Source: Octopus sinensis
Lineage: Eukaryota
Direction of reading: 5' to 3'
Assembly: GCF_006345805.1 (NCBI RefSeq)
Contig: NC_043013.1
Location: 2,604,001-2,668,000, forward strand
DNA length: 64,000 bases
In this document: positions 1 to 64,000 of the stretch, in pieces
How positions within the stretch are numbered: position 1 is the stretch's first letter
How the letters are laid out: each line of letters opens with the position of its first letter
Notes under the pieces: model-generated
Database searches by the model: none
Told to the model about the DNA's origin: nothing
Seen by the model: the letters and a program-made list of their open reading frames with translations, nothing else
Program-made: the position numbers and the translations under genes

Positions 1-1
1 G

Positions 2-35
<34 letters not shown>

Positions 36-100
36 ATATATATCAATAGAGAGAGAGAGAGAGAGAGAGTGAGAAAGAGAGAGAGGTGTAAAGATAAAAA

Positions 101-392
101 CACCTTTTGGTCATGAATGACCAAGGGGTCGCACCTAGAAAGTTACCCTCCGAGGCACAAATCCAGTCAAGGTTGTTTATGGAAGACCAGCAGGCGTCCA
201 TGCATACCAGCCTCTCATCTCCACGCCATCGAATTCATCCAAGAGAAAGGCAAAGGCCGATACTTCTAAGTGAACTGGAACAACATGAAATAAAGTGTCT
301 TACTCAAGAACAGAACACACAGCCCGGTCCGAGAATCGAACTCGCTACCTCATGACTGTGAGCCCGGTGCTCTAACCACTGAACCATGCGTT
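101..392 (-). mobile_element. tRNA-derived SINE (family D)
   Basis: Minus strand starts cgcatggttcagtggttagagc...gagttcgattctc (pol III A/B-box-like head), followed by ttgagtaagacactttatttc body. Confidence 0.7.
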
Positions 393-775
393 TTCATTGA
401 ACCATGCGCCTGTGTGTGTGTGTGTGCGCGCGTGCGTATGTGTGTGTTCGTACCCATCCCCATCGCTTGCCAACCGGTGTTGGTGTGTTTACGTCCCCGT
501 AATTAAGCGTTTCGGTAAAAGAGTACCAGACTTAAGAAAAAAATCACTAGGGTCGATTCGATCGACTAAAAATTCTTCAAGGCAGTGCCCCAGTATGGCC
601 GCAGTCTAATGGGTGAAACACGTACAAGATAAGAAATTACTCTATCTACTCTGTCTATTCGCACCTTCGACAGTTACACGCTGTATTTATGCTGTTCACT
701 TCTACATTCTGTGTCTACCCATTCGATATGAAGACGCTGACTCTATTTAACTAATCAAAATTTGTACATATGACT

Positions 776-1339
776 CAGTGGTTCTCTATCAGATCCAGAT
801 AGTCCTTGGGGTTCTAGATGGCCCTTGGAAGTCCTTATAAGGTTTTTGCTGTTAAAATTGACTTCCAATAACTTGGTTATACTTTTAGAATATACAAAGT
901 ATTTCAACAATTTTTAAATGCAATTCCTAATAAATATTTAATTATAAAAATATAATGGGGCGTTTTAAAATATCGAATGGCTATGGAGGTCCAATAGAAT
1001 AAAATAGGAATCAAAAGAAGTCCAAAGGCCAGAATTGTGGAGGCACATGGCCTAGTGGCTAGAGCAGCGGACACGCGGTCCAGGGATCGCGGGTTCGAAT
1101 CTCAAACCGGGAGATGTGTGTGTTTATGAGCGAAACACCTAAGCTCCACGCGGCTCCGGCAGAAGGTAATGGCGAACTTCTGCTGACACTTTCGCCACAA
1201 CTTTCTCTCACTCTTTCCTCCTGCATCTTGCAGCTCACCTGCAACGGACCGGCGATGGAAACTGGGAAACCGGCCCTTGTGAGCCAGGTATGACTTGAGA
1301 AGGAACAAACAAAAGGCCAAAATTGGTTACGAACCACTA
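776..1339. mobile_element. hAT-type MITE interrupted by a SINE
   Basis: Ends cagtggttctc / gaaccacta; body similar to copies at 11081, 34156 and 46429; split by the SINE at 1038-1311. Confidence 0.6.
1038..1311 (+). mobile_element. tRNA-derived SINE (family C1) with 14-bp TSD
   Basis: tggcctagtggctagagc...gggttcgaatctc head, aacaaac tail; TSD aaaggccagaattg (1024-1037) / aaaggccaaaattg (1312-1325); same family as 12017-12317. Confidence 0.85.
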
Positions 1340-1524
1340 CTCTATGTAGTCGAAATCGACATGCCGTGCCTATCTATCCAACCGACGTCGCCACATTGCG
1401 TCTATTCTGACTGTCTACAGACCGTGTCTGCATCCCCAGTGATTATGGGCATGCTGTTTCTAATTAGTCGGTCAACGTCTACACCGTGTGCGTCTGTCTA
1501 CCCAGTGGAAGCCTGTATGATTTC

Positions 1525-1769
1525 TTTTAGTTTTTGCTTGTTTCAGTCATTTGACTGCGGCCATGCTGGGGTACAACACTGAAGAACTTTTAGTCAACTG
1601 AATCGATACGTGTTTTTCTTTTAAGCCTCGTAGTTCTTCTGTCAGTCTCTGTTGCCGAACTGCTAAGTTATGGGGGAGAAAACACACCAACACCAGTCGT
1701 CAAGCGGTGGCCGGGAGGAGGGCCAAACACAGACACAAAGACACACACCCATATATATATATACATTTG

Positions 1770-1816
<47 letters not shown>

Positions 1817-1830
1817 ATATCTATCTATCC

Positions 1831-1911
<81 letters not shown>

Positions 1912-2405
1912 GAGGCGCAATGGCCCAGTGGTTAGGGCAGCGGACTCGCGGTCGTAGGATCGCGGCTTCGATTCCCAGACCGGGCGTTGTGTGTGTTTAT
2001 TGAGTGAAAACACCTAAAAGATCCACGAGGCTCCAGCAGGGGGGGGGGGTGATCCCTGCTGTACTCTTTCACCACTCTTTCTCTCACTCTTCTGTTGGCC
2101 TGCTCGCTTAGCCAGCGGGGTGGCGTCATTCGAAGGCTAAAACAATGCGAAGCGCACTGTGACCAGCGATGTGTAGCAACATCTGATGGTCTGGTCGGTC
2201 ACATGATGATGATATATATATATATATTTATACACACACACACACACACTTTTACATATACGACGAGCTTCTTTCAGTTTCGATCTACCAAATCCTTTCA
2301 CAAGGCTTTGGTTGACCCAGTGCTATAGTAGAAGATGCCACGCAGTGAGACTGAAACCGAAACCATGTGGTTAGGAAACAAGCGGCTTACCACACGGCCA
2401 CGCAT
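1525..2405 (-). mobile_element. SINE family A with expanded internal microsatellite and nested SINE
   Basis: 3' half at 1525-1745 and 5' half at 2255-2405 match other family-A copies; central (CTAT)n/(AT)n hosts the SINE at 1908-2211. Confidence 0.75.
1908..2211 (+). mobile_element. tRNA-derived SINE (family C2: head shared with C1, different tail)
   Basis: ggaggcgcaatggcccagtggttagggcagcggactcgcggtc...gcttcgattccc head; (GAT)n tail; inserted in (AT)n. Confidence 0.8.
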
Positions 2406-2844
2406 ATAGATATCAGTACACAGGCATGAAAAGTTGAATTTGCTCCGTTTTTTTAAGCCCTTTTCAATATTTGATAACTTGAAGGATTTCCTTGAAGCTG
2501 TATCAGGCTTACTCAGATCAAAAGAACACTATGAGAACCAGTGACTAAAATTGCCAGCTGGAGCAGCGTCAGATATTTCATTATGGAATTAGTTACTAGT
2601 TGGAGTATGCAAATTTAAAATTGTTCGGGGAGTGAAAATAATTATTTCATATTTTGGTACACGGCCAGCAATTTTAGAGGGAGGGGGCTCGGTCATTTAC
2701 ATCAACTCAATACTTGACTGGTACCATATTTTATGAAATCCGTAAAGATGAAAGACAAAGTTGACTTCGGCAGGAATTCGGAACGTATAGTGCCGAAAGA
2801 AATGCCGTTATTTTTTTTCGATGTGCAAACGATTCTATCAGTTC

Positions 2845-3250
2845 CCTCGTTTCGAAAATAGTAAAACCATTTTCATTATCTTGTTTCCGTACATATTCTT
2901 TATGTCTAGTTGTCATTCGTAGCTCATTTAGAATATTCTTTGCGCTTCTGCGGAATCAAGGCTTCTATTCTTTTCTTTTATATTTTCTGAAGACTACCAG
3001 CAGCTACTCGTAGAAAGTTCTAAGTCGATGTCTATTCGTACGAGTGAGCTGTATTTCTCAACATTATAGAGACTGTCTTTTCCACTTCAGTGCGTGTTGA
3101 TCTTGGTGCGTGATTGTGGTCAGTTGGCTGCTTTTGAATTTTATTTCTGTCAGTAGACATCCGACGTCTTGACTCTAACGTATGAAAAGCCATTAAGAAT
3201 TAGCCGACGTTTTCCGTTTCTACTCAATGCAAACTTCGTTTCACCTATGG
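2845..3250 (-). mobile_element. MULE/Mutator-like transposase remnant (FLYWCH-like N-terminus)
   Basis: Minus-strand translations FALSRNGKRRLILNGFSYVRVK, QPTDHNHAP...EVEK, TTRHKEYVRKQDNENGFTIFET; stops and frameshifts present. Confidence 0.55.
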
Positions 3251-4065
3251 CTAAAAATAATCGATATCCAACAGGCACATGTTGTAGACGTAATGAATTT
3301 TGTGTCGTATTTTCTGTTGGATTGATCGGAAGTTTTGATGTCCGCAAAATTATACTCAACAATAATTACAAATCACATGACTTTGGAGAGAAATCTACAA
3401 AATAACATTGATAAAATTATTTGGCAATCATCTATTTTAATGTGTGCTTCAGTCAGAAATAAAATTTGAAAACAGACATTTTTGAAAAACAAGACGTTGA
3501 AACGCAAACAATGAATTGTATCTAGTTTCTGTTTATACCTTATTTTTGAAAATTCTACCTAAAGTTTGAGGTACAACAAATACACATACACACGAACACA
3601 CACGCATACACAAACACAAGCGCGCGCGTACCCCCCCCCCCAAAAAAAAAAAACACATACACATGCAAGCTCACACACACGCACACACACACACTGTTAA
3701 GTGTATTGAATTATGAAAATTTGGTTTGTAATAGAAAAACAACGGAATCATAAAAATTTCAGAAAAACGGACATCGTTAGACTAAAAGGAAAAAAAAAAA
3801 TAGGGTTCAGGAATGATGATATTCTTAGCTGAACCAGGAAAAGAACAAAACAAAAGGAAGTGGAAACATAGGATGTTACAACTGAAGTTGGAATTCAAAT
3901 AAGGAAAAAAAATGTTTCATTCAAATGTAAAAGTATGTTCTCTATTTAAATTTTAAATCCATACCCCGCCCAGCAAAGAAAACTTATTTCATGGAGCTTC
4001 CATGTAAAATGAAATAGGGTCGGTAATGGCAGGGAGTAGAAGCACTTTTATATGGTTAAGATGTC

Positions 4066-4635
4066 AGAGCTGGCAGAAACGTTAGCGCGCCGGGAGAAAT
4101 GCTTAACGGTATATAAGTCCTGAGGTCGATTTGCTCGAGTAAAGGCGGTGCTCCAGCATGGCCACAGTCAAATGACTGAAACAAGTAAAATAGTAAACAT
4201 CACAGTACATATATTACAGTAAACAAAGAAAGTGGGTATTAGTCGATAACATCGGTCACGCCGGGCGAAATACTTAGCGGTATTTCGTCTGCCGTTACTT
4301 TCTGAGTTCAAATTCCGCCGAGGTCGACTTTGCCTTTCATCCTTTCGGGGTCGATAAATTAAGTACCAGTTACGCACTGGGGTCGATGTAATCGACTTAA
4401 TACCTATGTCTGTCCTTGTTTGTCCCCTCTGTGTTTAGCCCCTTGTGGGTAATAAAGAAATAGGTATTTCGTCTGCCCCTACTTTCTGAGTTCAAATTCC
4501 GCCGAGGTCGACTTTGCCTTTCATCCTTTCGGGGTCGATAAATAAAGTACTAGTTTCGTACTGGAGTCGATGTAATCGACTTAATCTCTTTGTCCCCTCT
4601 ATGTTTAGCCCCTTGTGGGCAGTAAAGAAAAGTAA
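4066..4635 (+). mobile_element. SINE family B composite (B head / A tail + linker / B / B)
   Basis: Repeated gagttcaaattccgccgaggtcgactttgcctttcatcctttcggggtcgat core; 4113-4298 is identical to the reverse complement of 44390-44575. Confidence 0.85.
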
Positions 4636-5492
4636 GATGTAGTTTGTCATCCAAAGTTTAAAAATCCTCAGTATCTTCGTCTTGTGTTTTTCAATCATAG
4701 CTGGGTCGATATTCAGAAATATGTGCCCATCTATGAAGCAAGTGTGACCAGGCGGTAGCATGATGTTTAATTAAAAAAATAATGAGATAAAAGGTGTTTT
4801 GGTTTGAAGGGTGAATCTACCTTCCCTCACTAAAAATAATAATTTTAAAAAAAATGCAAATTTATTCCAACTAGAGACAAACTGATTTTGAATCTGGATT
4901 TTCAAAGATTGCCATGAAGCTCTGAAAATCCAACACTTTTAGGTTCTTGAGACCCTACACTCTTGCTTCCAACTCTCATGGCTTCTATAAAGCTTGACCA
5001 ACAAATTCCTTTTCTCTAAAGGACACAAATTTTAATTTATCTTCATCGGACTCAGCATAAACCAATAATTATGATCTCGTTTAGATATGCATGTGAGAGG
5101 ATGCCGTGACGAGAAATGGTCATTCAAATTTTAGTACATTTGCCAACATGCTGCCCAAGTGTAGCCTAGTCTTCCTTTTAATCTTTACCCTCTTTTTTTC
5201 CCATCCAAACCCACTCAAAACATTATTTAAATTCAAATTCCGACTTCTGCAGCAATATTTTAAAGCGTCGTATCCTATATTTTCCAGGTTCAGTTAATTA
5301 AGAATATTTTCGAATCTACTCTCGCATTTTTCCTGCGAGTCCACCCTTGTTACAGACAACAACGTTTTTCAGCCCCAAAATAATTGCTATTGACACAAAA
5401 TTTAAACAGTAGAAAAAATAAATTGCTGAAATTTAAAAAAGAAAATTTAAATTAGAGTGAAAATGTAAACTTTAAAAATGATAATAAGTAAT

Positions 5493-5862
5493 AGGCGCAG
5501 GAGTGGCTGTGTGGTAAGTAGCTTGCTTACCAACCACATGGTTCCGGGTTTCTGTCCCACTGCGTGGCACCTTGGGCAAGTGTCTTCTACTATAGCCACG
5601 GGCCAACCAAAGCCTTGTGAGTGGATTTGGTAGACGGAAACCGAAAGAAGCCCGTCGTATATATATATGCGTGTGTGTGTTTGTGTGTCTGTGTTTGTCC
5701 CCCTAGCATTGCTTGACACACCGATGCTGTGTGTTTATGTCCCCGTTACTTAGCAGTTCGGCAAAAGAGACCGATAGAATAAGTACTGGACTTACAAAAG
5801 AATAGGAATTGACTGCATGGCCGCAGTCAAATGACTGAAACAAGTAAAAGAGTAAAGAGTAA
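5493..5862 (+). mobile_element. SINE family A, near full length
   Basis: ggcgcaggagtggctgtgtggtaag tRNA-like head, internal (TA)/(TG) microsatellite, gactgaaacaagtaaaagag tail. Confidence 0.85.
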
Positions 5863-5990
5863 ATTGTGTAAAAATGCCTCGACACACAAAGGAGAAAACT
5901 TGCCAATAGAGAGAGCTGCCGAAGAGTTGAATGCCGCAAAGTCAGATAGCACAGCAGCAAATATAAGTCGAACAACTTGAAGCGAACACA

Positions 5991-6202
5991 GTCTGATCAC
6001 GTTTATATCCCCAGGAAACACCTTCGGCACCCAACGAGACCTTTCATATTATCAGGCCCGAGGTGTAATTGAGACCACCATGAGAAGCAAAGCATCAGAT
6101 GGTCAGTTTGGTGGTGCCTTGGATGTTGTCCTGTAGAACCTTGTAATGGCATTTGGTTCTTCTCTCGTCCAGTTCTTTGCAGTCCGTGCCGCATCCAGTC
6201 AT
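5991..6202 (-). pseudogene. H4: Histone H4 pseudogene fragment
   Basis: Translates MTGCGTDCKELDERRTKCHYKVLQDNIQGTTKLTI*CFASHGGLNYTSGLI...(fs)PKVF..NVIR, colinear with H4 [51 protein letters not shown]...LKVFLENVIR; has a stop and frameshifts. Confidence 0.8.
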
Positions 6203-7257
6203 GCGGATCGAGAGGAGGCTGATAGATAAACAACAGAAGAAGGAGATAACGAGATAAACAGTTATGTAATTATTTAAAAAAAAAATTCAGAAATAATTTT
6301 TATATAATCCGTAAAATTTAAAAAGAAAAACATCTTGAATTATTTTTTTGTTCTATAGGCATTCAAATCAAAGAAGTACTTTTAAAATCATTTAAATAAA
6401 AATAATATTTCATATAATAGATTTCGCAAGGATAAATTGCTATCACCCAATTCTATTAATTTATTAAATTTTAATATATTTGATTAGTTTTTACCAAGTC
6501 TAATTCACAATTCTAAATTTGGTTCTAAGCAATTGTATTTATTATTTTAATTATTAATTATTTGTATTGATTACTTTATACTGTTTGGTACGGAAATAAA
6601 CATCGGAAACGAATCTTGGCCAAACGATTAAAAGATAGATCCTATTTTGAAATCGACAAGTGACAAATACAATTTAATGAGCTTAAATTGGCGTATTTAT
6701 GATTTAAATGTACGAATAATCTTATTCTCAGACTTTTGGCATTTTAAAAATTCCTAAATAAAGAATGATATTTTTTGCACCAAAATTTGCATCTAAAACC
6801 ACTATTTCTGCACCTAAAATTCGCTCTCCGCATATGATTTATTTAATACACATACTTCTAAAATACTGGAAAACTTTGAGCTCCAAACACGCATCCAAGT
6901 CATTATCGAACATGGACTGGAAAAACTGCAGTAAATATGACAAAAAAATACATCACAGCGTCATTTCTTGGATAAGATAACCATTTAGATAAAATGATTT
7001 CAATGAAACAAATCTAATTCTGTAAACCTCGTCAGAACTGATGCAGAAGAAAATTGTGGGACAAAAATGAGTTATATTTGATCTGATGAACTAACTTCTT
7101 TCTTTGCATTGTATTATATAATGCATAACATTCATATTAGTGGAAACATAGCTTTATTCTATGCGGAGATTATGACTGCTGTAACCCTAAGAATGTGAAG
7201 TGACGAAATAAATATATTCATTTCTCATTGCTCGAACATTTTATCATATATGTATAT

Positions 7258-7592
7258 CTTTTATCTTTTACTTGTTTCAGCCATTTGACTGCGGTTATGC
7301 TGGTGCACCGCCTTGGAGAATTTTTAGTCGAATGGAATTGACCCCAGAACTTACTTTTTAAAGTCTGGTACTTATTTTATCGGCTTCATTTGTCGAACCA
7401 CTAAGTTACGGGGACATAAACGCACCGATACCGTTTATCAAGAGGTGGCGGGACACAAACACAGATATAAGCACACAGACACACACTCACACACACACAC
7501 ATACGACGGGCTTCTTTCAGTTTCTGTCTATCAAATTCACTCACAAGGCTTTGGTCTGCCCGAAGACACTTGCCCAAAGTACCACGCAGTGG
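7258..7592 (-). mobile_element. SINE family A, 5'-truncated
   Basis: ttttacttgtttcagccatttgactgcgg ... acgacgggcttctttcagtttc match. Confidence 0.75.
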
Positions 7593-7619
7593 ATATATAA
7601 ATATATATACATTGATAAA

Positions 7620-7693
<74 letters not shown>

Positions 7694-7711
7694 TGTATGT
7701 ATATATGTATG

Positions 7712-7755
<44 letters not shown>

Positions 7756-7766
7756 CATACATACAT

Positions 7767-7852
<86 letters not shown>

Positions 7853-7898
7853 ACATATATGCATGTATGTATGAATGTGTGTGTATATATATATATAT

Positions 7899-8600
7899 AT
7901 TAATCAATATAGGGTGGCAAAAAATTTTGTAGAATTTTTTTGCCACCAGCGGCCTAGTGGGAAAAAATTAAATAGTCATAGACCATTTATAAGTTCAACA
8001 TCAACAATCAAGGAACGGCCATAATAGGCCATTCACCCACTAGAAATAACAGCCAAAGCTTCAACCGCAAAATAACATTAATTCCGCAAACCAGGAGAAA
8101 ATTAAAAAACATTTACCCTGTAATTTCTTATACGATGCACCGTTTCATCTACTGTTTAATGGTAAACTAACCTGATTAAATTAAATCAAGCCAATCTTCC
8201 ATAGGCCCTTAGATTCGTCAGTAAGAAATAGCCAGATCGGAACAGATATTTTCACGAGGCATTTCTGTCCCTGCCTCGGCAATATCTGACCTAAAATTTT
8301 CAAATCATCGCACTCGCGCCAAATTTATCGGCAGCAAATAAATATAAGCCGCCGATTCCATTACGGAATCAACCAGAAAATTCATAATTAATCAATATAG
8401 GGTGGCAAAAAATTTTGTAGAATTTTTTTGCCACCAGCGGCCTAGTGGGAAAAAATTAAATAGTCATAGACCATTTATACAGGGTAAATGTTTTTTAATT
8501 TTCTCCTGGTTTGCGGAATTAATGTTATTTTGCGGTTGAAGCTTTGGCTGTTATTTCTAGTGGGTGAATGGCCTATTATGGCCGTTTCTTGATTGTTGAT
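7899..8600 (-). mobile_element. Non-coding Penelope-like pseudo-LTR insert (direct + inverted repeats, hammerhead)
   Basis: 93-bp identical direct repeat 7899-7991/8387-8479; 121-bp inverted repeat 8000-8120/8480-8600 (1 mismatch); internal hammerhead; (AT)n on both flanks. Confidence 0.8.
8123..8229 (-). ncRNA. Type I hammerhead ribozyme, core intact
   Basis: Minus strand: ATTTCTTA-CTGACGA-ATCTA...TAGAT-GAAA-CGGTGCATCG-TA-TAAGAAAT; 8-bp stem I, 5-bp stem II, near-palindromic stem III, GUA cleavage triplet. Confidence 0.85.
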
Positions 8601-8620
8601 ATATATATATATAGATATAT

Positions 8621-8654
<34 letters not shown>

Positions 8655-9589
8655 ATATATATACACACATATATATGTATATATGCATGTGTATGTATAT
8701 ATACATCCGTGTGTGTGTGCGTGTGTGTGTGTATGTGTATTGCGAGTGATTATATTAAACCATTTATGGCAGAAGCGCAGTGCCCAGTGATGGGCGGGGT
8801 TACAAATTGAACCTTTATTAATTGTACAACAGATACAAATCTTCTTTCTTAATATTACATAATCAGGAGATAAGTATGTGTTAAATTCCATCAAAGTTTT
8901 GGTGAAGGAAGGTTTATCTATAAATCAGATGAAGTGTCTTTAAATGAGTGACGGTAGCAGCATTGTGCAAGAAGATATTTCAAATACTTTAGTGCAGGCC
9001 CAAACTTTGTTTGTATGGTTGATCGGGATTTTGGGTGATGAGACATCTTTGGATCAAGAACAAGAAGACCTTGATTTGCTCCGCATCCTTTCTTAAGCAC
9101 AGATGCCATGTTTCGTCATTAAACTGGTACCACCCTATTATTGTTTCTGGCGCCGCCAAGTCAGCTCTGACTGAGGAGACTTATAGTTAAAAACATTTTA
9201 GCGTTGAACATATATATTTTGTATATCAAGGACTACATTTTCCAGTAAATCATTTTCTTTTCAGGACAGTAGAGAGAATTTGAAGGAATTTCGCAGCTAT
9301 TTCTAGCTGGTCGAGTCATCATAGACTCCCTCTACCTCGTTTAGTATTTGTAGAGTGAGATGGCATTAGATGTGCATTGTTCATGAATAGCGTAATTCCT
9401 AAAGGTTGAATGAAAGTATGCACGTCTCCTTATCCTAGTCAACGTCTAAGATTGTATTGTTCAGGATTAGATGTGGATTTGTAAATCTACAGACGTGAGA
9501 TATATTATCGGTTAAAGATATCGCAGTCGTTAGTGATTCAGAGAAGCCGAGTATCAGTGACCAGGTCTTAAGGAAAGACCCTGATATAA

Positions 9590-9930
9590 CAGTTTCAAAT
9601 CTTGGAACAAAGCTAGTAATTTTAAGGGAGGGGAAAATCGATTATATCGATCTCAATGTTCGACTGGTACTTATTTTATCGATCCTGAAAGGGTGAAAGG
9701 CAAGTCGAACTTGGCGGAATTTGAACTCAGAACGTAAAGAGCTCGCCGTCAGTTTGATACCAACTGATGGCTTCAAATGTATGTACAAGGCTAGCAATTT
9801 CGAGAGGAGGGGTAAAATCGAATACACGGACCCCCTAGTGCTCAGCTAGTACCTATTTTATTGATCTCGAAAGGATGAAAGGCAAAGTCGGCCTCGGCGG
9901 AATTTGAACTCAGAACGAAAAGACGGGCGA
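9590..9930 (-). mobile_element. Two diverged SINE family B copies
   Basis: gaaaggcaaagtcg..ctcggcggaatttgaactcagaacg core occurs twice. Confidence 0.75.
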
Positions 9931-11080
9931 AGTGTCCTTGATACCTAATAATGTAAGATAATATCAATAATAGAACTAAAATGGATATATGATTGTGTAT
10001 TTTCAGTGGCTACAAAATCCCGGTCACGATGCAAATCTCTTAAGATAGAGTATGAACTTAATATATGAAGAAGGAACACGTTTTAATGGAAAATTCCGAA
10101 TATTTAGGAAGTCTTGGAGATAAATATTCAAATAAAGATAAAGAATGAGATAAGAAAATTGGTTCACATACACGCACGCACGCACACACAGACACACACA
10201 CACACACACACACAAACCGATACAAACACACACACACACACACACAAACACTCACACTCGCGCACGTTGCCACTTGCACGCGCGCGCATACAGACACACG
10301 CACGGACGCACGGATACACACACACACACACATGTACAATTAGAAATAAAATTAATGTAAAAAAATATCCACTAACTCAGTTTCCAGGCATGGAAACTAA
10401 ATGGAGAATTAAAGTAAACAAATATATGATAATTTTATGCTTATGAAAGGAATTTCTCTTAAACGAAAGAAAAATAAACATGATTTTTCTCTCCTCTTGT
10501 TTTGTTAAGACATTCTTTGAATTCCTGCAGCTTCCTTCCGTAAGAAAATCTCTTAAAAATAAGAGATACAACTGAGTATTTTCATTTCATGCAATAAATA
10601 TTAATAACTTGATGCAGCCATTCGACGTCTCTTGCTGTGTTTATTTATCCAACTGACGTCGACACACTGTGTCTACCTGTCTAGTCGATGTCTACTTTGT
10701 ATCTATCTATCTATCTAGCCGATGTCTACAGTGTATATTTATGTAGTCGACGTCCTCTCATACTATCTGTCTAATGATGTCTAAACACTGGGACTACCTA
10801 TCCAGCCGATGCCTACACAGTGTCTATCTATCTAGCCGATGTCTACACTGTGTCTATCTGTGTAGCCAATGTCTACACACAGTGTCTATCTAACCGAACC
10901 ATTGTGTCTATTTAATCGACGTCTGCACACTATGACTATCTCACCAAAGTCTATACATCATCGACCTCAGCGACGCCTAAACTTGTGTCTATCAAGCAGA
11001 CGTCAACACACCTATCTATTTACCCGACATCTACACAGGATCTATCAACCTAACTGATAACAGTCACTATCTACCTAACC

Positions 11081-11819
11081 TAGTGGTTTTCAACCGTTTT
11101 TTTTTTTTACCTATGGACCCTTTTCATTATTATTTTATTCTGGTGAAGCTCCATAGCCATTTAATGTTGAAAAACTAGTTTTATAGAAACTTTTTTCAAA
11201 ATTCCTATTTTGTTTTTCACACATTAACTTGTATAGATTCAATTATGTAAAATGGTAGAGAAAGAAATGTAGCTGTTACTTACAAGAAATACATCTCTCT
11301 TTTACTCTCTTTTACTTGTTTCAGTCATTTGACTGTGGCCATGCTGAAGCACCGCCTTTAGTCGAGCAAATCGACCCCGGGACTTATTCTTTGTAAGCCT
11401 AGTACTTATTATATCGGTCTCTTTTGTCGAACCGCTAAGTTACAGGAACATAAACACACCAGCATCGGTTGTCAAGCGATGTTGGGGGGACAAACACAGA
11501 CAGACAAACATATACACACACACATATATATATATACATATATACGACGGGCTTCTTTCAGTTTCCATCTACCAAATCCACTCACAAGGCTTTGGTCGGC
11601 ACGAGGCTATAGTAGAAGACACTTGCCTAAGGTGCCACGCAGTGGGACTGAACCCGAAACCATGTGGTTGGTAAGCAAGCTACTTACCACACAGCCACTC
11701 CTGCGCCTATATGAAATTTTTTTTCACAGACCCTTAATATAGTACTGTGGTTCCCCAGTTTACTATTTTGCTTGCGTGGACCACCAAAATCTTCTGTGGA
11801 CCCCATTTGGGAATCACTG
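11081..11819. mobile_element. hAT (Buster-like) MITE with 8-bp TSD
   Basis: TIRs tagtggttttcaa / ttgggaatcactg; TSD acctaacc (11073-11080) / acataacc (11820-11827) with central TA; contains a nested SINE A. Confidence 0.8.
11296..11709 (-). mobile_element. SINE family A, full length, nested in MITE
   Basis: Complete head (cctgcgcc at 11700-11708) to ctcttttac tail. Confidence 0.9.
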
Positions 11820-12016
11820 ACATAACCGATACCCTGTATCAATTTGTCTAGCCGACATCCCTACACTGTATCTATTTAGATGATGTCTACACAGTGTCTA
11901 TCTCAACAATCGTTTCTACACACTGTGATAGCATCCACTAAACATCTACACACTTCTTTAACTACTCTAGCATCATTTACATTCTGCGCCAATCTATTCT
12001 CTTCAATCAACATCCG

Positions 12017-12317
12017 TAGATGCACATGGCCTAGTGGTTAGAGCAGCGGACTCGCGGTCGAGGGATCGCGGGTTCGATTCTCAAACCGGGCAATGTGTGT
12101 GTTTATGAGCGAAATACCTGAGCTCCACGCGGCTCCGGCAGAAGGTAAAGGCGAACTTCTGCTGACTCTTTCGCCACAACTTTCTCTCACTCTTTCTTCC
12201 TGCATCTTGAAGCTCACCTGCGACGGACCGGCGTCCCGTCCAGGCGGGGAACCTATACGCCAAGGAAACCGGAAACCGGCCCTTATGAGCCCGGCGTGGC
12301 TCGAGAAGGAACAAACA
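12017..12317 (+). mobile_element. tRNA-derived SINE (family C1) with 12-bp TSD
   Basis: TSD aatcaacatccg at 12005-12016 and 12318-12329; tRNA-like head. Confidence 0.9.
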
Positions 12318-12397
12318 AATCAACATCCGCATACTGATTCAGTCTACGTTCAGTAAACATAAACTCAGTCAACAAGAGTCCAATTAATATTTACCTG

Positions 12398-12785
12398 CAC
12401 AGGCGTCGCTGTGTAGTAAGAAGTGTTCTTCCCAACTACATGGTTCCACGTTCAATCCCACTGCGTGGCACCTTGGGCAGATTCTTCTATAATTTCGGGT
12501 CGACCAAAGCCCTGTGTGTGGATTTGGCAGACAGAAACTGAAAAAAGTCCGTCGTATGTGTGTGTATGTGTGTGTGTGTGTGTTTGTTCCTCATCACCTC
12601 TTGGTAACCAGTGTTGGTGTATTTACGTCCCCGTAACCTAGCGAAGCCGATAGAATAAGGACTAAACCGATTTACCAGTCTTAATGAATAAGTACAGGGG
12701 TCGATTCGTTCGATTAAAATTCTTGAAGGTGGCACTCTAACATAGCAGCAGTCTAATGATTGAAACGAGAAAAAAAATAAAAGAT
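12398..12785 (+). mobile_element. SINE family A, diverged
   Basis: Head, (TG)n centre and tail recognisable. Confidence 0.7.
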
Positions 12786-13471
12786 GCTGATATAGATAGA
12801 TCGAGTACACGGGTGTGAAATGGAGAGATGAACACGGTGTGTAGATGTTGACAGCATAGATGGACGAATTGAGTAGATGGTTACTGGATGTCCGCAAGAT
12901 ATAGACGTTAACTGGATATTTCAAGGCTCTCAGAGTGGTCAGCATTGATGTGAGAGTATTGATGGGGAGGTGAAGGAGATCGAAAAGTCATTAGGTGATC
13001 AACTAGGAGTCGACAAAATTCAGGGATCGAAAACATTCAATTTTAAATCTTTAAAAGTTGAATTGTTAATCCTGTATGATTCGTAGCTCTCCTGGCCCTG
13101 ACAAAACGGCAAAACGGCAAAAGCGAGAATAGTTTTCTCACACCTTGATTGCATGACTGTAAAGCTTTCTCCTGTTATGAAAACATTTACTTAGCAAAGA
13201 AAATGTTTGCAATATCCTACGTTCATAACGTGGATATTTATATATATACACTCTCTTTTTTAAAAGAGAGTGCATATATATTAAATAGAACTATAAATTC
13301 ACTTCTTAGCTCTTTAACAGGAAAAATCAGATGATCAACAGTCAAATGTAGAGGCTCTGTGTATGACATAAAACCTTATCCTTACATCTATTTTAATATA
13401 TATAGCAGTTGTGGCTTTGTGAATATATTTTCTACATCAAATTCTCGTCTTTCTCTTCGCTCTCCACCCCC

Positions 13472-13480
13472 CTCTCTCTC

Positions 13481-13534
<54 letters not shown>

Positions 13535-13563
13535 CGCTCTCTCTCTCTCTCTCTCTCGCTCTC

Positions 13564-13595
<32 letters not shown>

Positions 13596-13661
13596 GCTCT
13601 CTCTCTCTCTCGCTCTCGCTCTCTCTCTCTCTCGCTCTCGCTCTCTCTCTCTCTCTCTCTC
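13472..13661. repeat. (TC)n/(TCGC) microsatellite
   Basis: Direct inspection. Confidence 0.95.
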
Positions 13662-14329
13662 GATATTTGTACGTGTACACACACACACATGTCAAGCGAG
13701 ATGAATCAACTGGGTACCGGACTTAAAAAATAAGCACTGGAATCAATTTCTTCTGCTAAACGCTTCAAGGCGGTACCCCAGCATGGCCACACTCCAACGA
13801 CTAGATAGAATAGTTTGTATTAGTTAAGTTTATTGACAACTTTGAAGAAGACATCAGTTACATATGTTATCGCATTTCTATTATCAAAAAAATATTTGGA
13901 TCTATATCAGGAAAGGTTTGCCAAACTTTAATGTCATTCTCAGTTCTCAAATTAACATCTCATGCTGATATTGAAGACGAGATGAAGACCTCTAACGATA
14001 TAAGCTTTAATATTTTGGATTTTGGATTTATGCAAGAAAGGTTTAGAAAATTTTAATGCCATTCTCAATTTACAAATCAATATCTCATGCTGATGTTAAA
14101 AGGTGATGGAGAACTCGAACAAATATCCTTTAATATAACAAAAAAAAAACAACAAGCAAACGACAAACCGAATGTCAGAATTATCGAAGGTGTTATACCA
14201 ACCATAATATAAGTTAAAGAACTCGTTATGAAGAAGAACTCTAAAGTTATGCCTTTTAATTGCAAAATGTGTTGAAAAGATATCTTGAAAATTTCAACAA
14301 GGTACTGTAGATCCTGTAAAAAACGCGTA

Positions 14330-15765
14330 ATTTATGTATTTGTCTTTGTCAAATATCTTAAGGCTTGTTTGAAGAGACAAATAATTTTCTTATATTTGGA
14401 GAAGTATTTGAGAAAACACACCATTCTTCTTAATGATGTAATGGCAGTTGCCCCTGATGGCGCATCAGTCATAATTGGTAAACAGCATTTTCATTTTGTT
14501 TTCTAAGAGGAAAAAAAATCCTAATCTATTTTACGTACATTGTGTTTATTCAGACATCTTGTAGCGAACACCCCCAGAAGAAAACTTCACAATATTCTGA
14601 AAACACAAACCAACTTTGTAAAGAAAATGTAAACAAAACCACCCAGTTTTCGATTTATTGCAATATCAATGAGAAGAGTTTCAAGCAGTTTCTTTTCCAT
14701 TCTGAAGTAAGGCAATTTCCCAAAATAGTTTACCCTGACATAATCGGTAGAAAAGGAAAAGAAAAGATATTTAAAAAGTAATGAAGTTTGAAAATCCAAA
14801 CACGTTGATTGTGAGTTGCATTACCCACCAAGAAAACTTGGTTGCAAAAAGCGTTTTCTCTGAACTGCATGACACACTGTATATTGTGGTTAAAGGCATC
14901 AATTCCATCACAGCGAGTGGCAAGTGTGAACATCTGTTCAAGAAGTTTTGTAAAGATCAATATGAAGAACATGTGAACTACTGCGGTTGTCAAAGGGAAA
15001 CTACCTCAAAAACATTTATGCAACTGTTTGACCTTCTCACTAAATTTTTGAAGGACAAATCTGAAATAAGTCGCCTGTTGACAACAGACGGCAAAACTTA
15101 TGTGAACCTCTTGGCTGACATTTTTGAGAATCTTTGTTCTTGAAACAAGCAACTCTAAGGAGCCTCTGGGACGCTCATTAATGCAAAAAACCAAAATCTT
15201 TGGATTTATTACTTTTTTTTTCCGGTACCAATGCAACATATTGGCAATAAATTTTAGCCAATTCTCTTGGTTGAAAAAGTGTGGGATAATTGATGCTTTA
15301 AAGAACGTCATTGTTGGTCACTTGAGAACATTAGTTAATGAATCCAATGTAAGATTTTAGGATCTGAAAACAGAAGAGGAGTTCCCTTCTTTGATGACTC
15401 AGTTATTTCTACTGGGTTTATCCAAAGTGCCAGTGTAATTCCAAGAGGAGCTATCGGAGCCGCAACAAGATGTGTCTGAAAAACTCTTTTCAAAGTCAAG
15501 AGAACCATGATGCAGACGCCTGGAGAAAGGGAAAAGATGTAGCCAAACTCGAGTAATTTAGTAAGGGAAGTATTGATACACTTTCCATCGTCTTATGAAA
15601 TCGAATGCAGATTTAGTGTTGCTACCGGTTGATTACAAGCTAAGAGAAACGACTGAACATCATGAGATGCGGTGATGTAAGTTTAAAACTGACGGAATTG
15701 ACCCCTCAAATCCAACAAATTTGCAACTAGTAGATTTGCTTAACTCAAGGTTTTCACATCTAAGT
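14330..15765 (+). mobile_element. hAT (Buster/ZBED5-8-like) transposase remnants, two fused fragments
   Basis: VAPDGASVIIGK (D motif), HC..., FHSEVR; second copy CITHQENLVAK, VNLLADIFE, and C-terminal FPSSYEIECRFS...KRN..GD..LKLTELTP; many stops. Confidence 0.8.
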
Positions 15766-15816
15766 AACAAGAGCATAAAACTACCAATAAAGTTTTAATT
15801 ATAACTTTTTTTTTTA

Positions 15817-15870
<54 letters not shown>

Positions 15871-16134
15871 GGCGATCGGTCTGGCATAATTGCTAGCTTG
15901 CCGGGCAAAAATGCTTACTGGAATTTCATCCCACTCTACATGCTGGATTCAAATTCCGCCGAAACCGACTTTGCCATTCGTTCTTTCGAAGCCGATTAAA
16001 TAAGTACCAGTTAAGCACCTGGGTTGATGTATTCGATTCACCCCCACCCGAAAACTGCTGGCCTTGTGGCAAAATCTACAATAATTCAGTTGACACCTAC
16101 ACAGCGACTATCCATTCGGTAAACACAGACTCAC

Positions 16135-16173
<39 letters not shown>

Positions 16174-16207
16174 CAGTAAACAACGATATACTCTATCTAA
16201 CTATGTT

Positions 16208-16446
16208 AATACCTATTTCTTTACTACCCACAAGGGGCTAAACACAGAGAGGACAAACAAGGACAGACACACGGATTAAGTCGATTATATCTACCCCAGT
16301 GCGTAACTGGTACTTATTTAATCGACCCCTAAAGGATGAAAGGCAAAGTCAACCTCGGCGGAATTTGAACTCAGAACGTAACGGCAGACGAAATACCGCT
16401 AAGCATTTCGCCCGTAGTGCTAACGTTTCTGCCAGCTCGCCGCCTT
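16208..16446 (-). mobile_element. SINE family B, full length
   Basis: aaggcggcgagctggcagaaacgttagc head to aaagaaataggtatt tail on the minus strand. Confidence 0.9.
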
Positions 16447-16894
16447 TCACGCCGTATCTACCTGTCTCGTGAACATCTATCTAAATACTACGAATATCCA
16501 GTAAACAGCTGCTCATTGGGTGTATCAATTTTGCCAATATTTACTCACTGTATGCATGTCTCTTTAATATTGTATTTCTCTTTCTAGAGAAATATTACAC
16601 ACTGTCAACATCTACACTGTGACCAGCTATCTATTTCTATCCATAATCAACCGAGTTAACATCTATACATTATGTCTAACCCTATAATCAACTATTACTC
16701 TCTGTCCTTCGAACGTCTGTGTCTGTCTATCCATTGATTTTTTCTGTTCAATATCTGTCGAGTTAACATCTACACGTCATGTTAACAAAACAATTAATTA
16801 TTAAACATTGTCTAATTTTCTTTCCAACGTCTACGCGCTTCGTCTTCTCAGTTAAAATCTACTCACTGCGTCTTTTGCGTCCATTTTATACGTT

Positions 16895-17295
16895 ATACTG
16901 CGGCCATGCTGGTGTACCGCCTTGAAAAAAAAATTTAATTGAATGAATCGACCCTAGTACTTATTTTTAAGCCTGGTACTTGTAACAATCACTGTTGACG
17001 AACCGCTAAGTTATGAGGATGTAAACACATCAACACCGGTTGTCAAACACTGCTGGGGGACAAACACACGCGCGCGCACGCACACACACACACACACACA
17101 CACACGCGCGCGCGCACATGTACATGCACTTCTATACGACGGTGTTCTTTCAGTTTCCATCTACCAAATCCACTCACAAAGCTTTGGTCGGCCCGAGGCT
17201 ATAGTAGAAGACTCTTGCCCAAGGTGCCATGCAGTGGGACTGAACCCAGAACCATGTACTTGGGAAGCAAGCGTCTTACCACACAGCCACGCCTG
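16895..17295 (-). mobile_element. SINE family A
   Basis: Family A match with (CA)n centre. Confidence 0.8.
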
Positions 17296-17567
17296 TGTCT
17301 ATCAACAATTATACAGCCTGTTCTCTGTCGATCAAGTCAGCCAGCATCTCTATGCCACATCTATTAACGCAATAAACATCTACACGAGTTGTCTAACTAT
17401 TGAAACAGAGCAATGCCAAGTACTATTAGTTATAAAGGAGTCAGAAATAATTATCTCCAACACATGTGGAAGTAAAAGGTATTCGGGGGCTTTTCTGTAC
17501 AGAAATCTTAAAAGAACAAAAACAACAAACAAAAGACGTAATGGTTTCAGGAACAACGCTAGAAATT

Positions 17568-17960
17568 TTAGAGGGGAGGGGCTTAATTGATGCAATCAAC
17601 CTCTGTACTTAACTAGTCCTTCATTTCGTCGTCCCCGAAAGGTTGAATGGCAAAACTGATCTTGGGAAAATTTTGAAGTTAGATTGTAAAGAGTTGGAAA
17701 AATACCTTGAAGTATTTTTGCGGCGTTTTTTAAAAACTCTTCTTGAATTTTTTTTGCCATAAATCTTTCCTTTGAGGCGACGATCTTGCAGAGTCGTTAA
17801 AGCGCCGCAAAAATACTTGAAGGTATTTTCCCAACTCTTTACAATCTAACTTCAAAATTTTCCCAAGATCAGTTTTGCCATTCAACCTTTCGGGGACGAC
17901 GAAATAAAGTACTAGTCAAGTACAGAGGTTGATTGCATCAATTAAGCCCCTCCTCTCTAA
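17568..17960. repeat. Near-perfect ~158-bp inverted repeat built from a diverged SINE B
   Basis: Arms ~17568-17725 and ~17803-17960 are reverse complements with few mismatches. Confidence 0.9.
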
Positions 17961-18952
17961 TTTGATAAGAGCTGCCCTCCTCAAAGTACATCCAACCATC
18001 TTTAAAAATCGGACTACTCTGGATATGGCAGTCCTACATGCAATGTATCCGAAGAGAAAAGACGAGTTGGCCATTACTTAGAATATCCTTGATCCATAGT
18101 TTCAAGGCTGATCCTGGGCTAACAAAACATCAACAACTGGAGGATACTAGAAATAATCTCACAAATTTTGTATTCATGTAATTAAAATTGATTTCAAATT
18201 TTGGCACAATGCCAGCAATTTCGAGGGAGTGAATGAGTCGATTACATCAACTCCAGTGCTCAACTGGTACTTACTTTATCGACCCGAAAAGGAAGAAAGG
18301 TAAAGTCGTCCACGGCAAAATTTGAACACAGTACACGAAGACGGAAGAAATGCCGCTAAACATTTTGTCCGGCGTGCTAACAATTCTGTCAGTTCGATGC
18401 CTCACTCATAATTAGTATTTTAGATGCGAAAGGACAAACTTGTCCCTTTGGAGATTATTAAACATTTCTAGTGGATTAAACAAAATTAATGAAATTAATG
18501 TGAGTTTTCTAGGTCTTTCGTTAATTATAGCACATTTTCATAAAACTAAGAAATTAAAAAAATATAAACTCGTTAACAACTCTACAATGAGAATTAACAG
18601 ATGGCAAAACATAGGAAGGTGGTGCATTGCTGCAGAGTTAAAGTACTCTCTAGAAACACAAGTTTTTGAGAAAGAAACGGATCAGAATCAAGTACTGAGA
18701 GTTTATAACTCCCATCCACGCCCCCAACACCACCACAACCACTACCATCACCAACGCCTCTTCCTTATCAACACATTAATCCTCTCCAAGAATAAGAAAA
18801 TAAAGACTGGCACAGCGAAAGAAGATAAAATAATACGAAGACAATTCGCGATGTGACGGAACCCAGCAAACTTGAAACACAGCAGAACATAACGAACATA
18901 AGAAAATTTATACCAGTATCAGCAGGGAACACACACATATCCTTCCATCCGA

Positions 18953-19083
18953 ATATAATAATATTAATAATAATAATAATAATAATATAATAATAATAAT
19001 AATAATAATATAATAATATAATAATAATAATAATAATAGTAGAAATAATAATAATATAATAATAATAATAATAATAATAATAA

Positions 19084-19156
<73 letters not shown>

Positions 19157-19194
19157 GTAATAATAATAATAAAATAATAATAATAGTAATAGTA

Positions 19195-19258
<64 letters not shown>

Positions 19259-19342
19259 TAAAACTACTGAATAATAATAATAATAATAGTAATAATAATA
19301 ATAATAATAGTAATAATGATAATAATAATAATAGTAATAGTA

Positions 19343-19393
<51 letters not shown>

Positions 19394-19395
19394 TT
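18953..19395. repeat. (AAT)n microsatellite, ~440 bp
   Basis: Direct inspection. Confidence 0.95.
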
Positions 19396-20628
19396 AGAAA
19401 AACGAGCGAAAAAGATACTGTTAAAATGTGATATGGCAAAAAAATATCACCAACATCACCAACATCACCAGTATAGTTCCACTCTAAAACAAATAAAGAA
19501 TGCAAAGATTACAATGTGGAAGATTTGAAATTTAGAAAGAACAAGAACTCAGAGGAAGTAAAGAAACCGAATTCAGTGAGTGAAAGCGAAATCGTGTAAA
19601 ATAAACAATTCCAAGAAAAAGAAAAGAGAACAGAAATTAAAACAAAAGTAAAATATTCCAATGAGAAAAAAGAAGTCATTTCAAGGAATTAAACAACAAA
19701 ACCATAAAGATTTTGGAGAAAATATGTAAAATCGAAAAAGAAATCCCTAAAATAAATTCAATAACTGACAGAATAAAAGAAGTGGAGTATATTCCATTGT
19801 AAGAATAGACAGATATTAAGGCATGAGATAATGGCAACTGGAAGTCACGTGGAATAGACAACGCTGCTGAATAGAATATCTACATAACTTGTACACACAT
19901 GCATGTCCTATGCCTTAATAATACTGAATAATTTAAAGGTGATTGTCAGCAACATATTGTCTGGATACCCCTCTTCCCATCACAACAACTACGTCAGCTA
20001 CCATAGAAGACATGACAAGGGTCACACCGCTTCAAGCAAATGAAGGCTCTCAGCAGTAGAACAATAATATAAACATATTCCTGAGACAGCTGAAGAGAAT
20101 TAAAATATGTTATTGTTATTGTCTAACCACGTATCAGCATCCCTTCTTGAGCAGACTGACAATCAAAGGCATTTCACCCGTGATCTTGCCTTGTCTTTTT
20201 TTTTTATTTTTAGGGATATATATGACTATATCATCTGAGTTATCCTTTCCTTATTTATTACTATAAGAGTGATTTTGTGTAGAGAAATGTAGATATGAGG
20301 AAACCACCTTTACTGTTTTAAAAGGCAACTTGCCCACGTGATATTAATGTGATTTGGCCACCAGAAAATAAGATTTCTGTAGAGTAGATTTTTTTTAAAA
20401 AAGGGATTTGTTGGTGCAATCGTAAATAAGAATGGTGGGTTCGATTCCCACACATACTAATACCCATTTTTTTTTGCGCAGGCGCGGCTGTGTGATAAGA
20501 AGCTTACTTTCCAATCACATAGTTTCGGGTTCAGTGGCACCTTAGGCAAGTGTTTTCTACTATAGCTCCGGTCCAACCAAAGACTTGTGAGCAAATTTGG
20601 TAGACGGAAACTAAAAGAAGCCCATTGT

Positions 20629-20664
<36 letters not shown>

Positions 20665-20727
20665 CTTATTTATATATATATATATATATATACATACATA
20701 CATACATACATACATACATGCATATAT

Positions 20728-20761
<34 letters not shown>

Positions 20762-22825
20762 GGGGATAAACACAGATACAATGACACACTATATATAATA
20801 ATAATAATGGTTTCAAATTTTGGCATAAGTCCGGCAATTTGGGGGTGGGTTAAGCCGATTACCTCGATCCCAGTACTCATATGGTACTTATTTTATGGGT
20901 CCCGAAGAGATGAAAGGCAAAAGATGACGGATATATGAAGACATGCAAGAACAAATTACAAAACTTTGTCGTCGGTCATGCGGAAACGATTGGGAAAATT
21001 CAGACGCGGAAGATTAAAGAATACAGGATAGAAATAAAAAATGAAATGAAATGTGAAAAGCCAGGAAGGAGACGGAGCAGCCATCCTGTGCCGATGAAGG
21101 AAGCTCATAGATCCAGGTTTACCCTTACAATCAAGAGCAAGGGCTCCTTACCGGTCTAAAGGCGCATGTCAGGAGCAGGTCCATTCGTTGTGGCTGTAGT
21201 CGTCAGTTTCGATCAACCTTTTGGCAAACTTACTGGAGACAACAACGCTTCTAGCTTCTTCGGCAAATGAAACTTGAAGAAGTTAAGAAGGGACTGGTCG
21301 AAGAGAAATGTGTTTATCCTCAACAGTTTGAAATTTGACCACATCGACGACGATGATGATGATGAAATTCTAAGATCTTATTGAAATATTTTACATTTAA
21401 ATATCATCAATGCTATTAGTACATTTTCGGTGTAAAACATAACATATAGTCGTGTGCTATTGCATTAGTACGTAAGAAACGCAAACATTCAGAACCACAG
21501 CGACACAACGCAAATAAAATCGATATTCACTGAGTGTCCGTTTCAAGAAGGAACAAGTGAAAGTAGAGTGTCAGAGGACAGCTTTAAGTTGGTACTTATT
21601 AACACTGCTTACTTTTAATTCCCCAAGAAAGCCTGCTGCAACCTACTTTTGTTAACAAGAAGAGTAAGAAGGCTAAGTAAATTGATTATCACTGAACCAG
21701 TAACATTCTCCCGAGAAATTGGCTTAGGTTTTGAACAGCTGAAAATCTAAAACCAAGGCAGCAGCAGAAGTGAATAAAAACATAGTACATCTGAGGAATA
21801 TCCATTATAATCCATAAAGATATCTCGTAGCATGGACAATACTTCTGTGAATTGAATATCTACATATCAATAAAAAAAGGTGATTCTTGCTTGGATGTAC
21901 AAACCTCACTTGATTAGGGCAGAAGAAAGAACATTTTCCACTGGGACAAAATCATCTCTACTAGTCACATTAATAGTAATATCTATAATTCCTATGATAT
22001 AGAGGACGAGCGTTATTTTATGTCAATGATTCTCAGCCTTCTGTATGCTACACACCCCCAAGAAATAATTGATCAATTTTCGTACCCCCTAGAAAAGTAA
22101 CACCTCATTTGAAGATGAAAAGGTCAGTTTTCTAATAACTAATTTTGTAATTTTTTTTTCTAAATTGAACCACGTATAGTAATGGGGGTGAACAAATTGG
22201 ACTCAGAAAATAAGCTTTTGATTCAGGGCATAAAACGCAAATGCAAAGAGAGCAATTAGGAAAAACTGCAAACAGTGAAATCAATCGCAATTGTGAACAT
22301 AAAATTCCTCGATTTCTTTGTAACCGCTTCTCGTTCATGACGTTATAAAAACGTTGAGATTCCTTGCTGATTGCGATCTGCGAACCAACTTGTCGATTCA
22401 GACACACCTGAGTGACAAAAGAGAAGTGAGTCTAGAACCACCGAAGTTTCTCGTTCCAAATGGAACGAGGACACAGTTTGGGGCCATAATCTCATAATGG
22501 TTAAATCTACATATATAGAATAAAAATTTAATGGCGTGCTTAGTTGCACTAAGGGTATTTTTCATTGTCAGTTAATAATTTAATTCTGATAAAAGATTTT
22601 AATAGAATATGTCCTTTCCTTCATTGTTGCGCAACCTAAAATGCCCTCTCGTGCTCACAAGAGATGAGAGCATCCCAGGTCGGGAATTTCTTGTGTAAAT
22701 CTGTCTTTCGAAAACATAACGTTCTGTCAGGACGACTACCGTTAGCTTCAACAAAATATGTATGTATGTATGTTTGTATGCATGTGTGCTTATTGCATAT
22801 GTATATACACACACATAAACATATT

Positions 22826-22862
<37 letters not shown>

Positions 22863-23394
22863 ACACACACACTACATGCCTAGCGAACCAGGCTCAACTC
22901 TTTACAGACAACGTTCTAGGCATCTTCTGTGAACCTCTACTGGTTTTACAAGATATTACTGAAACTTAGAAAGTGCTCGATATACTAGTTAGCAGACAAT
23001 AAACTTTACACAATTTTCCATATCTAGAAATGACTTAAGCGTTTTAATAATACACGAAATAACTCAGAATAATTATGTTGTGCAGAAGCAAATTGAAATA
23101 TTAAAGAAATTAGATTAACTTCACTGCTGAGGTGTAAACATGGCAGATTCTAAAGATGTATTTATTATCCATTAGGAGACTGTAAGGACATCGGCAGGAT
23201 ACCTAAAAGTATAGATACAAGCAACATCCCAGAAAATTACTAATACACAGGTCTGAAAATCTTGTTAGAATATTCTCTAAAAATTACCTGTTAATTCTGA
23301 ATATTATGAGCCAGTATTCCAGAATGTACTTAAATCTTGTGGCGTAAGAATGGAGGCATTTGATGTATCTTTTAAATCGTTAATATCAATAATA

Positions 23395-23565
23395 CTCTAC
23401 CTGTCTTACAAAATGAGGATGTGAAAATGCTATGGCGACTTATACAGACAGACCACAGGTTATCACGTAATAAACCTGACAGTAGATTCCATGATAAAAA
23501 TGCCAATTGTGTATTAATAATCGATATGGCAATACCAAATGATTGTAATGCTATAGAAAGCTCAC
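23395..23565 (+). mobile_element. Old R4/Dong-type LINE REL-endonuclease fragment
   Basis: VLQNEDVKMLWRLIQTDHRLSRNKPD...VLIIDMAIPND. Confidence 0.65.
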
Positions 23566-23709
23566 TAGACAGACAAGAAATTACAGTCACTTAACTGTCG
23601 AATTCTAAACATTACAGACGTTAAAGAATGTGTCTGTACTTCCATTTATAATTGATAGGAATGGAGAAATTGTTGCTTCCAGATAATAGTAATACTCGGA
23701 TCTGTAATT

Positions 23710-24956
23710 ATTGGTTACAAATTTTGGCACAACACCAGCAAGTTTGAGGGAGGGGTAAGTCTATTACACCGACCTCAGTCCTCAACTGGTATTTATTTTA
23801 TCGACCCTGAAACGATGAAAGGCAAAGTCGACCTCGGCGTAATTTGAACTCAAAATATTAAACATTCCGCCCAGCATGCTAACGATTCTGTCAGCTCACC
23901 GCCTTCGTTAATAACTATAATAATCCTTTCTACTAAAGCACAAAGCTTGAAATTTTGGGGAAGACGGCTTAAAGATGAAATGGCGAAGTCGACCTCGGTG
24001 GAATTTGAACTCAGAAAATACCTATTTCTTTACTACCTACAAGGGGCTAAACACAGAAGGGACAAACAAGGACACACAAACGGATTAAGTCGAGTATATC
24101 GACCCCAGTACGTAACTGGTACTTATTTAAGCGACCCCGAAAGGATGAAAGGCAAAGTCGACCTCGGCGGAATTTGAACTCAGAACGTAACAGCAGACGA
24201 AATACTGCTAAGCATTTCGACCGGCGTGCTAACCACTCTGCCAGCTCGCCATCTTCTAAAGCTGTAAATAAAAAATTATTATAAAGCATTTCTTAACACT
24301 GAAAAGTCATGTTGACCTTCAATATTTTAATTTTTACTTTTTATCTATTTATTCTTATCAATCTTGAAGGTTATTGACTCTGAACATCGTTTTTAACCCT
24401 GAGCACTTTTAGGCCTGTCGTCCTAGATGTACACAATTTTTGTTTTGAGAGAAGAAACCTTTTATATCGTTCGCAAACAACGAGTGATTACAATAACAAC
24501 AACAGCAACAACAATAATAATCCTTTCTACTAAAAGCACAAGGCCTGAAATTTGTGGGGAGGGGATAAGTCGATCACATCGACCCCAGTTTTTCACTGGT
24601 ATTTAATTTATCAACCCTAAAAGGATGAAAAGCAAAGTCAACCTCGGCGGAATTTGAACTCAGAACGCAGCGACAACAACAACAACAATAATGATAATAA
24701 TAATAACAACAACAACATCAGCAACAACAACAATAATAAAAATGGTTTCATATTTTGGCACAAGGCCAGAAATTTCGGGGAAGGGGTAAGTCGATTACAT
24801 TGACCCCAGTACTCTACTGGTACTTATTTTATCGTACCCTTAAGGATGATAGGCAAAGTCAATCACGGCAGAATTTGAACTCAGAACGTAAAGACGGACG
24901 AAATACCGCTAAACATTTTGTCCGGCATGCTAACGATTCCGTCAACTTGCCACCTT
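23710..24956 (-). mobile_element. Cluster of SINE family B copies
   Basis: At least five B cores (~23820, 23990, 24150, 24630, 24860). Confidence 0.8.
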
Positions 24957-24959
24957 AAT

Positions 24960-26590
24960 AATAATTGAACCTCTTGCTATTCATGGACGACTTGAAGTTG
25001 TTCACAAGAAGTGAGGCAGAACCGGACATATTTTCTCGAATGATATCAAGATGGAGTTTGGACTCTCAAAATGTGCTACAATAGTGATGAGACGAGGAAA
25101 GCTTGTCAGGAAAGAAGGCATCTGTATGCCAAACGGTGAAATGATGAAGGCAATTGAAACTGATAAGGCGGCGAGTTGACAGAAACGTTAGCACACCAGG
25201 CGAAATGCTTAGCGGTATTTCGTCTGCCGCTACGTTCTGAGTTCAAATTCCGCCGGGGTTGACTTTGCCTTTCATCCTTTCGGGGTCGATTAAATAAGTA
25301 CCAGTTACGCACTGGGGTCGATGTAATCGGCTTAATCCGTGTGTCTGTCCTTGTTCGTCCCCTTCCCCTCTACATGTAACCCCTTGTGGGTAGTAAAGAA
25401 ATAGGTAATTGAAACTGAATCCGGTTATAAATACCTGAGAATACTTGAGACAGAAGGAATTAAACACAATGATATGAAAGAAAAGACAAAGAAAGATTAT
25501 CTGCGGCGAGTGAGTAAAATATTGCCTTCAAAGCTGAATGCCGGAAACATAATCTCGGCAATAAAGTCGCGCGCAGTCGCTGTAGTCCGGTATGGCCCTG
25601 GAACCCTAAAGTGGGCAGAGGTGGAGCAAAAGGTGATCGCCTATACATGAAGAGAGCAAATGGAGGAAGGGATCTGATAAGTGTGGAAGACTGCGTACGT
25701 ATCGAACTCGGGAACTTAATGAGATACCCATCCCAAAGTAAGGCAGCCTTGCTAGTGTCATTTAGGAATGAGAAGTATTGAAAGCAGAGGAAAAGAAGGA
25801 AACAAAGGAAGAAGGAAGAAAAGGACATGAAGAAGCATTGCGCAACAAGAGACTATACAATCAATTGCATGTAACCATGGTTGAAGTTGGTGGAAAACAT
25901 AGGTGGGACTGGCTGAAGAAAGGAACGCTGAATAAAGAAACTGAGAGCATTATGCTGGCCACGAATTGGAGGATCAATCTTAGGAATGAGCAAGTGTTTC
26001 CACTGTGCCACGTCTGTAATAGAGTGGGCAAAACCATGGCCCTAGAATTGCCCAAACCCATTACAAGTTGTGGCGACACAATGAGGAAGCAAAAGTGCTA
26101 CATTGGAAACTGTGCGAAAAGTGGAGGCTAGAGAGAGAGGCAAGACGTGATATGAGCACAAACCACAGAGAGAGGCGGAGTCGGAGACCGGCAAAATCCT
26201 CTGGGATCTCCCAATCCAATCAGATTAGGTGATAAAGCATAACAGACCGGACCTAGTAGTGGTCGACAAGAAGGAAGGCGAAAAGATAGATATATACAAT
26301 CCTCTTAAGTACGAAATAGCCCGTTATGGAAAATGAAGGTGATGATAGTGCGAATTATAGTTGGGTCCTTGGGGGCAGTATCAGAAGGCATCAAGAGGAA
26401 TATAAAGGAAATCGGAATAGAGTGCTCAGTAGGTTTGCTTCCTTGGCATGGCCAGAATAACCAAGTATTAGATAGTTGAAAAAACAGATAGCATGGTACC
26501 GTAGGCTGCAGGTAGCAAGCTCGCTATGTATGCAAAACTCCAGGAGTTACAACAAAACCCGAGATAAAAAGAACAATAATAATGATGATA
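24960..26590 (+). mobile_element. R4/Dong-type non-LTR retrotransposon, 5'-truncated and decayed
   Basis: LLLFMDDLKLF (RT), DIKMEFGLSKCA, GYKYLRILE, DRLYMKRANGGRDLISVEDCV, WDWLKKGTL, HNRPDLVVVDKK (REL); starts and ends in short TAA repeats. Confidence 0.85.
25164..25406 (+). mobile_element. SINE family B inserted in LINE RT with 12-bp TSD
   Basis: TSD aattgaaactga at 25152-25163 and 25407-25418. Confidence 0.9.
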
Positions 26591-26959
26591 GTAGCATAGA
26601 GATGCACTCGGTAGTCCACTGACAGCACAAAATAAAGAATGGAGTTGTTACTGAAATGATAACAAAATTACAAAACACGAAGCAAAAAATTGTCTTGAAG
26701 GAAGCCAACAAATACAAGACAGAAACTAGGATTAAAGATAATTGTTATAAGGGAGAAACAACAACAGAAATTATAAATAAATAGATAAATATATGAATAA
26801 TGCTTTCCTTCCAGAAACCACGAAAAGTATATGATGGAGCTGGATATGTTTCCTCCAGAATATGAGGAAATCGGGGAGAAACTATTAACCACATTGTCTC
26901 TGGTTACCCACGCTACGGTAAAAGAGAATATATGAACTAACATGATGGAGTTGAAACTA

Positions 26960-27340
26960 TAATATACTGGAAATCTATGTCAGCATTATGAAGCACAAAC
27001 AACAAAGTGAGACCGGGGGGGGGGGATATAGCGGAAAAGTTGGCTGAGAATGACAAAGTGATCTTATTCTAAGATTTACTAAATCATAAGACAGGTAGAT
27101 CAAAGTTAATCAGTTAGGTATTGTTGTCAACACCACCAAGAAAGGGCGTGTCTTCTGATAGAAGTGTCAGTACCACCAGACGATAAAGTATATTTTAAAA
27201 CTGAGAAATTATCCAATATATAAAAATCTCGAAATAGAGATAACCAGAATGTGAGAAATGAAAGGAGCAACAGCCTCTAGGGAAATAAGTGCCTTGGAAA
27301 TTATTAGAAAGAGATGCAGACAAATACATAAACAAAACTA
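26960..27340 (+). mobile_element. Very old R4/Dong-type REL fragment
   Basis: KLAENDKVILF, LLIEVSVPPDD, YKNLEIEITRM*EMK, ISALEIIRK. Confidence 0.55.
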
Positions 27341-28500
27341 TGAGGCTTCTTGGTTAACGGTTTTGTTGTCAGCTTCTTAGTTATTGGTTTCTGGCATTGG
27401 AGAAGATGCGAGTTCCTTGGCTGTCTGCGGTGTTGCGACCGGTGTGTGTGAAAACACGGCTTCTTGCTCCGCTGGTGCAGCTGTTTCTACTGGCTCTGCT
27501 CTTCTCCACCACCGCTCACTCTTCTCGTCTGCTTTTCTAGATCTCAGCGGCTCTTACTTCCACATGTATAACAGTTAGTTTTTTGTTCTGCCCCACCGGC
27601 TGTATTCGCATCTCTTTCCTCTCTCTACCCACGATAGTGTATGATGCGTGCGGGATGGACCTGTGGCCTTCAGCAGTCATTACGATTTGCTTAGTCATAC
27701 AGATCCCACCCAACAACATGTCATTTCCGGTTCCTTCGGTATTCACAATGTGCCCGAACTGTTGCAAACGTTATAACAAGTCGCGGGTCAACCTACGATC
27801 CAACGTTTCTGGCTGTGGTCCTTCCGTTACGCTTTTCGTATATAATGGCACAAGTATGCGGTGAGGTGTGAGGGTTGTAGCTCGGCTTGTCAACTTGTTT
27901 CGACCTCAAGATCGAAAACCAGCTGAACAGCCTTCTTAGCCTAACCAAGCTTGTTGAAAACCACAATGTCTCAAATAGCGGCTAGAACATCCTTGAATAA
28001 CTCCTTGAAAGAAGAGTGAAATGCCATTCACTTTCCGAAAAGCAAAGGATAAAATCTTCTGGAAAGAGGATAGATTTTTTGTGACAGATCTTCTATTCTG
28101 CTTTCAGAGAAATGTCTCATAATCAAAATTAGTAATCTGTTGCTATTTATGAATTTGGTCTAGAAGCTATCGTCAACGTTTGATATCGCCTAACCCTGAT
28201 CTATGAGAGCCGAATTTACAAAGAACGCCTTATGTTGTAGTTTCCATGAATTGGAAAATCTTCTTTATGGTCTTGAGAATTAATTGCACCAGCAGTCTTT
28301 GATAAACTCTTCAAGATCAGTTTTAAAACGTTGTCTCTCTCCGGTTGATAGTTTTGGCATTGGAACAATTAGTGCCATGACATTTGTAGATAGATTTCTC
28401 CACAAGAAAATAAAGATAATTTCATATTACCTGTTTCCGATAAAATCTGCTTTAGAGGAATATGGCTTGTTGGTCCTGTTTACAACATACCTGTTGCATG

Positions 28501-28711
28501 TGAGGGGTTCTGAAAAGTTCCTGACTTTGGGTAAAAGAAAATACAGGAGGATCAATTATGATTTCATCCAATATATTTCTCTCTCAGATTCACACATTTA
28601 TTGCTGCGGTCCTTCAGTTTTTCTAAGCCTGTAAAAGAACTTGAAAGGTTGAGCTTCCAACCAGGCCTTTCGCGACTCCCTTAGAACCAGGAACATTTTA
28701 GCACTCACTCG
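28501..28711. mobile_element. Mariner-type MITE
   Basis: TIR gagggg..ctgaaaagttcctg / ccaggaacattttagcac..ctcg; same family as 29410 and 33821. Confidence 0.7.
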
Positions 28712-29012
28712 GAGATATATGTCCCACTTGAACATGAATTTAGTTTTCAACAGGAATCTTCCGTGTTATACGTTTCTTCTGAAATAACAGCCAAACCTTC
28801 TTGAAATCAGACCCTGCAGTTTTGATGAGGAAGTGTTGGAGATAGTGACACAGGACACGTGTAAGATGTTATTGTCATAGTTGGAGTGTCTACTCGGGGA
28901 GGATCGACCTGAGACAAAACAGTGGAAACAAATATTTACTGATGTAATCAATACACTCACGTCGTCATGGAAATTGAGATGACTGAAATAGTAGTAGTCG
29001 TAGTAGTAGTAT

Positions 29013-29053
<41 letters not shown>

Positions 29054-29409
29054 AATTATTTTGCGTTGTTTGTCGATACAATGTCAATAAACTGCATAGG
29101 ATTGAATGGGGGAGTGTGGTGAGGTGTGGGTGTTGCAGAAACTGATACAAAGGCGGGAATGGCGGTGGCGGTGGTGGTGGTGGTGGTGGGTGACGGTCTC
29201 TAATGGCTTTTGTCTATGTAATGCAATGACCTGGCTGACAACGCCCTGAAGTTGATTCAAGCGTCTACACACACACACACAAATATGCACGTACGCAGAC
29301 ACATTTATGTGTTTATGTGTACTTTTTTCTTATCTATATCTATTTATGTATATATGTGTGTACGTGTATATCTACATATACTTACTTGAGTATGTTGTGT
29401 ATAACGTAA

Positions 29410-29616
29410 CGAGGGATGCCGAAAGTTGCTGGCTTTGGGGGTGTCGCGAAAGGCCTAGTTGCAGGCCCAACCTTCCAAGCTGTTTTACAAGGCTCAAAAT
29501 ATATGAAGGACCCCTGCGATAAGTGTGTGAATCTGAGAGGGGAACATATTGAATAAAATGATAATTAACGGATCCTCCTCTATTTTCTTGTACCCAAAGC
29601 CAGGAACTTTTCAGCT

Positions 29617-29623
<7 letters not shown>
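29410..29623. mobile_element. Mariner-type MITE
   Basis: TIRs cgagggatgccgaaagttgctggcttt / aaagccaggaacttttcagctcccctcg. Confidence 0.75.
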
Positions 29624-29657
<34 letters not shown>

Positions 29658-29869
29658 CGCGTGTGTGTTTGTGTGTGTGGGAAAAAAGCTTGCTCTGCAA
29701 TCATGATATCTCACGTTCGATTCCATTGTGTGGTATCTTGAGCAATTATCTTCATGAACGTAGTCTCAGGTTAACACAACTCTCATGAGTGAAATTTGGT
29801 ATATGGCAACTGTGCAGAAACCCGTTTGAAGGGTAGTTTTGTCTCCATATTGTGTCACCTTTGACATTA

Positions 29870-30135
29870 TGTTGTGCTTGAAAAGAAGACCCATGAAACC
29901 AAGTGAAATCGTGGTCGCGGCAGATGCTGGTGTCACGCAAATGGCACCCATACTGGTGGCACGTAAAAGTACACTCTCAGAGTGGTTGGTATTTGGAAAG
30001 GCAACCAGCCGTAGAAACCATACTAAATCAAACTAGTGTCTGGTGCAGCCTTCCAGCTTGCCAGCTCTGATAAAACCATCCAACCCATGTCAGCATGGAC
30101 AACGGACGTTAAATGATGATGATGATGATAATGAT
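29870..30135 (+). mobile_element. SINE 3' portion with (GAT)n tail
   Basis: ggcaaccagccgtagaaacc...caacccatgtcagcatggacaacggacgttaaatgatgatgat. Confidence 0.55.
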
Positions 30136-30664
30136 ATATAAACGGCGGTGCTGTTAGAGCTTTTCGTCTACCAAAACCTACTCACGAAACTTTGATCGAT
30201 CTGGAGTTAGGGTAGAAGTCAGTGAAAGGTCCGCGGATTGGGACTGAATCTGGAACCATAAAATGAGTGCTGGTATGGCTGTGTGGTTAAGAAGGAAACT
30301 TCTTAATGCCTGTTCCTATTCAAGTACTGCTTTTAAACATTGTACTGCGGCCATGTGGGGGCATTTCTTTGAGGAGTTTTGCAGATCATATAGTTAGGCA
30401 ATTATTTGATTGACACTATTTGTCAAACCGCTAAGTCACGGGACTAAAACAGACAGTACTGACTTTTTAAGCGGTATCAACGTAAAAATCGACATACAGA
30501 TGTACACAAACACACACACACACACATACGCACGAAAACATACATGCACACTCACAAACACACATCTACCTGTGTATATATTATATGTATATATTATATA
30601 TGTATATGTATATATGTGTATATATGTATATATATGTATATAAGATATATATATATATATTATA

Positions 30665-30702
<38 letters not shown>

Positions 30703-30715
30703 CATACATACATAA

Positions 30716-30785
<70 letters not shown>

Positions 30786-30824
30786 GCAAAAAACCAAATA
30801 AGTAACAAGATGTTCAGGTATCAG

Positions 30825-30914
30825 TGCATTACGGCCGTTTCAAGCGACTCCATGTAATCGATCAATGCAAACATTTACATCAATTTGAAATAAACCGCTC
30901 TCCTCGGATTTTGC
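30825..30914 (-). ncRNA. Decayed hammerhead motif in an (AT)n-flanked insert (30786-31145)
   Basis: Minus: CCGAGGA-GAGCG...CGCTT-GAAA-CGGCCG-TA-ATGC; U4->C change, stem I disrupted. Confidence 0.55.
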
Positions 30915-31175
30915 TATGTGCAAAAAGAAGTTATGTATTTTAGTCTCTAGTACTGATAAAAAATTTTGCTTAAAAATTATAATGGAGTATCTTGTATGTT
31001 GGAAATCTACATGGTCATACGAGCAGTAATAAACGAGTGAATAACGAATAGATAGTGTGGTGTTTATTTGACAAAAAAAAATTACCCTCCCGAAATACAA
31101 CAATATCTGTTTCAACACACGAATCCTGCAACACAAATTCATAAACGTATATATATATATAATATATATATATAG

Positions 31176-31220
<45 letters not shown>

Positions 31221-31288
31221 GTAATATATATATATATAATATATATATGTATATATATATACATATGTTATATAATAATAATATATAT

Positions 31289-31335
<47 letters not shown>

Positions 31336-32502
31336 GTATATATGATATAATATATATATGTATGCGCGATATATTATGTGTGTCTGTGTGGCATACACAG
31401 TGGTCTTCCTTAAAGTTTCCGTCCATCAAATTTTACTCGCAATGTTTAGGTCTACCTGAGGTTTGATTAGAACTCAATGTACCAGGCACTGTAGCTGAAC
31501 CCTAAACCATGCAGTTGAGAACTGAAACTGTTAACGACACAGCCACATAATTATTGTTTTATAATGACAGACATGGCATCTGAAACCATCCCAAGGTGGC
31601 TATGGTTGAGAGAGGACCGCAAGTGGAACCCTTCCGTAGGTGAAGACTAGTTTAGTTCTCGCTGCGCCATCCAGTTGAAACGTGGAAGCTAAGGGATGAA
31701 ACGCTCGTGACGCTGAGATATCTGCTGATAACATGGAAGATTTCCCACCTTTGCGATTGATTCAAAAAATAATTTGTAACGGCTCTGAGCCGAGCCAGCG
31801 CTTGCAAATATGGGGCCCTGTTAAAGAATTGTCAGCGGGGCCCTCTGCTCTGCAAAATCTGGAGTCTGATGTTTTCTGCTTCGTGTTGTACGCCAGTTCC
31901 AGTCAAAATCGTTGAGTGTTTGAGGCTCTACCATTAGTCATAATGATAGACTAAAAATTCATCGTAGCGTCCTGGGCTCGATCGTATGCGTGGGGCCCAA
32001 TTTGAACAAATCTGTCGAATTGGTTTAAAACCTACCCTGGCCCTGAGTAGCTCCTGTAGCTTCTGTTTGGGACAAGGTACCTCCGATGTTTATTGCTATT
32101 GAATATCAAAATCTTTCAGTGTGCGTTCACGACCTGGCCATTAATAGCCTACTTCACCATATCTCAACAATGATATCAGTGAATACAATCAAGTAACAAA
32201 CATTTGAAAGATAAGAAGCAAAGTAGGAGATTCTATGCGGTCGTTCAACCTGCTAGAAAAGCAACTAAAGTTCTCACAAATTGCACCTTGACGACTGACG
32301 TAAGAAGGACACGTTGGATAATGTGAAAATGAAGGAAAGTAAAAAAACGTGGCGGTATTGAACGATAGGCCTTTTCGATCAGGGTTCATCGGGGACAAAA
32401 CAATTATTATGTGAGTATATGTTTATGTACACACACACACACATGTATGTATATATATGTTAGGAGGTAAGTCGATTGCATCGACCACAGTGCTCAACTG
32501 GT

Positions 32503-32538
<36 letters not shown>

Positions 32539-32629
32539 GCAACAACAACAACAACAACCGGTTCTTTACCGGACATGGTAAGGACATCAAAATGGAATTT
32601 GGGCTAAGAATAAAAAGAAGTGGAATAAT

Positions 32630-33050
32630 ATTGGTTTAAAATTTTGGAATGGCACCAGTAATTTTGGTGGATGGGTAAGTCGATTACATCGACCCCAGGG
32701 TTTAAATGATATTTATGTTATCAACCCCGAAAGGATAAAAGGCAAAGTGTACCTCGGCGGAATTTGAACTCAGAATGTAAAGACGGACGAAATACCTATC
32801 TCTTTACTACCCACAAACGGATTAAGTCGATTTCTTTACTACCCACAGAGAGGACTAACAAGGACAGACAAACGGATTAAGTCGATTATATCGACCCCAG
32901 TGCGTAACAGGTACTTATTTAATCGACCCCGAAAGGATGAAAGGCAAAGTTGACCTCGGCGGAATTTGAACTCAGAACCAAACGGCAGACGAAATACCAC
33001 TAAGCAGTTTTGCCCGGCGTGCTATCGATTCTATCAGCTCACCGCATTTC
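32630..33050 (-). mobile_element. SINE family B partial dimer
   Basis: Two B cores joined at gacgaaatacctat. Confidence 0.8.
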
Positions 33051-33129
33051 TAACTTCTTTTATAATAACAAATGAATTGTAGGTAAGCACAAGTTCTATT
33101 TTTAAAGACCCTAAGATCAGTTTACAACC

Positions 33130-33310
33130 CATGGGCCATCGCAAGTATTACTTATGGCGCATAGGACATTGAGCCTGGTAAAAGAAAGACCCAAGAAATA
33201 GCTAAGAACTGTTCAACAAGCTTACGAACGCGTTGTGCTTGGACTCGCGTGAAAAGACCATAAAACAATTGAATGGATCTGAAAACAACACAAAAGTTTC
33301 GACTGAATGT
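33130..33310 (+). mobile_element. RTE-type LINE fragment (post-RT region)
   Basis: LTYGA..., LRTVQQAYERVVLGLA*KDHKTIEWI resembles RTE-clade sequence downstream of RT. Confidence 0.5.
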
Positions 33311-33766
33311 CATTTTGGAAATGACGCCGTATAATATTTAATATCGACCAAAGCAGCGAATCTACATTTGAAACCCGAAGTGTCAACTACACATTGTCAA
33401 CAACACTCTGCGCAGTTTAAGAACAACGCTCAAAAACATGGCAGCACACTTGAAATGTAAATAAGCGACCGATTTCTCACATAATCACGAGGTCAATTTT
33501 TTGAGAGAGAGAGAGGTCATATACGCCATATACTTACACATATATAATAATTTTTATTATAGATACCCGCTGCTGTAAATATACCCCAATCCATCTTTCT
33601 ATATAATGTCAACAACTTTTGAAAAACATAGGAATGCAAAACAAACATAATTTACATTATATATATAAGTATATTGTAGAATTATGAACAGAGGCTGGAG
33701 GTGCTCATAATGACAACTTTTAAAAGGTACACACACCACGAGGAAGCAAGAGTGTGCGAGCGCGCA

Positions 33767-33799
<33 letters not shown>

Positions 33800-33820
33800 T
33801 TACATTTATGTGTCTACCTA

Positions 33821-34043
33821 TGAGGAGGTGTTGAAAAGTTCTTGGCTTTAAGGGTCTCGCGAAAGACCTGGTTGCAGTCCCAACGTTCACAGTTTTTTTT
33901 TTTTTACAGGGCTTAGAAGAATCGAAGGACCGATGCAATAAGTGTGTGAATCTGAGAGGGGAATATGATGAGTAAAATCATAATTAACTGATCCTCCTGT
34001 ATTTTATCTTACCAAAAGCCAGGGACCTTTTAGCACCCCCTCG
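33821..34043. mobile_element. Mariner-type MITE
   Basis: TA-tgaggaggtgttgaaaagttcttggcttt / aaagccagggaccttttagcaccccctcg. Confidence 0.75.
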
Positions 34044-34155
34044 TGCATATAATACGAACGTGTGTACGTACACATCTAAATATGTACACACATATGCGCG
34101 CTCTTATATATTCGATCCTCGTCAATTTCTACGACGAGCATTGGATCAACTAAAC

Positions 34156-34478
34156 CAAAGGTTCTCAACTGGGATCCATATGACCCTTGAGGGTCCATAT
34201 GATATTTTAGGGTCCACACAAAATAGTAAATTGTAGCTCCACTGTTGTATTTTAGGGGTCCACGAAAAAGTTTTGCTTTAGATGTATTTGCTGTAAGAAA
34301 GCGGTGGGTGTTTTTCAACGGAGACGAGTTTCTGTGTGAAAACGAAAATAGGGGACGTTGAAAGGAGCACCTATAAAGCTAGTTTATAATCATCGAAAGA
34401 CTATAGAGGTCCACCGTAATAGAATAGTAATTAAAGGGGGGGTTCATAAGTGAAAAGTGAATTTTTTGAGAAAAACTG
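34156..34478. mobile_element. hAT (Buster-like) MITE with 8-bp TSD
   Basis: Ends caaaggttctcaa / ttgagaaaaactg; TSD aactaaac (34148-34155) / aactaaat (34479-34486). Confidence 0.75.
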
Positions 34479-34889
34479 AACTAAATTATGTCCACCGTAA
34501 ATAAAGCATACAAATGAGTACTCAACGGGCACATATGCCCTTAATAAAATCCTCGGGTCGAATGACCGCAACACAGTCCGCAACAGACCGCAACAGACGA
34601 AGCTGAATTACTGGTACACTCTATCTGCCAGGCTTCTATATAGTTTCCGATTTCACTCACAAAGTCTGAATTCAGCTGAGACTAGGGTAAAAGGTATTTG
34701 CCCTGATATTACCCAAGGTACCGTGTTGCAGGGTCAAAACCAAGATCCCAAGATAGCAACATGTATGTATGTGTGTGTGTGTGTGTGTGTGTGCGTGTGT
34801 GTGTATAAATATATGCACACATACCTTTACACACACACACAGACATACACACATATATACACACGCTCGCACATTCACACGTTTTGAGA

Positions 34890-34928
<39 letters not shown>

Positions 34929-35114
34929 TGCGTGCGTGTGAGTCTGTGTACTTCAAATGTCGTTGACATCTGGGTCACAACCACCTTTAACTCCAATTTC
35001 TAGTTGTTTGTATTACGTATATGTACGCATGCCTATATATATATCCGTGTCAATGTTTGTAGTTTGCATATACTTGTATGTACATACATACATACTACAT
35101 ACACACACATGTAT

Positions 35115-35505
35115 TTCTCTCTTTTCTCTTTTACTTGTTTCAGTATTTGACTGCGCCATGCTGGAGCACGCCTTAATCGAGCAACTCGACCCGGGATTAT
35201 TCTTTGTAAGCCCAGTACTTATTCTATCGGTCTCTTTTTGCCGAACCGCTAAGTGACGGGGACGTAAACACAACCAGCATCGGTTGTCAAGCAATGCTAG
35301 GGGAACAAACACAGACGCACAAACAAACCATATATATATTACCATATATCACAGGCTTCTTTCAGTTTCCGTCTACCAAATCCACTCACAAGGCATTGTC
35401 GGCCTGGGGCTATACAGAAGACACTTGCCCAAATGCCACGCATTGGGACTGAACCCGAAACCATGTGGTTTGAGCAAGACTTACCACATGCCACTCCTGC
35501 GCCTA
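35115..35505 (-). mobile_element. SINE family A, full length
   Basis: Head-to-tail family match. Confidence 0.85.
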
Positions 35506-36176
35506 TATATATATAATATATGTATATATATATATATATATAGATATAATATATATTATATATATATATTATATAATGTATATATTTATATATGTATATA
35601 ACTACGTGTGTGCATACATACATAAATACATACATACCTATATTGACATATAGATATACTTATACGTTTACATACAAATATATATATATATATATGCTTA
35701 CATGTGTGTGTGTGCGTATGTGTGTGTGATAAAATTACACAACTGCAGCTGGATAGTGTTGCAGCTTGGATGTGCAAGTCATGTGTAAATATTTGCAGTA
35801 AAACGTTGGCAATGAATGCATTTCCTGGCGTGTTTGCACCATTCTCTGGTGTGCAGCAGTAAGAAGACGAGCAACAGCAGCAGCAACAACAACAACAACT
35901 ATTGTAAAAAAAAAAGAAGAAAAACGCCCCAAAATAACAACAAAAAAAGAAAAATAGTGTAGCAACAATAAAACTAGCGCCACCATCACGAGCGACGACG
36001 ACAAATGAGACATAAACAAACGTTTTTGTTGTAAACAACAAAAACACTAACAACAACAGCATATCAACAAATAAAGTGTGAAACAGTCACGACGACACAA
36101 ACAAAAGTACTATATATAATATATATTATATATATATAATATATATATATATTTATATAATATATATCTGTGTATA

Positions 36177-36209
<33 letters not shown>

Positions 36210-36329
36210 TATACATGCTATATATATATATATATATCTATATAATATATATATATATCTATATATATATATAACCATATATATATACATATATCTCTAT
36301 ATATGTACTATCTATCTATCTTCTATCTA

Positions 36330-36395
<66 letters not shown>

Positions 36396-36410
36396 CATAC
36401 ATACATACAA

Positions 36411-36443
<33 letters not shown>

Positions 36444-36888
36444 ATATATATAGATGCTGGGGCTGCAGTATAGCAATAATAGCCAAAACAAATAGTAACT
36501 GCAACGATAATAAAATTCAACAAGAAACCACTACAACTACAATGACAGACACCACCACCATTTCAACCGCCCCCTCCGCCGCCGATAACACTACCACCTC
36601 CACCCGACTAGCACCACAAATATCACCACCACCAATACTGCTGTCACAACAACCACCGCCGCCGCCATTAATAACAACAAGATCTACGAGTACGAACCAA
36701 TGAAGGAGCCTGTATATGGTCACCCTAACAGTTAGAAATAGCAGCTAAATCCACCCTGATGTCACTTCCAAGTAAAAACTAAGCTAAGAGCATTAGATTT
36801 CTTGGAAGAAAGCATCGAATGTATACGAAAACAAGGACAGCAAAACAGACGATGTTACACGAATATATATGCAAAATACAATAAAATG

Positions 36889-36931
<43 letters not shown>

Positions 36932-37212
36932 CAGGACACATTCAATGATTTCTTCCAAGGAATCTAATGCTCTTAGCTTATTTTCCTTGGGGCTGGCCAA
37001 ATTGGAGGAATCTCAAGATTGATCAGCCGAAATTCCGCGGATGATCCGGTTCTTGATTGAGGATAGAAAGCTTCGAATGACCCCTCAGTGTTTTTTTTTG
37101 TTTTTTGTATCGTCTATCTGGATGTTTTGTTGTCCCTTTTTGTATCACCTAGTTGTCCCGAATGTTTGCGTTCTTGTCCCATTTTGTATTATATATATAT
37201 ATATATTATATA

Positions 37213-37265
<53 letters not shown>

Positions 37266-37521
37266 ATTATATATATTATATATATTATATATATGTATAT
37301 TATATGTAATGTATAGTTTTTGGGATTTAACCAATAGAACCACAACTCCTATTTCAGGACAACCTTATTGTATGGAATACAATAGAAAGTTATATCCAAT
37401 AAAATAACAACCAATATAATAATATCGCATTTAAAAAAACCATTATAAAATACAATAAAATTATTTGAAAACATATATATAACTTACCCGTTATTAGTCT
37501 GTGGGGAAAATATATTTTTAA

Positions 37522-37607
37522 ACAACGCTATGCATATTTCTGCGCTGGTGGGGTGTTTATTAAGGCTACACCTAATACACAAATCCACCAGAGCGTCCTC
37601 AGGCTAT
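37522..37607 (-). ncRNA. Hammerhead motif with one core substitution
   Basis: Minus: ATAGC-CTGAGGA-CGCTCTGGTGG...CCACCAGCGCA-GAAA-TATGCATA-GC-GTTGT; palindromic stem III; U16.1 replaced by G. Confidence 0.65.
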
Positions 37608-37777
37608 ATATCATTGTTATTATTATTAACGTATGTATATATATATAGATATACACATATATATACATATATATATATACATACATACATTATACATACA
37701 TACATACATACATACATACACATTATATATACATACATACATACATACATACATACATACATACAATACACTACTAT

Positions 37778-37814
<37 letters not shown>

Positions 37815-37924
37815 TATATATATATAAGTAGATAAATGAATTATCTTATTACGGATAATTCAAATGATAACCTGGGTAGCAAAAATCACAACAGAAAAAG
37901 CACGGTTGAAGACACTTAATATAG

Positions 37925-37984
<60 letters not shown>

Positions 37985-38073
37985 CATAATATACATATAT
38001 ATGCATATAGTATATATATATATATTATATATATATATATACACATATATACATATACATGCATATATAATAT

Positions 38074-38111
<38 letters not shown>

Positions 38112-39199
38112 CAACATGTATACACATATATAATATATAATATACATATACATACGTATGTATATATATATATATATATCTTCTCTTTCTCTCTCTCACT
38201 ATCCTCTCTCTGATAGCGGTTCGGCAAAAGAGAAAAGAGACCGGTAAAAAATAAGGCGGTACCCCAGCATGCTGCTGCAGTCAAATGACTGAAACAAATA
38301 AAAGGTAAAAAAAGAATAAAAGATAATATGAAATTAATTTACAGGAAAGTAAACAAACCAACTCCCGTTGGCAACCAGCACAGAGACAAACACACATATA
38401 CACGCACATACATGCACACACATATGCATATATATCTACGACGGGCTTCCTGGCAGTTTCCGTCAACCAAATTCACTCGCGAGGTACTGGTGGTTGCGGA
38501 GGTATATAGTAGAAGATACGTGCCCAAAGCCCCGCGCATTGGGATCGAACTCGAAATCATGTGTTTGCTAAGTGAGCTTCTTCACCACACTGCTATGCCT
38601 GCCACACCCCTACCTCGTCATCGCGCGAACAGACACACACATACATAACACACACACACACACACACACACACAACACACACACACACACACACACATGA
38701 ATGTGCTTGTGTGTTTATGTGTGTATCCTTCGTTCACCGATTTGTATCAACGCAGAATATAAAGTTCAGTGGAAAGAAAACAGAAAGCGACAACAACCGA
38801 ACGGAGTCCCTTGTGATAAATGCTGTGCAGTGAGTTACAGCCACTCCCTTTGTTTCTTTTGTCGTCAGAAATGTCGTGAACCGGTGAGTGACCTGTTTTT
38901 GGAAGCCTGTAAACCAGCGAGGTCATTGTTCACCAATTGTCACATGGAACCAGTAAATCAACAAATAAACAAACCGATTGGTGGGTTTACTTGATCGGAG
39001 CCCGGGTCGGGTCAAACAGCAAACGACGCTCGACGTGCTCGAAATAGCTGTCAAAAGTGTCTCAAATCACACCCTACTGTCGTGATAAAAGGAAGGGCAC
39101 GTTGAATAATGCGACCTAAGATAGTTCTAAAGAACAAGGTCGGTCCTGGCTAGAATGCCTTTGGTCTTGGGGCTGTTCGATCTGCAGAGAACCGAAGCT

Positions 39200-39265
39200 A
39201 AGACATCGGCGACAACGACGACGACGGCGGCGACTACAATACTACCACCACCACCACCACCACCA

Positions 39266-39303
<38 letters not shown>

Positions 39304-40051
39304 ATTAACTGCAGCCAAAACAACGGCTCTGACTATCAGAACTGAGATGGGAAAAAAAAAGAAACCATTAGTCAGGCATTAGATTACGCAACAACAAAAG
39401 AGGACAGTTGCCCGGATGTAAGATGAACAGAAATGTGTAAACATCAACTGCAGTAACAACAACAACAACAACAACAAGTGCATCACCACCACCACCACCA
39501 CTGCAACCGCCACAACATCCGCTGCCACCGCCGCCACCACCACCGCCACCACCACCACCAACCCCACCAAAACCACCACCAGCACCACCACCAACGCCAC
39601 CACCACCACCACCACCACCACCACCACCATTACCGCCACCGCCACCACCACCACCACAACCGCCACAGCCACAGCCACAGCCATCGCTACCGTTGCCCCC
39701 ACCGCCGCGCTCGCCGCCCCCACCGCTCCGCCGCCGCCACGCTCACCGTTCACACCACATATATATATAAATACGTTGAAGAGACAGAAAGAGGAGACAG
39801 CCATGTCAATGTCCTACCCAGTAAATATTGGTGAAGGGATAGAGTGAGGGGGAGGGAGGGCGGCGCGGCGGCGTCGTGGCGTCGTGGTGTGGTATGGTGG
39901 TGGTGGTGGTGGTGGTGTCTGACGTGCATTGAGTAGGTGTAGGGAGTGGTGCATCGTGGAGTAAGTAGGCCAGTAGTGCAGGAATACATTGCAGCTGTGC
40001 TAGACTCAGAATCACTGCTTCTTGCCCTTCACCCACCCTCACTCCCTCCCT

Positions 40052-40096
<45 letters not shown>

Positions 40097-40359
40097 TACA
40101 TATATATATATGCGTGTGTGTGTGTGTGTGTGTGTATTCACGCTCACACTCAGCTTTTTGCCCAGCCACCCCTCTCCCTCTGCCGAGATTATAACATGCC
40201 AAAACATCCCTTCCCTCCCTCCCTTCCCTCCCAGATTAAACAACAACAGTACACTCACCTACCTACTTCTATGACACCACCAATTTTCCAGTCAACACCA
40301 CCACCGCCGCCACCACCACCACCAGCGCCACCACCACCACCATTACCACCACCACCAAC

Positions 40360-40390
<31 letters not shown>

Positions 40391-40700
40391 CCGTCGACAC
40401 CATCAACAGCACCACCGTTGCCGCCGCCGCCACCGTTACTATCACCAACACCACTAATGTCAGTGCCATCGCTACCACCACAAGCAACAGCACCAACTGT
40501 ACCACCATCACCACCACCACCACCATCACCACCACCATCACCACCACCACCACCACCCACCATCACCACCACCACCCAACAATTTCCTGCCTTAAACACC
40601 ACTGGTACCCACCCGCCATACCACCTCGGCCACGACCGTGACTGTCACCATCACCACCACCACTACCAACTGCAACAACAGCACCTCACCACTACCGCCA
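39200..40700. repeat. (CCA)n/(CCG)n/(CTA)n trinucleotide low-complexity region
   Basis: Direct inspection; source of the poly-P/H/T/V ORFs. Confidence 0.9.
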
Positions 40701-40944
40701 TACTACAAATATATACACACTACCACAACATGGCCCTACTAGAAACGGTAGTCAAATTTCCCTCAAATCGCAACTTGCTTTTTTAAAAGGGTTCGGTGAC
40801 CATCCAGCTGACAGCATTGGAAGCTTGACAACACCCGTAATTACTGTAAAGAAACGGTTGAGAGTCACGATACCCCTATTGGAAACACCTGCGTGTATTG
40901 ATTCATACACAAACGGGATGGTCAAGGTTGTACTGTCTTTTGAT

Positions 40945-41310
40945 TAGGCGCAGACATGGCTGTGTGGTTAAGATGCTTGCTTTGCAGCTACGTGACTTCG
41001 GATGCAGTTCCACTGCTGGGCACCTTGGGAAAAATATTTTGCATGGTTATCCCGGACGGACAGAAGCGAATTTGGTAGGCGGAAACTGCGTGGAAGCCCG
41101 TCGTCTATGTATACATATATGCGTGACTCTTTCTGCTCGTGTTTGATACACCGACACCGTTTGATAACCCATGTTGTTTTGTTTACGTTTCCGTGACTTA
41201 GAAGCTTCGGGAAAGCGACCAATAAAAAAAAGTACTGCGGCCGATTTATTCGACTAAAACTCTACTGGGCAGAGCCCAAGCTTGGACCACACTCCAATGA
41301 CTGAAACAAG

Positions 41311-41312
<2 letters not shown>
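40945..41312 (+). mobile_element. SINE family A, old diverged copy
   Basis: ggcgcagacatggctgtgtggttaag head, gactgaaacaag tail. Confidence 0.7.
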
Positions 41313-41381
<69 letters not shown>

Positions 41382-41597
41382 ATTATATATATATATAGTG
41401 TTAGAGGGCATTATTACACATAAATGCCTCACACTAAGAGGGACTTAAGTCATACTACCAAAATTTCACTAATCATACCTTATGAGGTTTTTCACGCTAA
41501 CTACCTGATAATTTCTTGTTAAGATTCCTTATTAAGAAGTTATCCTTAATTGTTAAATATATACATACATACATACATACATACATACAAACATACA

Positions 41598-41633
<36 letters not shown>

Positions 41634-42406
41634 TATACATACATATATATATATATATATTTATAAGATATGAAAAAAAGAAAAGGTTTCGCCTTAAGGG
41701 GTGGTTTAAGGCTAAACAACCACTACCACCACAATCATCACCACGCAACACCAAACGCGCCACCGCAATCGCCATACATCTCAACGAAAGCCCACAACCA
41801 TCGCCACCGTCATCACCCACCATTTCCGCCGCCGCCCTCACTAAAACATACACCCATATACGCATACACATACATAAACACACCCATTTACTACTAGCAT
41901 TTTTAAATTGGATGCCGAGCTGTGAAACTGGGAAGACAGATGTGTGGTTCGCACCTCGTCTGTCCGTCGACTATCTTCATACCATAAGGACAGCCGGATT
42001 ATGGTTGACCAAAAACTAAGCAATGACAACAACAACGACACACAAACACACACCTATACATGAGATGAAATACTGCTAAGCCTTTGGGCCCGGCGTGCTA
42101 ACGTTTCTGCCAGCTCACCGCCTTGTATTATACACACGTCATTATCATCACCAATGCAAGCACCACGACCACGATCACATACACAAAAAAGCACACACCA
42201 GCACTACCATCTTACACATATTACCATCCTAAACACTAACATTAATACACACACACACACGCACGCACACGAACACACGCGAACGCACACTCATACACAG
42301 GCACGTACACATGCGCGCATGCACACACAGAACTATCATACGCGGCATGATCCTGAATATGAGGAATGCGAAGAGAGTCTTAATGCTTGCAATATTTGAT
42401 GGAGCG

Positions 42407-42797
42407 AAGGCAGCGAGCTGGCAGAAGCGGTAGCACGCCGGGCGAAAAACCTTTTTCGTCTGTCGTTACGTTCTGAGTTCAAATTCCGCCGAGGTCGACT
42501 TTGCCTTTCATCCTCTTGGGGTCGATTAAATAAGTACCAGTTACTCACTGGGTCGATATAATCGACTTAACCTGTTTGTCTGTAATTGTTTGTCCCCTCT
42601 GTGTTTAGCCCTTTGTGGGTAGTAAAGAAATAGGTATTTCGTCTTTACGTTCCGAGTTCAAATTCCGCCGAAGTCGACTTTACCGTTCATCCTTTCGGGG
42701 TCGATAAATTAAGTACCAGTTGCGTACAGTGGTCGATCTAATTGACTGGCCCCTCCCCCAAAATTTCGGGCATTATGCCTAGAGTAGAAAAGAATAT
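42407..42797 (+). mobile_element. SINE family B partial dimer
   Basis: Head, core, aaataggtatttcgtc junction, second core with a different tail. Confidence 0.85.
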
Positions 42798-43686
42798 TTG
42801 ATGCAACGTTTTTAAATGTCTCCAGATATTGTATAGAACTTTTTATTTCTTTATTTATGTAAACGTTTTTCAAACAACTGTTAGCGAGAATCATTGATTG
42901 AATAAAATGGGTTTGTAAGGAAGACAGGAAGAAAAAGGTGGGGACCTGTTGTTGGAGAGGGTCCATCATTGGAAAGAGAAAAGCCGAGAGTAAGGAAGAA
43001 AGGTGACGTTGAGAATGTCCCCTATGACGTTGCTGATTGGTTTTTGAGTGGCGGCGGCAACCATAACAGTCATCGTCGTGGTGGTCGTGGACGTGGTTGT
43101 CATCGTCGTCATCAGCATCATCATCACCATTATCATAATGGAAGACGTTCAGTGAGTGACAAAAACTAGGTGCTAGGGAGGGAGAATGATAGAGAGGAAG
43201 AAGAAAACGACAGCAGGAGGAGGAGGGAGGGGATGGGGAGGAGGAAGGGAGAAGAGGAAGAGGTGGAAGATGAGGCAGGAGAGGAGGAAGAGGAGGAAGA
43301 AGAGGGTGAGGCGGAAGGGGAGGGGAACGGGGAGGAGGAAGAAAATGAGGATCAAGGCGAAGGTAATGATATACGATAGAAGAAAATGTGAGTGAAGGGG
43401 GAGGGTGTTAGTGTGCGGAGGAGAGAGAGAAAGATAACGAAAAAGCTGGGAGGGAGGGAGAGAGAGAGAGAGAGAGAGAGTCATGTTTATTATTGTAGGT
43501 ATTGGTGTGAGGTGTGATGGGTAGGTGTGTGTTGGCTTACGGCCTGCTCGAGAGATAAACAGACAGGTAAGGTAGACAGACTACAGACAAACAGACAGAC
43601 ATGGGCAGACAAATAGACGACACGAGCAAAAAAAGGGACGGGCAGACACAGATATATAGACTGAAAAACACACACACACGATCGCG

Positions 43687-43731
<45 letters not shown>

Positions 43732-44083
43732 ACATATACGCACGGTTGGATACACATGGAAATAGAGAAAAATTTGATTGTCGGGAACGTTACGCAGACG
43801 CAAACCGGCACAGCATAAAAAAAAGCAAGAAAAAAGCCAGAAACTATTTCCAGACTCAGTAAGGACACGGCTAATTAAAGACAATGTGATGTAGGCGGAC
43901 AGAATCATTGGCAAGGAATTGTTACAGAGCGAATCAGTGTTACGAATAGACTCAGATGGACAAATTGACTCAAACAAATAAATTGTCGCAGACAAAGCAA
44001 CGTGGATAGACTCGTTCTTATATAGTGTTACAAATAAACTCAGAAGACAGTGTCACGAATGGATGGATAGTGACAATGACAGC

Positions 44084-44126
<43 letters not shown>

Positions 44127-44220
44127 TGTGTGTGTGTTGAATAGACCAGATGATATGCGATTGTTCTTCTTGCTCTCTACGCTCTAATTTGAAATCCGGC
44201 CTCGTTCGACTTTGCCTTTT

Positions 44221-44702
44221 ATACCTATTTCTTTATTACCCACAAGGGGCTAAACATAGAGGGGACAAACATGGACAGACACAGGTATTAAGTCGATTAC
44301 ATCGACCCCAGTGTGTAACTGGTACTTTATTTATCGACCCCGAAAGGATGAAAGGCAAAGTTGACCTCGGCGGAATTTAAACTCACAACGTAACGGCAGA
44401 CGAAATACCGCTAAGTATTTCGCCCGGCGTGACCGATGTTATCGACTAATACCCACTTTCTTTGTTTACTGTAATATATGTACTGTGATGTTTACTATTT
44501 TACTTGTTTCAGTCATTTGACTGTGGCCATGCTGGAGCACCGCCTTTACTCGAGCAAATCGACCTCAGGACTTATTCTTTGTAAGCCTAGTACTTATTCT
44601 ATCGGTCGCTTTTAACCAAACCGCTAAGTTACGGTGACGTAAACACACCAGCATCGTTGTCAGGCGATGATGGGGGAGGGGGAGACAAACACAGAAACAC
44701 AA

Positions 44703-44742
<40 letters not shown>

Positions 44743-44910
44743 ATATACATATATACAACAGGCTTCTTTCAGTTTCCGCCTACCAAATCCACTCACAAGG
44801 CTTTGGTCGGGCCGAGACTATAATAGAAGACACTGCCAGATGTGCCACGCAGTGGGACTGAACCCGGAACCATGTGGTTGGTAAACAAGCTACTTACCAC
44901 ACAGCCACTC
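44221..44910 (-). mobile_element. SINE A + ~65-bp linker + SINE B composite
   Basis: A copy 44495-44910, linker ~44432-44495, B body 44221-44431. Confidence 0.85.
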
Positions 44911-45200
44911 GTTTGTTAAATTATCATTTTAACAGTAATGATCTGATTTATGATGAGCGATATCTCTTGGAAAAGGTTATCCATTTGAACGATCTAAACT
45001 TTCAGCAATTACAAACACCCGAAACCTCTTACCGTCACACACTTATATTACATCTGTAAACATCAATAACATAACTTCCAAACGGACATAAAGGTGTTTG
45101 GCCAACCTGCTAGAAATAACAGCTGTCACCACCACGACTCCGCTCCCCTCTCTTCATTTATATAAGCGAAACACATCACTTTAAAAAACAGTACAAAGCT

Positions 45201-45633
45201 CGGATCTTTTCGGTTTGAACGGCAGTTTTTTCTAGTGGTGTCATATGAAATTGTCACCCATAATTATGACCCTAGAATCGATCTATTGCCTTTCAATGTC
45301 TTTTAGGGTTAGGGTTAGTTATGGTTAGGTTTAGAGGTGGGGGAAGGGTATCTTTTTTTCTTCACAAATGTAAATAAACCCAATCTGTTTCTTAAACGAG
45401 GGACATATTCATACGGCACAGAAAGCTTTTTAACTCAATAGACGTCACTGATTGGTTGAAATTGCAGAAATTGAAGAAAAAAACAACAAATATTTTACAA
45501 ACTATAGAATATTCTCAATAAAGCCAAGAGAAAAAGATGTTTTATAAACACATTCTACCAGTATACAAAGTTTAAAAGTGTTTAGTTACCTAGAAATTAT
45601 GTTAAAAACTGCCGTTCAAACCGAAAAGATCCG
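45201..45633. mobile_element. MITE with perfect 30-bp TIRs and internal TTAGGG-like repeats
   Basis: cggatcttttcggtttgaacggcagttttt at 45201-45230 and its reverse complement at 45604-45633; ttagggttagggttag at ~45303. Confidence 0.85.
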
Positions 45634-46428
45634 ATACACCTTCTAACTTCCTCTTTTCGACCTATACATTCTCACACATCTCAACAAAACATGCGGACGG
45701 CCTCGTGCACCAATCACATCCTACATACGACATCTTCAAACACACATACAAACATCATACTATGATAATGATATAAATGGTTTAAGCTAGCAGCCACCAA
45801 ATCCGCTACATATATACGACGGGCTTCTTTCAGTTTCCGTCTACCAAATCCACTCACAAGGCTTTGGTCGAACCGAGGCTATAGTAGAAGACACTTGCCC
45901 AAGGTGCCACGCAGTGGGATTGAACCCAGAACCTAGTGGTTGGTTAGCAAGCTACTTACCACACAGCCACCCTTACGCCTACTTGTTTATTATTGTTCTT
46001 ATTTTATCTTATGTCCGTTGTCTGGGTATCTTTCGTCACACATCTGTGACATGTTCAGCGACTCTTCCATCCTCGTGTGCAAATCGTTCTCGAGTTTTTT
46101 TTTTCTAGGGGGTTTTGTCCTATACTAGCCACATGCAAGCAGAAATAAATAAGACATCAATGGTCTTACTGGTCCCTAATATTGTACTGGGATGTATACT
46201 ACCCACAATAAGTGCAGTGGAACAGTAATTGTCACGTTCTGACTTAAGTTTTCCCTTGCTTAGCTCCTCTGTGACCACCACTAGGGTCAACGGGCAAAAT
46301 ATATGGATTGATTGGTGAGTGGGAGAGTGCATCCCGTCCTGGTTATAATACTACCGACCAACGTACGATCCATCACAGCATGTCAGAGTGTTTGGTGAGA
46401 AGATGTAATTGAGGTGGTCGATCTATAG

Positions 46429-46683
46429 CAATGATCCTCAACCATTTTTTAGCTATGGATCTTTTTAATTACTATTTTACTCGGATTGAACCCACCCACC
46501 CAGCTATTTGAGGTTTAAAAAAACCTTGTTATATTTTTATAATCAAATATTATTAGGAATTGTTTTAAAAAAAATATTTTGAGTATTGTAGAAGTATAAT
46601 TGATTTATTGCATCTAAATTTTAACAGCAAAATTTTATATGTGGCCCCTGAAGGGTCATATGTACCCCGGTGGAGAACCTTTA
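46429..46683. mobile_element. hAT-type MITE, diverged
   Basis: Ends caatgatcctcaacc / ggtggagaacc; body similar to the 776 and 11081 copies. Confidence 0.6.
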
Positions 46684-46897
46684 TGGATCGGGCCTTATCA
46701 TTCAGCTGACTACCTGCCATAAGACTGAGCTGATTTGGAGGACGGGGGCCTTGCACATCAACAACGGTGGCACCACTCCCATGCGGCAACAATCCCCACC
46801 TCATCCCCCATCACCACCACCACCATGACAATTAATGAAAAATATAAACCATTACAAGTTAAAATAAAAATAAACCATGTTTTATGGGGTGTCGCTT

Positions 46898-46997
46898 NNN
46901 NNNNNNNNNNNNNNNNNNNNNNNNNNNNNNNNNNNNNNNNNNNNNNNNNNNNNNNNNNNNNNNNNNNNNNNNNNNNNNNNNNNNNNNNNNNNNNNNN
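46898..46997. other. Assembly gap (100 N)
   Basis: Exactly 100 N. Confidence 1.
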
Positions 46998-47353
46998 GCA
47001 CCTCAGAGAGCGCAAAGCTCCGCCAAGGCAACACCAACGTCCTCTCAACGATTAGCAGAGATGGTTTTTAAAATGAGAATATCGAAAATAACTCGACTGT
47101 TCTCACAATCGAGAATTCTAAAAATGAACCCGACCGCTCTAAAAAATTAATTTTAAAAAAAAAACGGAAAAATAATCCAGAATCCTTGTCCAGCATTGGA
47201 TCGATCCCAAAATCTGATCAGTTCGTGCCAGTCATAAGGCCAAACATCCCTGAAAGTTTCATCCGAATCCATCCGGCGGTTCTTGAGATATCTTGTCCAC
47301 GAAGAAACAAACACAACTAGAAACAATACCTCCGCCTTCGCTAAGGTGGAGAT
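46998..47353 (+). mobile_element. Helentron-associated (HINE/DINE-like) non-autonomous element
   Basis: 5' cagagagcgcaaagctccgccaagg; terminal hairpin ctccgcctt-cgct-aaggtggag (47330-47351) repeating the ctccgcc motif; no TSD seen. Confidence 0.55.
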
Positions 47354-47355
47354 AA

Positions 47356-47453
<98 letters not shown>

Positions 47454-47463
47454 GATAATAATA

Positions 47464-48110
47464 CTAAAAGGGGTACCCCATAGGACATGACAGACTAGGG
47501 CAGTGCATCCATTGGAATGCTTGTAAATGCTACAAAATTAAATCCCATGATAAGTGGTACAGGCACCATCCAGAGGATGTAGTAAATAGCGATGGCGTCA
47601 CCATTCTTTGGAACTTTCCCATACAAACAGACAGAAAAATTGACTCTAAGCGACCAGAGATTGTGATCAAGGACTAAAACAGAGGAACTTGTCTGTTAAT
47701 AGATATGTCTGTTAATAGATATGTCTGTTCCACAAGATCAAAATCTATCAAGAAAAGAATACGAAAAGCTTTCTCACTATAAAGATCTCCAAATCGAAAT
47801 CATAAAAATGTGGAGGCTTAGTAATAAGATAATACCCTTAGTAACTGGTGCGTTGGGAATGATAAAGAAAGGAGCTGAGAAGTATATTAAGCAACTCCCT
47901 GGTAAGTCCAATCTCCGTGAACAACAAAAGATAGCCATGATGGGTACAGCCCATATACTGTGGAAAACACTCTCCATCTAAAATGGAATAAATGTGGTGA
48001 TAATTTTAGCAGATATAGCAAAACAAAAATGCCCTTGCTACTCTTGTAATCCAGAGGATGCCTGGTACTAAGGCAGCTGAAACAAAGTTATAATGAAAGG
48101 AATTCATAAA
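47464..48110 (+). mobile_element. R4/Dong-type LINE 3' fragment after (TAA)n
   Basis: HDRLGQCIHW, KWYRHHPEDV, ILWNFPIQTDRKIDSKRPEIVIKD, LLIDMSVP, EKLSHYKDLQIEI, GALG, GTAHIL..LSI*; 16-bp internal tandem duplication at ~47690-47729. Confidence 0.85.
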
Positions 48111-48185
48111 TAATATGACTGAAACCGGTACAGAAATAATTTTTATACAAATTATTTTAGTATTTTCTACCTGACTTTTTTTTTA

Positions 48186-48257
<72 letters not shown>

Positions 48258-48264
48258 GATAGAG

Positions 48265-48313
<49 letters not shown>

Positions 48314-49283
48314 TATAGATACGTACATATATATAAACTTTAATCCCTATTTACATACACACACACACATACATAAATATATATATACCCACACACACAC
48401 ACACGAATCCATATATTTAGGAAGAGAGCCCCAAATAACACCAGAGTGGGCTAATTTGACTCCCCTCCAATTGCCTCCTTCTAAGACATTGATGAAACGC
48501 AGGAACATACCGCAGCGACCTCTAAAACGTCTGCGACATATATAGATGTATTCCCGGATATTTACGTTACTGAAACACACCCAATAATTAGTGTACCAAT
48601 GACAAATTAAACGAAATACAACCCAGTAATTCATTATTTATGCAAATCGTACTTTTCGATTTAGAGAAGCCTTCAACTTTTGGAATTATATAAACAGTTT
48701 CCAACAACCAGATGTCTTTATGAATATTTTATTTATATAGTGTTACGTTGCTTTCCTGTATCAATTGCAGCGCTACTCAGAGTTACAATGGAAGGAGTTT
48801 CTCTTTCGAATAATACTTTCGCACGAAAGTAAGCATATATACAATCACACCGACACGCTCATGTATATATACATATGCGCGCGTATATATTTATTATGTG
48901 TGTGCGTGCATATGTAAATGCTTGTGTCTGTGGGTTTACATGCATATATGTATGCGAACATATATGTGTGTGTGTGTATGTGTATACACATACGCACAAA
49001 GAGTTACACACACACACACACACATATACTTACACACACACACACACACATATACTTACACACACACACACACGTACGCACACTCGCTTTCACACACACA
49101 CACTCACTCTCTCTCTCTCTCAGACACACTCACACACATACACACTCATACACGCACGCACACACGCACACACATATATACTTACACACACACACACACA
49201 CACCTACGCGCATTCGCTTTCACACACACTCACACACACACACTCTTTCAGACACACTCACACACATACACGCGCGCACACAT

Positions 49284-49315
<32 letters not shown>

Positions 49316-50032
49316 CCACGTACAGACATACGCACCCACGTATGTCTCGATAGACTATTTCGAGTTTGCTAAATGAAACAAAAGACACCGAATGGAAATA
49401 AACAGTGCAAAAGGGGTGACAAGTAATCAATACACGATTGACAGGAATATTAAGTTGCCAGACAAGTTATGTTTACCATTTTCAGAGAAAATCTCTCATA
49501 GGACTCATCTGGAATCAGGTGTAGTGGTTAGCATATGGATATGTATGTATGTATGTGTGTATGTATGTGTGTATGTATGTATGTGTGTATGTATGTATGT
49601 TTGTATGTATGTATGTATGTATGTATGTATGTATGTTTGTATGTATGTATGTATGTATGTATGTATGTATGTGTGTATATATATTTATGTATGTATGTAT
49701 GTATGTATGTATGTGTTGTGTGTGTATGTATGTATGTAAGTATTTAGTATGTATGTATGTATGTATGTATGTATGTGTGTATATATATTATAGTATGTAT
49801 GTATGTATGTAGTATGTATGTATGTATGTATGTGTGTTGTGTATGTATGTGTATGCTGTATGTATGTGGTGTGTGTGATGTATGTATGTATGTATGTATG
49901 TATGTATGTATGTGTGTATATATATTTATGTTATGTATGTATGTATGTATGTATGTATGTTGGTATGTATGTATTTATGTTGTATGTATTTATGTATGTA
50001 TGTATGTATGTATGTATATATGTATGTATGAG

Positions 50033-50067
<35 letters not shown>

Positions 50068-50146
50068 CCATATATGTATAATATAATCCGTGTATATATA
50101 TTATATATATATATATACAGACATATATTATATGTAATGTATTGTA

Positions 50147-50188
<42 letters not shown>

Positions 50189-50289
50189 ATATATATATAT
50201 ATATAATACATATATAACAGAGACATATATATATATATACGTATATATATATACACACACATATATATATGTTATATATATATATAATA

Positions 50290-50322
<33 letters not shown>

Positions 50323-51299
50323 ACATATACATACGTATACATATATATGTTTGTATATTTTGTATGCATTTCACTATCCAGTTGTTGATTTATATACAGA
50401 AAGAAAACAACGCTGTTGTTTTAGTGTAATGCTAATTTATTTCTTAATTAAATTTATTACATCTACATAATTTTATATAAATGTTGTTTCAAAGCTGCAC
50501 CAAAACTGCAATATGGAAAGCAGAGCAGTTGTTCTCCATGTAAACATGATGTACGTATCACGTACAATTGGCGGCCATTCAGACAGCTCGAAATTATTGC
50601 GTGGGTGTTGGTTTAAGTGAGAGTATGTTTATGTTTGTTCGTATGTGTGTGTGGCTGGCTTTGTGTTTGTGCGTGTGTATTTGTGTTTGGGTGCTCCCAC
50701 TTGTGTTCTAAAATTTCCTCTCTAATGTTTGTTTTTAATGGAAAATAAAATGAATATATAAATCAAAGCAAAACCAATTTTATCTCGATGGTAGCTGTAG
50801 AATCAAATACTGGTAAAACGGTGCAAAACCGTACAGTTTCGATCAGAACTATGATTGTTCTATGGTGTGCAAATGTGAATGAGAGACACAATTCAAATAT
50901 TTTTCTTGGAATTCAACCATATTGTTACGACAGTTACCAGAAGAGTTCGATCAATATAGATGCTGTGAGGCTGGAAAATCTAACGCAATTGTGTGCAAAC
51001 TGCGACCCGCGGGACTTTCCGAAAGAATGCCTCATGAAAAATTATCTTGAAAAATTATTATGCGGCCCGCTTCTCGAAAGAAGGTTGCCCATGCCTGATC
51101 TAAAGTGTCGCGACCTTGCTCTTCGTATAAGTAAGGAGAGAAAGATGGAGGAAAAAGAGAAGGAGGAGGGGAAGAAGAATACGAGATAAAGAGAAAGGGA
51201 GAGAGAGAGAGGGAGAGAGAAGGATAAAGATAAAGAAAGGGGGAGTGAGGGAAGTGTTAGGAGTTGAAATGTTTCTGTGTTTTTATATCCATTCTGTAG

Positions 51300-51700
51300 T
51301 TTAGTTATGGTTCAGTTCAATCTATGATCACTGAAGATTTGGGTATGAGACGCGTCTGTGCCAAGTTTGTGCTAAAACTTCTTTCGGCTAACCAAGAAGA
51401 CACTCGGGTTTTAGTTGCACAAGATCTGCTTGATTGTGTCGAGAACGATGAAAACCTTTTGAAAAGTTTGCGTAGACCTCTGAGCAGGTATGGCCAAGCT
51501 TTTGGCAAAATTTGATACAGATTCTCTGCTCAGCTTTCTCTGACATTGCCACCGAGACAATCACACGCTACACACCTTCCATCCAAGCACTGCTGTAAAT
51601 AGTGGAAACGTTAAAACGTTAAAATATTAGTGTGTATGCACAGCAGAGTTCGAGGTCAATCGGTGCCAAGCGGCTTACTATCGCAACAGTCCAGATACTT
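51300..51700 (+). mobile_element. Mariner transposase fragment plus terminal sequence
   Basis: SYGSVQSMITEDLGMRRVCAKFVLKLLS..Q..RV.VAQDLL.CVENDENLLK corresponds to the mariner HTH-WVPHEL linker region. Confidence 0.8.
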
Positions 51701-51702
51701 AC

Positions 51703-51733
<31 letters not shown>

Positions 51734-52160
51734 CAAAAGTGAATAATATTATTGTTAAAGGCGTGAAATTGTTATGACCTTTTTGAAGATAAGTGACGTG
51801 GAATTAGCAACGCCCTCTGTGTGAATCTCCGTTTGTTGTGTTTCTATCTAAATTTTTGAAACATATATATACATATACATACATATATATATATTTAGAG
51901 GGAAAGAAAGAGAGAGAGGGTTAGAGTATACAAGGAGTTTTTGTCAACTGATGTAATGTAATAGGTATGTACCACGAGTGCTCAGTTTCGTTTACCATTA
52001 AAATTCCGGCCTGAAATGCAACGGAAAAATGTGGCATTGTGTGACTGACTACCGAAAGTGGTTTCTTCTTGACCCGGTGGTTATAGATTAAGATAAAAGC
52101 ATGAAAAACCAAAACATTTGGCATCACTCGAAAAAACATTTAATTCTTTTAATTTTAATT

Positions 52161-52203
<43 letters not shown>

Positions 52204-52349
52204 ATATATATATCTGTAATATAATATGTGACAATTATTCGGTTGCCATAATAAAACTCCGATTTCGGCATCTCGTCAGTTATCAAGGCAATCAAAAAAG
52301 GGTCTCATTCATTCTTTTGTTGTTATACTATTACTATTAATATATATGT

Positions 52350-52555
52350 TCTTTTACTTGTTTCAGTCATTTGACTGTAGCCATTCTGGAGCACTGCCTT
52401 TAGTCGAAGAAATCGACCCCAGGACCTATTCTTTGTAAGCCTAGTACTTATTCTATCGGACGCTTTTGCCGAACCGCTAAGTTACGGGGACGTAAAAACA
52501 CCAGCATCAGTTGTCAAGCGATGGTAGGAAGACAAATACAAACACATAAATACAA

Positions 52556-52606
<51 letters not shown>

Positions 52607-52745
52607 CACGACGGGCTCTTTTCAGTTTCCGTCTACCAAATCCACTCACAAAGCTTTGGTCGACCCGAGGCTATAGTAGAAGACACTTGCCTAAGGTGCC
52701 GCGCAGTGGGACTGAACCCGGAGCCATGTAGTTAGGAAGAAGGCA
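52350..52745 (-). mobile_element. SINE family A
   Basis: Family match. Confidence 0.85.
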
Positions 52746-53429
52746 CCCACACACACATCTTTGTATATCTCAAGGCAAAATCACACAGAAAAACTGTATC
52801 TAACAATCCGTTGATGTATAGTGCTCGGTGCGTCTTCACACACAAAATTTGTTGGGAGAAATTTGTTCGCTGAGACAAAATCCCGCAGCGAATACTATTC
52901 TAGTACGCAAGTAAGTGTGAACAATAACTATACACATTCTTATTTGGATCTTCGCTGTTTCATGTGCTTACACTGAATTAATTCCATATCAGTAAGCAAG
53001 CCTCGAAACACACCATCAAATGTTTTGTTTGTTGATTTCTTTATAGGAACAGTAGTTCCAATCACGCTGCAAATGACCGAGGCGATGTTTAACCACTGAG
53101 GAGACAAAATAATCCCGAAACACTGCGTTTGGTAGTCTGTTGACATCGTTTGCAACTAGTTTTTATACATAACGTCTATAAAAAGGAATTTTACTTCGAG
53201 AAATGCCATTCACGTTCTAGTGTGTAGAAACATATTAAAACATCTACACATCGCTTTATACAAGGCGGTGCCCCAGCATGACCGCAGTCAAATGAATGAA
53301 ACAAGTGAAAGAGTAAAAGAATAATCGCTTTGATCTTCACCGCTTTGTGTGTATATAGTGAATGCATACCTATATACGCATACATACATTTGTATACATT
53401 CATGTATGTATGTCTGTATGTATGTATGT

Positions 53430-53939
53430 TACATGTTGCATGGTCGGATCGTCGGCGACTAAACCGGTAACCCCACCAAGCTTACTTGGTGAGAAGGGTG
53501 TTTATTGGACACCCTACGGGGGGAAAAACAAAGCCCGTCAAAGGGCGGAGGAACTCTTGAGAGTCAACAGCCATCCAATAAATGTCTTAAGGCTGTATCA
53601 TGCGCAGGGACATAGAAATAATCGGATTGAATACCCGATCGCGCGGTTAAACCATTGGGAGTGAAGGACTCCTAGCCTTTGTTAGGGCATCCTTCTAGGA
53701 GAAGGTAACTCAGGTAACTGGGATAACTCCGACATAAAACCTGCGGCTCAGTGGTTACCGATGATGTTGACTTGTTCTTCTTTTGGGATTATGGCTAATG
53801 TTGGTTAGTGAGTGGGATTGACTCAGTGCACAGCCTTTCCTCACTTAAAAAAAAAATCTTCTTGCACAGGCATTGCACGATAACAACATTGATTAAGCTT
53901 CGTGCAATGGCCATACTCGATAACGAGGGGACAGCCACC
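53430..53939 (+). mobile_element. Unclassified ~510-bp element in (ATGT)n, RTE-5'UTR-like
   Basis: GC-richer island flanked by (ATGT)n; gggcatccttctaggagaaggtaactc resembles an RTE 5'UTR motif (from recall); several hairpins. Confidence 0.45.
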
Positions 53940-54079
53940 ATGTATGTATGTATGTATGTATGTATGTATGTATGTATGTATGTATGTATGTATGTATGTA
54001 TGCATGTATGTAATGTTTGTATGTATGTACGTATGTATGTATATATGTATGCATGTATGTATGTATATATGTATGTATT

Positions 54080-54295
54080 TTCTCTTTTATTTCTCTTTTA
54101 CTTGTTTCAGTCATTTGACTGCAGCCATGCTGGAGCACTGCCTTTAATCGGGCAACTCGACCCCGGGACTTATTCTTTGTAAGCCCAGTACTTATTCTAT
54201 TGGGCTCGTTTGCCGAACCGCTAAGTGACGGGGACATAAACACACCAGCATCAGTTGTCAAGCAATGCAAGGGGAACAAACACAGACACACACAT

Positions 54296-54336
<41 letters not shown>

Positions 54337-54492
54337 TACGACGGGCTTCTTTCATTTCGTCTACCAATCCACTCACAAGGCTTTGGTCGGCCCGAGGCTA
54401 TAGTAGAAGACACTGCCCAAGGTGCCATGCAGTGGGACTGAACCCGGAACCATGTGGCTGGTAAACAAGCTACTTACCACACAGCCACTCCT
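54080..54492 (-). mobile_element. SINE family A
   Basis: Family match. Confidence 0.85.
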
Positions 54493-55719
54493 ATACATGT
54501 ATGTATGTATGTATGTGTGTGTGAATAGATGGATGAATGTACGTACGCAGTACTAACTTTCTTTACCAAGCCAAAAGAATGTAAGAAGGAAATAAGACCA
54601 AGTCAACATGCAAGCCAGCAGCAGCAGCAGCAGTTCACCGATTCTCGGTCTCGTTGACATTCCTAGACATACGCCCGCCACAATACCAACATGCTTACAT
54701 AACCAGCATCCGTCTCTATCTTTTTTTTGGGGGGGGGGAGACACAGACAAACACGCCTACATACAGACACACAGACAGACACACACACAGAGTTTGCTAT
54801 TCAGGAATTATTTGTAAACATCTTGTAAACTCGATGAAATCGGGATAATCTCATTCATGAAATATTTCAGGACCAATGCAGTGTGTATGTTTTGCTTGTC
54901 TGTCTGTCTGCCTGTCTGTCTGTCTGTATGTATGTATGTATGTATGTATAGATGGATGGATGGATGGATGGATGGCGGGATGGATGGACGGATGGATGAT
55001 TGATGGATGGACGTGTCTCTGTATGCGTGTTGTGTACGTTTCGATGTTCCCCCGCTCTCAGTTTTTCTGTGTGCGTGTGTGTGTTTCTGTGAGTGTGTAT
55101 ATATGTGTGTGTGTGTTTGTGCGTGTGTGGTGTGTGTGAGTGTGTGTGTGTGAGTGTGTATCTGTGTATGTATGAACGTTTCTGCGAGTGTGTGTCTGTG
55201 AGTGTTTGTGTGTATGCGAGTGTGCATGTGTGCGTGTGTATGTATGTGTTTTGAGTGTGTGTGTGTCTATGTGTGTGTGTGTGTGTGTGTGTGTGAGTGT
55301 TTGTGTATGTGTGCGTTTGTGTGTTGCTTTGTATTCATAAAGGCGTGAATACGTTTGTGTAATCTTATCAACCAAGTATCTTTCATAGACACATATATAA
55401 ATATACATGTGTGTATGCGTGTGTTTGTGGGTGCGTGTGCGTTGTGTGTGTGTGTGTGTGTGTGATGCTACGTAAACATTACTCACGTATGGTTCTAGTA
55501 AACACGCACTTTGGTCTCACATTGAAAAGTAAACGAATGTCTGGTTGGTCCGCTGCGGAGTGCAGAGCCTTCAATAGAATAGAAAAGAAAAAAGAAAAAA
55601 AAACAACATCATATGATTTCGTATCTGTGGCCAAGATCGATTTGACCAGTTGCCTGTCTCGGTCATTGGACTGCGGCCATGCTGGAACACCATCTTGAAG
55701 AGTTTAGTTCTACAAATCG

Positions 55720-55882
55720 AGGCGTAGGAGTGGCTGTGTGGTTAGTAGCTTGCTTACGAACCGCATTGTTCCGGGTTCGGTCCCACTGCGTGGCACCTTA
55801 GCCAAATGTCTTCTACTATAGCCACGGGCCGTCCAAAGCCTTGTGAGTGGATTTGGTAGGCGGAAACTGAAAGAAGCCCGTC

Positions 55883-55962
<80 letters not shown>

Positions 55963-56205
55963 GTATGTGTGTGTGTGTATATGTTTGTGTGTCTGTATTT
56001 GTCCCCCAAACATCGCTTAACAAAACCGATGCTGGTGTGTTTACGTCCCCGTAACTTAGCGGTTCGGCAAAAAGAGGCCGATAGAATAAATACTAGGTTT
56101 ACAAAGAATAAGTCCTGGAGTCGATTTGCTCGACTAAAAGGCGGTGCTGTAGCATGGCCGCAGTCAAATGACTGAAACAAGTAAAAGAGAAAAAGAGTAA
56201 AGAGT
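55720..56205 (+). mobile_element. SINE family A nested in an older opposite-strand A copy
   Basis: Full head to tail; flanks 55655-55715 and 56210-56330 are the two halves of a minus-strand A copy. Confidence 0.85.
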
Positions 56206-56755
56206 AACTTGACCCAGTGCATATTCTTTTAAGTCTAGTACTTAACTTTATAGGTCTGCTTTTACTTAACCGCTAAGTTACAGGGACATACACAAACCAA
56301 CAGCGGTGTGAACAAATACGAAGACTCATACACATTTATACACATACATACAAAGCAGACTATCTGGCAAGGTCGTTAGTAAGTCGGACGAAATGATCAG
56401 CGGCATCTCTTCCGGCTCATCACATTCTGAGTTCAGCCTTGTGATTTATATGCTCGATGCCATCGACTTGCCCATCCGTTGAAATTGCTGGCCTTGTGCC
56501 AACATTTGAAACAATTATTATTATTATTATTATTATCATTATTATTGGCAGAGTCGTTAGCACACTGGGAAAACTGCTTAGGGGTATTTCGCCCGTCTTT
56601 ACGTTCTGAGTTCAAATTCCGCCGAGGTCGACTTTGCCTTTTCATCCTTTCGGAATCTATTAAATAAGTACCAATTGTGCACTGGGGTCGATGTAATCGA
56701 CATAATCACATCCCCCAGATTTGAGTTCTTGTGCTTCTAGTAGAAAGGGTTGTTG

Positions 56756-56824
<69 letters not shown>

Positions 56825-56830
56825 GTTATT

Positions 56831-58322
56831 GCTTTTGCATGGCTTCTAATGCTGGAGATGTATTACAGTGTCAGCTGTTCACTAACAGTGAACTAAGGTA
56901 ACACTCCTTATTTTTCGAGCACCTTCCGGAATATTCGAGCGGTGCTGTTTTCTGTAAGTGCTCCACCCTTATTGCTCCATGAACTTCTCAAAATTTTTGT
57001 TCACTGTTCCCAGGGCTCCGACAATTATTGGTACTACCAACACCTTTTTCAGCGACCATAACTGCTTAACCTCCCAAGCTAACCTGTTATGCCTATCAAT
57101 TTTCCTTTCTTCCTTATCGCATACCTTGTCATACCTTGGGCATGCTAGATCTATGACCCAGCATAGTTTGCATTCTTTCCCAATTAACACTATGTCTGCT
57201 TTTCTATTCTCTATCTCATGGTTACATTGAATCATAAAATCCCACAGGAACTTTACATTATCATTTCCGATGATACCTTCGGGTTTATGTTCGTACCACT
57301 TTTTTGCTCTGTCAAGTCCATACTTGTTGCAACGTGTCCAATGCACTATCCTTGCTATATTGTCATGACATCTCTTATATTCTTTCAGGGCTAGTAGCGT
57401 ACATTGACTGGTAATCTGCCATACGGTTTCACCATTTTGTTCACAAATTCTGTATTTATCACTTTCTAATGTGTTGTCTATTCCGTATTTGATGTAATTT
57501 GATGTTACGCTTGCTCTTGGGCAGCACAAATTAGAGCTTCCGTTTCCGGCTTTAAATCACTTTTAGTTATCGATAGCCATTTTTTTTTCTCTGTCTGTCT
57601 TATCTTTAACGTCTCTATGAAATTGTCCATGTATTCTTTACTTTATCCACCTATTTTCGGTTTCGTTCATTCTCAAATCCTTGTACAATGTTTTATCTTT
57701 GCAATCTTCTATCCTGCACAAGCCTGACCTTCTTATTTCCAATAATAGCGATTCTGTGGCATTTTTTTTACATACTATTCTATGTTGTGTTTTTTCTGCT
57801 CTTATGCTATGTTCGCATCCAATCAGTCTTATTTCCCCACTTTTTCTTTGTACATACAGTCTGTCTGTGTCACTTTTTGGGTTGAGTATCCCATATCTAG
57901 TCAGCAACTTCCTTGTCTTTCTGTCTAAGCTGTTTAGTTCATCTACTGTAGTTACCCCTGCTCCATATCTAAGGAGCGAAACCGCTCAGGTGTTGATAGC
58001 TTCACACTTATTTCGTCCGTTTAATTTCGACTTAAGAATCAGTCTCAGTCTGCGCAAGTACTCCACCTTAATTTTTTCTGTCATTTCTTTCTCCATCAAT
58101 TTATCCATTTCCAGTATCCCCAAGTACTTATAGCCCGTCTCTTCTATCTGCTTCATGACCTCCCCCGACGGTATTGCTAGCCTGTCCACACATTTGATTT
58201 TGCCACTTTTAAAGACTAACACACCTCATGTTTTCAGTCCGAACTCCATTCTCATATCAGCACTGAAAGTATACACTTTATCAACGAGGGAACTGACTTA
58301 GGATTCATCTTTACTATAAAGT
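56831..58322 (-). mobile_element. R4/Dong-type non-LTR retrotransposon, 5'-truncated, in (TAA)n
   Basis: RT end (DMRMEFGL, GYKYLGILE, YLRRLRLILKSKLNGRN), DTDRLYVQRK, decayed CCHC (RICEQNGETVWQITSQC), REL domain (LWDFMIQ, ADIV, IDLACP, VPIIVGALGTV); TTA repeats on both flanks. Confidence 0.9.
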
Positions 58323-58348
58323 TGTTGTTGTTGTTATTATTATTATTA

Positions 58349-58393
<45 letters not shown>

Positions 58394-58428
58394 TATTATT
58401 ATTATTTATTATTATTATTTTATTATTA

Positions 58429-58460
<32 letters not shown>

Positions 58461-58491
58461 TTATCATTATTATATTATTATTATTATTATT

Positions 58492-58522
<31 letters not shown>

Positions 58523-58670
58523 TATTATTATTATTCATTATCATTATATTATTATTATTGTATTATTATTATTATTATTCTTATTATATTATTAGTATTA
58601 TTATTATTATTATTATTATTATATTTTATTATTATTATTATTATTATTATTATCATTATATTATTATTAT

Positions 58671-58800
58671 TGCTTTTGCCACAGCTTCTAACGCTGGAGA
58701 TGTACTACAGAGTCAGCTGTTCGCTACCAGTGGACTAAGGTAACACTTCTTATTTCTCGAGCACCTTCCGGAGTATTCCAGCGGTTCCAAGCAGTGTTGC
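58671..58800 (-). mobile_element. Second 3'-end copy of the same Dong-type LINE
   Basis: gcttttgcc..gcttctaacgctggagatgta..gagcaccttccgga aligns with 56831-56945. Confidence 0.85.
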
Positions 58801-58811
58801 TAGAGAAGATG

Positions 58812-59685
58812 ATCAATAATAACAAAGGGTAAAATTAATTAATTAATTAAGTAGTAATCAATAATTTCACCAAGTAGAATTCGGCATGAAAAAGGACCAT
58901 TTCACGGTAAACTTAAGTAATACTTTATATTTAGGGTTCAGCAAAGATTTGCTTTACTACAGTTGTTTGTTTTTTCCGGGTGTCCCTTTTTAAAGTAGAG
59001 GAAATAGCTAAGGTTTTTTGGCTGCTATTTCTAAATTTTGCTATGTGGTAAAGCAAATCTTTGCTGAACCCTAATTATAAAGTATTACTTAAGTTTACCG
59101 TGAAAATGTCCTTTTTCATGCCGAATTGTACTTGGTGAAATTATTGATTACTACTTAATTAATTGATTTTACCCTTTGTTATTATTGATAATATAATTTT
59201 CTCCCAGATAATAAACTACAGATTTTTTTCTGTAGTATTTTACTTGACGACAGACGCGGATGGGCAGGGGAGGGTGATGAACCTCATTCGTATATTTTTA
59301 AATTCGGCGGTACTAACGTTGAATATGATCTGTCTGATACGGTTAGTTGGAGAGATATGTTCAATTCTTCCAGTGCCTTTGAATTAAATATTTTTAATAT
59401 TTAATATTGTTGAAGTCCCATGCTGATGAAGAAAATGGTTGGGTAAAGTAGAATTCTATATTCTTTATATATCGATCTAATTCCGAAACGCGTACATGGG
59501 TAATCAAATATCGATTGATTTTCGTTATTTTTCCTCCCTGCTTGCGTGGATTGTTTTCAAGTACTTTGTTTTTTCCGTGAGTCCCCTTTTAAAGTAGAGG
59601 AAATAGCTAAGGATTTTTGGCTGCTACTTTTAAACTTCGGTATGTGGTAAAGCAAATCTTTGCCGAACCCTCAATTATAAAGTAT
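58812..59685 (+). mobile_element. Non-coding Penelope-like pseudo-LTR insert (inverted + direct repeats, hammerhead)
   Basis: Inverted arms 58812-58961 / 59044-59189; direct repeat 58966-59085 / 59565-59685; ends in (AT)n. Confidence 0.8.
59417..59500 (+). ncRNA. Type I hammerhead ribozyme motif
   Basis: CCCATG-CTGATGA-agaa...ttcc-GAAA-CGCG-TA-CATGGG; 6-bp stem I, palindromic minimal stem III, weak stem II. Confidence 0.75.
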
Positions 59686-59800
59686 ATATATATATATATA
59701 TAATTAATCCAAAAATGAACAAAGAGAAAACACAACAATGTGAGGATGTGGAACAAGTATAGTGTTATTGGACGCTCAAGAAAGGAAAGAAAGAAGGAGG

Positions 59801-59835
59801 ATTTGACGTTTCGAGCGGAGCTCTTCGGCTGAAAC
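59801..59835 (-). ncRNA. Decayed minimal hammerhead in an (AT)n-flanked insert (59700-59910)
   Basis: Minus: GTTT-CAGCCGA-A-GAGCtccGCTC-GAAA-CG-TC-AAAT; sister copy at 63057-63150 (+) retains CTGACGA but is truncated before GAAA. Confidence 0.6.
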
Positions 59836-59907
59836 ATAGAAAAAAAAGGTCCAAGGAAGGGAGACGGAGAACTAAAGTCGCCAACGATACACACGCGATC
59901 ACATATT

Positions 59908-59949
<42 letters not shown>

Positions 59950-60464
59950 ATATATATATATAATATATATATATAAACTCTATTATATATTTTGTACTTA
60001 ATATTCGAGAATCCGATGAATCTATAAGATGTTAGTCAGGCACACAGCTATGAGTCCACTGCATCTTGATGGCTTTTCTCCACTTTTCTCCACTTTGGGC
60101 AGTTTTTTCTGCTCAAAATTTGTTTGTTGTGAACTATTATCCATGCTTCTGAAACTTTGCCCTTTTCTTTTTCTATGAAGGGCTGTTGATCCTAAGCAAA
60201 CCCATCTTTACCTCTCGAAAGCGGTGTTCCTTATTAGTCTGGTCGCAACCATTGGGCCTACATGGAGCTGGGTGCATGGCATAACCGTCAGTGACACGCA
60301 AGCTGTCACATAGAAACAAGACTTGGACATTGTAAGAGAGTTGCATCGTGGAACACATTTTGTTAGACTGAATGTTTAAGTACTGCACGTCTGTTTGATA
60401 AAAGCTGGCTCAGGGTCAAACTACAACATCAATATTTAAATTATTACATAAATTTATACATACT

Positions 60465-60640
60465 TGCAGGTGTGGCTGTGTGGTAAGATGTTTACTTCCA
60501 ACCACATAGACCCAGGTTCAGTCCTACTGCGTGGGATTTTGGGCAAGTATCTTCTATGGCTTCGGGCCGACCAATGCCTTTTAAGTGGATTTGGCAGACG
60601 GAAACTCAAAGAATCCTGTCGTATATATATGTATATGTTG

Positions 60641-60675
<35 letters not shown>

Positions 60676-61220
60676 TATATGTATGTGTGTGTTGTGTGGG
60701 TGTGTGTGTGTGTGTGTTGTGTGTGGTGTGTGTGTGTGTGTGGTGTGTGTGTGTGTGGCGTGCGTGTGTGTGTTGCTTGGTGTGTGTTGTTGGTTGTGTC
60801 TGTCGCATAGCACCGCTTTGGTGTGTTTACGTCATGGTAACTTAGCAGTTCAGCAAATGAGGTCGATAGAATAAATACTAGACTTTAAGTAAAAAGTACT
60901 GGGGTCGATTCGTCCGACAAAAAACTTTTTAAGACTGTGCCTTGGCATGGTCGCGGTCAAATGACAGACAAGTAAAATATAAGACATAAACGATATATAC
61001 CGGCTCATGTATAAATAAATGAATAAGTAAATATGTATATATATATATATATATATAGGTGCAGGAGTGGGTGTGTGGTAAGTCGCTTCCTTACCAACTA
61101 CATGGCTCCTGGTTCAGTCCCACTGCGTGGCACCTTGGGCAGGTGTCTTCTGCCAAAGCCTCGGACCGACCAAATCCTTGTGAGTGGATTTGGCAGACGG
61201 AAACTGAAAGAAGCACGTCG

Positions 61221-61254
<34 letters not shown>

Positions 61255-61578
61255 TGTATGTATGTATGTATGTATGTATGTATGTATGTATGTCTGTTAT
61301 GTATGATGTATGTATGTATGTATGTATGTATGTATGTATGTATGTATGTATGTTTGTATGTATGTATGTATGTATGTATGTATGCATGTATGTATGTGTG
61401 TGTATGTGTTTGTGGTTTATGTTTTCCCCCCCAACATCGCTTGGCAACCGATGTTGGTGTGTTTACGACCCCCGTAACTTAGTGGTAACAAGAGTCCGAT
61501 AGAATAAGTATAGGCATACAAAGAATAAGTCCCGAGGTCGATTTTCAAATGATTGAAACAAGTAAGATTAAAGAGTAC
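60465..61578 (+). mobile_element. Two tandem SINE family A copies (60465-60990, 61057-61578)
   Basis: Each has head, expanded microsatellite centre and tail. Confidence 0.8.
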
Positions 61579-61605
61579 AGAGCATGTATATATATATATA
61601 TTATA

Positions 61606-61636
<31 letters not shown>

Positions 61637-62023
61637 ATATATATATACAGGGAAAATTCACAAAAAACAAAAGACGAAAACAGATAGTGTAGACAATAAA
61701 GAGAATCCTTATATATATATCTACAAATAAATGTGCAGTCTTAATATTTAGTTTTCTTGATCCTATTCGCATACATAACACACAGGTGTGGAAATGTGTG
61801 CGTGCGCCTGTGATTGTTTGTGTGTTTAAACAGTGAAATCTAGGTGCACACATGCTAAACGTGTGTGTTTGTATAAACTTGTACATGCGTACGTGTAAGG
61901 GGAACAAAACAAGGTCAGACGCACACACATGTATCTGAGATTTTTGTGCGAGTGAGTGAGTGAGAGACTGAGTGAATGTCGGTGTGTGTACGTATGTAAA
62001 AATATATGAAGGAAAAACAAATC

Positions 62024-62070
<47 letters not shown>

Positions 62071-62490
62071 CATACGCACACGCACGCACGCATGCACGTA
62101 CGCAGAAATACAAATACACATATATATGACTTCATGTCAACCGCTTCTGTCCTCCCACAGTGCAACAGTAATTCTGTGTTAAGTAAATGCTCTTACACAA
62201 CACATTTCCCCACCCTCACCCTCAGTAAAAATTTTATTTGGTTCACTTTCTCATGTTCCACGGTTCTTCCTCTCCCCTCCCCACCTGCCCCTTCCTCTCT
62301 CTTTCCCTGCCACCCCCTTTTATCTCTCTTGTCCTGCTCCTCTCACCGCTACTCACCAAAATTCTGTGTCACTTGCATGTTGATTTTATTGAGCAAATGT
62401 TTTTTAACGCTGCAGCTCAACAAACCAGCGCTTTTGGACTTCAGGAATGCTCTCTCCATTCGTGTTCGTATGTATTTAAGCAGGCATATG

Positions 62491-62528
<38 letters not shown>

Positions 62529-62770
62529 TGTGTGTGTTTGTGTGTGTATTTGTGTGAATATATGTACATGTGAATGTTGTTTGTATGAAAATGGTGGTAT
62601 TGTTTGCTCTGTGTGTGTATACACTGAACTTTGTGTATTTAGGTGTATTCATGTGTTTGTGCGTTTGTATGTGTGTGTACGTGTGTGTGTGTGTGTGCGT
62701 GCGTGCGTGTGTGTGTGTATGTAAGTGAATCTATACAAACATCTACATGCAAACACTGTCACATATAAGT

Positions 62771-62802
<32 letters not shown>

Positions 62803-63013
62803 CTTGCCGTGTTGCGCCATGGAACTCTGCACATTCTTTCTCTCTCCGAGTATTTTTTTCATTCTTTCTCCATTTTCCCCGCTTATTCTTTTCTGTCGAA
62901 GATTCTAGGCTCGAAGCGTAAAAGCCTTTTCTATTTTTCCCGAGCGATAAACCAATACACCTATGTGTTCTTACACCTGTTTCCGTCTGTTGTTTACTGT
63001 AAATTGAACTATC

Positions 63014-63057
<44 letters not shown>

Positions 63058-63264
63058 TGGACCGCGTGTGTACCGTTGGCGATTTTTGTCCTCCCGTTCT
63101 TCATTTTGGATCTTTCTTTTTCCTATGTTTCTGACGAAGAGCTCCACTCTGTGTTTGTGTGTGCATTAATATTTCGCCTAGGCATTGCGATGCTAACAAC
63201 TTGCTTATAGAACTCAATATACATGAGCTTCACAATAAAACGTTAGTTGAGAAAAAAGCGGTTA

Positions 63265-63682
63265 TAAGAAAATTTCATGACAAAGGAATAAGCGATTGTG
63301 TTACGAACTTCATTTGTTCACAGCTGTTTCTGCTACAAGACACAATTGACACATAGTTCAGTGCCTAAATATCGTCTTATAGCTTCACCGGAGCTTGTAA
63401 CATGCAGTACAATTTATATGGGAAAACATTTACATTTACGTATACACAAAGAAAAGCATTACCAATGAAAAAGCAGACACATTTGTAACGATTTTCTGTG
63501 TATATATACATAAATGTGAATGTTTTCCTAAATACATTGCACGTCATGTTTCAAGCTCCGATGAATCTATAAGGTGATACTCAGGCACTTATGTATGAGC
63601 GCATAGCATCTTACAGCAGAAATAGCTGTGAGCTAATGAAGTTGATAAGATAGTTCTTTATTTTTTTGTCATCTCAATTTCT
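63265..63682. repeat. Diverged ~200-bp-arm palindrome (foldback MITE-like)
   Basis: e.g. aacttcatttgttcacagctgtttctgct vs agcagaaatagctgtgagctaatgaagtt; ccggagcttgtaacatg vs catgtttcaagctccg; centre ~63474. Confidence 0.75.
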
Positions 63683-63704
63683 GTGTGTGTGTGTCGGTAA
63701 TACA

Positions 63705-63815
63705 AGGCTTACGTCACCTGTAGTGACGCCATTTTGGAAGTCTTCAGCGCGCATGTGCAGATTTGGATTTCTTCCGGGAGGCCGCCGGAAGTTCCCTCAT
63801 GCGCATGCGCAGAGA
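63705..63815. promoter_or_regulatory. CpG-rich housekeeping-promoter-like motif cluster
   Basis: TTACGTCA (CRE-like, 63709), CGCCATTTTG (YY1, 63727), CTTCCGG and CCGGAAGT (ETS, 63771 and 63785), TGCGCATGCGCA (NRF1, 63800). Confidence 0.55.
63713..63732 (-). CDS. Candidate first coding exon (MASLQVT...) of an unidentified gene
   Basis: Minus: caaaATGGCGTCACTACAGGTGAC|GTAAGC; good Kozak context plus donor site, immediately downstream of the ETS/NRF1 sites. Confidence 0.3.
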
Positions 63816-63963
63816 ACTAGCAATAGCAAGGTTTCCTGCTGTATCAATCTCTCTCGAAGAGGACACCGAATTGAACAGACGTGTTCTCACATCCGTCCTC
63901 AAGCTGCTAACACGTGGCGAAGCTTGAGGACGGATGTATGTATGTATGTATGTATGTATGTGT

Positions 63964-64000
<37 letters not shown>

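Follow-up and report, generated by a model that had tools for sequence, protein, structure and literature searches.

Insertions of Penelope-like elements (PLEs) are described as often including an inverted 5′-truncated copy, carrying a tail at one end and lying in (TA)n targets (PMC8557442, PMC3846280). The PLE enzyme of Anolis nicks both strands of AT-rich DNA and initiates reverse transcription internally, at two sites that lie downstream of the hammerhead and delimit the tail; in the same work, insertion in vitro did not depend on hammerhead cleavage, which was protein-assisted (PMC11167929). What the hammerhead of PLEs does is treated as an open question (PMC8557442, PMC11167929). Retrozymes are presented in a preprint as PLE derivatives and are proposed to borrow PLE enzymes, based on co-occurrence and homology, mainly in vertebrates (10.64898/2026.07.22.740005). 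For O. vulgaris, 190 Penelope-like families (6.83%) have been reported, 31 of them recently active (PMC13282606). Two further sources provide general background (PMC8967140, PMC5680766).

We analysed a 64-kb stretch of Octopus sinensis DNA (the window), which contains an insertion built from a 488-nt unit. The unit resembles animal non-LTR retrozymes as described in PMC7229834 and 10.64898/2026.07.22.740005, i.e. it is a non-coding, low-GC, self-paired multi-copy unit with one type I hammerhead and a head-to-tail junction, and its palindromic helix III is predicted to act as a dimer. Its length slightly exceeds the 150-450 bp of PMC7229834 and falls within the 51-972 bp of 10.64898/2026.07.22.740005. 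It differs from these retrozymes by a 58-nt extension on stem II and by the 12-nt palindrome of helix III, and the locus combines 1.19 units with a PLE-type inverted head, an arrangement that we did not encounter in descriptions of retrozymes. By the definition of the preprint, the locus is a monomer (10.64898/2026.07.22.740005).

The likeness to insertions of EN-bearing PLEs (Pen2a_Av, PMC3846280; PMC8557442, Fig. 2; Poseidon PAc, PMC11167929) comprises the inverted 5′-truncated tailless copy, the partial tandem, the AT-rich target and the two ends downstream of the hammerhead, which correspond to the places of reverse transcription start. In contrast to those described, the insertion has no ORF, its direct repeat lacks a hammerhead, unlike the usual pLTR, and its two ends are 101 nt apart, compared with 30-40 in the literature. 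The hammerhead itself shares the type I topology, the palindromic helix III and the preference for a dimer with the minimal PLE hammerheads of PMC4209133, whereas its helix I (8 bp) and its palindrome are longer, helix II has a long extension, and there is no unpaired base between positions 9 and 10.1. Non-autonomous Chlamys elements such as MRC1 are also short non-coding PLE derivatives that have terminal redundancy, form head-to-tail copies and lie in microsatellites; in the description of PMC8557442 they belong to a green-algal clade and mostly lack canonical hammerheads, unlike the 488-nt unit.

No published description of the 488-nt family or of any cephalopod retrozyme was found; Repbase, Dfam, the library of PMC13282606 (Zenodo) and the preprint supplements may already include the unit, either under a Penelope label or as a consensus without a name. 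The class of animal retrozymes is already known and the family is likely a further member of it, so that its value is that of a test case and perhaps of a first description in the lineage. The locus joins a retrozyme-type unit with a PLE-type insertion footprint, in a family that is abundant enough for breakpoints to be counted.

Structure of the insertion

Read on the minus strand, the insertion consists of the head (8600-8478), a direct repeat (8479-8387), 157 nt, the hammerhead (8229-8123), 123 nt (8122-8000), 8 nt and the second direct repeat (7991-7899) (Table 1). The two 93-nt repeats (7899-7991 and 8387-8479) are 100% identical at a spacing of 488, and the head (8478-8600) is the reverse complement of 8000-8122 with a single mismatch at 8013/8587. 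To the left lies a long AT/GT microsatellite (about 7593-7900), to the right a short (AT)n (~8599-8613) followed by (AG)n; because (TA)n is present on both sides, a target-site duplication is unreadable. Most of this layout had been anticipated in the original prediction. The identical 93-bp repeat bounding a 488-nt period, the (AT)n surroundings on both sides and the direct contact between the inverted segment, which ends at 8122, and stem I, which starts at 8123, were all recovered. The inverted copy had been put at 121 bp with one mismatch; inversion and mismatch are as predicted, but its length is 123 nt, as the prediction had omitted 2 nt by which the copy overlaps the direct repeat.

Table 1. 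Features of the insertion and of its hammerhead (positions in the window)
Feature	Positions	Strand
Whole insertion, 702 nt: inverted head plus 1.19 units (581 nt) of the 488-nt repeat	7899-8600	-
One period of the high-copy non-coding unit, 488 nt	7899-8386	-
5′ copy of the 93-nt direct repeat; the direct part starts here, at unit phase 7991	8387-8479	-
3′ copy of the 93-nt direct repeat	7899-7991	-
Inverted, 5′-truncated head, a copy of 8122-8000 with 1 mismatch; 2-nt overlap with the direct repeat	8478-8600	+
Segment copied by the head; starts directly after stem I and ends at the putative second reverse transcription start (8000)	8000-8122	-
8 nt of the unit absent between the outer end of the head and the start of the direct part; putative twin-priming-like gap	7992-7999	-
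Left side of the target, (TA)n	7884-7900	
Right side of the target, (AT)n	8599-8613	
Type I hammerhead: stem I 8229-8222/8130-8123, core CUGANGA 8221-8215, stem II 8214-8210/8151-8147, GAAA 8146-8143, predicted cut 8131|8130	8123-8229	-
Extension of 58 nt that stem II closes; a 14-bp hairpin is predicted in it (8197-8164)	8152-8209	-
12-nt self-complementary stem III; centre 8138/8137, GC to AU in family variants	8132-8143	-
Predicted helix I extension: 8236-8233 with 8117-8120, beyond a 3+2 internal loop	8117-8236	-

The unit has a GC content of 36.9%, and its predicted fold is more stable than those of 100 of 100 shuffled sequences (z = -5.9). The longest stop-to-stop frame inside the element has 63 aa; the 488-nt unit thus has no coding capacity. 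An ORF of an autonomous PLE (RT plus GIY-YIG) is absent from the element, which is not an autonomous PLE. Across 150 of the 215 frames of the window, no Pfam match to RT or GIY-YIG families was obtained, the four weak matches all concerning other families. Neither a second copy of the element nor tRNA genes were found elsewhere in the 64-kb window, and a bacterial promoter scan was set aside as inapplicable.

Within the 93-nt repeat, a 12-bp hairpin (7913-7948 and 8401-8436) is predicted in every fold and ends ~14 nt from the 3′ end; it is a candidate signal for the start of reverse transcription. A read-through transcript of the locus is predicted to form a 123-bp RNA duplex between 8000-8122 and 8478-8600, a possible substrate for editing or small-RNA formation.

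Footprint and age of the insertion

Letters that are in the minority within the family occur in the window copy at 7989, in both direct repeats, and at 8087, in both inverted arms. The chance that an independent copy matches at the listed sites is about 0.13 and 0.15, when the sites are treated as independent, which is in keeping with one source. A single difference among 216 compared bases indicates a young insertion event. The recent activity that had been proposed for the element accordingly applies to the insertion event, but not to the onward mobility of this copy, which has one hammerhead only.

The outer ends are situated 130 and 231 nt downstream of the predicted cut site. In terms of unit phase, the direct part starts at 7991, 8 nt past the outer end of the head, and the inner end of the head is 8 nt away from the cut. 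One end reaches 101 nt beyond the other (7899-7999), which would be the place of the PLE tail; described tails have 30-40 bp. The 93-nt direct repeat lies at least 139 nt downstream of the cut site and contains no hammerhead. An inverted 5′-truncated copy of the PLE type is present at the 5′ side, and an AT-rich/(TA)n target is present at this one site.

Twin priming is a mechanism known from L1. The geometry seen here is that of twin priming on an RNA of ~1.5 units, the 5′ end of which could have been the hammerhead cut. One contig of run X13 links 7992 to 8207 on opposite strands. It would fit another inversion at this phase, with the 7991/7992 break recurring, its orientation being not certain; if the orientation matches, the X13 head extends past the cut site, which argues against cleavage always setting the end. 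The inversion junction of the window itself is not among the joints listed for run X1. We regard it as rather unlikely that a PLE enzyme carried out twin priming on a retrozyme RNA and that hammerhead cleavage had determined the 5′ end of this template. If thousands of copies were to share the breakpoints, this would be genomic proof of the mobilisation of retrozymes by PLEs, with the cleaved, dimer-processed RNA as the in vivo template.

The hammerhead and its predicted folding

The letters of the hammerhead comprise a stem I of 8 bp, CUGACGA, a stem II of 5 bp around 58 nt, GAAA, the 12-nt palindrome and a GUA ending at 8131. The conserved core elements (CUGANGA, GAAA and the UH site) are thus present in order, helix I is open-ended, and helices I, II and III have 8, 5 and 4 bp, respectively. 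The motif at 8229-8123 is the sole descriptor match in the 64-kb window. For comparison, we scanned 300 locally composition-matched simulated windows, of which 69 contained a match to the loose descriptor; stems of 8/5/4 bp occurred in 0 of the 300. The full type I hammerhead postulated for 8123-8229 was therefore recovered with its layout, and none of the simulated windows had one as good. A search of the covariance-model type, which had been proposed as a check, speaks against the motif, as the curated Rfam hammerhead models gave no match at any threshold tried; the 58-nt extension is a likely cause. Rfam microRNA matches were below the gathering score and were discarded as microsatellite noise.

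According to the predicted folds, the active form is less stable than the minimum by 2.1 kcal/mol for the monomer and by 3.8-4.0 kcal/mol for the direct part, the circle and the whole insertion. The active stem III has a predicted probability of at most 0.04 in the monomer, which likewise counts against the hammerhead. The 12-nt palindrome is predicted to contribute -0.2 kcal/mol as a hairpin versus -17.5 kcal/mol as a two-copy duplex, and a double hammerhead -71.7 kcal/mol versus -54.4 kcal/mol for two monomers, i.e. the dimer is favoured by 17 kcal/mol. Of the double hammerheads described, one of nine predicted dimers was cleaved in vitro (10.64898/2026.07.22.740005). Stem II of the window copy has an A-U pair at 10.1-11.1, compared with the G-C pair that is called highly conserved in PMC4209133. 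Because the locus has a single hammerhead, no monomer would be released by this copy alone, and it is predicted to be a dead-end product unless it is paired in trans. A further predicted hairpin (8089-8065) was dropped, since the majority letter at 8087 would break its pairing.

The unit in sequencing runs

At least half of the sampled words occur in 20 of the 24 runs listed, from 9 studies and with four organism labels (A-D); one sample (S1/P1) may be the source of the window. None of the runs listed as containing the unit is recorded as RNA (for X15 and X17, which consist of contigs, this is a guess), which has no bearing on expression either way. Contigs matching the 488-nt period were collected from four runs (16,349, 608, 189 and 113), and all 29 bins of the unit are covered in each of the four. 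Sorted by likeness, the contigs of X1 fall into groups of 4,843 (at least 99%), 7,151 (95-99%), 3,885 (90-95%) and 470 (lower). These data exclude a single-copy sequence, a finding that had been named as an argument against the original prediction.

The summed contig depth, which is not a copy number, was compared along the unit in X1. It amounts to 2.2-2.8 M at 8341-8374, close to 2.6-3.8 M at 7916-8000, and over the 157 nt upstream of the hammerhead it is similar to that of the direct repeat. The values reach 4.0-4.8 M at 8069-8170, dip to 1.6-2.0 M at 8222-8272, where variants crowd, and return to 2.1-2.8 M at 8273-8374. The wrap-around junction (8385/8386 to 7899) exists in several alleles in X1 and X13, so that in many copies this position must be internal. 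The shares of contigs continuing into unlike sequence are 0, 0, 0 and 0.05 in the four runs. The coverage of the full unit in four runs together with the junction alleles shows a high-copy non-coding family, not just the tail of a long element. As the data are contigs, array length (1.2 units versus many) and RNA ends are unreadable from them; none of the listed contig pieces spans the whole unit, and the locus itself has 1.19 units and one hammerhead.

Among the loose ends listed, at least three X1 contigs depart from the unit at 8232, i.e. 3 nt upstream of stem I; stem II differs in one contig of X13. Both observations are a hint of relatives with the hammerhead end in common, among them perhaps an autonomous partner.

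Motif scans gave 0 matches in viral contigs and 0 and 0 in metagenome contigs. A loose pattern retrieved 63 prokaryotic loci, none of which was similar to the element by BLAST; one of the 63 had a loose hammerhead-like match elsewhere in the locus, which was treated as chance.

Variation mapped onto the fold

Of 98 variant rows from the four runs, 40 were listed, representing 39 variable places. In the fold of the whole unit, 20 of the 40 are unpaired, 13 keep a pair and 7 break one, so that 7 of 20 changes at paired places are disruptive. Position N7 (8217) is the most variable place of the ribozyme among the places listed and is altered in 49-85% of the depth in all four runs. The 11 fixed places of the core do not occur among the 39 variable places listed, for which the probability by chance alone is 0.20-0.40, i.e. 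not significant by itself.

For helices I-III, leaving the extension aside, six of the seven listed changes stay paired, not counting 8137/8138, which are unpaired in the monomer. Pairing is kept by the listed changes at 8126, 8150, 8210 and 8222, and the frequent variants at 8235 and 8236 in the helix I extension retain it as well. Position 8151 stays paired through a change at 8210 (A-U to G-C), the shares being 31/42, 0/5, 32/37 and 29/24% across the four runs. At 8147, a change from U to C (32% in X1) disrupts the pair at the base of stem II except where 8214 is altered too, a position that does not occur in the 40 rows listed. The letters that would pair with the variants at 8147 and 8150, G10.1 and C10.4, were seen by eye in one loose end of X13.

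Positions 8137 and 8138 change jointly from GC to AU, with shares of 2.6/2.6, 0/0, 37/37 and 16/17% in the four runs. They are loop bases in the monomer and pair only in the dimer, and the joint change preserves the palindrome. A double hammerhead predicts natural variation of this kind in the centre of the palindrome. Each compensatory change may go back to a single event, and selection is not required for double transitions at adjacent positions. A lack of covariation in the stems had been named as evidence against the ribozyme. Some compensatory change is present in the form of 8151/8210, but the data are unphased and the correlation of the shares across the four runs is r = 0.92 with p = 0.08. 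Judged from sequence variation, the pattern leans towards a working, dimer-favoured ribozyme, short of proof.

Upstream of the hammerhead, a single hairpin has eight of the 39 variable places listed in its loop or next to it (8262-8270), and two of the three listed changes in its stem break a pair. The clustering of the variable places in or beside the loop suggests that the stem is kept rather than the loop.

Origin of the insertion

The locus is a young insertion of a high-copy hammerhead repeat. We estimate a probability of roughly 75% that this repeat is a non-autonomous, Penelope-dependent animal non-LTR retrozyme, likely copied in by a PLE enzyme in trans. The dependence on PLEs is supported by the inverted head, the AT target and the two start points, all of which match PLE insertions. 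The original prediction had left a choice between a recently active PLE terminus and a retrozyme-like family, and the coverage of all bins in four of four runs, the depth upstream of the hammerhead and the junction alleles favour the latter.

A possible course of events would start with tandem source copies yielding RNA longer than one unit. Neighbouring hammerheads would pair via the 12-nt palindrome and cut at 8131|8130; cutting would free 488-nt monomers, which a host ligase could circularise. A PLE enzyme would nick both strands of the (TA)n target, and reverse transcription would start inside the RNA at two points, at phase 7899 and at phase 8000. The start at phase 7899 would give the 581-nt direct part and that at phase 8000 the 123-nt inverted head, and both would be joined via a 2-nt microhomology with the loss of 8 nt.

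An unlikely alternative is that the locus derives directly from a long autonomous PLE, either as its truncated end or as an isolated copy with an internal deletion, in which case the 488-nt unit would not be self-propagating. An inverted head and an AT target are standard for insertions of autonomous PLEs, the depth in X1 at 8069-8170 (4.0-4.8 M) is about twice that at 8222-8272 (1.6-2.0 M), and the departure of at least three X1 contigs at 8232, among the loose ends listed, would also be in line with such an origin. However, at 8273-8374 the depth is back at 2.1-2.8 M, the four runs cover every bin, and the wrap-around junction is multi-allelic in two organisms. Many shared variants lie upstream of the hammerhead, and a rare by-product would not give such data.

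Spreading at the DNA level, as a satellite-like repeat derived from a PLE end with the hammerhead as an inactive relic, is quite improbable. In its favour, the active form is the less stable one by 2-4 kcal/mol in the monomer, the window copy has A-U at 10.1-11.1, core conservation is not significant, none of the runs listed as containing the unit is recorded as RNA, and local tandem amplification by unequal crossover is allowed in the model of 10.64898/2026.07.22.740005. On the other hand, the copy is dispersed and surrounded by (TA)n, its truncated, inverted head with near-identical arms is the footprint of reverse transcription, and changes concentrate at N7 and include pair-preserving ones. 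It is scarcely credible that the duplicated and inverted parts are an artefact of assembly or of fold-back, in a repeat with microsatellites on both sides. The flanks are of low complexity and the inversion junction is not among the joints listed for X1, the possible source run, but the arms differ at one base, the layout fits described PLE insertions, and the X13 contig joining 7992 and 8207 on opposite strands is compatible with a second inversion, with the reservation about its orientation; the joints listed represent some of the records only.

Neighbouring sequence

The window contains an assembly gap of 100 N, with no N within 7400-9200. A 195-aa frame at 56972-57556 (minus strand) has no Pfam match and two homologs at 62% and 44% identity; it resembles a C-terminal zinc knuckle plus a restriction-like endonuclease of an R4/Dong-type LINE. 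Interrupted frames at 14482-15140 (plus strand), with only a weak unrelated Pfam match below the cut-off, resemble the remnant of a hAT-type transposase. Two diverged neighbouring copies of a SINE-like repeat (81-90%) are located at 9657-9740 and 9839-9923, and a degenerate minisatellite with a period of ~30 nt extends from 10640 to 10941.

Follow-up and report, generated by a model that had tools for sequence, protein, structure and literature searches.

The window, a 64-kb stretch of the Octopus sinensis genome analysed at its full length, contains seven hammerhead-like motifs in islands that lie beside (TA)n tracts (Table 1). Five of these had been listed in the original prediction, and all five were recovered, each adjoining (TA)n; its count of about seven also holds, the other two probably being the motifs at 8131-8221(-) and 59423-59494(+). 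By class, three motifs belong to Neptune-type Penelope-like elements (PLEs; 59805-59831, 63131 and 62893), two to the Hydra clade (30830 and 37529), one to a tandem retrozyme (8131), and one, of family F (59423), is unassigned. Instead of each representing a different family, as had been claimed, the seven motifs form six families, as the motif at 59805-59831(-) and the half motif at 63131-63149(+) share 79% identity over 92 nt (E 1e-18). The sequence TATGCATA at 37529-37536 was rejected as a helix III palindrome since it is out of register.

Table 1. Hammerhead-bearing islands in the window and their features, with putative element classes.
Feature	Position	Strand	Description
Family E insert	7901..8600	(-)	About 1.25 units of a putative ~487-nt tandem retrozyme, flanked by TA tracts
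Family E insert repeats	8000-8122, 8478-8600; 7901-7991		Direct repeat (8000-8122 = 8478-8600); inverted arm (7901-7991)
Family E hammerhead	8131..8221	(-)	Intact type I; CUGACGA, 68-nt helix II, 8-bp helix I; helix III a 12-nt near-palindrome, ACGGUGCAUCGU
Family B	30786..31021	(-)	Putative Hydra-clade PLE 3' end, runs into TA tract 30575-30785
Family B inverted 5' segment	30920-31021		
Family B hammerhead	30830..30907	(-)	Core CCGAGGA (U4C), 59-nt helix II, palindrome ACGGCCGU
Family C	37320..37625	(-)	Putative Hydra-clade PLE 3' end, TA tracts on both sides
Family C hammerhead	37529..37602	(-)	CUGAGGA, 55-nt helix II; helix III decayed to AUAUGCAU, family form ACACGUGU/ACAUAUGU
Family F insert	58849..59682	(+)	Inverted arm and PLE-type tail, runs into TA tract 59683-59702
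Family F hammerhead	59423..59494	(+)	CUGAUGA, 55-nt helix II, 6-bp helix I; helix III palindrome ACGCGU, ACGCGCGU in other copies
Family A	59703..59909	(-)	Putative 5'-truncated Neptune-type PLE 3' end
Family A minimal hammerhead	59805..59831	(-)	Bulged A, GAGC/GCUC, ACGU palindrome; core decayed to CAGCCGA
Family D (older D2 subfamily)	62803..63010	(+)	Putative Neptune-type PLE 3' end, runs into TA tract 63010-63053
Family D minimal hammerhead	62893..62920	(+)	Family-fixed A6U core CUGUCGA
Second family A fragment	63054..63149	(+)	Ends inside helix II

Both core boxes are kept in three of the seven motifs (8221, 59423 and 37602), and a clean fold was found at 8221 only, where the active fold is at -27.7 kcal/mol (MFE -29.8 kcal/mol) and folding as a monomer is predicted to be feasible. 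Among the five listed copies, one carries a U4C core and the other four are decayed or incomplete. The family B copy (30907) has a helix I of only 2 bp, while the in-register helix III of the family C copy is ATATGCAT, decayed from the family form ACACGTGT/ACATATGT, so that self-pairing is impossible (+7.0 kcal/mol). Furthermore, the family D copy (62893) shows decay beyond A6U in a broken helix II and A15.1G, and the family A half motif (63131) stops before GAAA and lacks a cleavage site. Two ~1,000-nt family A "extensions", which may be simple-repeat alignments, were left out.

Strict and one-mismatch descriptors run on 80 evenly spaced 10-kb samples of the O. sinensis genome gave 8 and 19 matches, respectively, compared with none in the reversed sequence and none in each of three block dinucleotide shuffles. 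Genome-wide, five descriptors together yielded 53,844 matches against 2,368 in reversed controls (7,721 vs 263; 19,398 vs 346; 6,431 vs 211; 2,367 vs 169; 17,927 vs 1,379), in agreement with the very large count that had been foreseen. A further ~13,800 variant cores were counted. Motifs that are exact or differ by a single variant number ~65,000 in this genome (~24 per Mb), and ~42,000 hammerheads form a class with a helix II of 30-90 nt and a mostly palindromic 8-nt helix III. Short descriptors do match at random, as the 263 to 1,379 control matches illustrate, and most window copies are imperfect; however, we give essentially no credence to the idea that the motifs arose by chance in a genome rich in repeats and AT, a reading refuted by match numbers 13- to 56-fold above those of reversed controls, the empty shuffles, and the appearance of palindromes and helices that the descriptors did not demand. 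The anticipated radiation of many PLE and retrozyme families is borne out by 21 clusters of at least two members among 309 flanks. Contrary to the expectation that simple-repeat masking would hide the motifs, TRF masks no base in any of the seven. The long-helix-II class is instead missed by Rfam models: the Rfam hammerhead models gave no match at gathering score in 20 hammerhead loci, and among the 150 of 224 Rfam matches listed for the window there was no hammerhead, these being microsatellite-driven microRNA matches. Overall, the observation behind the original prediction is partly confirmed and its interpretation partly supported.

The consensus type I core (C3-U4-G5-A6-N7-G8-A9, G12-A13-A14, A15.1-U16.1, H17) is present in families E, F and C, in the Hydra families and in 2,364 family A copies. 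A perfect inner palindrome occurs in 63 of 86 loci, where about 1 in 16 would be expected, helix I comprises at least 3 bp in 63 and basal helix II at least 3 bp in 67 of the 86, and 47 of 57 long helices II reach z <= -1.5 against mononucleotide shuffles. In an alignment of 15 closely related sequences, 5 of 11 helix II pairs were compensated by changes on both sides, a number not above shuffles (201/500). CpG decay may account for several of the changes in the palindromes (CG to TA, CA or TG). With their long helix II and family-specific 8-nt palindrome, the Hydra-linked hammerheads would cut mainly as palindrome-paired dimers.

Judged from their sequences, the islands are the 3' ends (pLTRs) of Neptune-type and Hydra-clade PLEs and of a non-coding tandem retrozyme. 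The parent elements have the make-up of endonuclease-bearing (EN+) PLEs, with a single ORF encoding a reverse transcriptase (RT) of the telomerase-like kind and, at the C terminus, an endonuclease of GIY-YIG type, and at five loci (L406, L407, L409, L410 and L411) frames that include RT motifs as well as the endonuclease are open over 903-1,009 codons. Pfam gave GIY-YIG matches for two of seven ORFs (E 0.0004 and 0.004), both too weak to reach the curated cut-off. Full pLTR-ORF-pLTR copies were found in family D (L406 and L407), in a sister subfamily of family A (L244) and in a Hydra element (L240); these loci provide the pLTRs from partial tandems typical of PLEs, while 5'-truncated copies and inverted pairs occur at other loci and family F has the optional tail. 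The family D ORFs at L406 and L407 contain ADKG, YIDD, a CX4CxxC linker and a GIY-YIG domain with CxxC and two His residues, and Neptune-type ORFs lie upstream of the D1 subfamily motif. DKG, the CX2-5CxxC linker and a CCHH-type endonuclease characterise L406-L409 and L244, although the Neptune-type label is motif-based and, as this linker is given as common to Neptune and Nematis in excerpts of PMC8557442, these elements may belong to either clade. The window copies of families A and D are tied to ORFs only via sister subfamilies.

L240 encodes DKT, YRDD and CxCX5C, and both L237 and L240 combine DKT and the CxCX5C linker with absence of CCHH and (TA)n targeting as in Hydra; this assignment is motif-based, with families B and C tied to it through the endonuclease only. 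A Hydra-type endonuclease lies ~1.9 kb upstream of the family B hammerhead at L317 and is also found at L329 of the same family, and a Hydra-type GIY-YIG lies upstream of family C at L267 and L272, with matches at L275 and L252. No CxCX5C match was found in L410 and L411, which represent an abundant Hydra-linked family. The RT fragment upstream of family C at L267 is a separate Neptune-like piece. A Naiad origin of the long-helix-II class, prompted by an "HHR_half_core" label, was rejected for the families traced because the ORFs upstream of them are of Hydra type and have the endonuclease at the C terminus. Coding parents were not found in the 14 copies of family E and 19 copies of family F examined. 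Family E consists of non-coding tandem units with a type I hammerhead in each, and its 461 exact 27-mers lie in many cases within ~485-490-nt tandem arrays. No RNA data set is listed as carrying family E. Contigs of X1, X3, X9 and X15, from runs that are not on record as RNA, cover the family E unit and its head-to-tail junction; the junction also occurs in X15 and in genomic tandems, and ends are not visible in the contigs.

Each island runs into (TA)n at a 3' end that is fixed and specific to its family, with the hammerhead 35-300 bases before the end (in families A and D the end is mostly 92-125 nt past the motif). As had been proposed, (TA)n is enriched within ~300 bp, being present downstream of 112 of 150 loci compared with a background of 18.6%. 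This association is weaker in families B, C and E (6, 3 and 5 of 10 loci), and one hammerhead family with 6,342 exact 20-mers is an exception that mostly does not end in (TA)n. Insertion of the islands was likely carried out by the endonuclease and RT of the elements themselves: the GIY-YIG endonuclease would nick the (TA)n tract, the RT would prime at the nick on a fixed RNA site offering a few TA bases, and copying would usually halt early or switch strand, giving 100-1,000-base ends and inverted pairs. It is unlikely that the tracts are instead element-made tails. The excess of downstream over upstream enrichment would fit such tails, and the few TA bases at internal pLTR junctions, as opposed to the long tracts that follow terminal copies, could seed slippage; yet the upstream side (57/150, 38%) is still twofold above background, the unrelated families A and F meet tail-to-tail at a single tract (59683-59702), and Hydra and Naiad families are given as (TA)n-targeting in excerpts of PMC8557442.

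Family D and most of family A depart from the type I consensus and are hammerhead-shaped core variants. U4C occurs in 6,115 (72%) of 8,479 exact family A 28-mers, the remaining 28% being the copies with intact core. For family D, a search allowing A or U at position 6 gave 7,699 matches, the first 100 listed all having U, and one allowing A, C or G gave 261, with A in 17 of 100 listed; overall, ~96% of matches carry A6U and <1% A6. A6U is present in all four long-ORF family D copies fetched and in both pLTRs of this young Neptune-type family with its open frames of 903-1,009 codons. An alternative register of the core, UUGAAGA, was rejected by eye, as helices I and II would be disrupted and homology with family A would be lost. 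Both changes are predicted to slow cutting strongly. According to excerpts of PMC3088659 and PMC7151607, position 6 changes lead to low activity in Mg2+ (PMC3088659) and natural U4C and A6C hammerheads retain some activity. The altered cores sit in a conserved motif. Spread of these elements therefore probably does not depend on fast self-cleavage, and the motif of families A and D is likely retained as a slow ribozyme or structural handle.

Several other readings of these cores were weighed. Full function in the cell, with rescue by Mn2+, PLE protein or dimer contacts and transposition still dependent on cleavage, is possible, though we doubt it. Conservation of the motif between D subfamilies with diverging flanks would agree with it, as would the good cutting of a natural A6C hammerhead in Mn2+ (PMC7151607) and the infectivity of a viroid with U4C (excerpts of PMC3088659); against it stand the low Mg2+ activity, a helix III that is no more than a 4-nt palindrome (-1.7 kcal/mol as a self-duplex) and hammerhead mutants of another PLE, which leave insertion unaffected in vitro (PMC11167929). 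Quite unlikely is a dead relic without selection of its own on an active element, in spite of the fixation of A6U and the reported spread of Naiads without canonical hammerheads (excerpts of PMC8557442), as motif identity between D1 and D2 (0.84) is as high as that within D2 (0.83), whereas flanks drop from 0.77/0.85 within D2 to 0.63/0.68 (shuffled floor 0.54). That core-mutant copies are substrate-only cheats, cut in trans by intact relatives with the ACGU palindrome, draws on the ACGU and first three helix I pairs common to A and D and on the intact family A copies, but we regard it as highly improbable: the heterodimer would be held by only 4 + 3 base pairs, and family D also keeps helix II and GAAA, both dispensable in a pure substrate. 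More speculatively, and with the odds against it as a whole, the young, probably mobile family D might spread with a dead hammerhead kept by selection, its fold serving as a recognition or dimerisation handle and the at least 13 different 8-nt palindromes of the long-helix-II families as family-specific pairing codes. The joint explanation we favour, with a probability of roughly 0.8, combines PLE and retrozyme 3' ends, (TA)n insertion by the elements' own machinery, Hydra dimers and spread without a need for fast self-cleavage.

Both the hammerheads of PLEs and their targeting of (TA)n have been described before, as seen in excerpts of PMC4209133 and PMC8557442, from which the following comparisons are drawn. 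Families A and D resemble the min-HHR (Cervera and de la Pena, 2014; PMC4209133) in the type I pLTR motif, the bulged base after A9 and the palindromic helix III, and also share the dimer model, mostly solo truncated copies and many families per genome. However, the min-HHR amount to ~2,000-9,000 per genome compared with the ~65,000 found here, their core variant is U3-A8 instead of family-fixed A6U or U4C, and their helix II has up to 7-8 bp. With Hydra-clade PLEs including Hydra-1_Obim (Craig et al., 2021; PMC8557442), the octopus elements share DKT, a divergent RT4, YRDD, the CxCX5C linker, absence of CCHH, (TA)n preference and a 3' hammerhead, and the Hydra-1_oBim motif recurs almost exactly in the genome studied here, at C1:117059604. 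Hydra hammerheads described there have a helix II of up to ~25 nt and a helix III of 9-10 nt, in contrast to 30-90 nt between core boxes and an 8-nt palindrome in the dominant class here, and one octopus Hydra family is given where we find many (~10,000 RT candidates for one query). The Neptune/Nematis elements of the same study share DKG, a C-terminal GIY-YIG with CCHH-type residues, the CX2-5CxxC linker and microsatellite bias; distinct here are the altered core in a young long-ORF family and CT/CA-rich 3' UTRs of 0.9-3 kb. Family E resembles metazoan non-LTR retrozymes, as covered in excerpts of PMC7229834 and bioRxiv 10.64898/2026.07.22.740005, in its dispersed non-coding tandem units, type I hammerhead in each and PLE-like inverted arms, and differs in its 487-nt unit, 68-nt helix II and 12-nt helix III.

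In the literature searched, we did not find the ~42,000-strong class with 30-90 nt helix II and 8-nt helix III that is Hydra-linked where traced, a young Neptune-type family with A6U in both pLTRs and a motif conserved relative to its diverged flanks, or U4C in 72% of a sister family. PLE hammerhead variants are the subject of Lunse et al. (PMC5785218), where core variants or long helices of this kind may already be reported. The main text of an octopus repeat annotation (PMC13282606) contains no mention of hammerhead or ribozyme.

With 126,247 motifs in 28 Gb, the axolotl exceeds the octopus in total (excerpts of PMC7229834 and bioRxiv 10.64898/2026.07.22.740005); the octopus density is roughly five times the axolotl figure, and invertebrate ribozyme censuses may therefore be far too low. 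The role of the hammerhead in PLEs is given as unclear in excerpts of PMC8557442. The young family with A6U, its sister family with a 72:28 ratio of U4C to intact core and the Hydra families with intact cores represent a natural experiment, in which a change predicted to cripple cutting in a young long-ORF family would make the need for the ribozyme testable.

All five hammerhead-like motifs listed in the original prediction were found within the window, and two additional ones (families E and F) bring the total to the predicted figure of about seven in 64 kb, a density approximately three times that of an evenly spaced 800-kb sample. The claim that each motif represents a different family held only in part, as two of the listed motifs, one of them a half motif, belong to one family, while six families (A-F) are present overall; furthermore, the palindrome read as TATGCATA was out of register. 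Decay or truncation affects four of the five listed copies; the fifth, the family B copy, carries U4C, a change in the hammerhead core C3-U4-G5-A6. (TA)n, (CA)n and (ATGT)n tracts abound in the window.

Hammerhead motifs and associated repeats in the window, with loci from elsewhere in the genome (L-numbers)
Feature	Position or loci	Remarks
Family A	59805-59831; 63131-63149	second is a half motif; one family
Family B	30830-30907	U4C core, weak helix I
Family C	37529-37602	listed motif
Family D	62893-62920	listed motif
Family E	8131-8221 (-)	additional motif; clean predicted fold
Family F	59423-59494 (+)	additional motif
Second motif in family E unit	8294-8334 (-)	weaker, hammerhead-like; CUGCCGA (A6C), AAUU; same in L030; may be relic or chance
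Distal 126 nt of family B island	31022-31147	matches no other family B copy; may be a separate repeat
TA tract, 20 bp	59683-59702	families F (+) and A (-) end here tail-to-tail
TA tract	63010-63053	common to family D and second family A fragment
195-aa frame	56969-57556 (-)	presumed likeness to restriction-like endonuclease end of R2/R4-type LINEs; adjoins (TTA)n tracts
Long inverted repeats	63277-63672; 17595-17933	possibly MITEs
SINE-like families	e.g. 1037-1313, 4113-4630, 11296-11712, 35114-35504	several, high-copy; ~30 sites; many also adjoin TA or ATGT tracts
Assembly gap	46898-46997	100 bases
Mostly non-TA hammerhead family	L026, L039, L050, L056, L066, L179, L251, L412, L413	outside window

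The motifs greatly exceed chance expectation. In 80 evenly spaced 10-kb stretches (0.8 Mb), 8 motifs were recovered with a strict descriptor and 19 when one mismatch was allowed, compared with none in reversed sequence or in three shuffles. Five descriptors run over the 2.72-Gb assembly and against reversed controls yielded 53,844 matches versus 2,368, with slight double counting across patterns possible. These comprise minimal motifs with a 4-nt ACGU palindrome (7,721 versus 263), 8-nt helix III forms with helix II spacings of 10-29 (2,367 versus 169), 30-60 (19,398 versus 346) and 61-90 (6,431 versus 211), and a bulged 8-nt form at 30-60 (17,927 versus 1,379). Core variants add 6,115 U4C and ~7,650 A6U motifs, and the resulting ~65,000 motifs, or 24 per Mb with permuted hammerheads excluded, bear out the anticipated very large genome-wide count and agree with the 19 found in 0.8 Mb. 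When a partial library of the families was used for a homology search, 30 hammerhead regions were identified in 800 kb and none in the reversed sequence; extrapolated genome-wide, this gives ~102,000 (95% interval 69,000-146,000), decayed copies included.

Most families could be connected to Penelope-like elements (PLEs). Family D has a Neptune-type endonuclease upstream (L054, L276, L284, L247, L035), and its protein has 16,579 candidates, 150 of which were scored and are 94-100% identical, open frames of up to 1,009 codons being among them. A6U was present in 4/4 family D copies chosen among the longest; L406 and L407, which share 97% identity, are full copies with an ORF between two PLE end repeats (pLTRs), both of which carry A6U, and the frame of L407 is split close to its 5' end. 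Similarly, L244 is a full Neptune-type copy of family A with a frameshift, and both of its pLTRs carry U4C. Hydra-type endonucleases lie upstream of families B and C, and Hydra-type ORFs upstream of the most abundant families with long helix II (L236-L240, L410, L411). Family F has ends of the PLE type, and its coding parent was not found among the copies examined. Family E is a tandem retrozyme with a unit of ~487 nt. Further tandem retrozyme-like arrays (L250, L367-L372, L380-L381, L385-L386) have periods of ~400, 600, 550 and 350 nt and a palindrome of their own each.

The proposed association with (AT)n was evident in 150 de-duplicated loci, all from contig 1 and taken from the top of six pattern lists, where at least five TA units occurred within ~300 bp downstream of 112 and upstream of 57, against a background of 18.6% per side. 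In the evenly spaced sample, TA tracts were located downstream in 17/30 and upstream in 7/30. Motif-to-TA distance is specific to the family, mostly 92-125 nt in A and D. The weaker association of families B, C and E at this cut-off (6/10, 3/10 and 5/10) is partly due to C ending near 300 nt and E being tandem. Terminal pLTR copies continue into long TA tracts and internal copies hold just a few TA bases; the long tract is therefore not encoded by the element. A separate hammerhead family with 6,342 exact 20-mers mostly lacks a (TA)n end, and has an (AAT)n tract and what we take to be a tRNA B-box-like stretch upstream. Two of its loci (L412, L413) contain, ~270 nt upstream of the hammerhead on the same strand, an ORF C-terminus presumably resembling R4/Dong-type LINEs, which could mean either that the hammerhead belongs to the 3' UTR of a LINE or that a LINE inserted into a SINE carrying a hammerhead.

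In 86 loci matched by the 8-nt patterns, the free helix III bases, four per locus, are perfectly palindromic in 63, palindromic if G-U pairs are allowed in 11 and not palindromic in 12; 13 or more of the 16 palindromes that four bases can form are present. Palindromic 8-nt helices III are predicted to form 2 bp as monomers and 8 bp as self-duplexes (-7 to -14 kcal/mol), in keeping with the published dimer model. In 47/57 loci, the predicted fold of the long helix II was better than that of shuffles. In 15 copies, basal helix II showed two-sided changes at 5/11 pairs and 91% paired cells in register versus 34-56% in slid controls, although few covariation events are independent because these sequences are related. 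The motifs are located in pLTRs at a fixed distance before the end joining (TA)n. PLE insertion proceeds by target-primed reverse transcription at a nick made by the endonuclease, and new copies are often 5'-truncated or inverted. Hydra families would be cleaved as dimers through palindromes specific to each family, and cleavage in families A and D would be slow or absent.

The first 100 listed of the 7,699 family D matches all have U at position 6 of the core. Another base occupies this position in only 261 matches, with A in 17 of 100 listed, as expected if U is the original base and has mutated. U6 also occurs in 14/14 copies of the older subfamily D2, picked by a 206-nt search, and in 6/6 family D copies reached by the 3' flank alone and extending to the motif. 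Motif identity is 84% between subfamilies D1 and D2 and 83% within D2, whereas flank identities are 63% and 68% between and 77% and 85% within, compared with 54% for shuffled sequence. The motif has thus been held while its flanks diverged, indicating that it is conserved with an altered core.

PMC3088659 and PMC7151607 describe natural variants at positions 4 and 6 as slow in Mg2+, yet not always dead. According to PMC11167929, insertion of an anole PLE in vitro persists with hammerhead mutants. For the family D motif, we favor slow but useful cleavage (probability about 0.45); a non-catalytic handle is a less likely role. That it is a relic appears improbable, and cleavage in trans is the most doubtful reading.

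Earlier publications already describe hammerheads in PLEs, the model of cleavage as dimers, the targeting of (TA)n and a Hydra family from octopus (PMC4209133, PMC8557442 and the review PMC6765202), as well as retrozymes (PMC7229834 and bioRxiv 10.64898/2026.07.22.740005). Long loop 2 is known from two spike-moss PLEs. One motif of this genome (C1:117059604) nearly matches the Hydra-1_oBim hammerhead in File S2 of PMC8557442. The motif count, the long-helix-II Hydra class and the family-fixed A6U core were not found in the literature searched, which excluded PMC5785218 and supplement 1 of PMC4209133, both of which may bear on this, and the bioRxiv preprint supplements. The elements are real and of known type, with new variants, and in family D the function of the PLE hammerhead can be put to a direct test.

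What the first reader, a model, noticed from the sequence alone, without database searches (positions are those of the whole stretch)
58812..59685. Second, unrelated pLTR-architecture insert with its own hammerhead
Seen: the same architecture (inverted ~150-bp arm, ~600-nt unit, ~120-bp direct terminal repeat, (AT)n end) but a different sequence. Its hammerhead, CCCATG-CTGATGA...GAAACGCGTA-CATGGG, has a minimal palindromic stem III and a long stem II insert. The repeats are more diverged, so this insertion is older. Inference: an independent Penelope-like family using the same integration mechanism.
Basis: partly seen in the sequence, partly recalled or inferred. Interest (0 to 1): 0.7.

Follow-up and report, generated by a model that had tools for sequence, protein, structure and literature searches.

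The report
Non-coding Penelope-type retroelement carrying hammerhead ribozyme
This 0.9-kb insert is a decayed copy of a repeated, non-coding element that contains a complete hammerhead-ribozyme core; it was likely pasted in by the enzyme of a Penelope-like retrotransposon, which makes it a further member of a known kind of genomic parasite.

Summary
58809-59685 has a 153-nt inverted arm, a 599-nt unit with a 120-nt direct repeat, a (TA)n right end and a type I hammerhead with all core bases (0 of 5000 shuffles give one). Helix III is the palindrome ACGCGU, so it would cleave as a dimer. No PLE protein remnant was found. Contigs of 4 runs (3 organism labels) show a multi-copy family. Most copies are short 3' fragments. 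A recurrent 3' end lies at 59085/59685, and the arm marks a second one at 59192. This copy carries about 4-6% non-majority letters and is older than the window's first insert. Two corrections. (1) 'Unrelated' is too strong: both inserts share a 17-nt motif 41-52 nt before the first 3' end, followed by a structured tail of about 105 nt; a published octopus Naiad ends similarly. (2) Restoration of GGAA/TTCC in the consensus was not seen among the 40 of 108 variant rows shown, so it is unresolved. Verdict: a new member of the known non-autonomous Penelope-like/non-LTR retrozyme class. The lead worth following is which autonomous enzyme moves it.

The parts
58809..58961 (-). Inverted, 5'-truncated copy (42 nt of repeat A plus the whole tail); its 3' end (second terminus, unit position 59192) faces outward and forms the left end of the insert
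   Evidence: 92.8% to 59044-59192; core 58812-58956 has 5 mismatches in 141 columns
58966..59085 (+). Upstream pseudo-LTR repeat A, 5'-truncated at 58966, ending at the first 3' terminus
   Evidence: loose (AT)n ends behind 59085 in 17 contigs (X1) and 23 contigs (X2)
59017..59033 (+). 17-nt motif shared with the window's first insert; 3' arm of a hairpin predicted at 58994-59042
59086..59192 (+). 107-nt 'tail' between the two 3' termini; two predicted hairpins
   Evidence: fold z = -4.18, 0 of 200 shuffles as stable; copied into the inverted arm
59193..59416 (+). Non-coding middle of the 599-nt unit; a 70-codon open stretch (59192-59401) has no PLE protein relative
   Evidence: 1-3-nt indel variants in other copies
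59417..59500 (+). Type I hammerhead: 6-bp stem I, intact core, 55-nt helix II region with an imperfect core-proximal pair, palindromic helix III ACGCGU, GUA cleavage triplet (predicted cut after 59494)
59565..59685 (+). Downstream pseudo-LTR repeat A', ending at the first 3' terminus; motif copy at 59616-59632
59683..59702 (.). (TA)n target microsatellite at the right junction
58671..58796 (-). Left neighbour, not part of the element: 3' fragment of a non-LTR retrotransposon with a (TAA)n tail, also present at 56830-57556
   Evidence: 58700-58785 vs 56858-56943, 89.5%; loose ends at 58796
59703..59909 (-). Right neighbour: stretch between two (TA)n tracts with a decayed minimal-hammerhead-like motif (core starts at 59831), tail-to-tail with this insert

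Best explanation
The insert is a decayed copy of a multi-copy, protein-less 599-nt unit with one hammerhead core, and it was likely inserted by a Penelope-like reverse transcriptase/GIY-YIG enzyme supplied in trans, copying a predicted tandem or circular RNA. Shown: the 1.2-unit direct part, the inverted arm, two 3' ends 107 nt apart, the (TA)n junction, the intact core, and a family dominated by short 3' fragments. Inferred steps: (1) Read-through or tandem transcripts are cut at GUA/59494 by hammerheads that pair helix III in trans, and may be ligated into circles. (2) The enzyme binds the post-cleavage region (motif hairpin plus tail) and nicks AT-rich DNA. (3) One DNA end primes at the first internal site (59685) and copies 720 nt, past the ribozyme and into the next unit; this makes the pseudo-LTR. 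(4) The other DNA end primes at the second site (59192) and stops after about 150 nt at the base of the motif hairpin; this makes the inverted arm. (5) The two cDNAs are joined head to head. This copy has since decayed by about 4-6%, and its own ribozyme is probably weak or dead.
For: Architecture and chance test. Contigs from 4 of 4 runs lie on the stretch (1981, 3264, 2332 and 495 laid, mostly 90-99% alike). Summed depth is flat over 59218-59476, 4.1-4.4 times higher just past the ribozyme, and 10-37 times higher on the tail; (AT)n loose ends recur at 59085. That is the 5'-truncation gradient of a retroposed family. Diverged contigs cross the A/tail junction (record 26, 58992-59132). Variants at 59199/59206 (up to 44 contigs per run), a 59183-59224 deletion joint and record 27 tie the tail to the middle, so the 599-nt unit is native. 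A and A' share two non-majority letters 599 apart (58977/59576, 59000/59599), as expected for one template lineage. Opposite-strand joints in other copies lie at different places (58982/59197, 58986/59442, 59042/59632, 59055/59230), so the arm is not a fixed terminal repeat. The arm's inner end (59044) and a joint found in 3 of 4 runs (59042) coincide with the base of the predicted hairpin at 58994-59042. Helix III is self-complementary (-7.5 kcal/mol duplex), and the +CG variant (12-43% of depth) keeps the palindrome. Literature: internal RT initiation at two sites and cleavage/extension of both strands by a PLE protein (PMC11167929); inverted copy, tail and (TA)n (PMC8557442); dimeric palindromic hammerheads in PLEs (PMC4209133); retrozymes as non-autonomous PLE derivatives of 51-972 bp (bioRxiv 10.64898/2026.07.22.740005).
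Against: No autonomous partner was found, no whole second copy was seen (no listed contig spans the stretch), and no cleavage was shown. The hammerhead region folds no better than shuffles (z = 0.21 and -0.15). In a 200-nt context stem I has about zero pairing probability; it does form in a 103-nt window and in the circular whole-unit fold. The core-proximal helix II pair is A.C or an offset G-C, and restoration in the family was not seen. Majority letters stabilise helix II only modestly (-1.8 kcal/mol; 69 of 1000 controls do as well) and do not stabilise the A repeats (593 and 351 of 1000). Contig depth is not a copy number (tool's warning). There is no (TA)n or target duplication at the left end. 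In PAc, ribozyme cleavage was not needed for insertion in vitro (PMC11167929), and 8 of 9 predicted Xenopus retrozyme dimers did not cleave (bioRxiv above).
Confidence: 0.75

Rival explanations
1. The insert is the 5'-truncated 3' end of an autonomous PLE whose long 3' UTR/pLTR forms the 599-nt repeat, or the result of two RT rounds; the coding part simply did not reach this site.
For: Most PLE insertions are 5'-truncated partial tandems (PMC8557442, PMC8969392 passages). Depth falls 10-37-fold between the tail and the middle, which could mark where a more abundant partner diverges from this unit. 766 loose-end rows were not shown.
Against: Tail-to-middle continuity is seen in diverged contigs and depth is flat across the middle. 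In an autonomous element the post-ribozyme leader runs into the ORF; here it runs back into the same unit. No protein relative was found (the 3 weak hits are unrelated repeat/Ig-domain proteins).
Confidence: 0.12
2. The mechanism is as in the best explanation, but the hammerhead is a vestige in the whole family: the RNA is not self-cleaved, and tandem read-through RNA is the template.
For: No G10.1-C11.1 restoration was seen; folding support is weak; ribozyme mutants did not affect PAc insertion in vitro (PMC11167929). This rival overlaps the best explanation in everything but the cleavage step.
Against: No variant of a core base or of stem I is among the 40 substitution rows and 12 indel rows shown, apart from the palindrome-preserving +CG. 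A 4-fold depth step lies across the cut site in 4 of 4 runs, although resolution is only 37 nt and it sits on a rising gradient.
Confidence: 0.3
3. The element is a DNA-level repeat (MITE/foldback element or locally duplicated satellite) that happens to contain an old ribozyme.
For: It has inverted arms. One opposite-strand joint (59042/59632) recurs in 3 of 4 runs at raised depth, so some inverted forms may themselves have been amplified.
Against: The arm pairs with an internal segment, not with the far end (only 43 nt match the right end); breakpoints vary; the polar 3'-to-5' coverage gradient and (AT)n-joined 3' ends point to reverse transcription.
Confidence: 0.05

Closest known systems
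Non-LTR retrozymes of animals (Cervera & de la Pena 2020, PMC7229834; Li, Clavereau & Pollet 2026, bioRxiv 10.64898/2026.07.22.740005)
   Same: Non-coding unit with one type I hammerhead, low GC (33%), more-than-unit-length head-to-tail copy, proposed PLE-driven mobility; 599 nt lies inside the reported 51-972 bp range.
   Different: Only 1.2 units and one ribozyme here, so it is a monomer, not an 'active' dimer by Li et al.'s criterion. It carries the full PLE junction signature (inverted arm, second 3' end). The unit is longer than the ~300-bp monomers of the 2020 paper, and helix II is 55 nt.
EN+ Penelope-like elements (Penelope/Poseidon, Neptune, Nematis; PAc of Anolis, PMC11167929; hammerheads PMC4209133)
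   Same: Pseudo-LTR, adjacent inverted truncated copy, optional tail at one end, AT-rich target, hammerhead upstream of the internal 3' termini, short palindromic helix III, an extra nucleotide after A9.
   Different: No ORF. The tail is 107 nt, against the 30-40 bp usually described. Helix II is far longer than the 6-8 bp of the published minimal PLE hammerheads.
Naiad PLEs, including Naiad_Ovul and Naiad_Obim (Craig et al. 2021, PMC8557442)
   Same: (TA)n preference and the same tandem/inverted structure. Naiad_Ovul has TGGCTGTTATT about 35 nt before its 3' end (supplement). Several Naiads have hammerhead cores split by 35-50 nt ('HHR_half_core').
   Different: Naiads are autonomous (3.4-4.4 kb), reported to lack canonical hammerheads and to be long inactive in cephalopods. 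No similarity beyond the 3'-terminal ~50 nt was noticed by eye.
Non-autonomous Chlamys elements such as MRC1 (PMC8557442 passage)
   Same: [quoted passage not shown]
   Different: Algal, and Chlamys elements mostly lack canonical hammerheads.

Membership tests
Penelope-like element (structural signature) | Pseudo-LTR formed by a partial tandem with 5' truncation | tested here: met
   A and A' 599 apart; 5'-truncation gradient in the family
Penelope-like element (structural signature) | Inverted 5'-truncated copy adjacent to the upstream pLTR | tested here: met
   58809-58961; other breakpoints in other copies
Penelope-like element (structural signature) | Optional 3' tail at one end (30-40 bp in the literature) | tested here: met
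   Present only on the arm end, but 107 nt long
Penelope-like element (structural signature) | AT-rich/(TA)n target | tested here: met
   Right junction and (AT)n loose ends at 59085; not seen at the left junction
Autonomous Penelope-like element | ORF with telomerase-like RT and GIY-YIG endonuclease | tested here: not met
   Six-frame translation; the longest open stretch on the + strand (70 codons) has no Pfam or PLE hit
Type I hammerhead ribozyme | Core C3-A9, G12-A14, A15.1-U16.1, H17 with stem I | tested here: met
Type I hammerhead ribozyme | Helix II closed by G10.1-C11.1 | tested here: inconclusive
   This copy has A.C, or a G-C next to an A.C mismatch; the family state is not visible (40 of 108 variant rows shown)
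Type I hammerhead ribozyme | Self-cleavage activity | not testable with these tools
   needs in vitro transcription
Non-LTR retrozyme | Non-coding unit with a type I hammerhead | tested here: met
Non-LTR retrozyme | Tandem array of two or more units, each with a complete hammerhead | tested here: inconclusive
   Not at this locus (1.2 units); other loci could not be read whole (no genome held; short contigs)
Non-LTR retrozyme | Circular RNA intermediate | not testable with these tools
   Only contigs were available
Naiad-dependent non-autonomous element | 3' end shared with an autonomous Naiad | tested here: inconclusive
   Short motif match to Naiad_Ovul near its 3' end, compared by eye only

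The most novel reading that the evidence does not exclude
The two sequence-unrelated hammerhead elements of this window are ribozyme-bearing parasites of one enzyme, a Naiad-type PLE that itself lacks a canonical hammerhead. They are recognised through a shared TGGCTGYTATT hairpin motif 35-52 nt before the RT start, with a second start about 105 nt downstream. That would define the cis-signal for PLE internal priming, show that hammerheads ride on PLE machinery rather than serve it, and reveal a class of long-helix-II hammerheads that short-spacer descriptors and Rfam miss.
Probability: 0.15. Interest if true: 0.6.

Novelty: new member of a known kind. Interest (0 to 1): 0.3.

Why it matters
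As it stands, it adds one more non-autonomous PLE/retrozyme family, probably in an octopus. My searches returned no paper describing hammerhead-bearing non-autonomous PLEs there. It is useful because it links the retrozyme-type unit to the complete PLE junction signature (two internal 3' ends, inverted second cDNA), which supports the recent claim that animal retrozymes are moved by PLE enzymes. The shared sub-terminal motif gives a concrete, testable candidate for the RNA signal that a PLE reverse transcriptase recognises.

Tried and rejected
No whole genome is held, so copies could not be read whole. Pattern scans for relatives: metagenome contigs gave 13 loci and viral contigs 5; all 18 are GC-rich chance hits without similarity to either insert. 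The terminal motif gave 0 hits in genome contigs and 0 in viral contigs. Earlier-findings look-ups returned nothing, 4 of 4. Rfam gave no hammerhead. The 70-codon frame 59192-59401 was rejected as an ORF remnant. Expression: no RNA holder listed; run X10 is only guessed to be RNA, so its coverage is not used as evidence of transcription. A full-text search for the motif string returned CRISPR-scaffold-type papers only (20 of 759 listed). Alignments of the two inserts that used the decayed A' copy were not significant (623 and 226 of 1000 shuffles). Window motif hits at 9289, 28779, 36471 and 36733 were not shown to be PLE ends; the two that were folded (9289, 36733) do not give the motif hairpin. 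Exact strings of this element's ribozyme were absent from the Naiad/Chlamys/Hydra supplement, and the single hits lay in unrelated contexts. The test that majority letters restore structure was null for both A repeats and marginal for helix II (69 of 1000), tail (38 of 1000, and still 1.5 kcal/mol less stable than this copy) and middle (66 of 400).

Full report
Setting. The window is microsatellite-rich animal DNA without long genuine ORFs. I take it for an octopus from SINE-like repeats that I recall; no call names the organism.

Observation. Self-comparison gives an inverted arm 58809-58961 that is the reverse complement of 59044-59192 (92.8%), and a direct repeat 58966-59085 / 59565-59685 (90.9%, period 599), followed by a TA run. 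The direct part is therefore 1.2 copies of a 599-nt unit: A, tail, middle, hammerhead, linker, A'. The hammerhead has a 6-bp stem I, CUGAUGA, a 55-nt helix II region, GAAA, the palindrome ACGCGU as helix III, and a GUA triplet. A strict descriptor finds it once in the window and in 0 of 5000 shuffles of the 720-nt direct part. A looser scan also finds the first insert's ribozyme at 8221 on the minus strand, with a 68-nt helix II region, and one poor third candidate at 52279. Rfam misses both ribozymes.

Age. Direct repeats differ at 10 of 120 positions here and 0 of 93 in the first insert (p=0.006); arms differ at 5 of 141 and 1 of 123 (p=0.22). Against the majority letters listed, this copy differs by 4.2% (A), 4.7% (tail), 4.0% (middle plus ribozyme) and 5.8% (A'). 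That count uses 32 of the 40 rows shown; I left out 3 flank rows, 3 arm rows and 2 rows with mixed or about 50% shares. Even decay across regions, and two non-majority letters shared by A and A', fit one insertion event followed by neutral decay. The runs may be of other individuals or species (no run holds half of the words), so these figures are rough.

Family. Twenty runs from 10 studies hold part of the stretch; I laid 4 of the 24 listed. All four give hundreds to thousands of short contigs, mostly 90-99% alike. Summed depth is flat over 59218-59476, 4.1-4.4 times higher at 59514-59550, and 10-37 times higher on the tail, then drops at about 59190-59218. Depth here is no copy number, but the shape is the same in all four runs and is that of 5'-truncated retroposed copies with fixed 3' ends. 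One end is seen directly: (AT)n loose ends behind 59085 in 17 and 23 contigs. The other is inferred from the arm's outer end (59192) and the depth drop. Diverged contigs cross the A/tail and tail/middle boundaries, so the unit is native. Opposite-strand joints at several other positions show that inversion breakpoints vary; one, at 59042/59632, recurs in 3 of 4 runs, next to this copy's arm end (59044) and the base of a predicted hairpin at 58994-59042. Heterogeneous loose ends before 58994 in 4 of 4 runs mark the other side of that hairpin as a frequent truncation point. Of the loose-end rows, 24 were shown and 766 were not.

Coding. No frame of the unit is open for more than about 70 codons on the + strand. 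That stretch has no Pfam family and no longer relative; three weak hits are unrelated repeat or Ig-domain proteins. Other copies carry 1-3-nt indels in it. The element is non-autonomous.

Ribozyme status. Helix III cannot close as a monomer (2-nt loop) but is self-complementary (-7.5 kcal/mol), and a +CG variant in 12-43% of depth keeps the palindrome, though slippage would do the same. Dimeric cleavage is the described behaviour of PLE hammerheads (PMC4209133, parts 1-2 of 4 read; PMC6765202, passages; Lunse et al. seen only as a citation there). The weak point is the base of helix II: AGAA faces UUCC. Either A59430 is a mutated G10.1, or it is the extra nucleotide typical of PLE hammerheads and the mismatch lies one step further out. 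No substitution at 59430-59432 is among the 40 of 108 rows shown; every row shown reaches about 60% or more in at least one run, which hints, but does not prove, that no strong majority restores GGAA. A C inserted after 59430 holds 11-15% of depth in three runs. Two majority letters further out (59451, 59472) stabilise helix II by 1.8 kcal/mol, which 69 of 1000 random controls match. The region folds no better than shuffles, and in a 200-nt context stem I is not formed. In the A59430 register the positions for the loop 1/loop 2 U-A contact (U59501, A59480) are present; that contact is recalled, not tested. Activity is unresolved.

Relation to the first insert. Overall alignment finds only a 17-nt match, TTTGGCTGYTATTTCTA (score reached by 55-60 of 2000 shuffles; found post hoc). 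Its placement agrees, however: 41 vs 52 nt before the first 3' end, followed by a tail of 101 vs 107 nt to the second end, and both tails fold well (z -3.52 and -4.18). The first insert uses the two ends the other way round: the arm stops at end 1 and the body at end 2. In the supplement of Craig et al. 2021, GGCTGTTATT occurs once in 584,047 characters, about 35 nt before the 3' end of Naiad_Ovul; Naiad_Obim has a near match. Among the 45 Naiad 3' ends displayed (of about 54 records), I saw TGGCTG near the end in two more, both ostracod families, which is close to chance. Several nematode Naiad ends there show hammerhead cores split by long helix II regions, which the authors list as HHR_half_core. 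This is a lead, compared by eye, not a test. Against it, the paper calls cephalopod Naiads long inactive, while the first insert is young; O. vulgaris has 31 recently active Penelope-like families (PMC13282606, passages), any of which could be the driver.

Mechanism. PAc protein starts reverse transcription at two internal sites downstream of the hammerhead, which explains the optional tail, cuts AT-rich DNA and extends both strands (PMC11167929, parts 1-2 of 4 read). Applied here (inference): one DNA end primed at 59685 and copied 720 nt of a tandem or circular RNA; the other primed at 59192 and stopped after about 150 nt; the products were joined head to head (the first insert shows a 2-nt overlap at that joint; here decay hides it). 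The left junction lacks (TA)n and abuts a 126-nt 3' fragment of a non-LTR element, so no target duplication can be read.

Comparison. Pseudo-LTRs with inverted copies and tails (PMC8557442, 12 of 19 passages plus supplement look-ups; PMC8969392, passages), hammerheads in PLEs, and non-coding hammerhead units moved by PLEs (PMC7229834, passages; bioRxiv 10.64898/2026.07.22.740005, parts 1-3 of 5 read, supplements closed and possibly listing comparable families) are all described. It works like a non-autonomous PLE/retrozyme. It fails membership of autonomous PLEs (no ORF) and is a monomer by the tandem criterion for retrozymes. Unusual details are the 55-nt helix II region and the ~105-nt tail. 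Literature searches cover open-licence papers only; Repbase and Dfam could not be checked, so the family may already be catalogued.

Verdict. Observation confirmed; interpretation partly supported; new member of a known kind; interest 0.3. The novel case (shared cis-signal, hammerhead parasites of a Naiad-type enzyme) has probability 0.15 and interest 0.6 if true.

Noticed in passing
window 7899-8600 (- strand): The first insert is nearly undiverged (direct repeat 93 of 93, arm 122 of 123), has (TA)n on both sides, a 488-nt period, and a hammerhead with an A-U pair at the base of a 68-nt helix II region and a near-palindromic 12-nt helix III; it folds at z = -3.3. It is the better candidate for a cleavage assay.
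   Followed up: partly
window 59703-59909 (- strand): A third, decayed minimal-hammerhead-like motif (core CAGCCGA, GAAA-CG-TC, start 59831) lies between two (TA)n tracts, tail-to-tail with the studied insert; possibly a third PLE family using the same microsatellite.
   Followed up: partly
window 56760-58796 (- strand): Two nested 5'-truncated copies of a non-LTR retrotransposon with (TAA)n tails. The frame 56972-57556 looks like a CCHC plus restriction-like endonuclease end (Dong/R4 label recalled); relatives are unnamed proteins, one with RT domain PF00078.
   Followed up: partly
window 9289-9305 (+), 36733-36749 (-), 28779-28795 (-), 36471-36487 (-): Further near matches to the shared 17-nt motif (8 matches in the window against 0.02 expected, 4 of them in the two inserts); they may be ends of other repeat families.
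   Followed up: partly
unit positions 59042/59632 (joints): A recurrent opposite-strand joint in 3 of 4 runs suggests either a fold-back hot spot or an amplified palindromic sub-family.
   Followed up: no
PMC8557442 supplement, 3' ends of nematode Naiads: Several ends show CTGAYGA ... GAAA with paired helix II ends 35-50 nt apart and what looks by eye like complementarity between loop II and the flanks; they may be real long-helix-II hammerheads in a clade described as lacking canonical ones.
   Followed up: no
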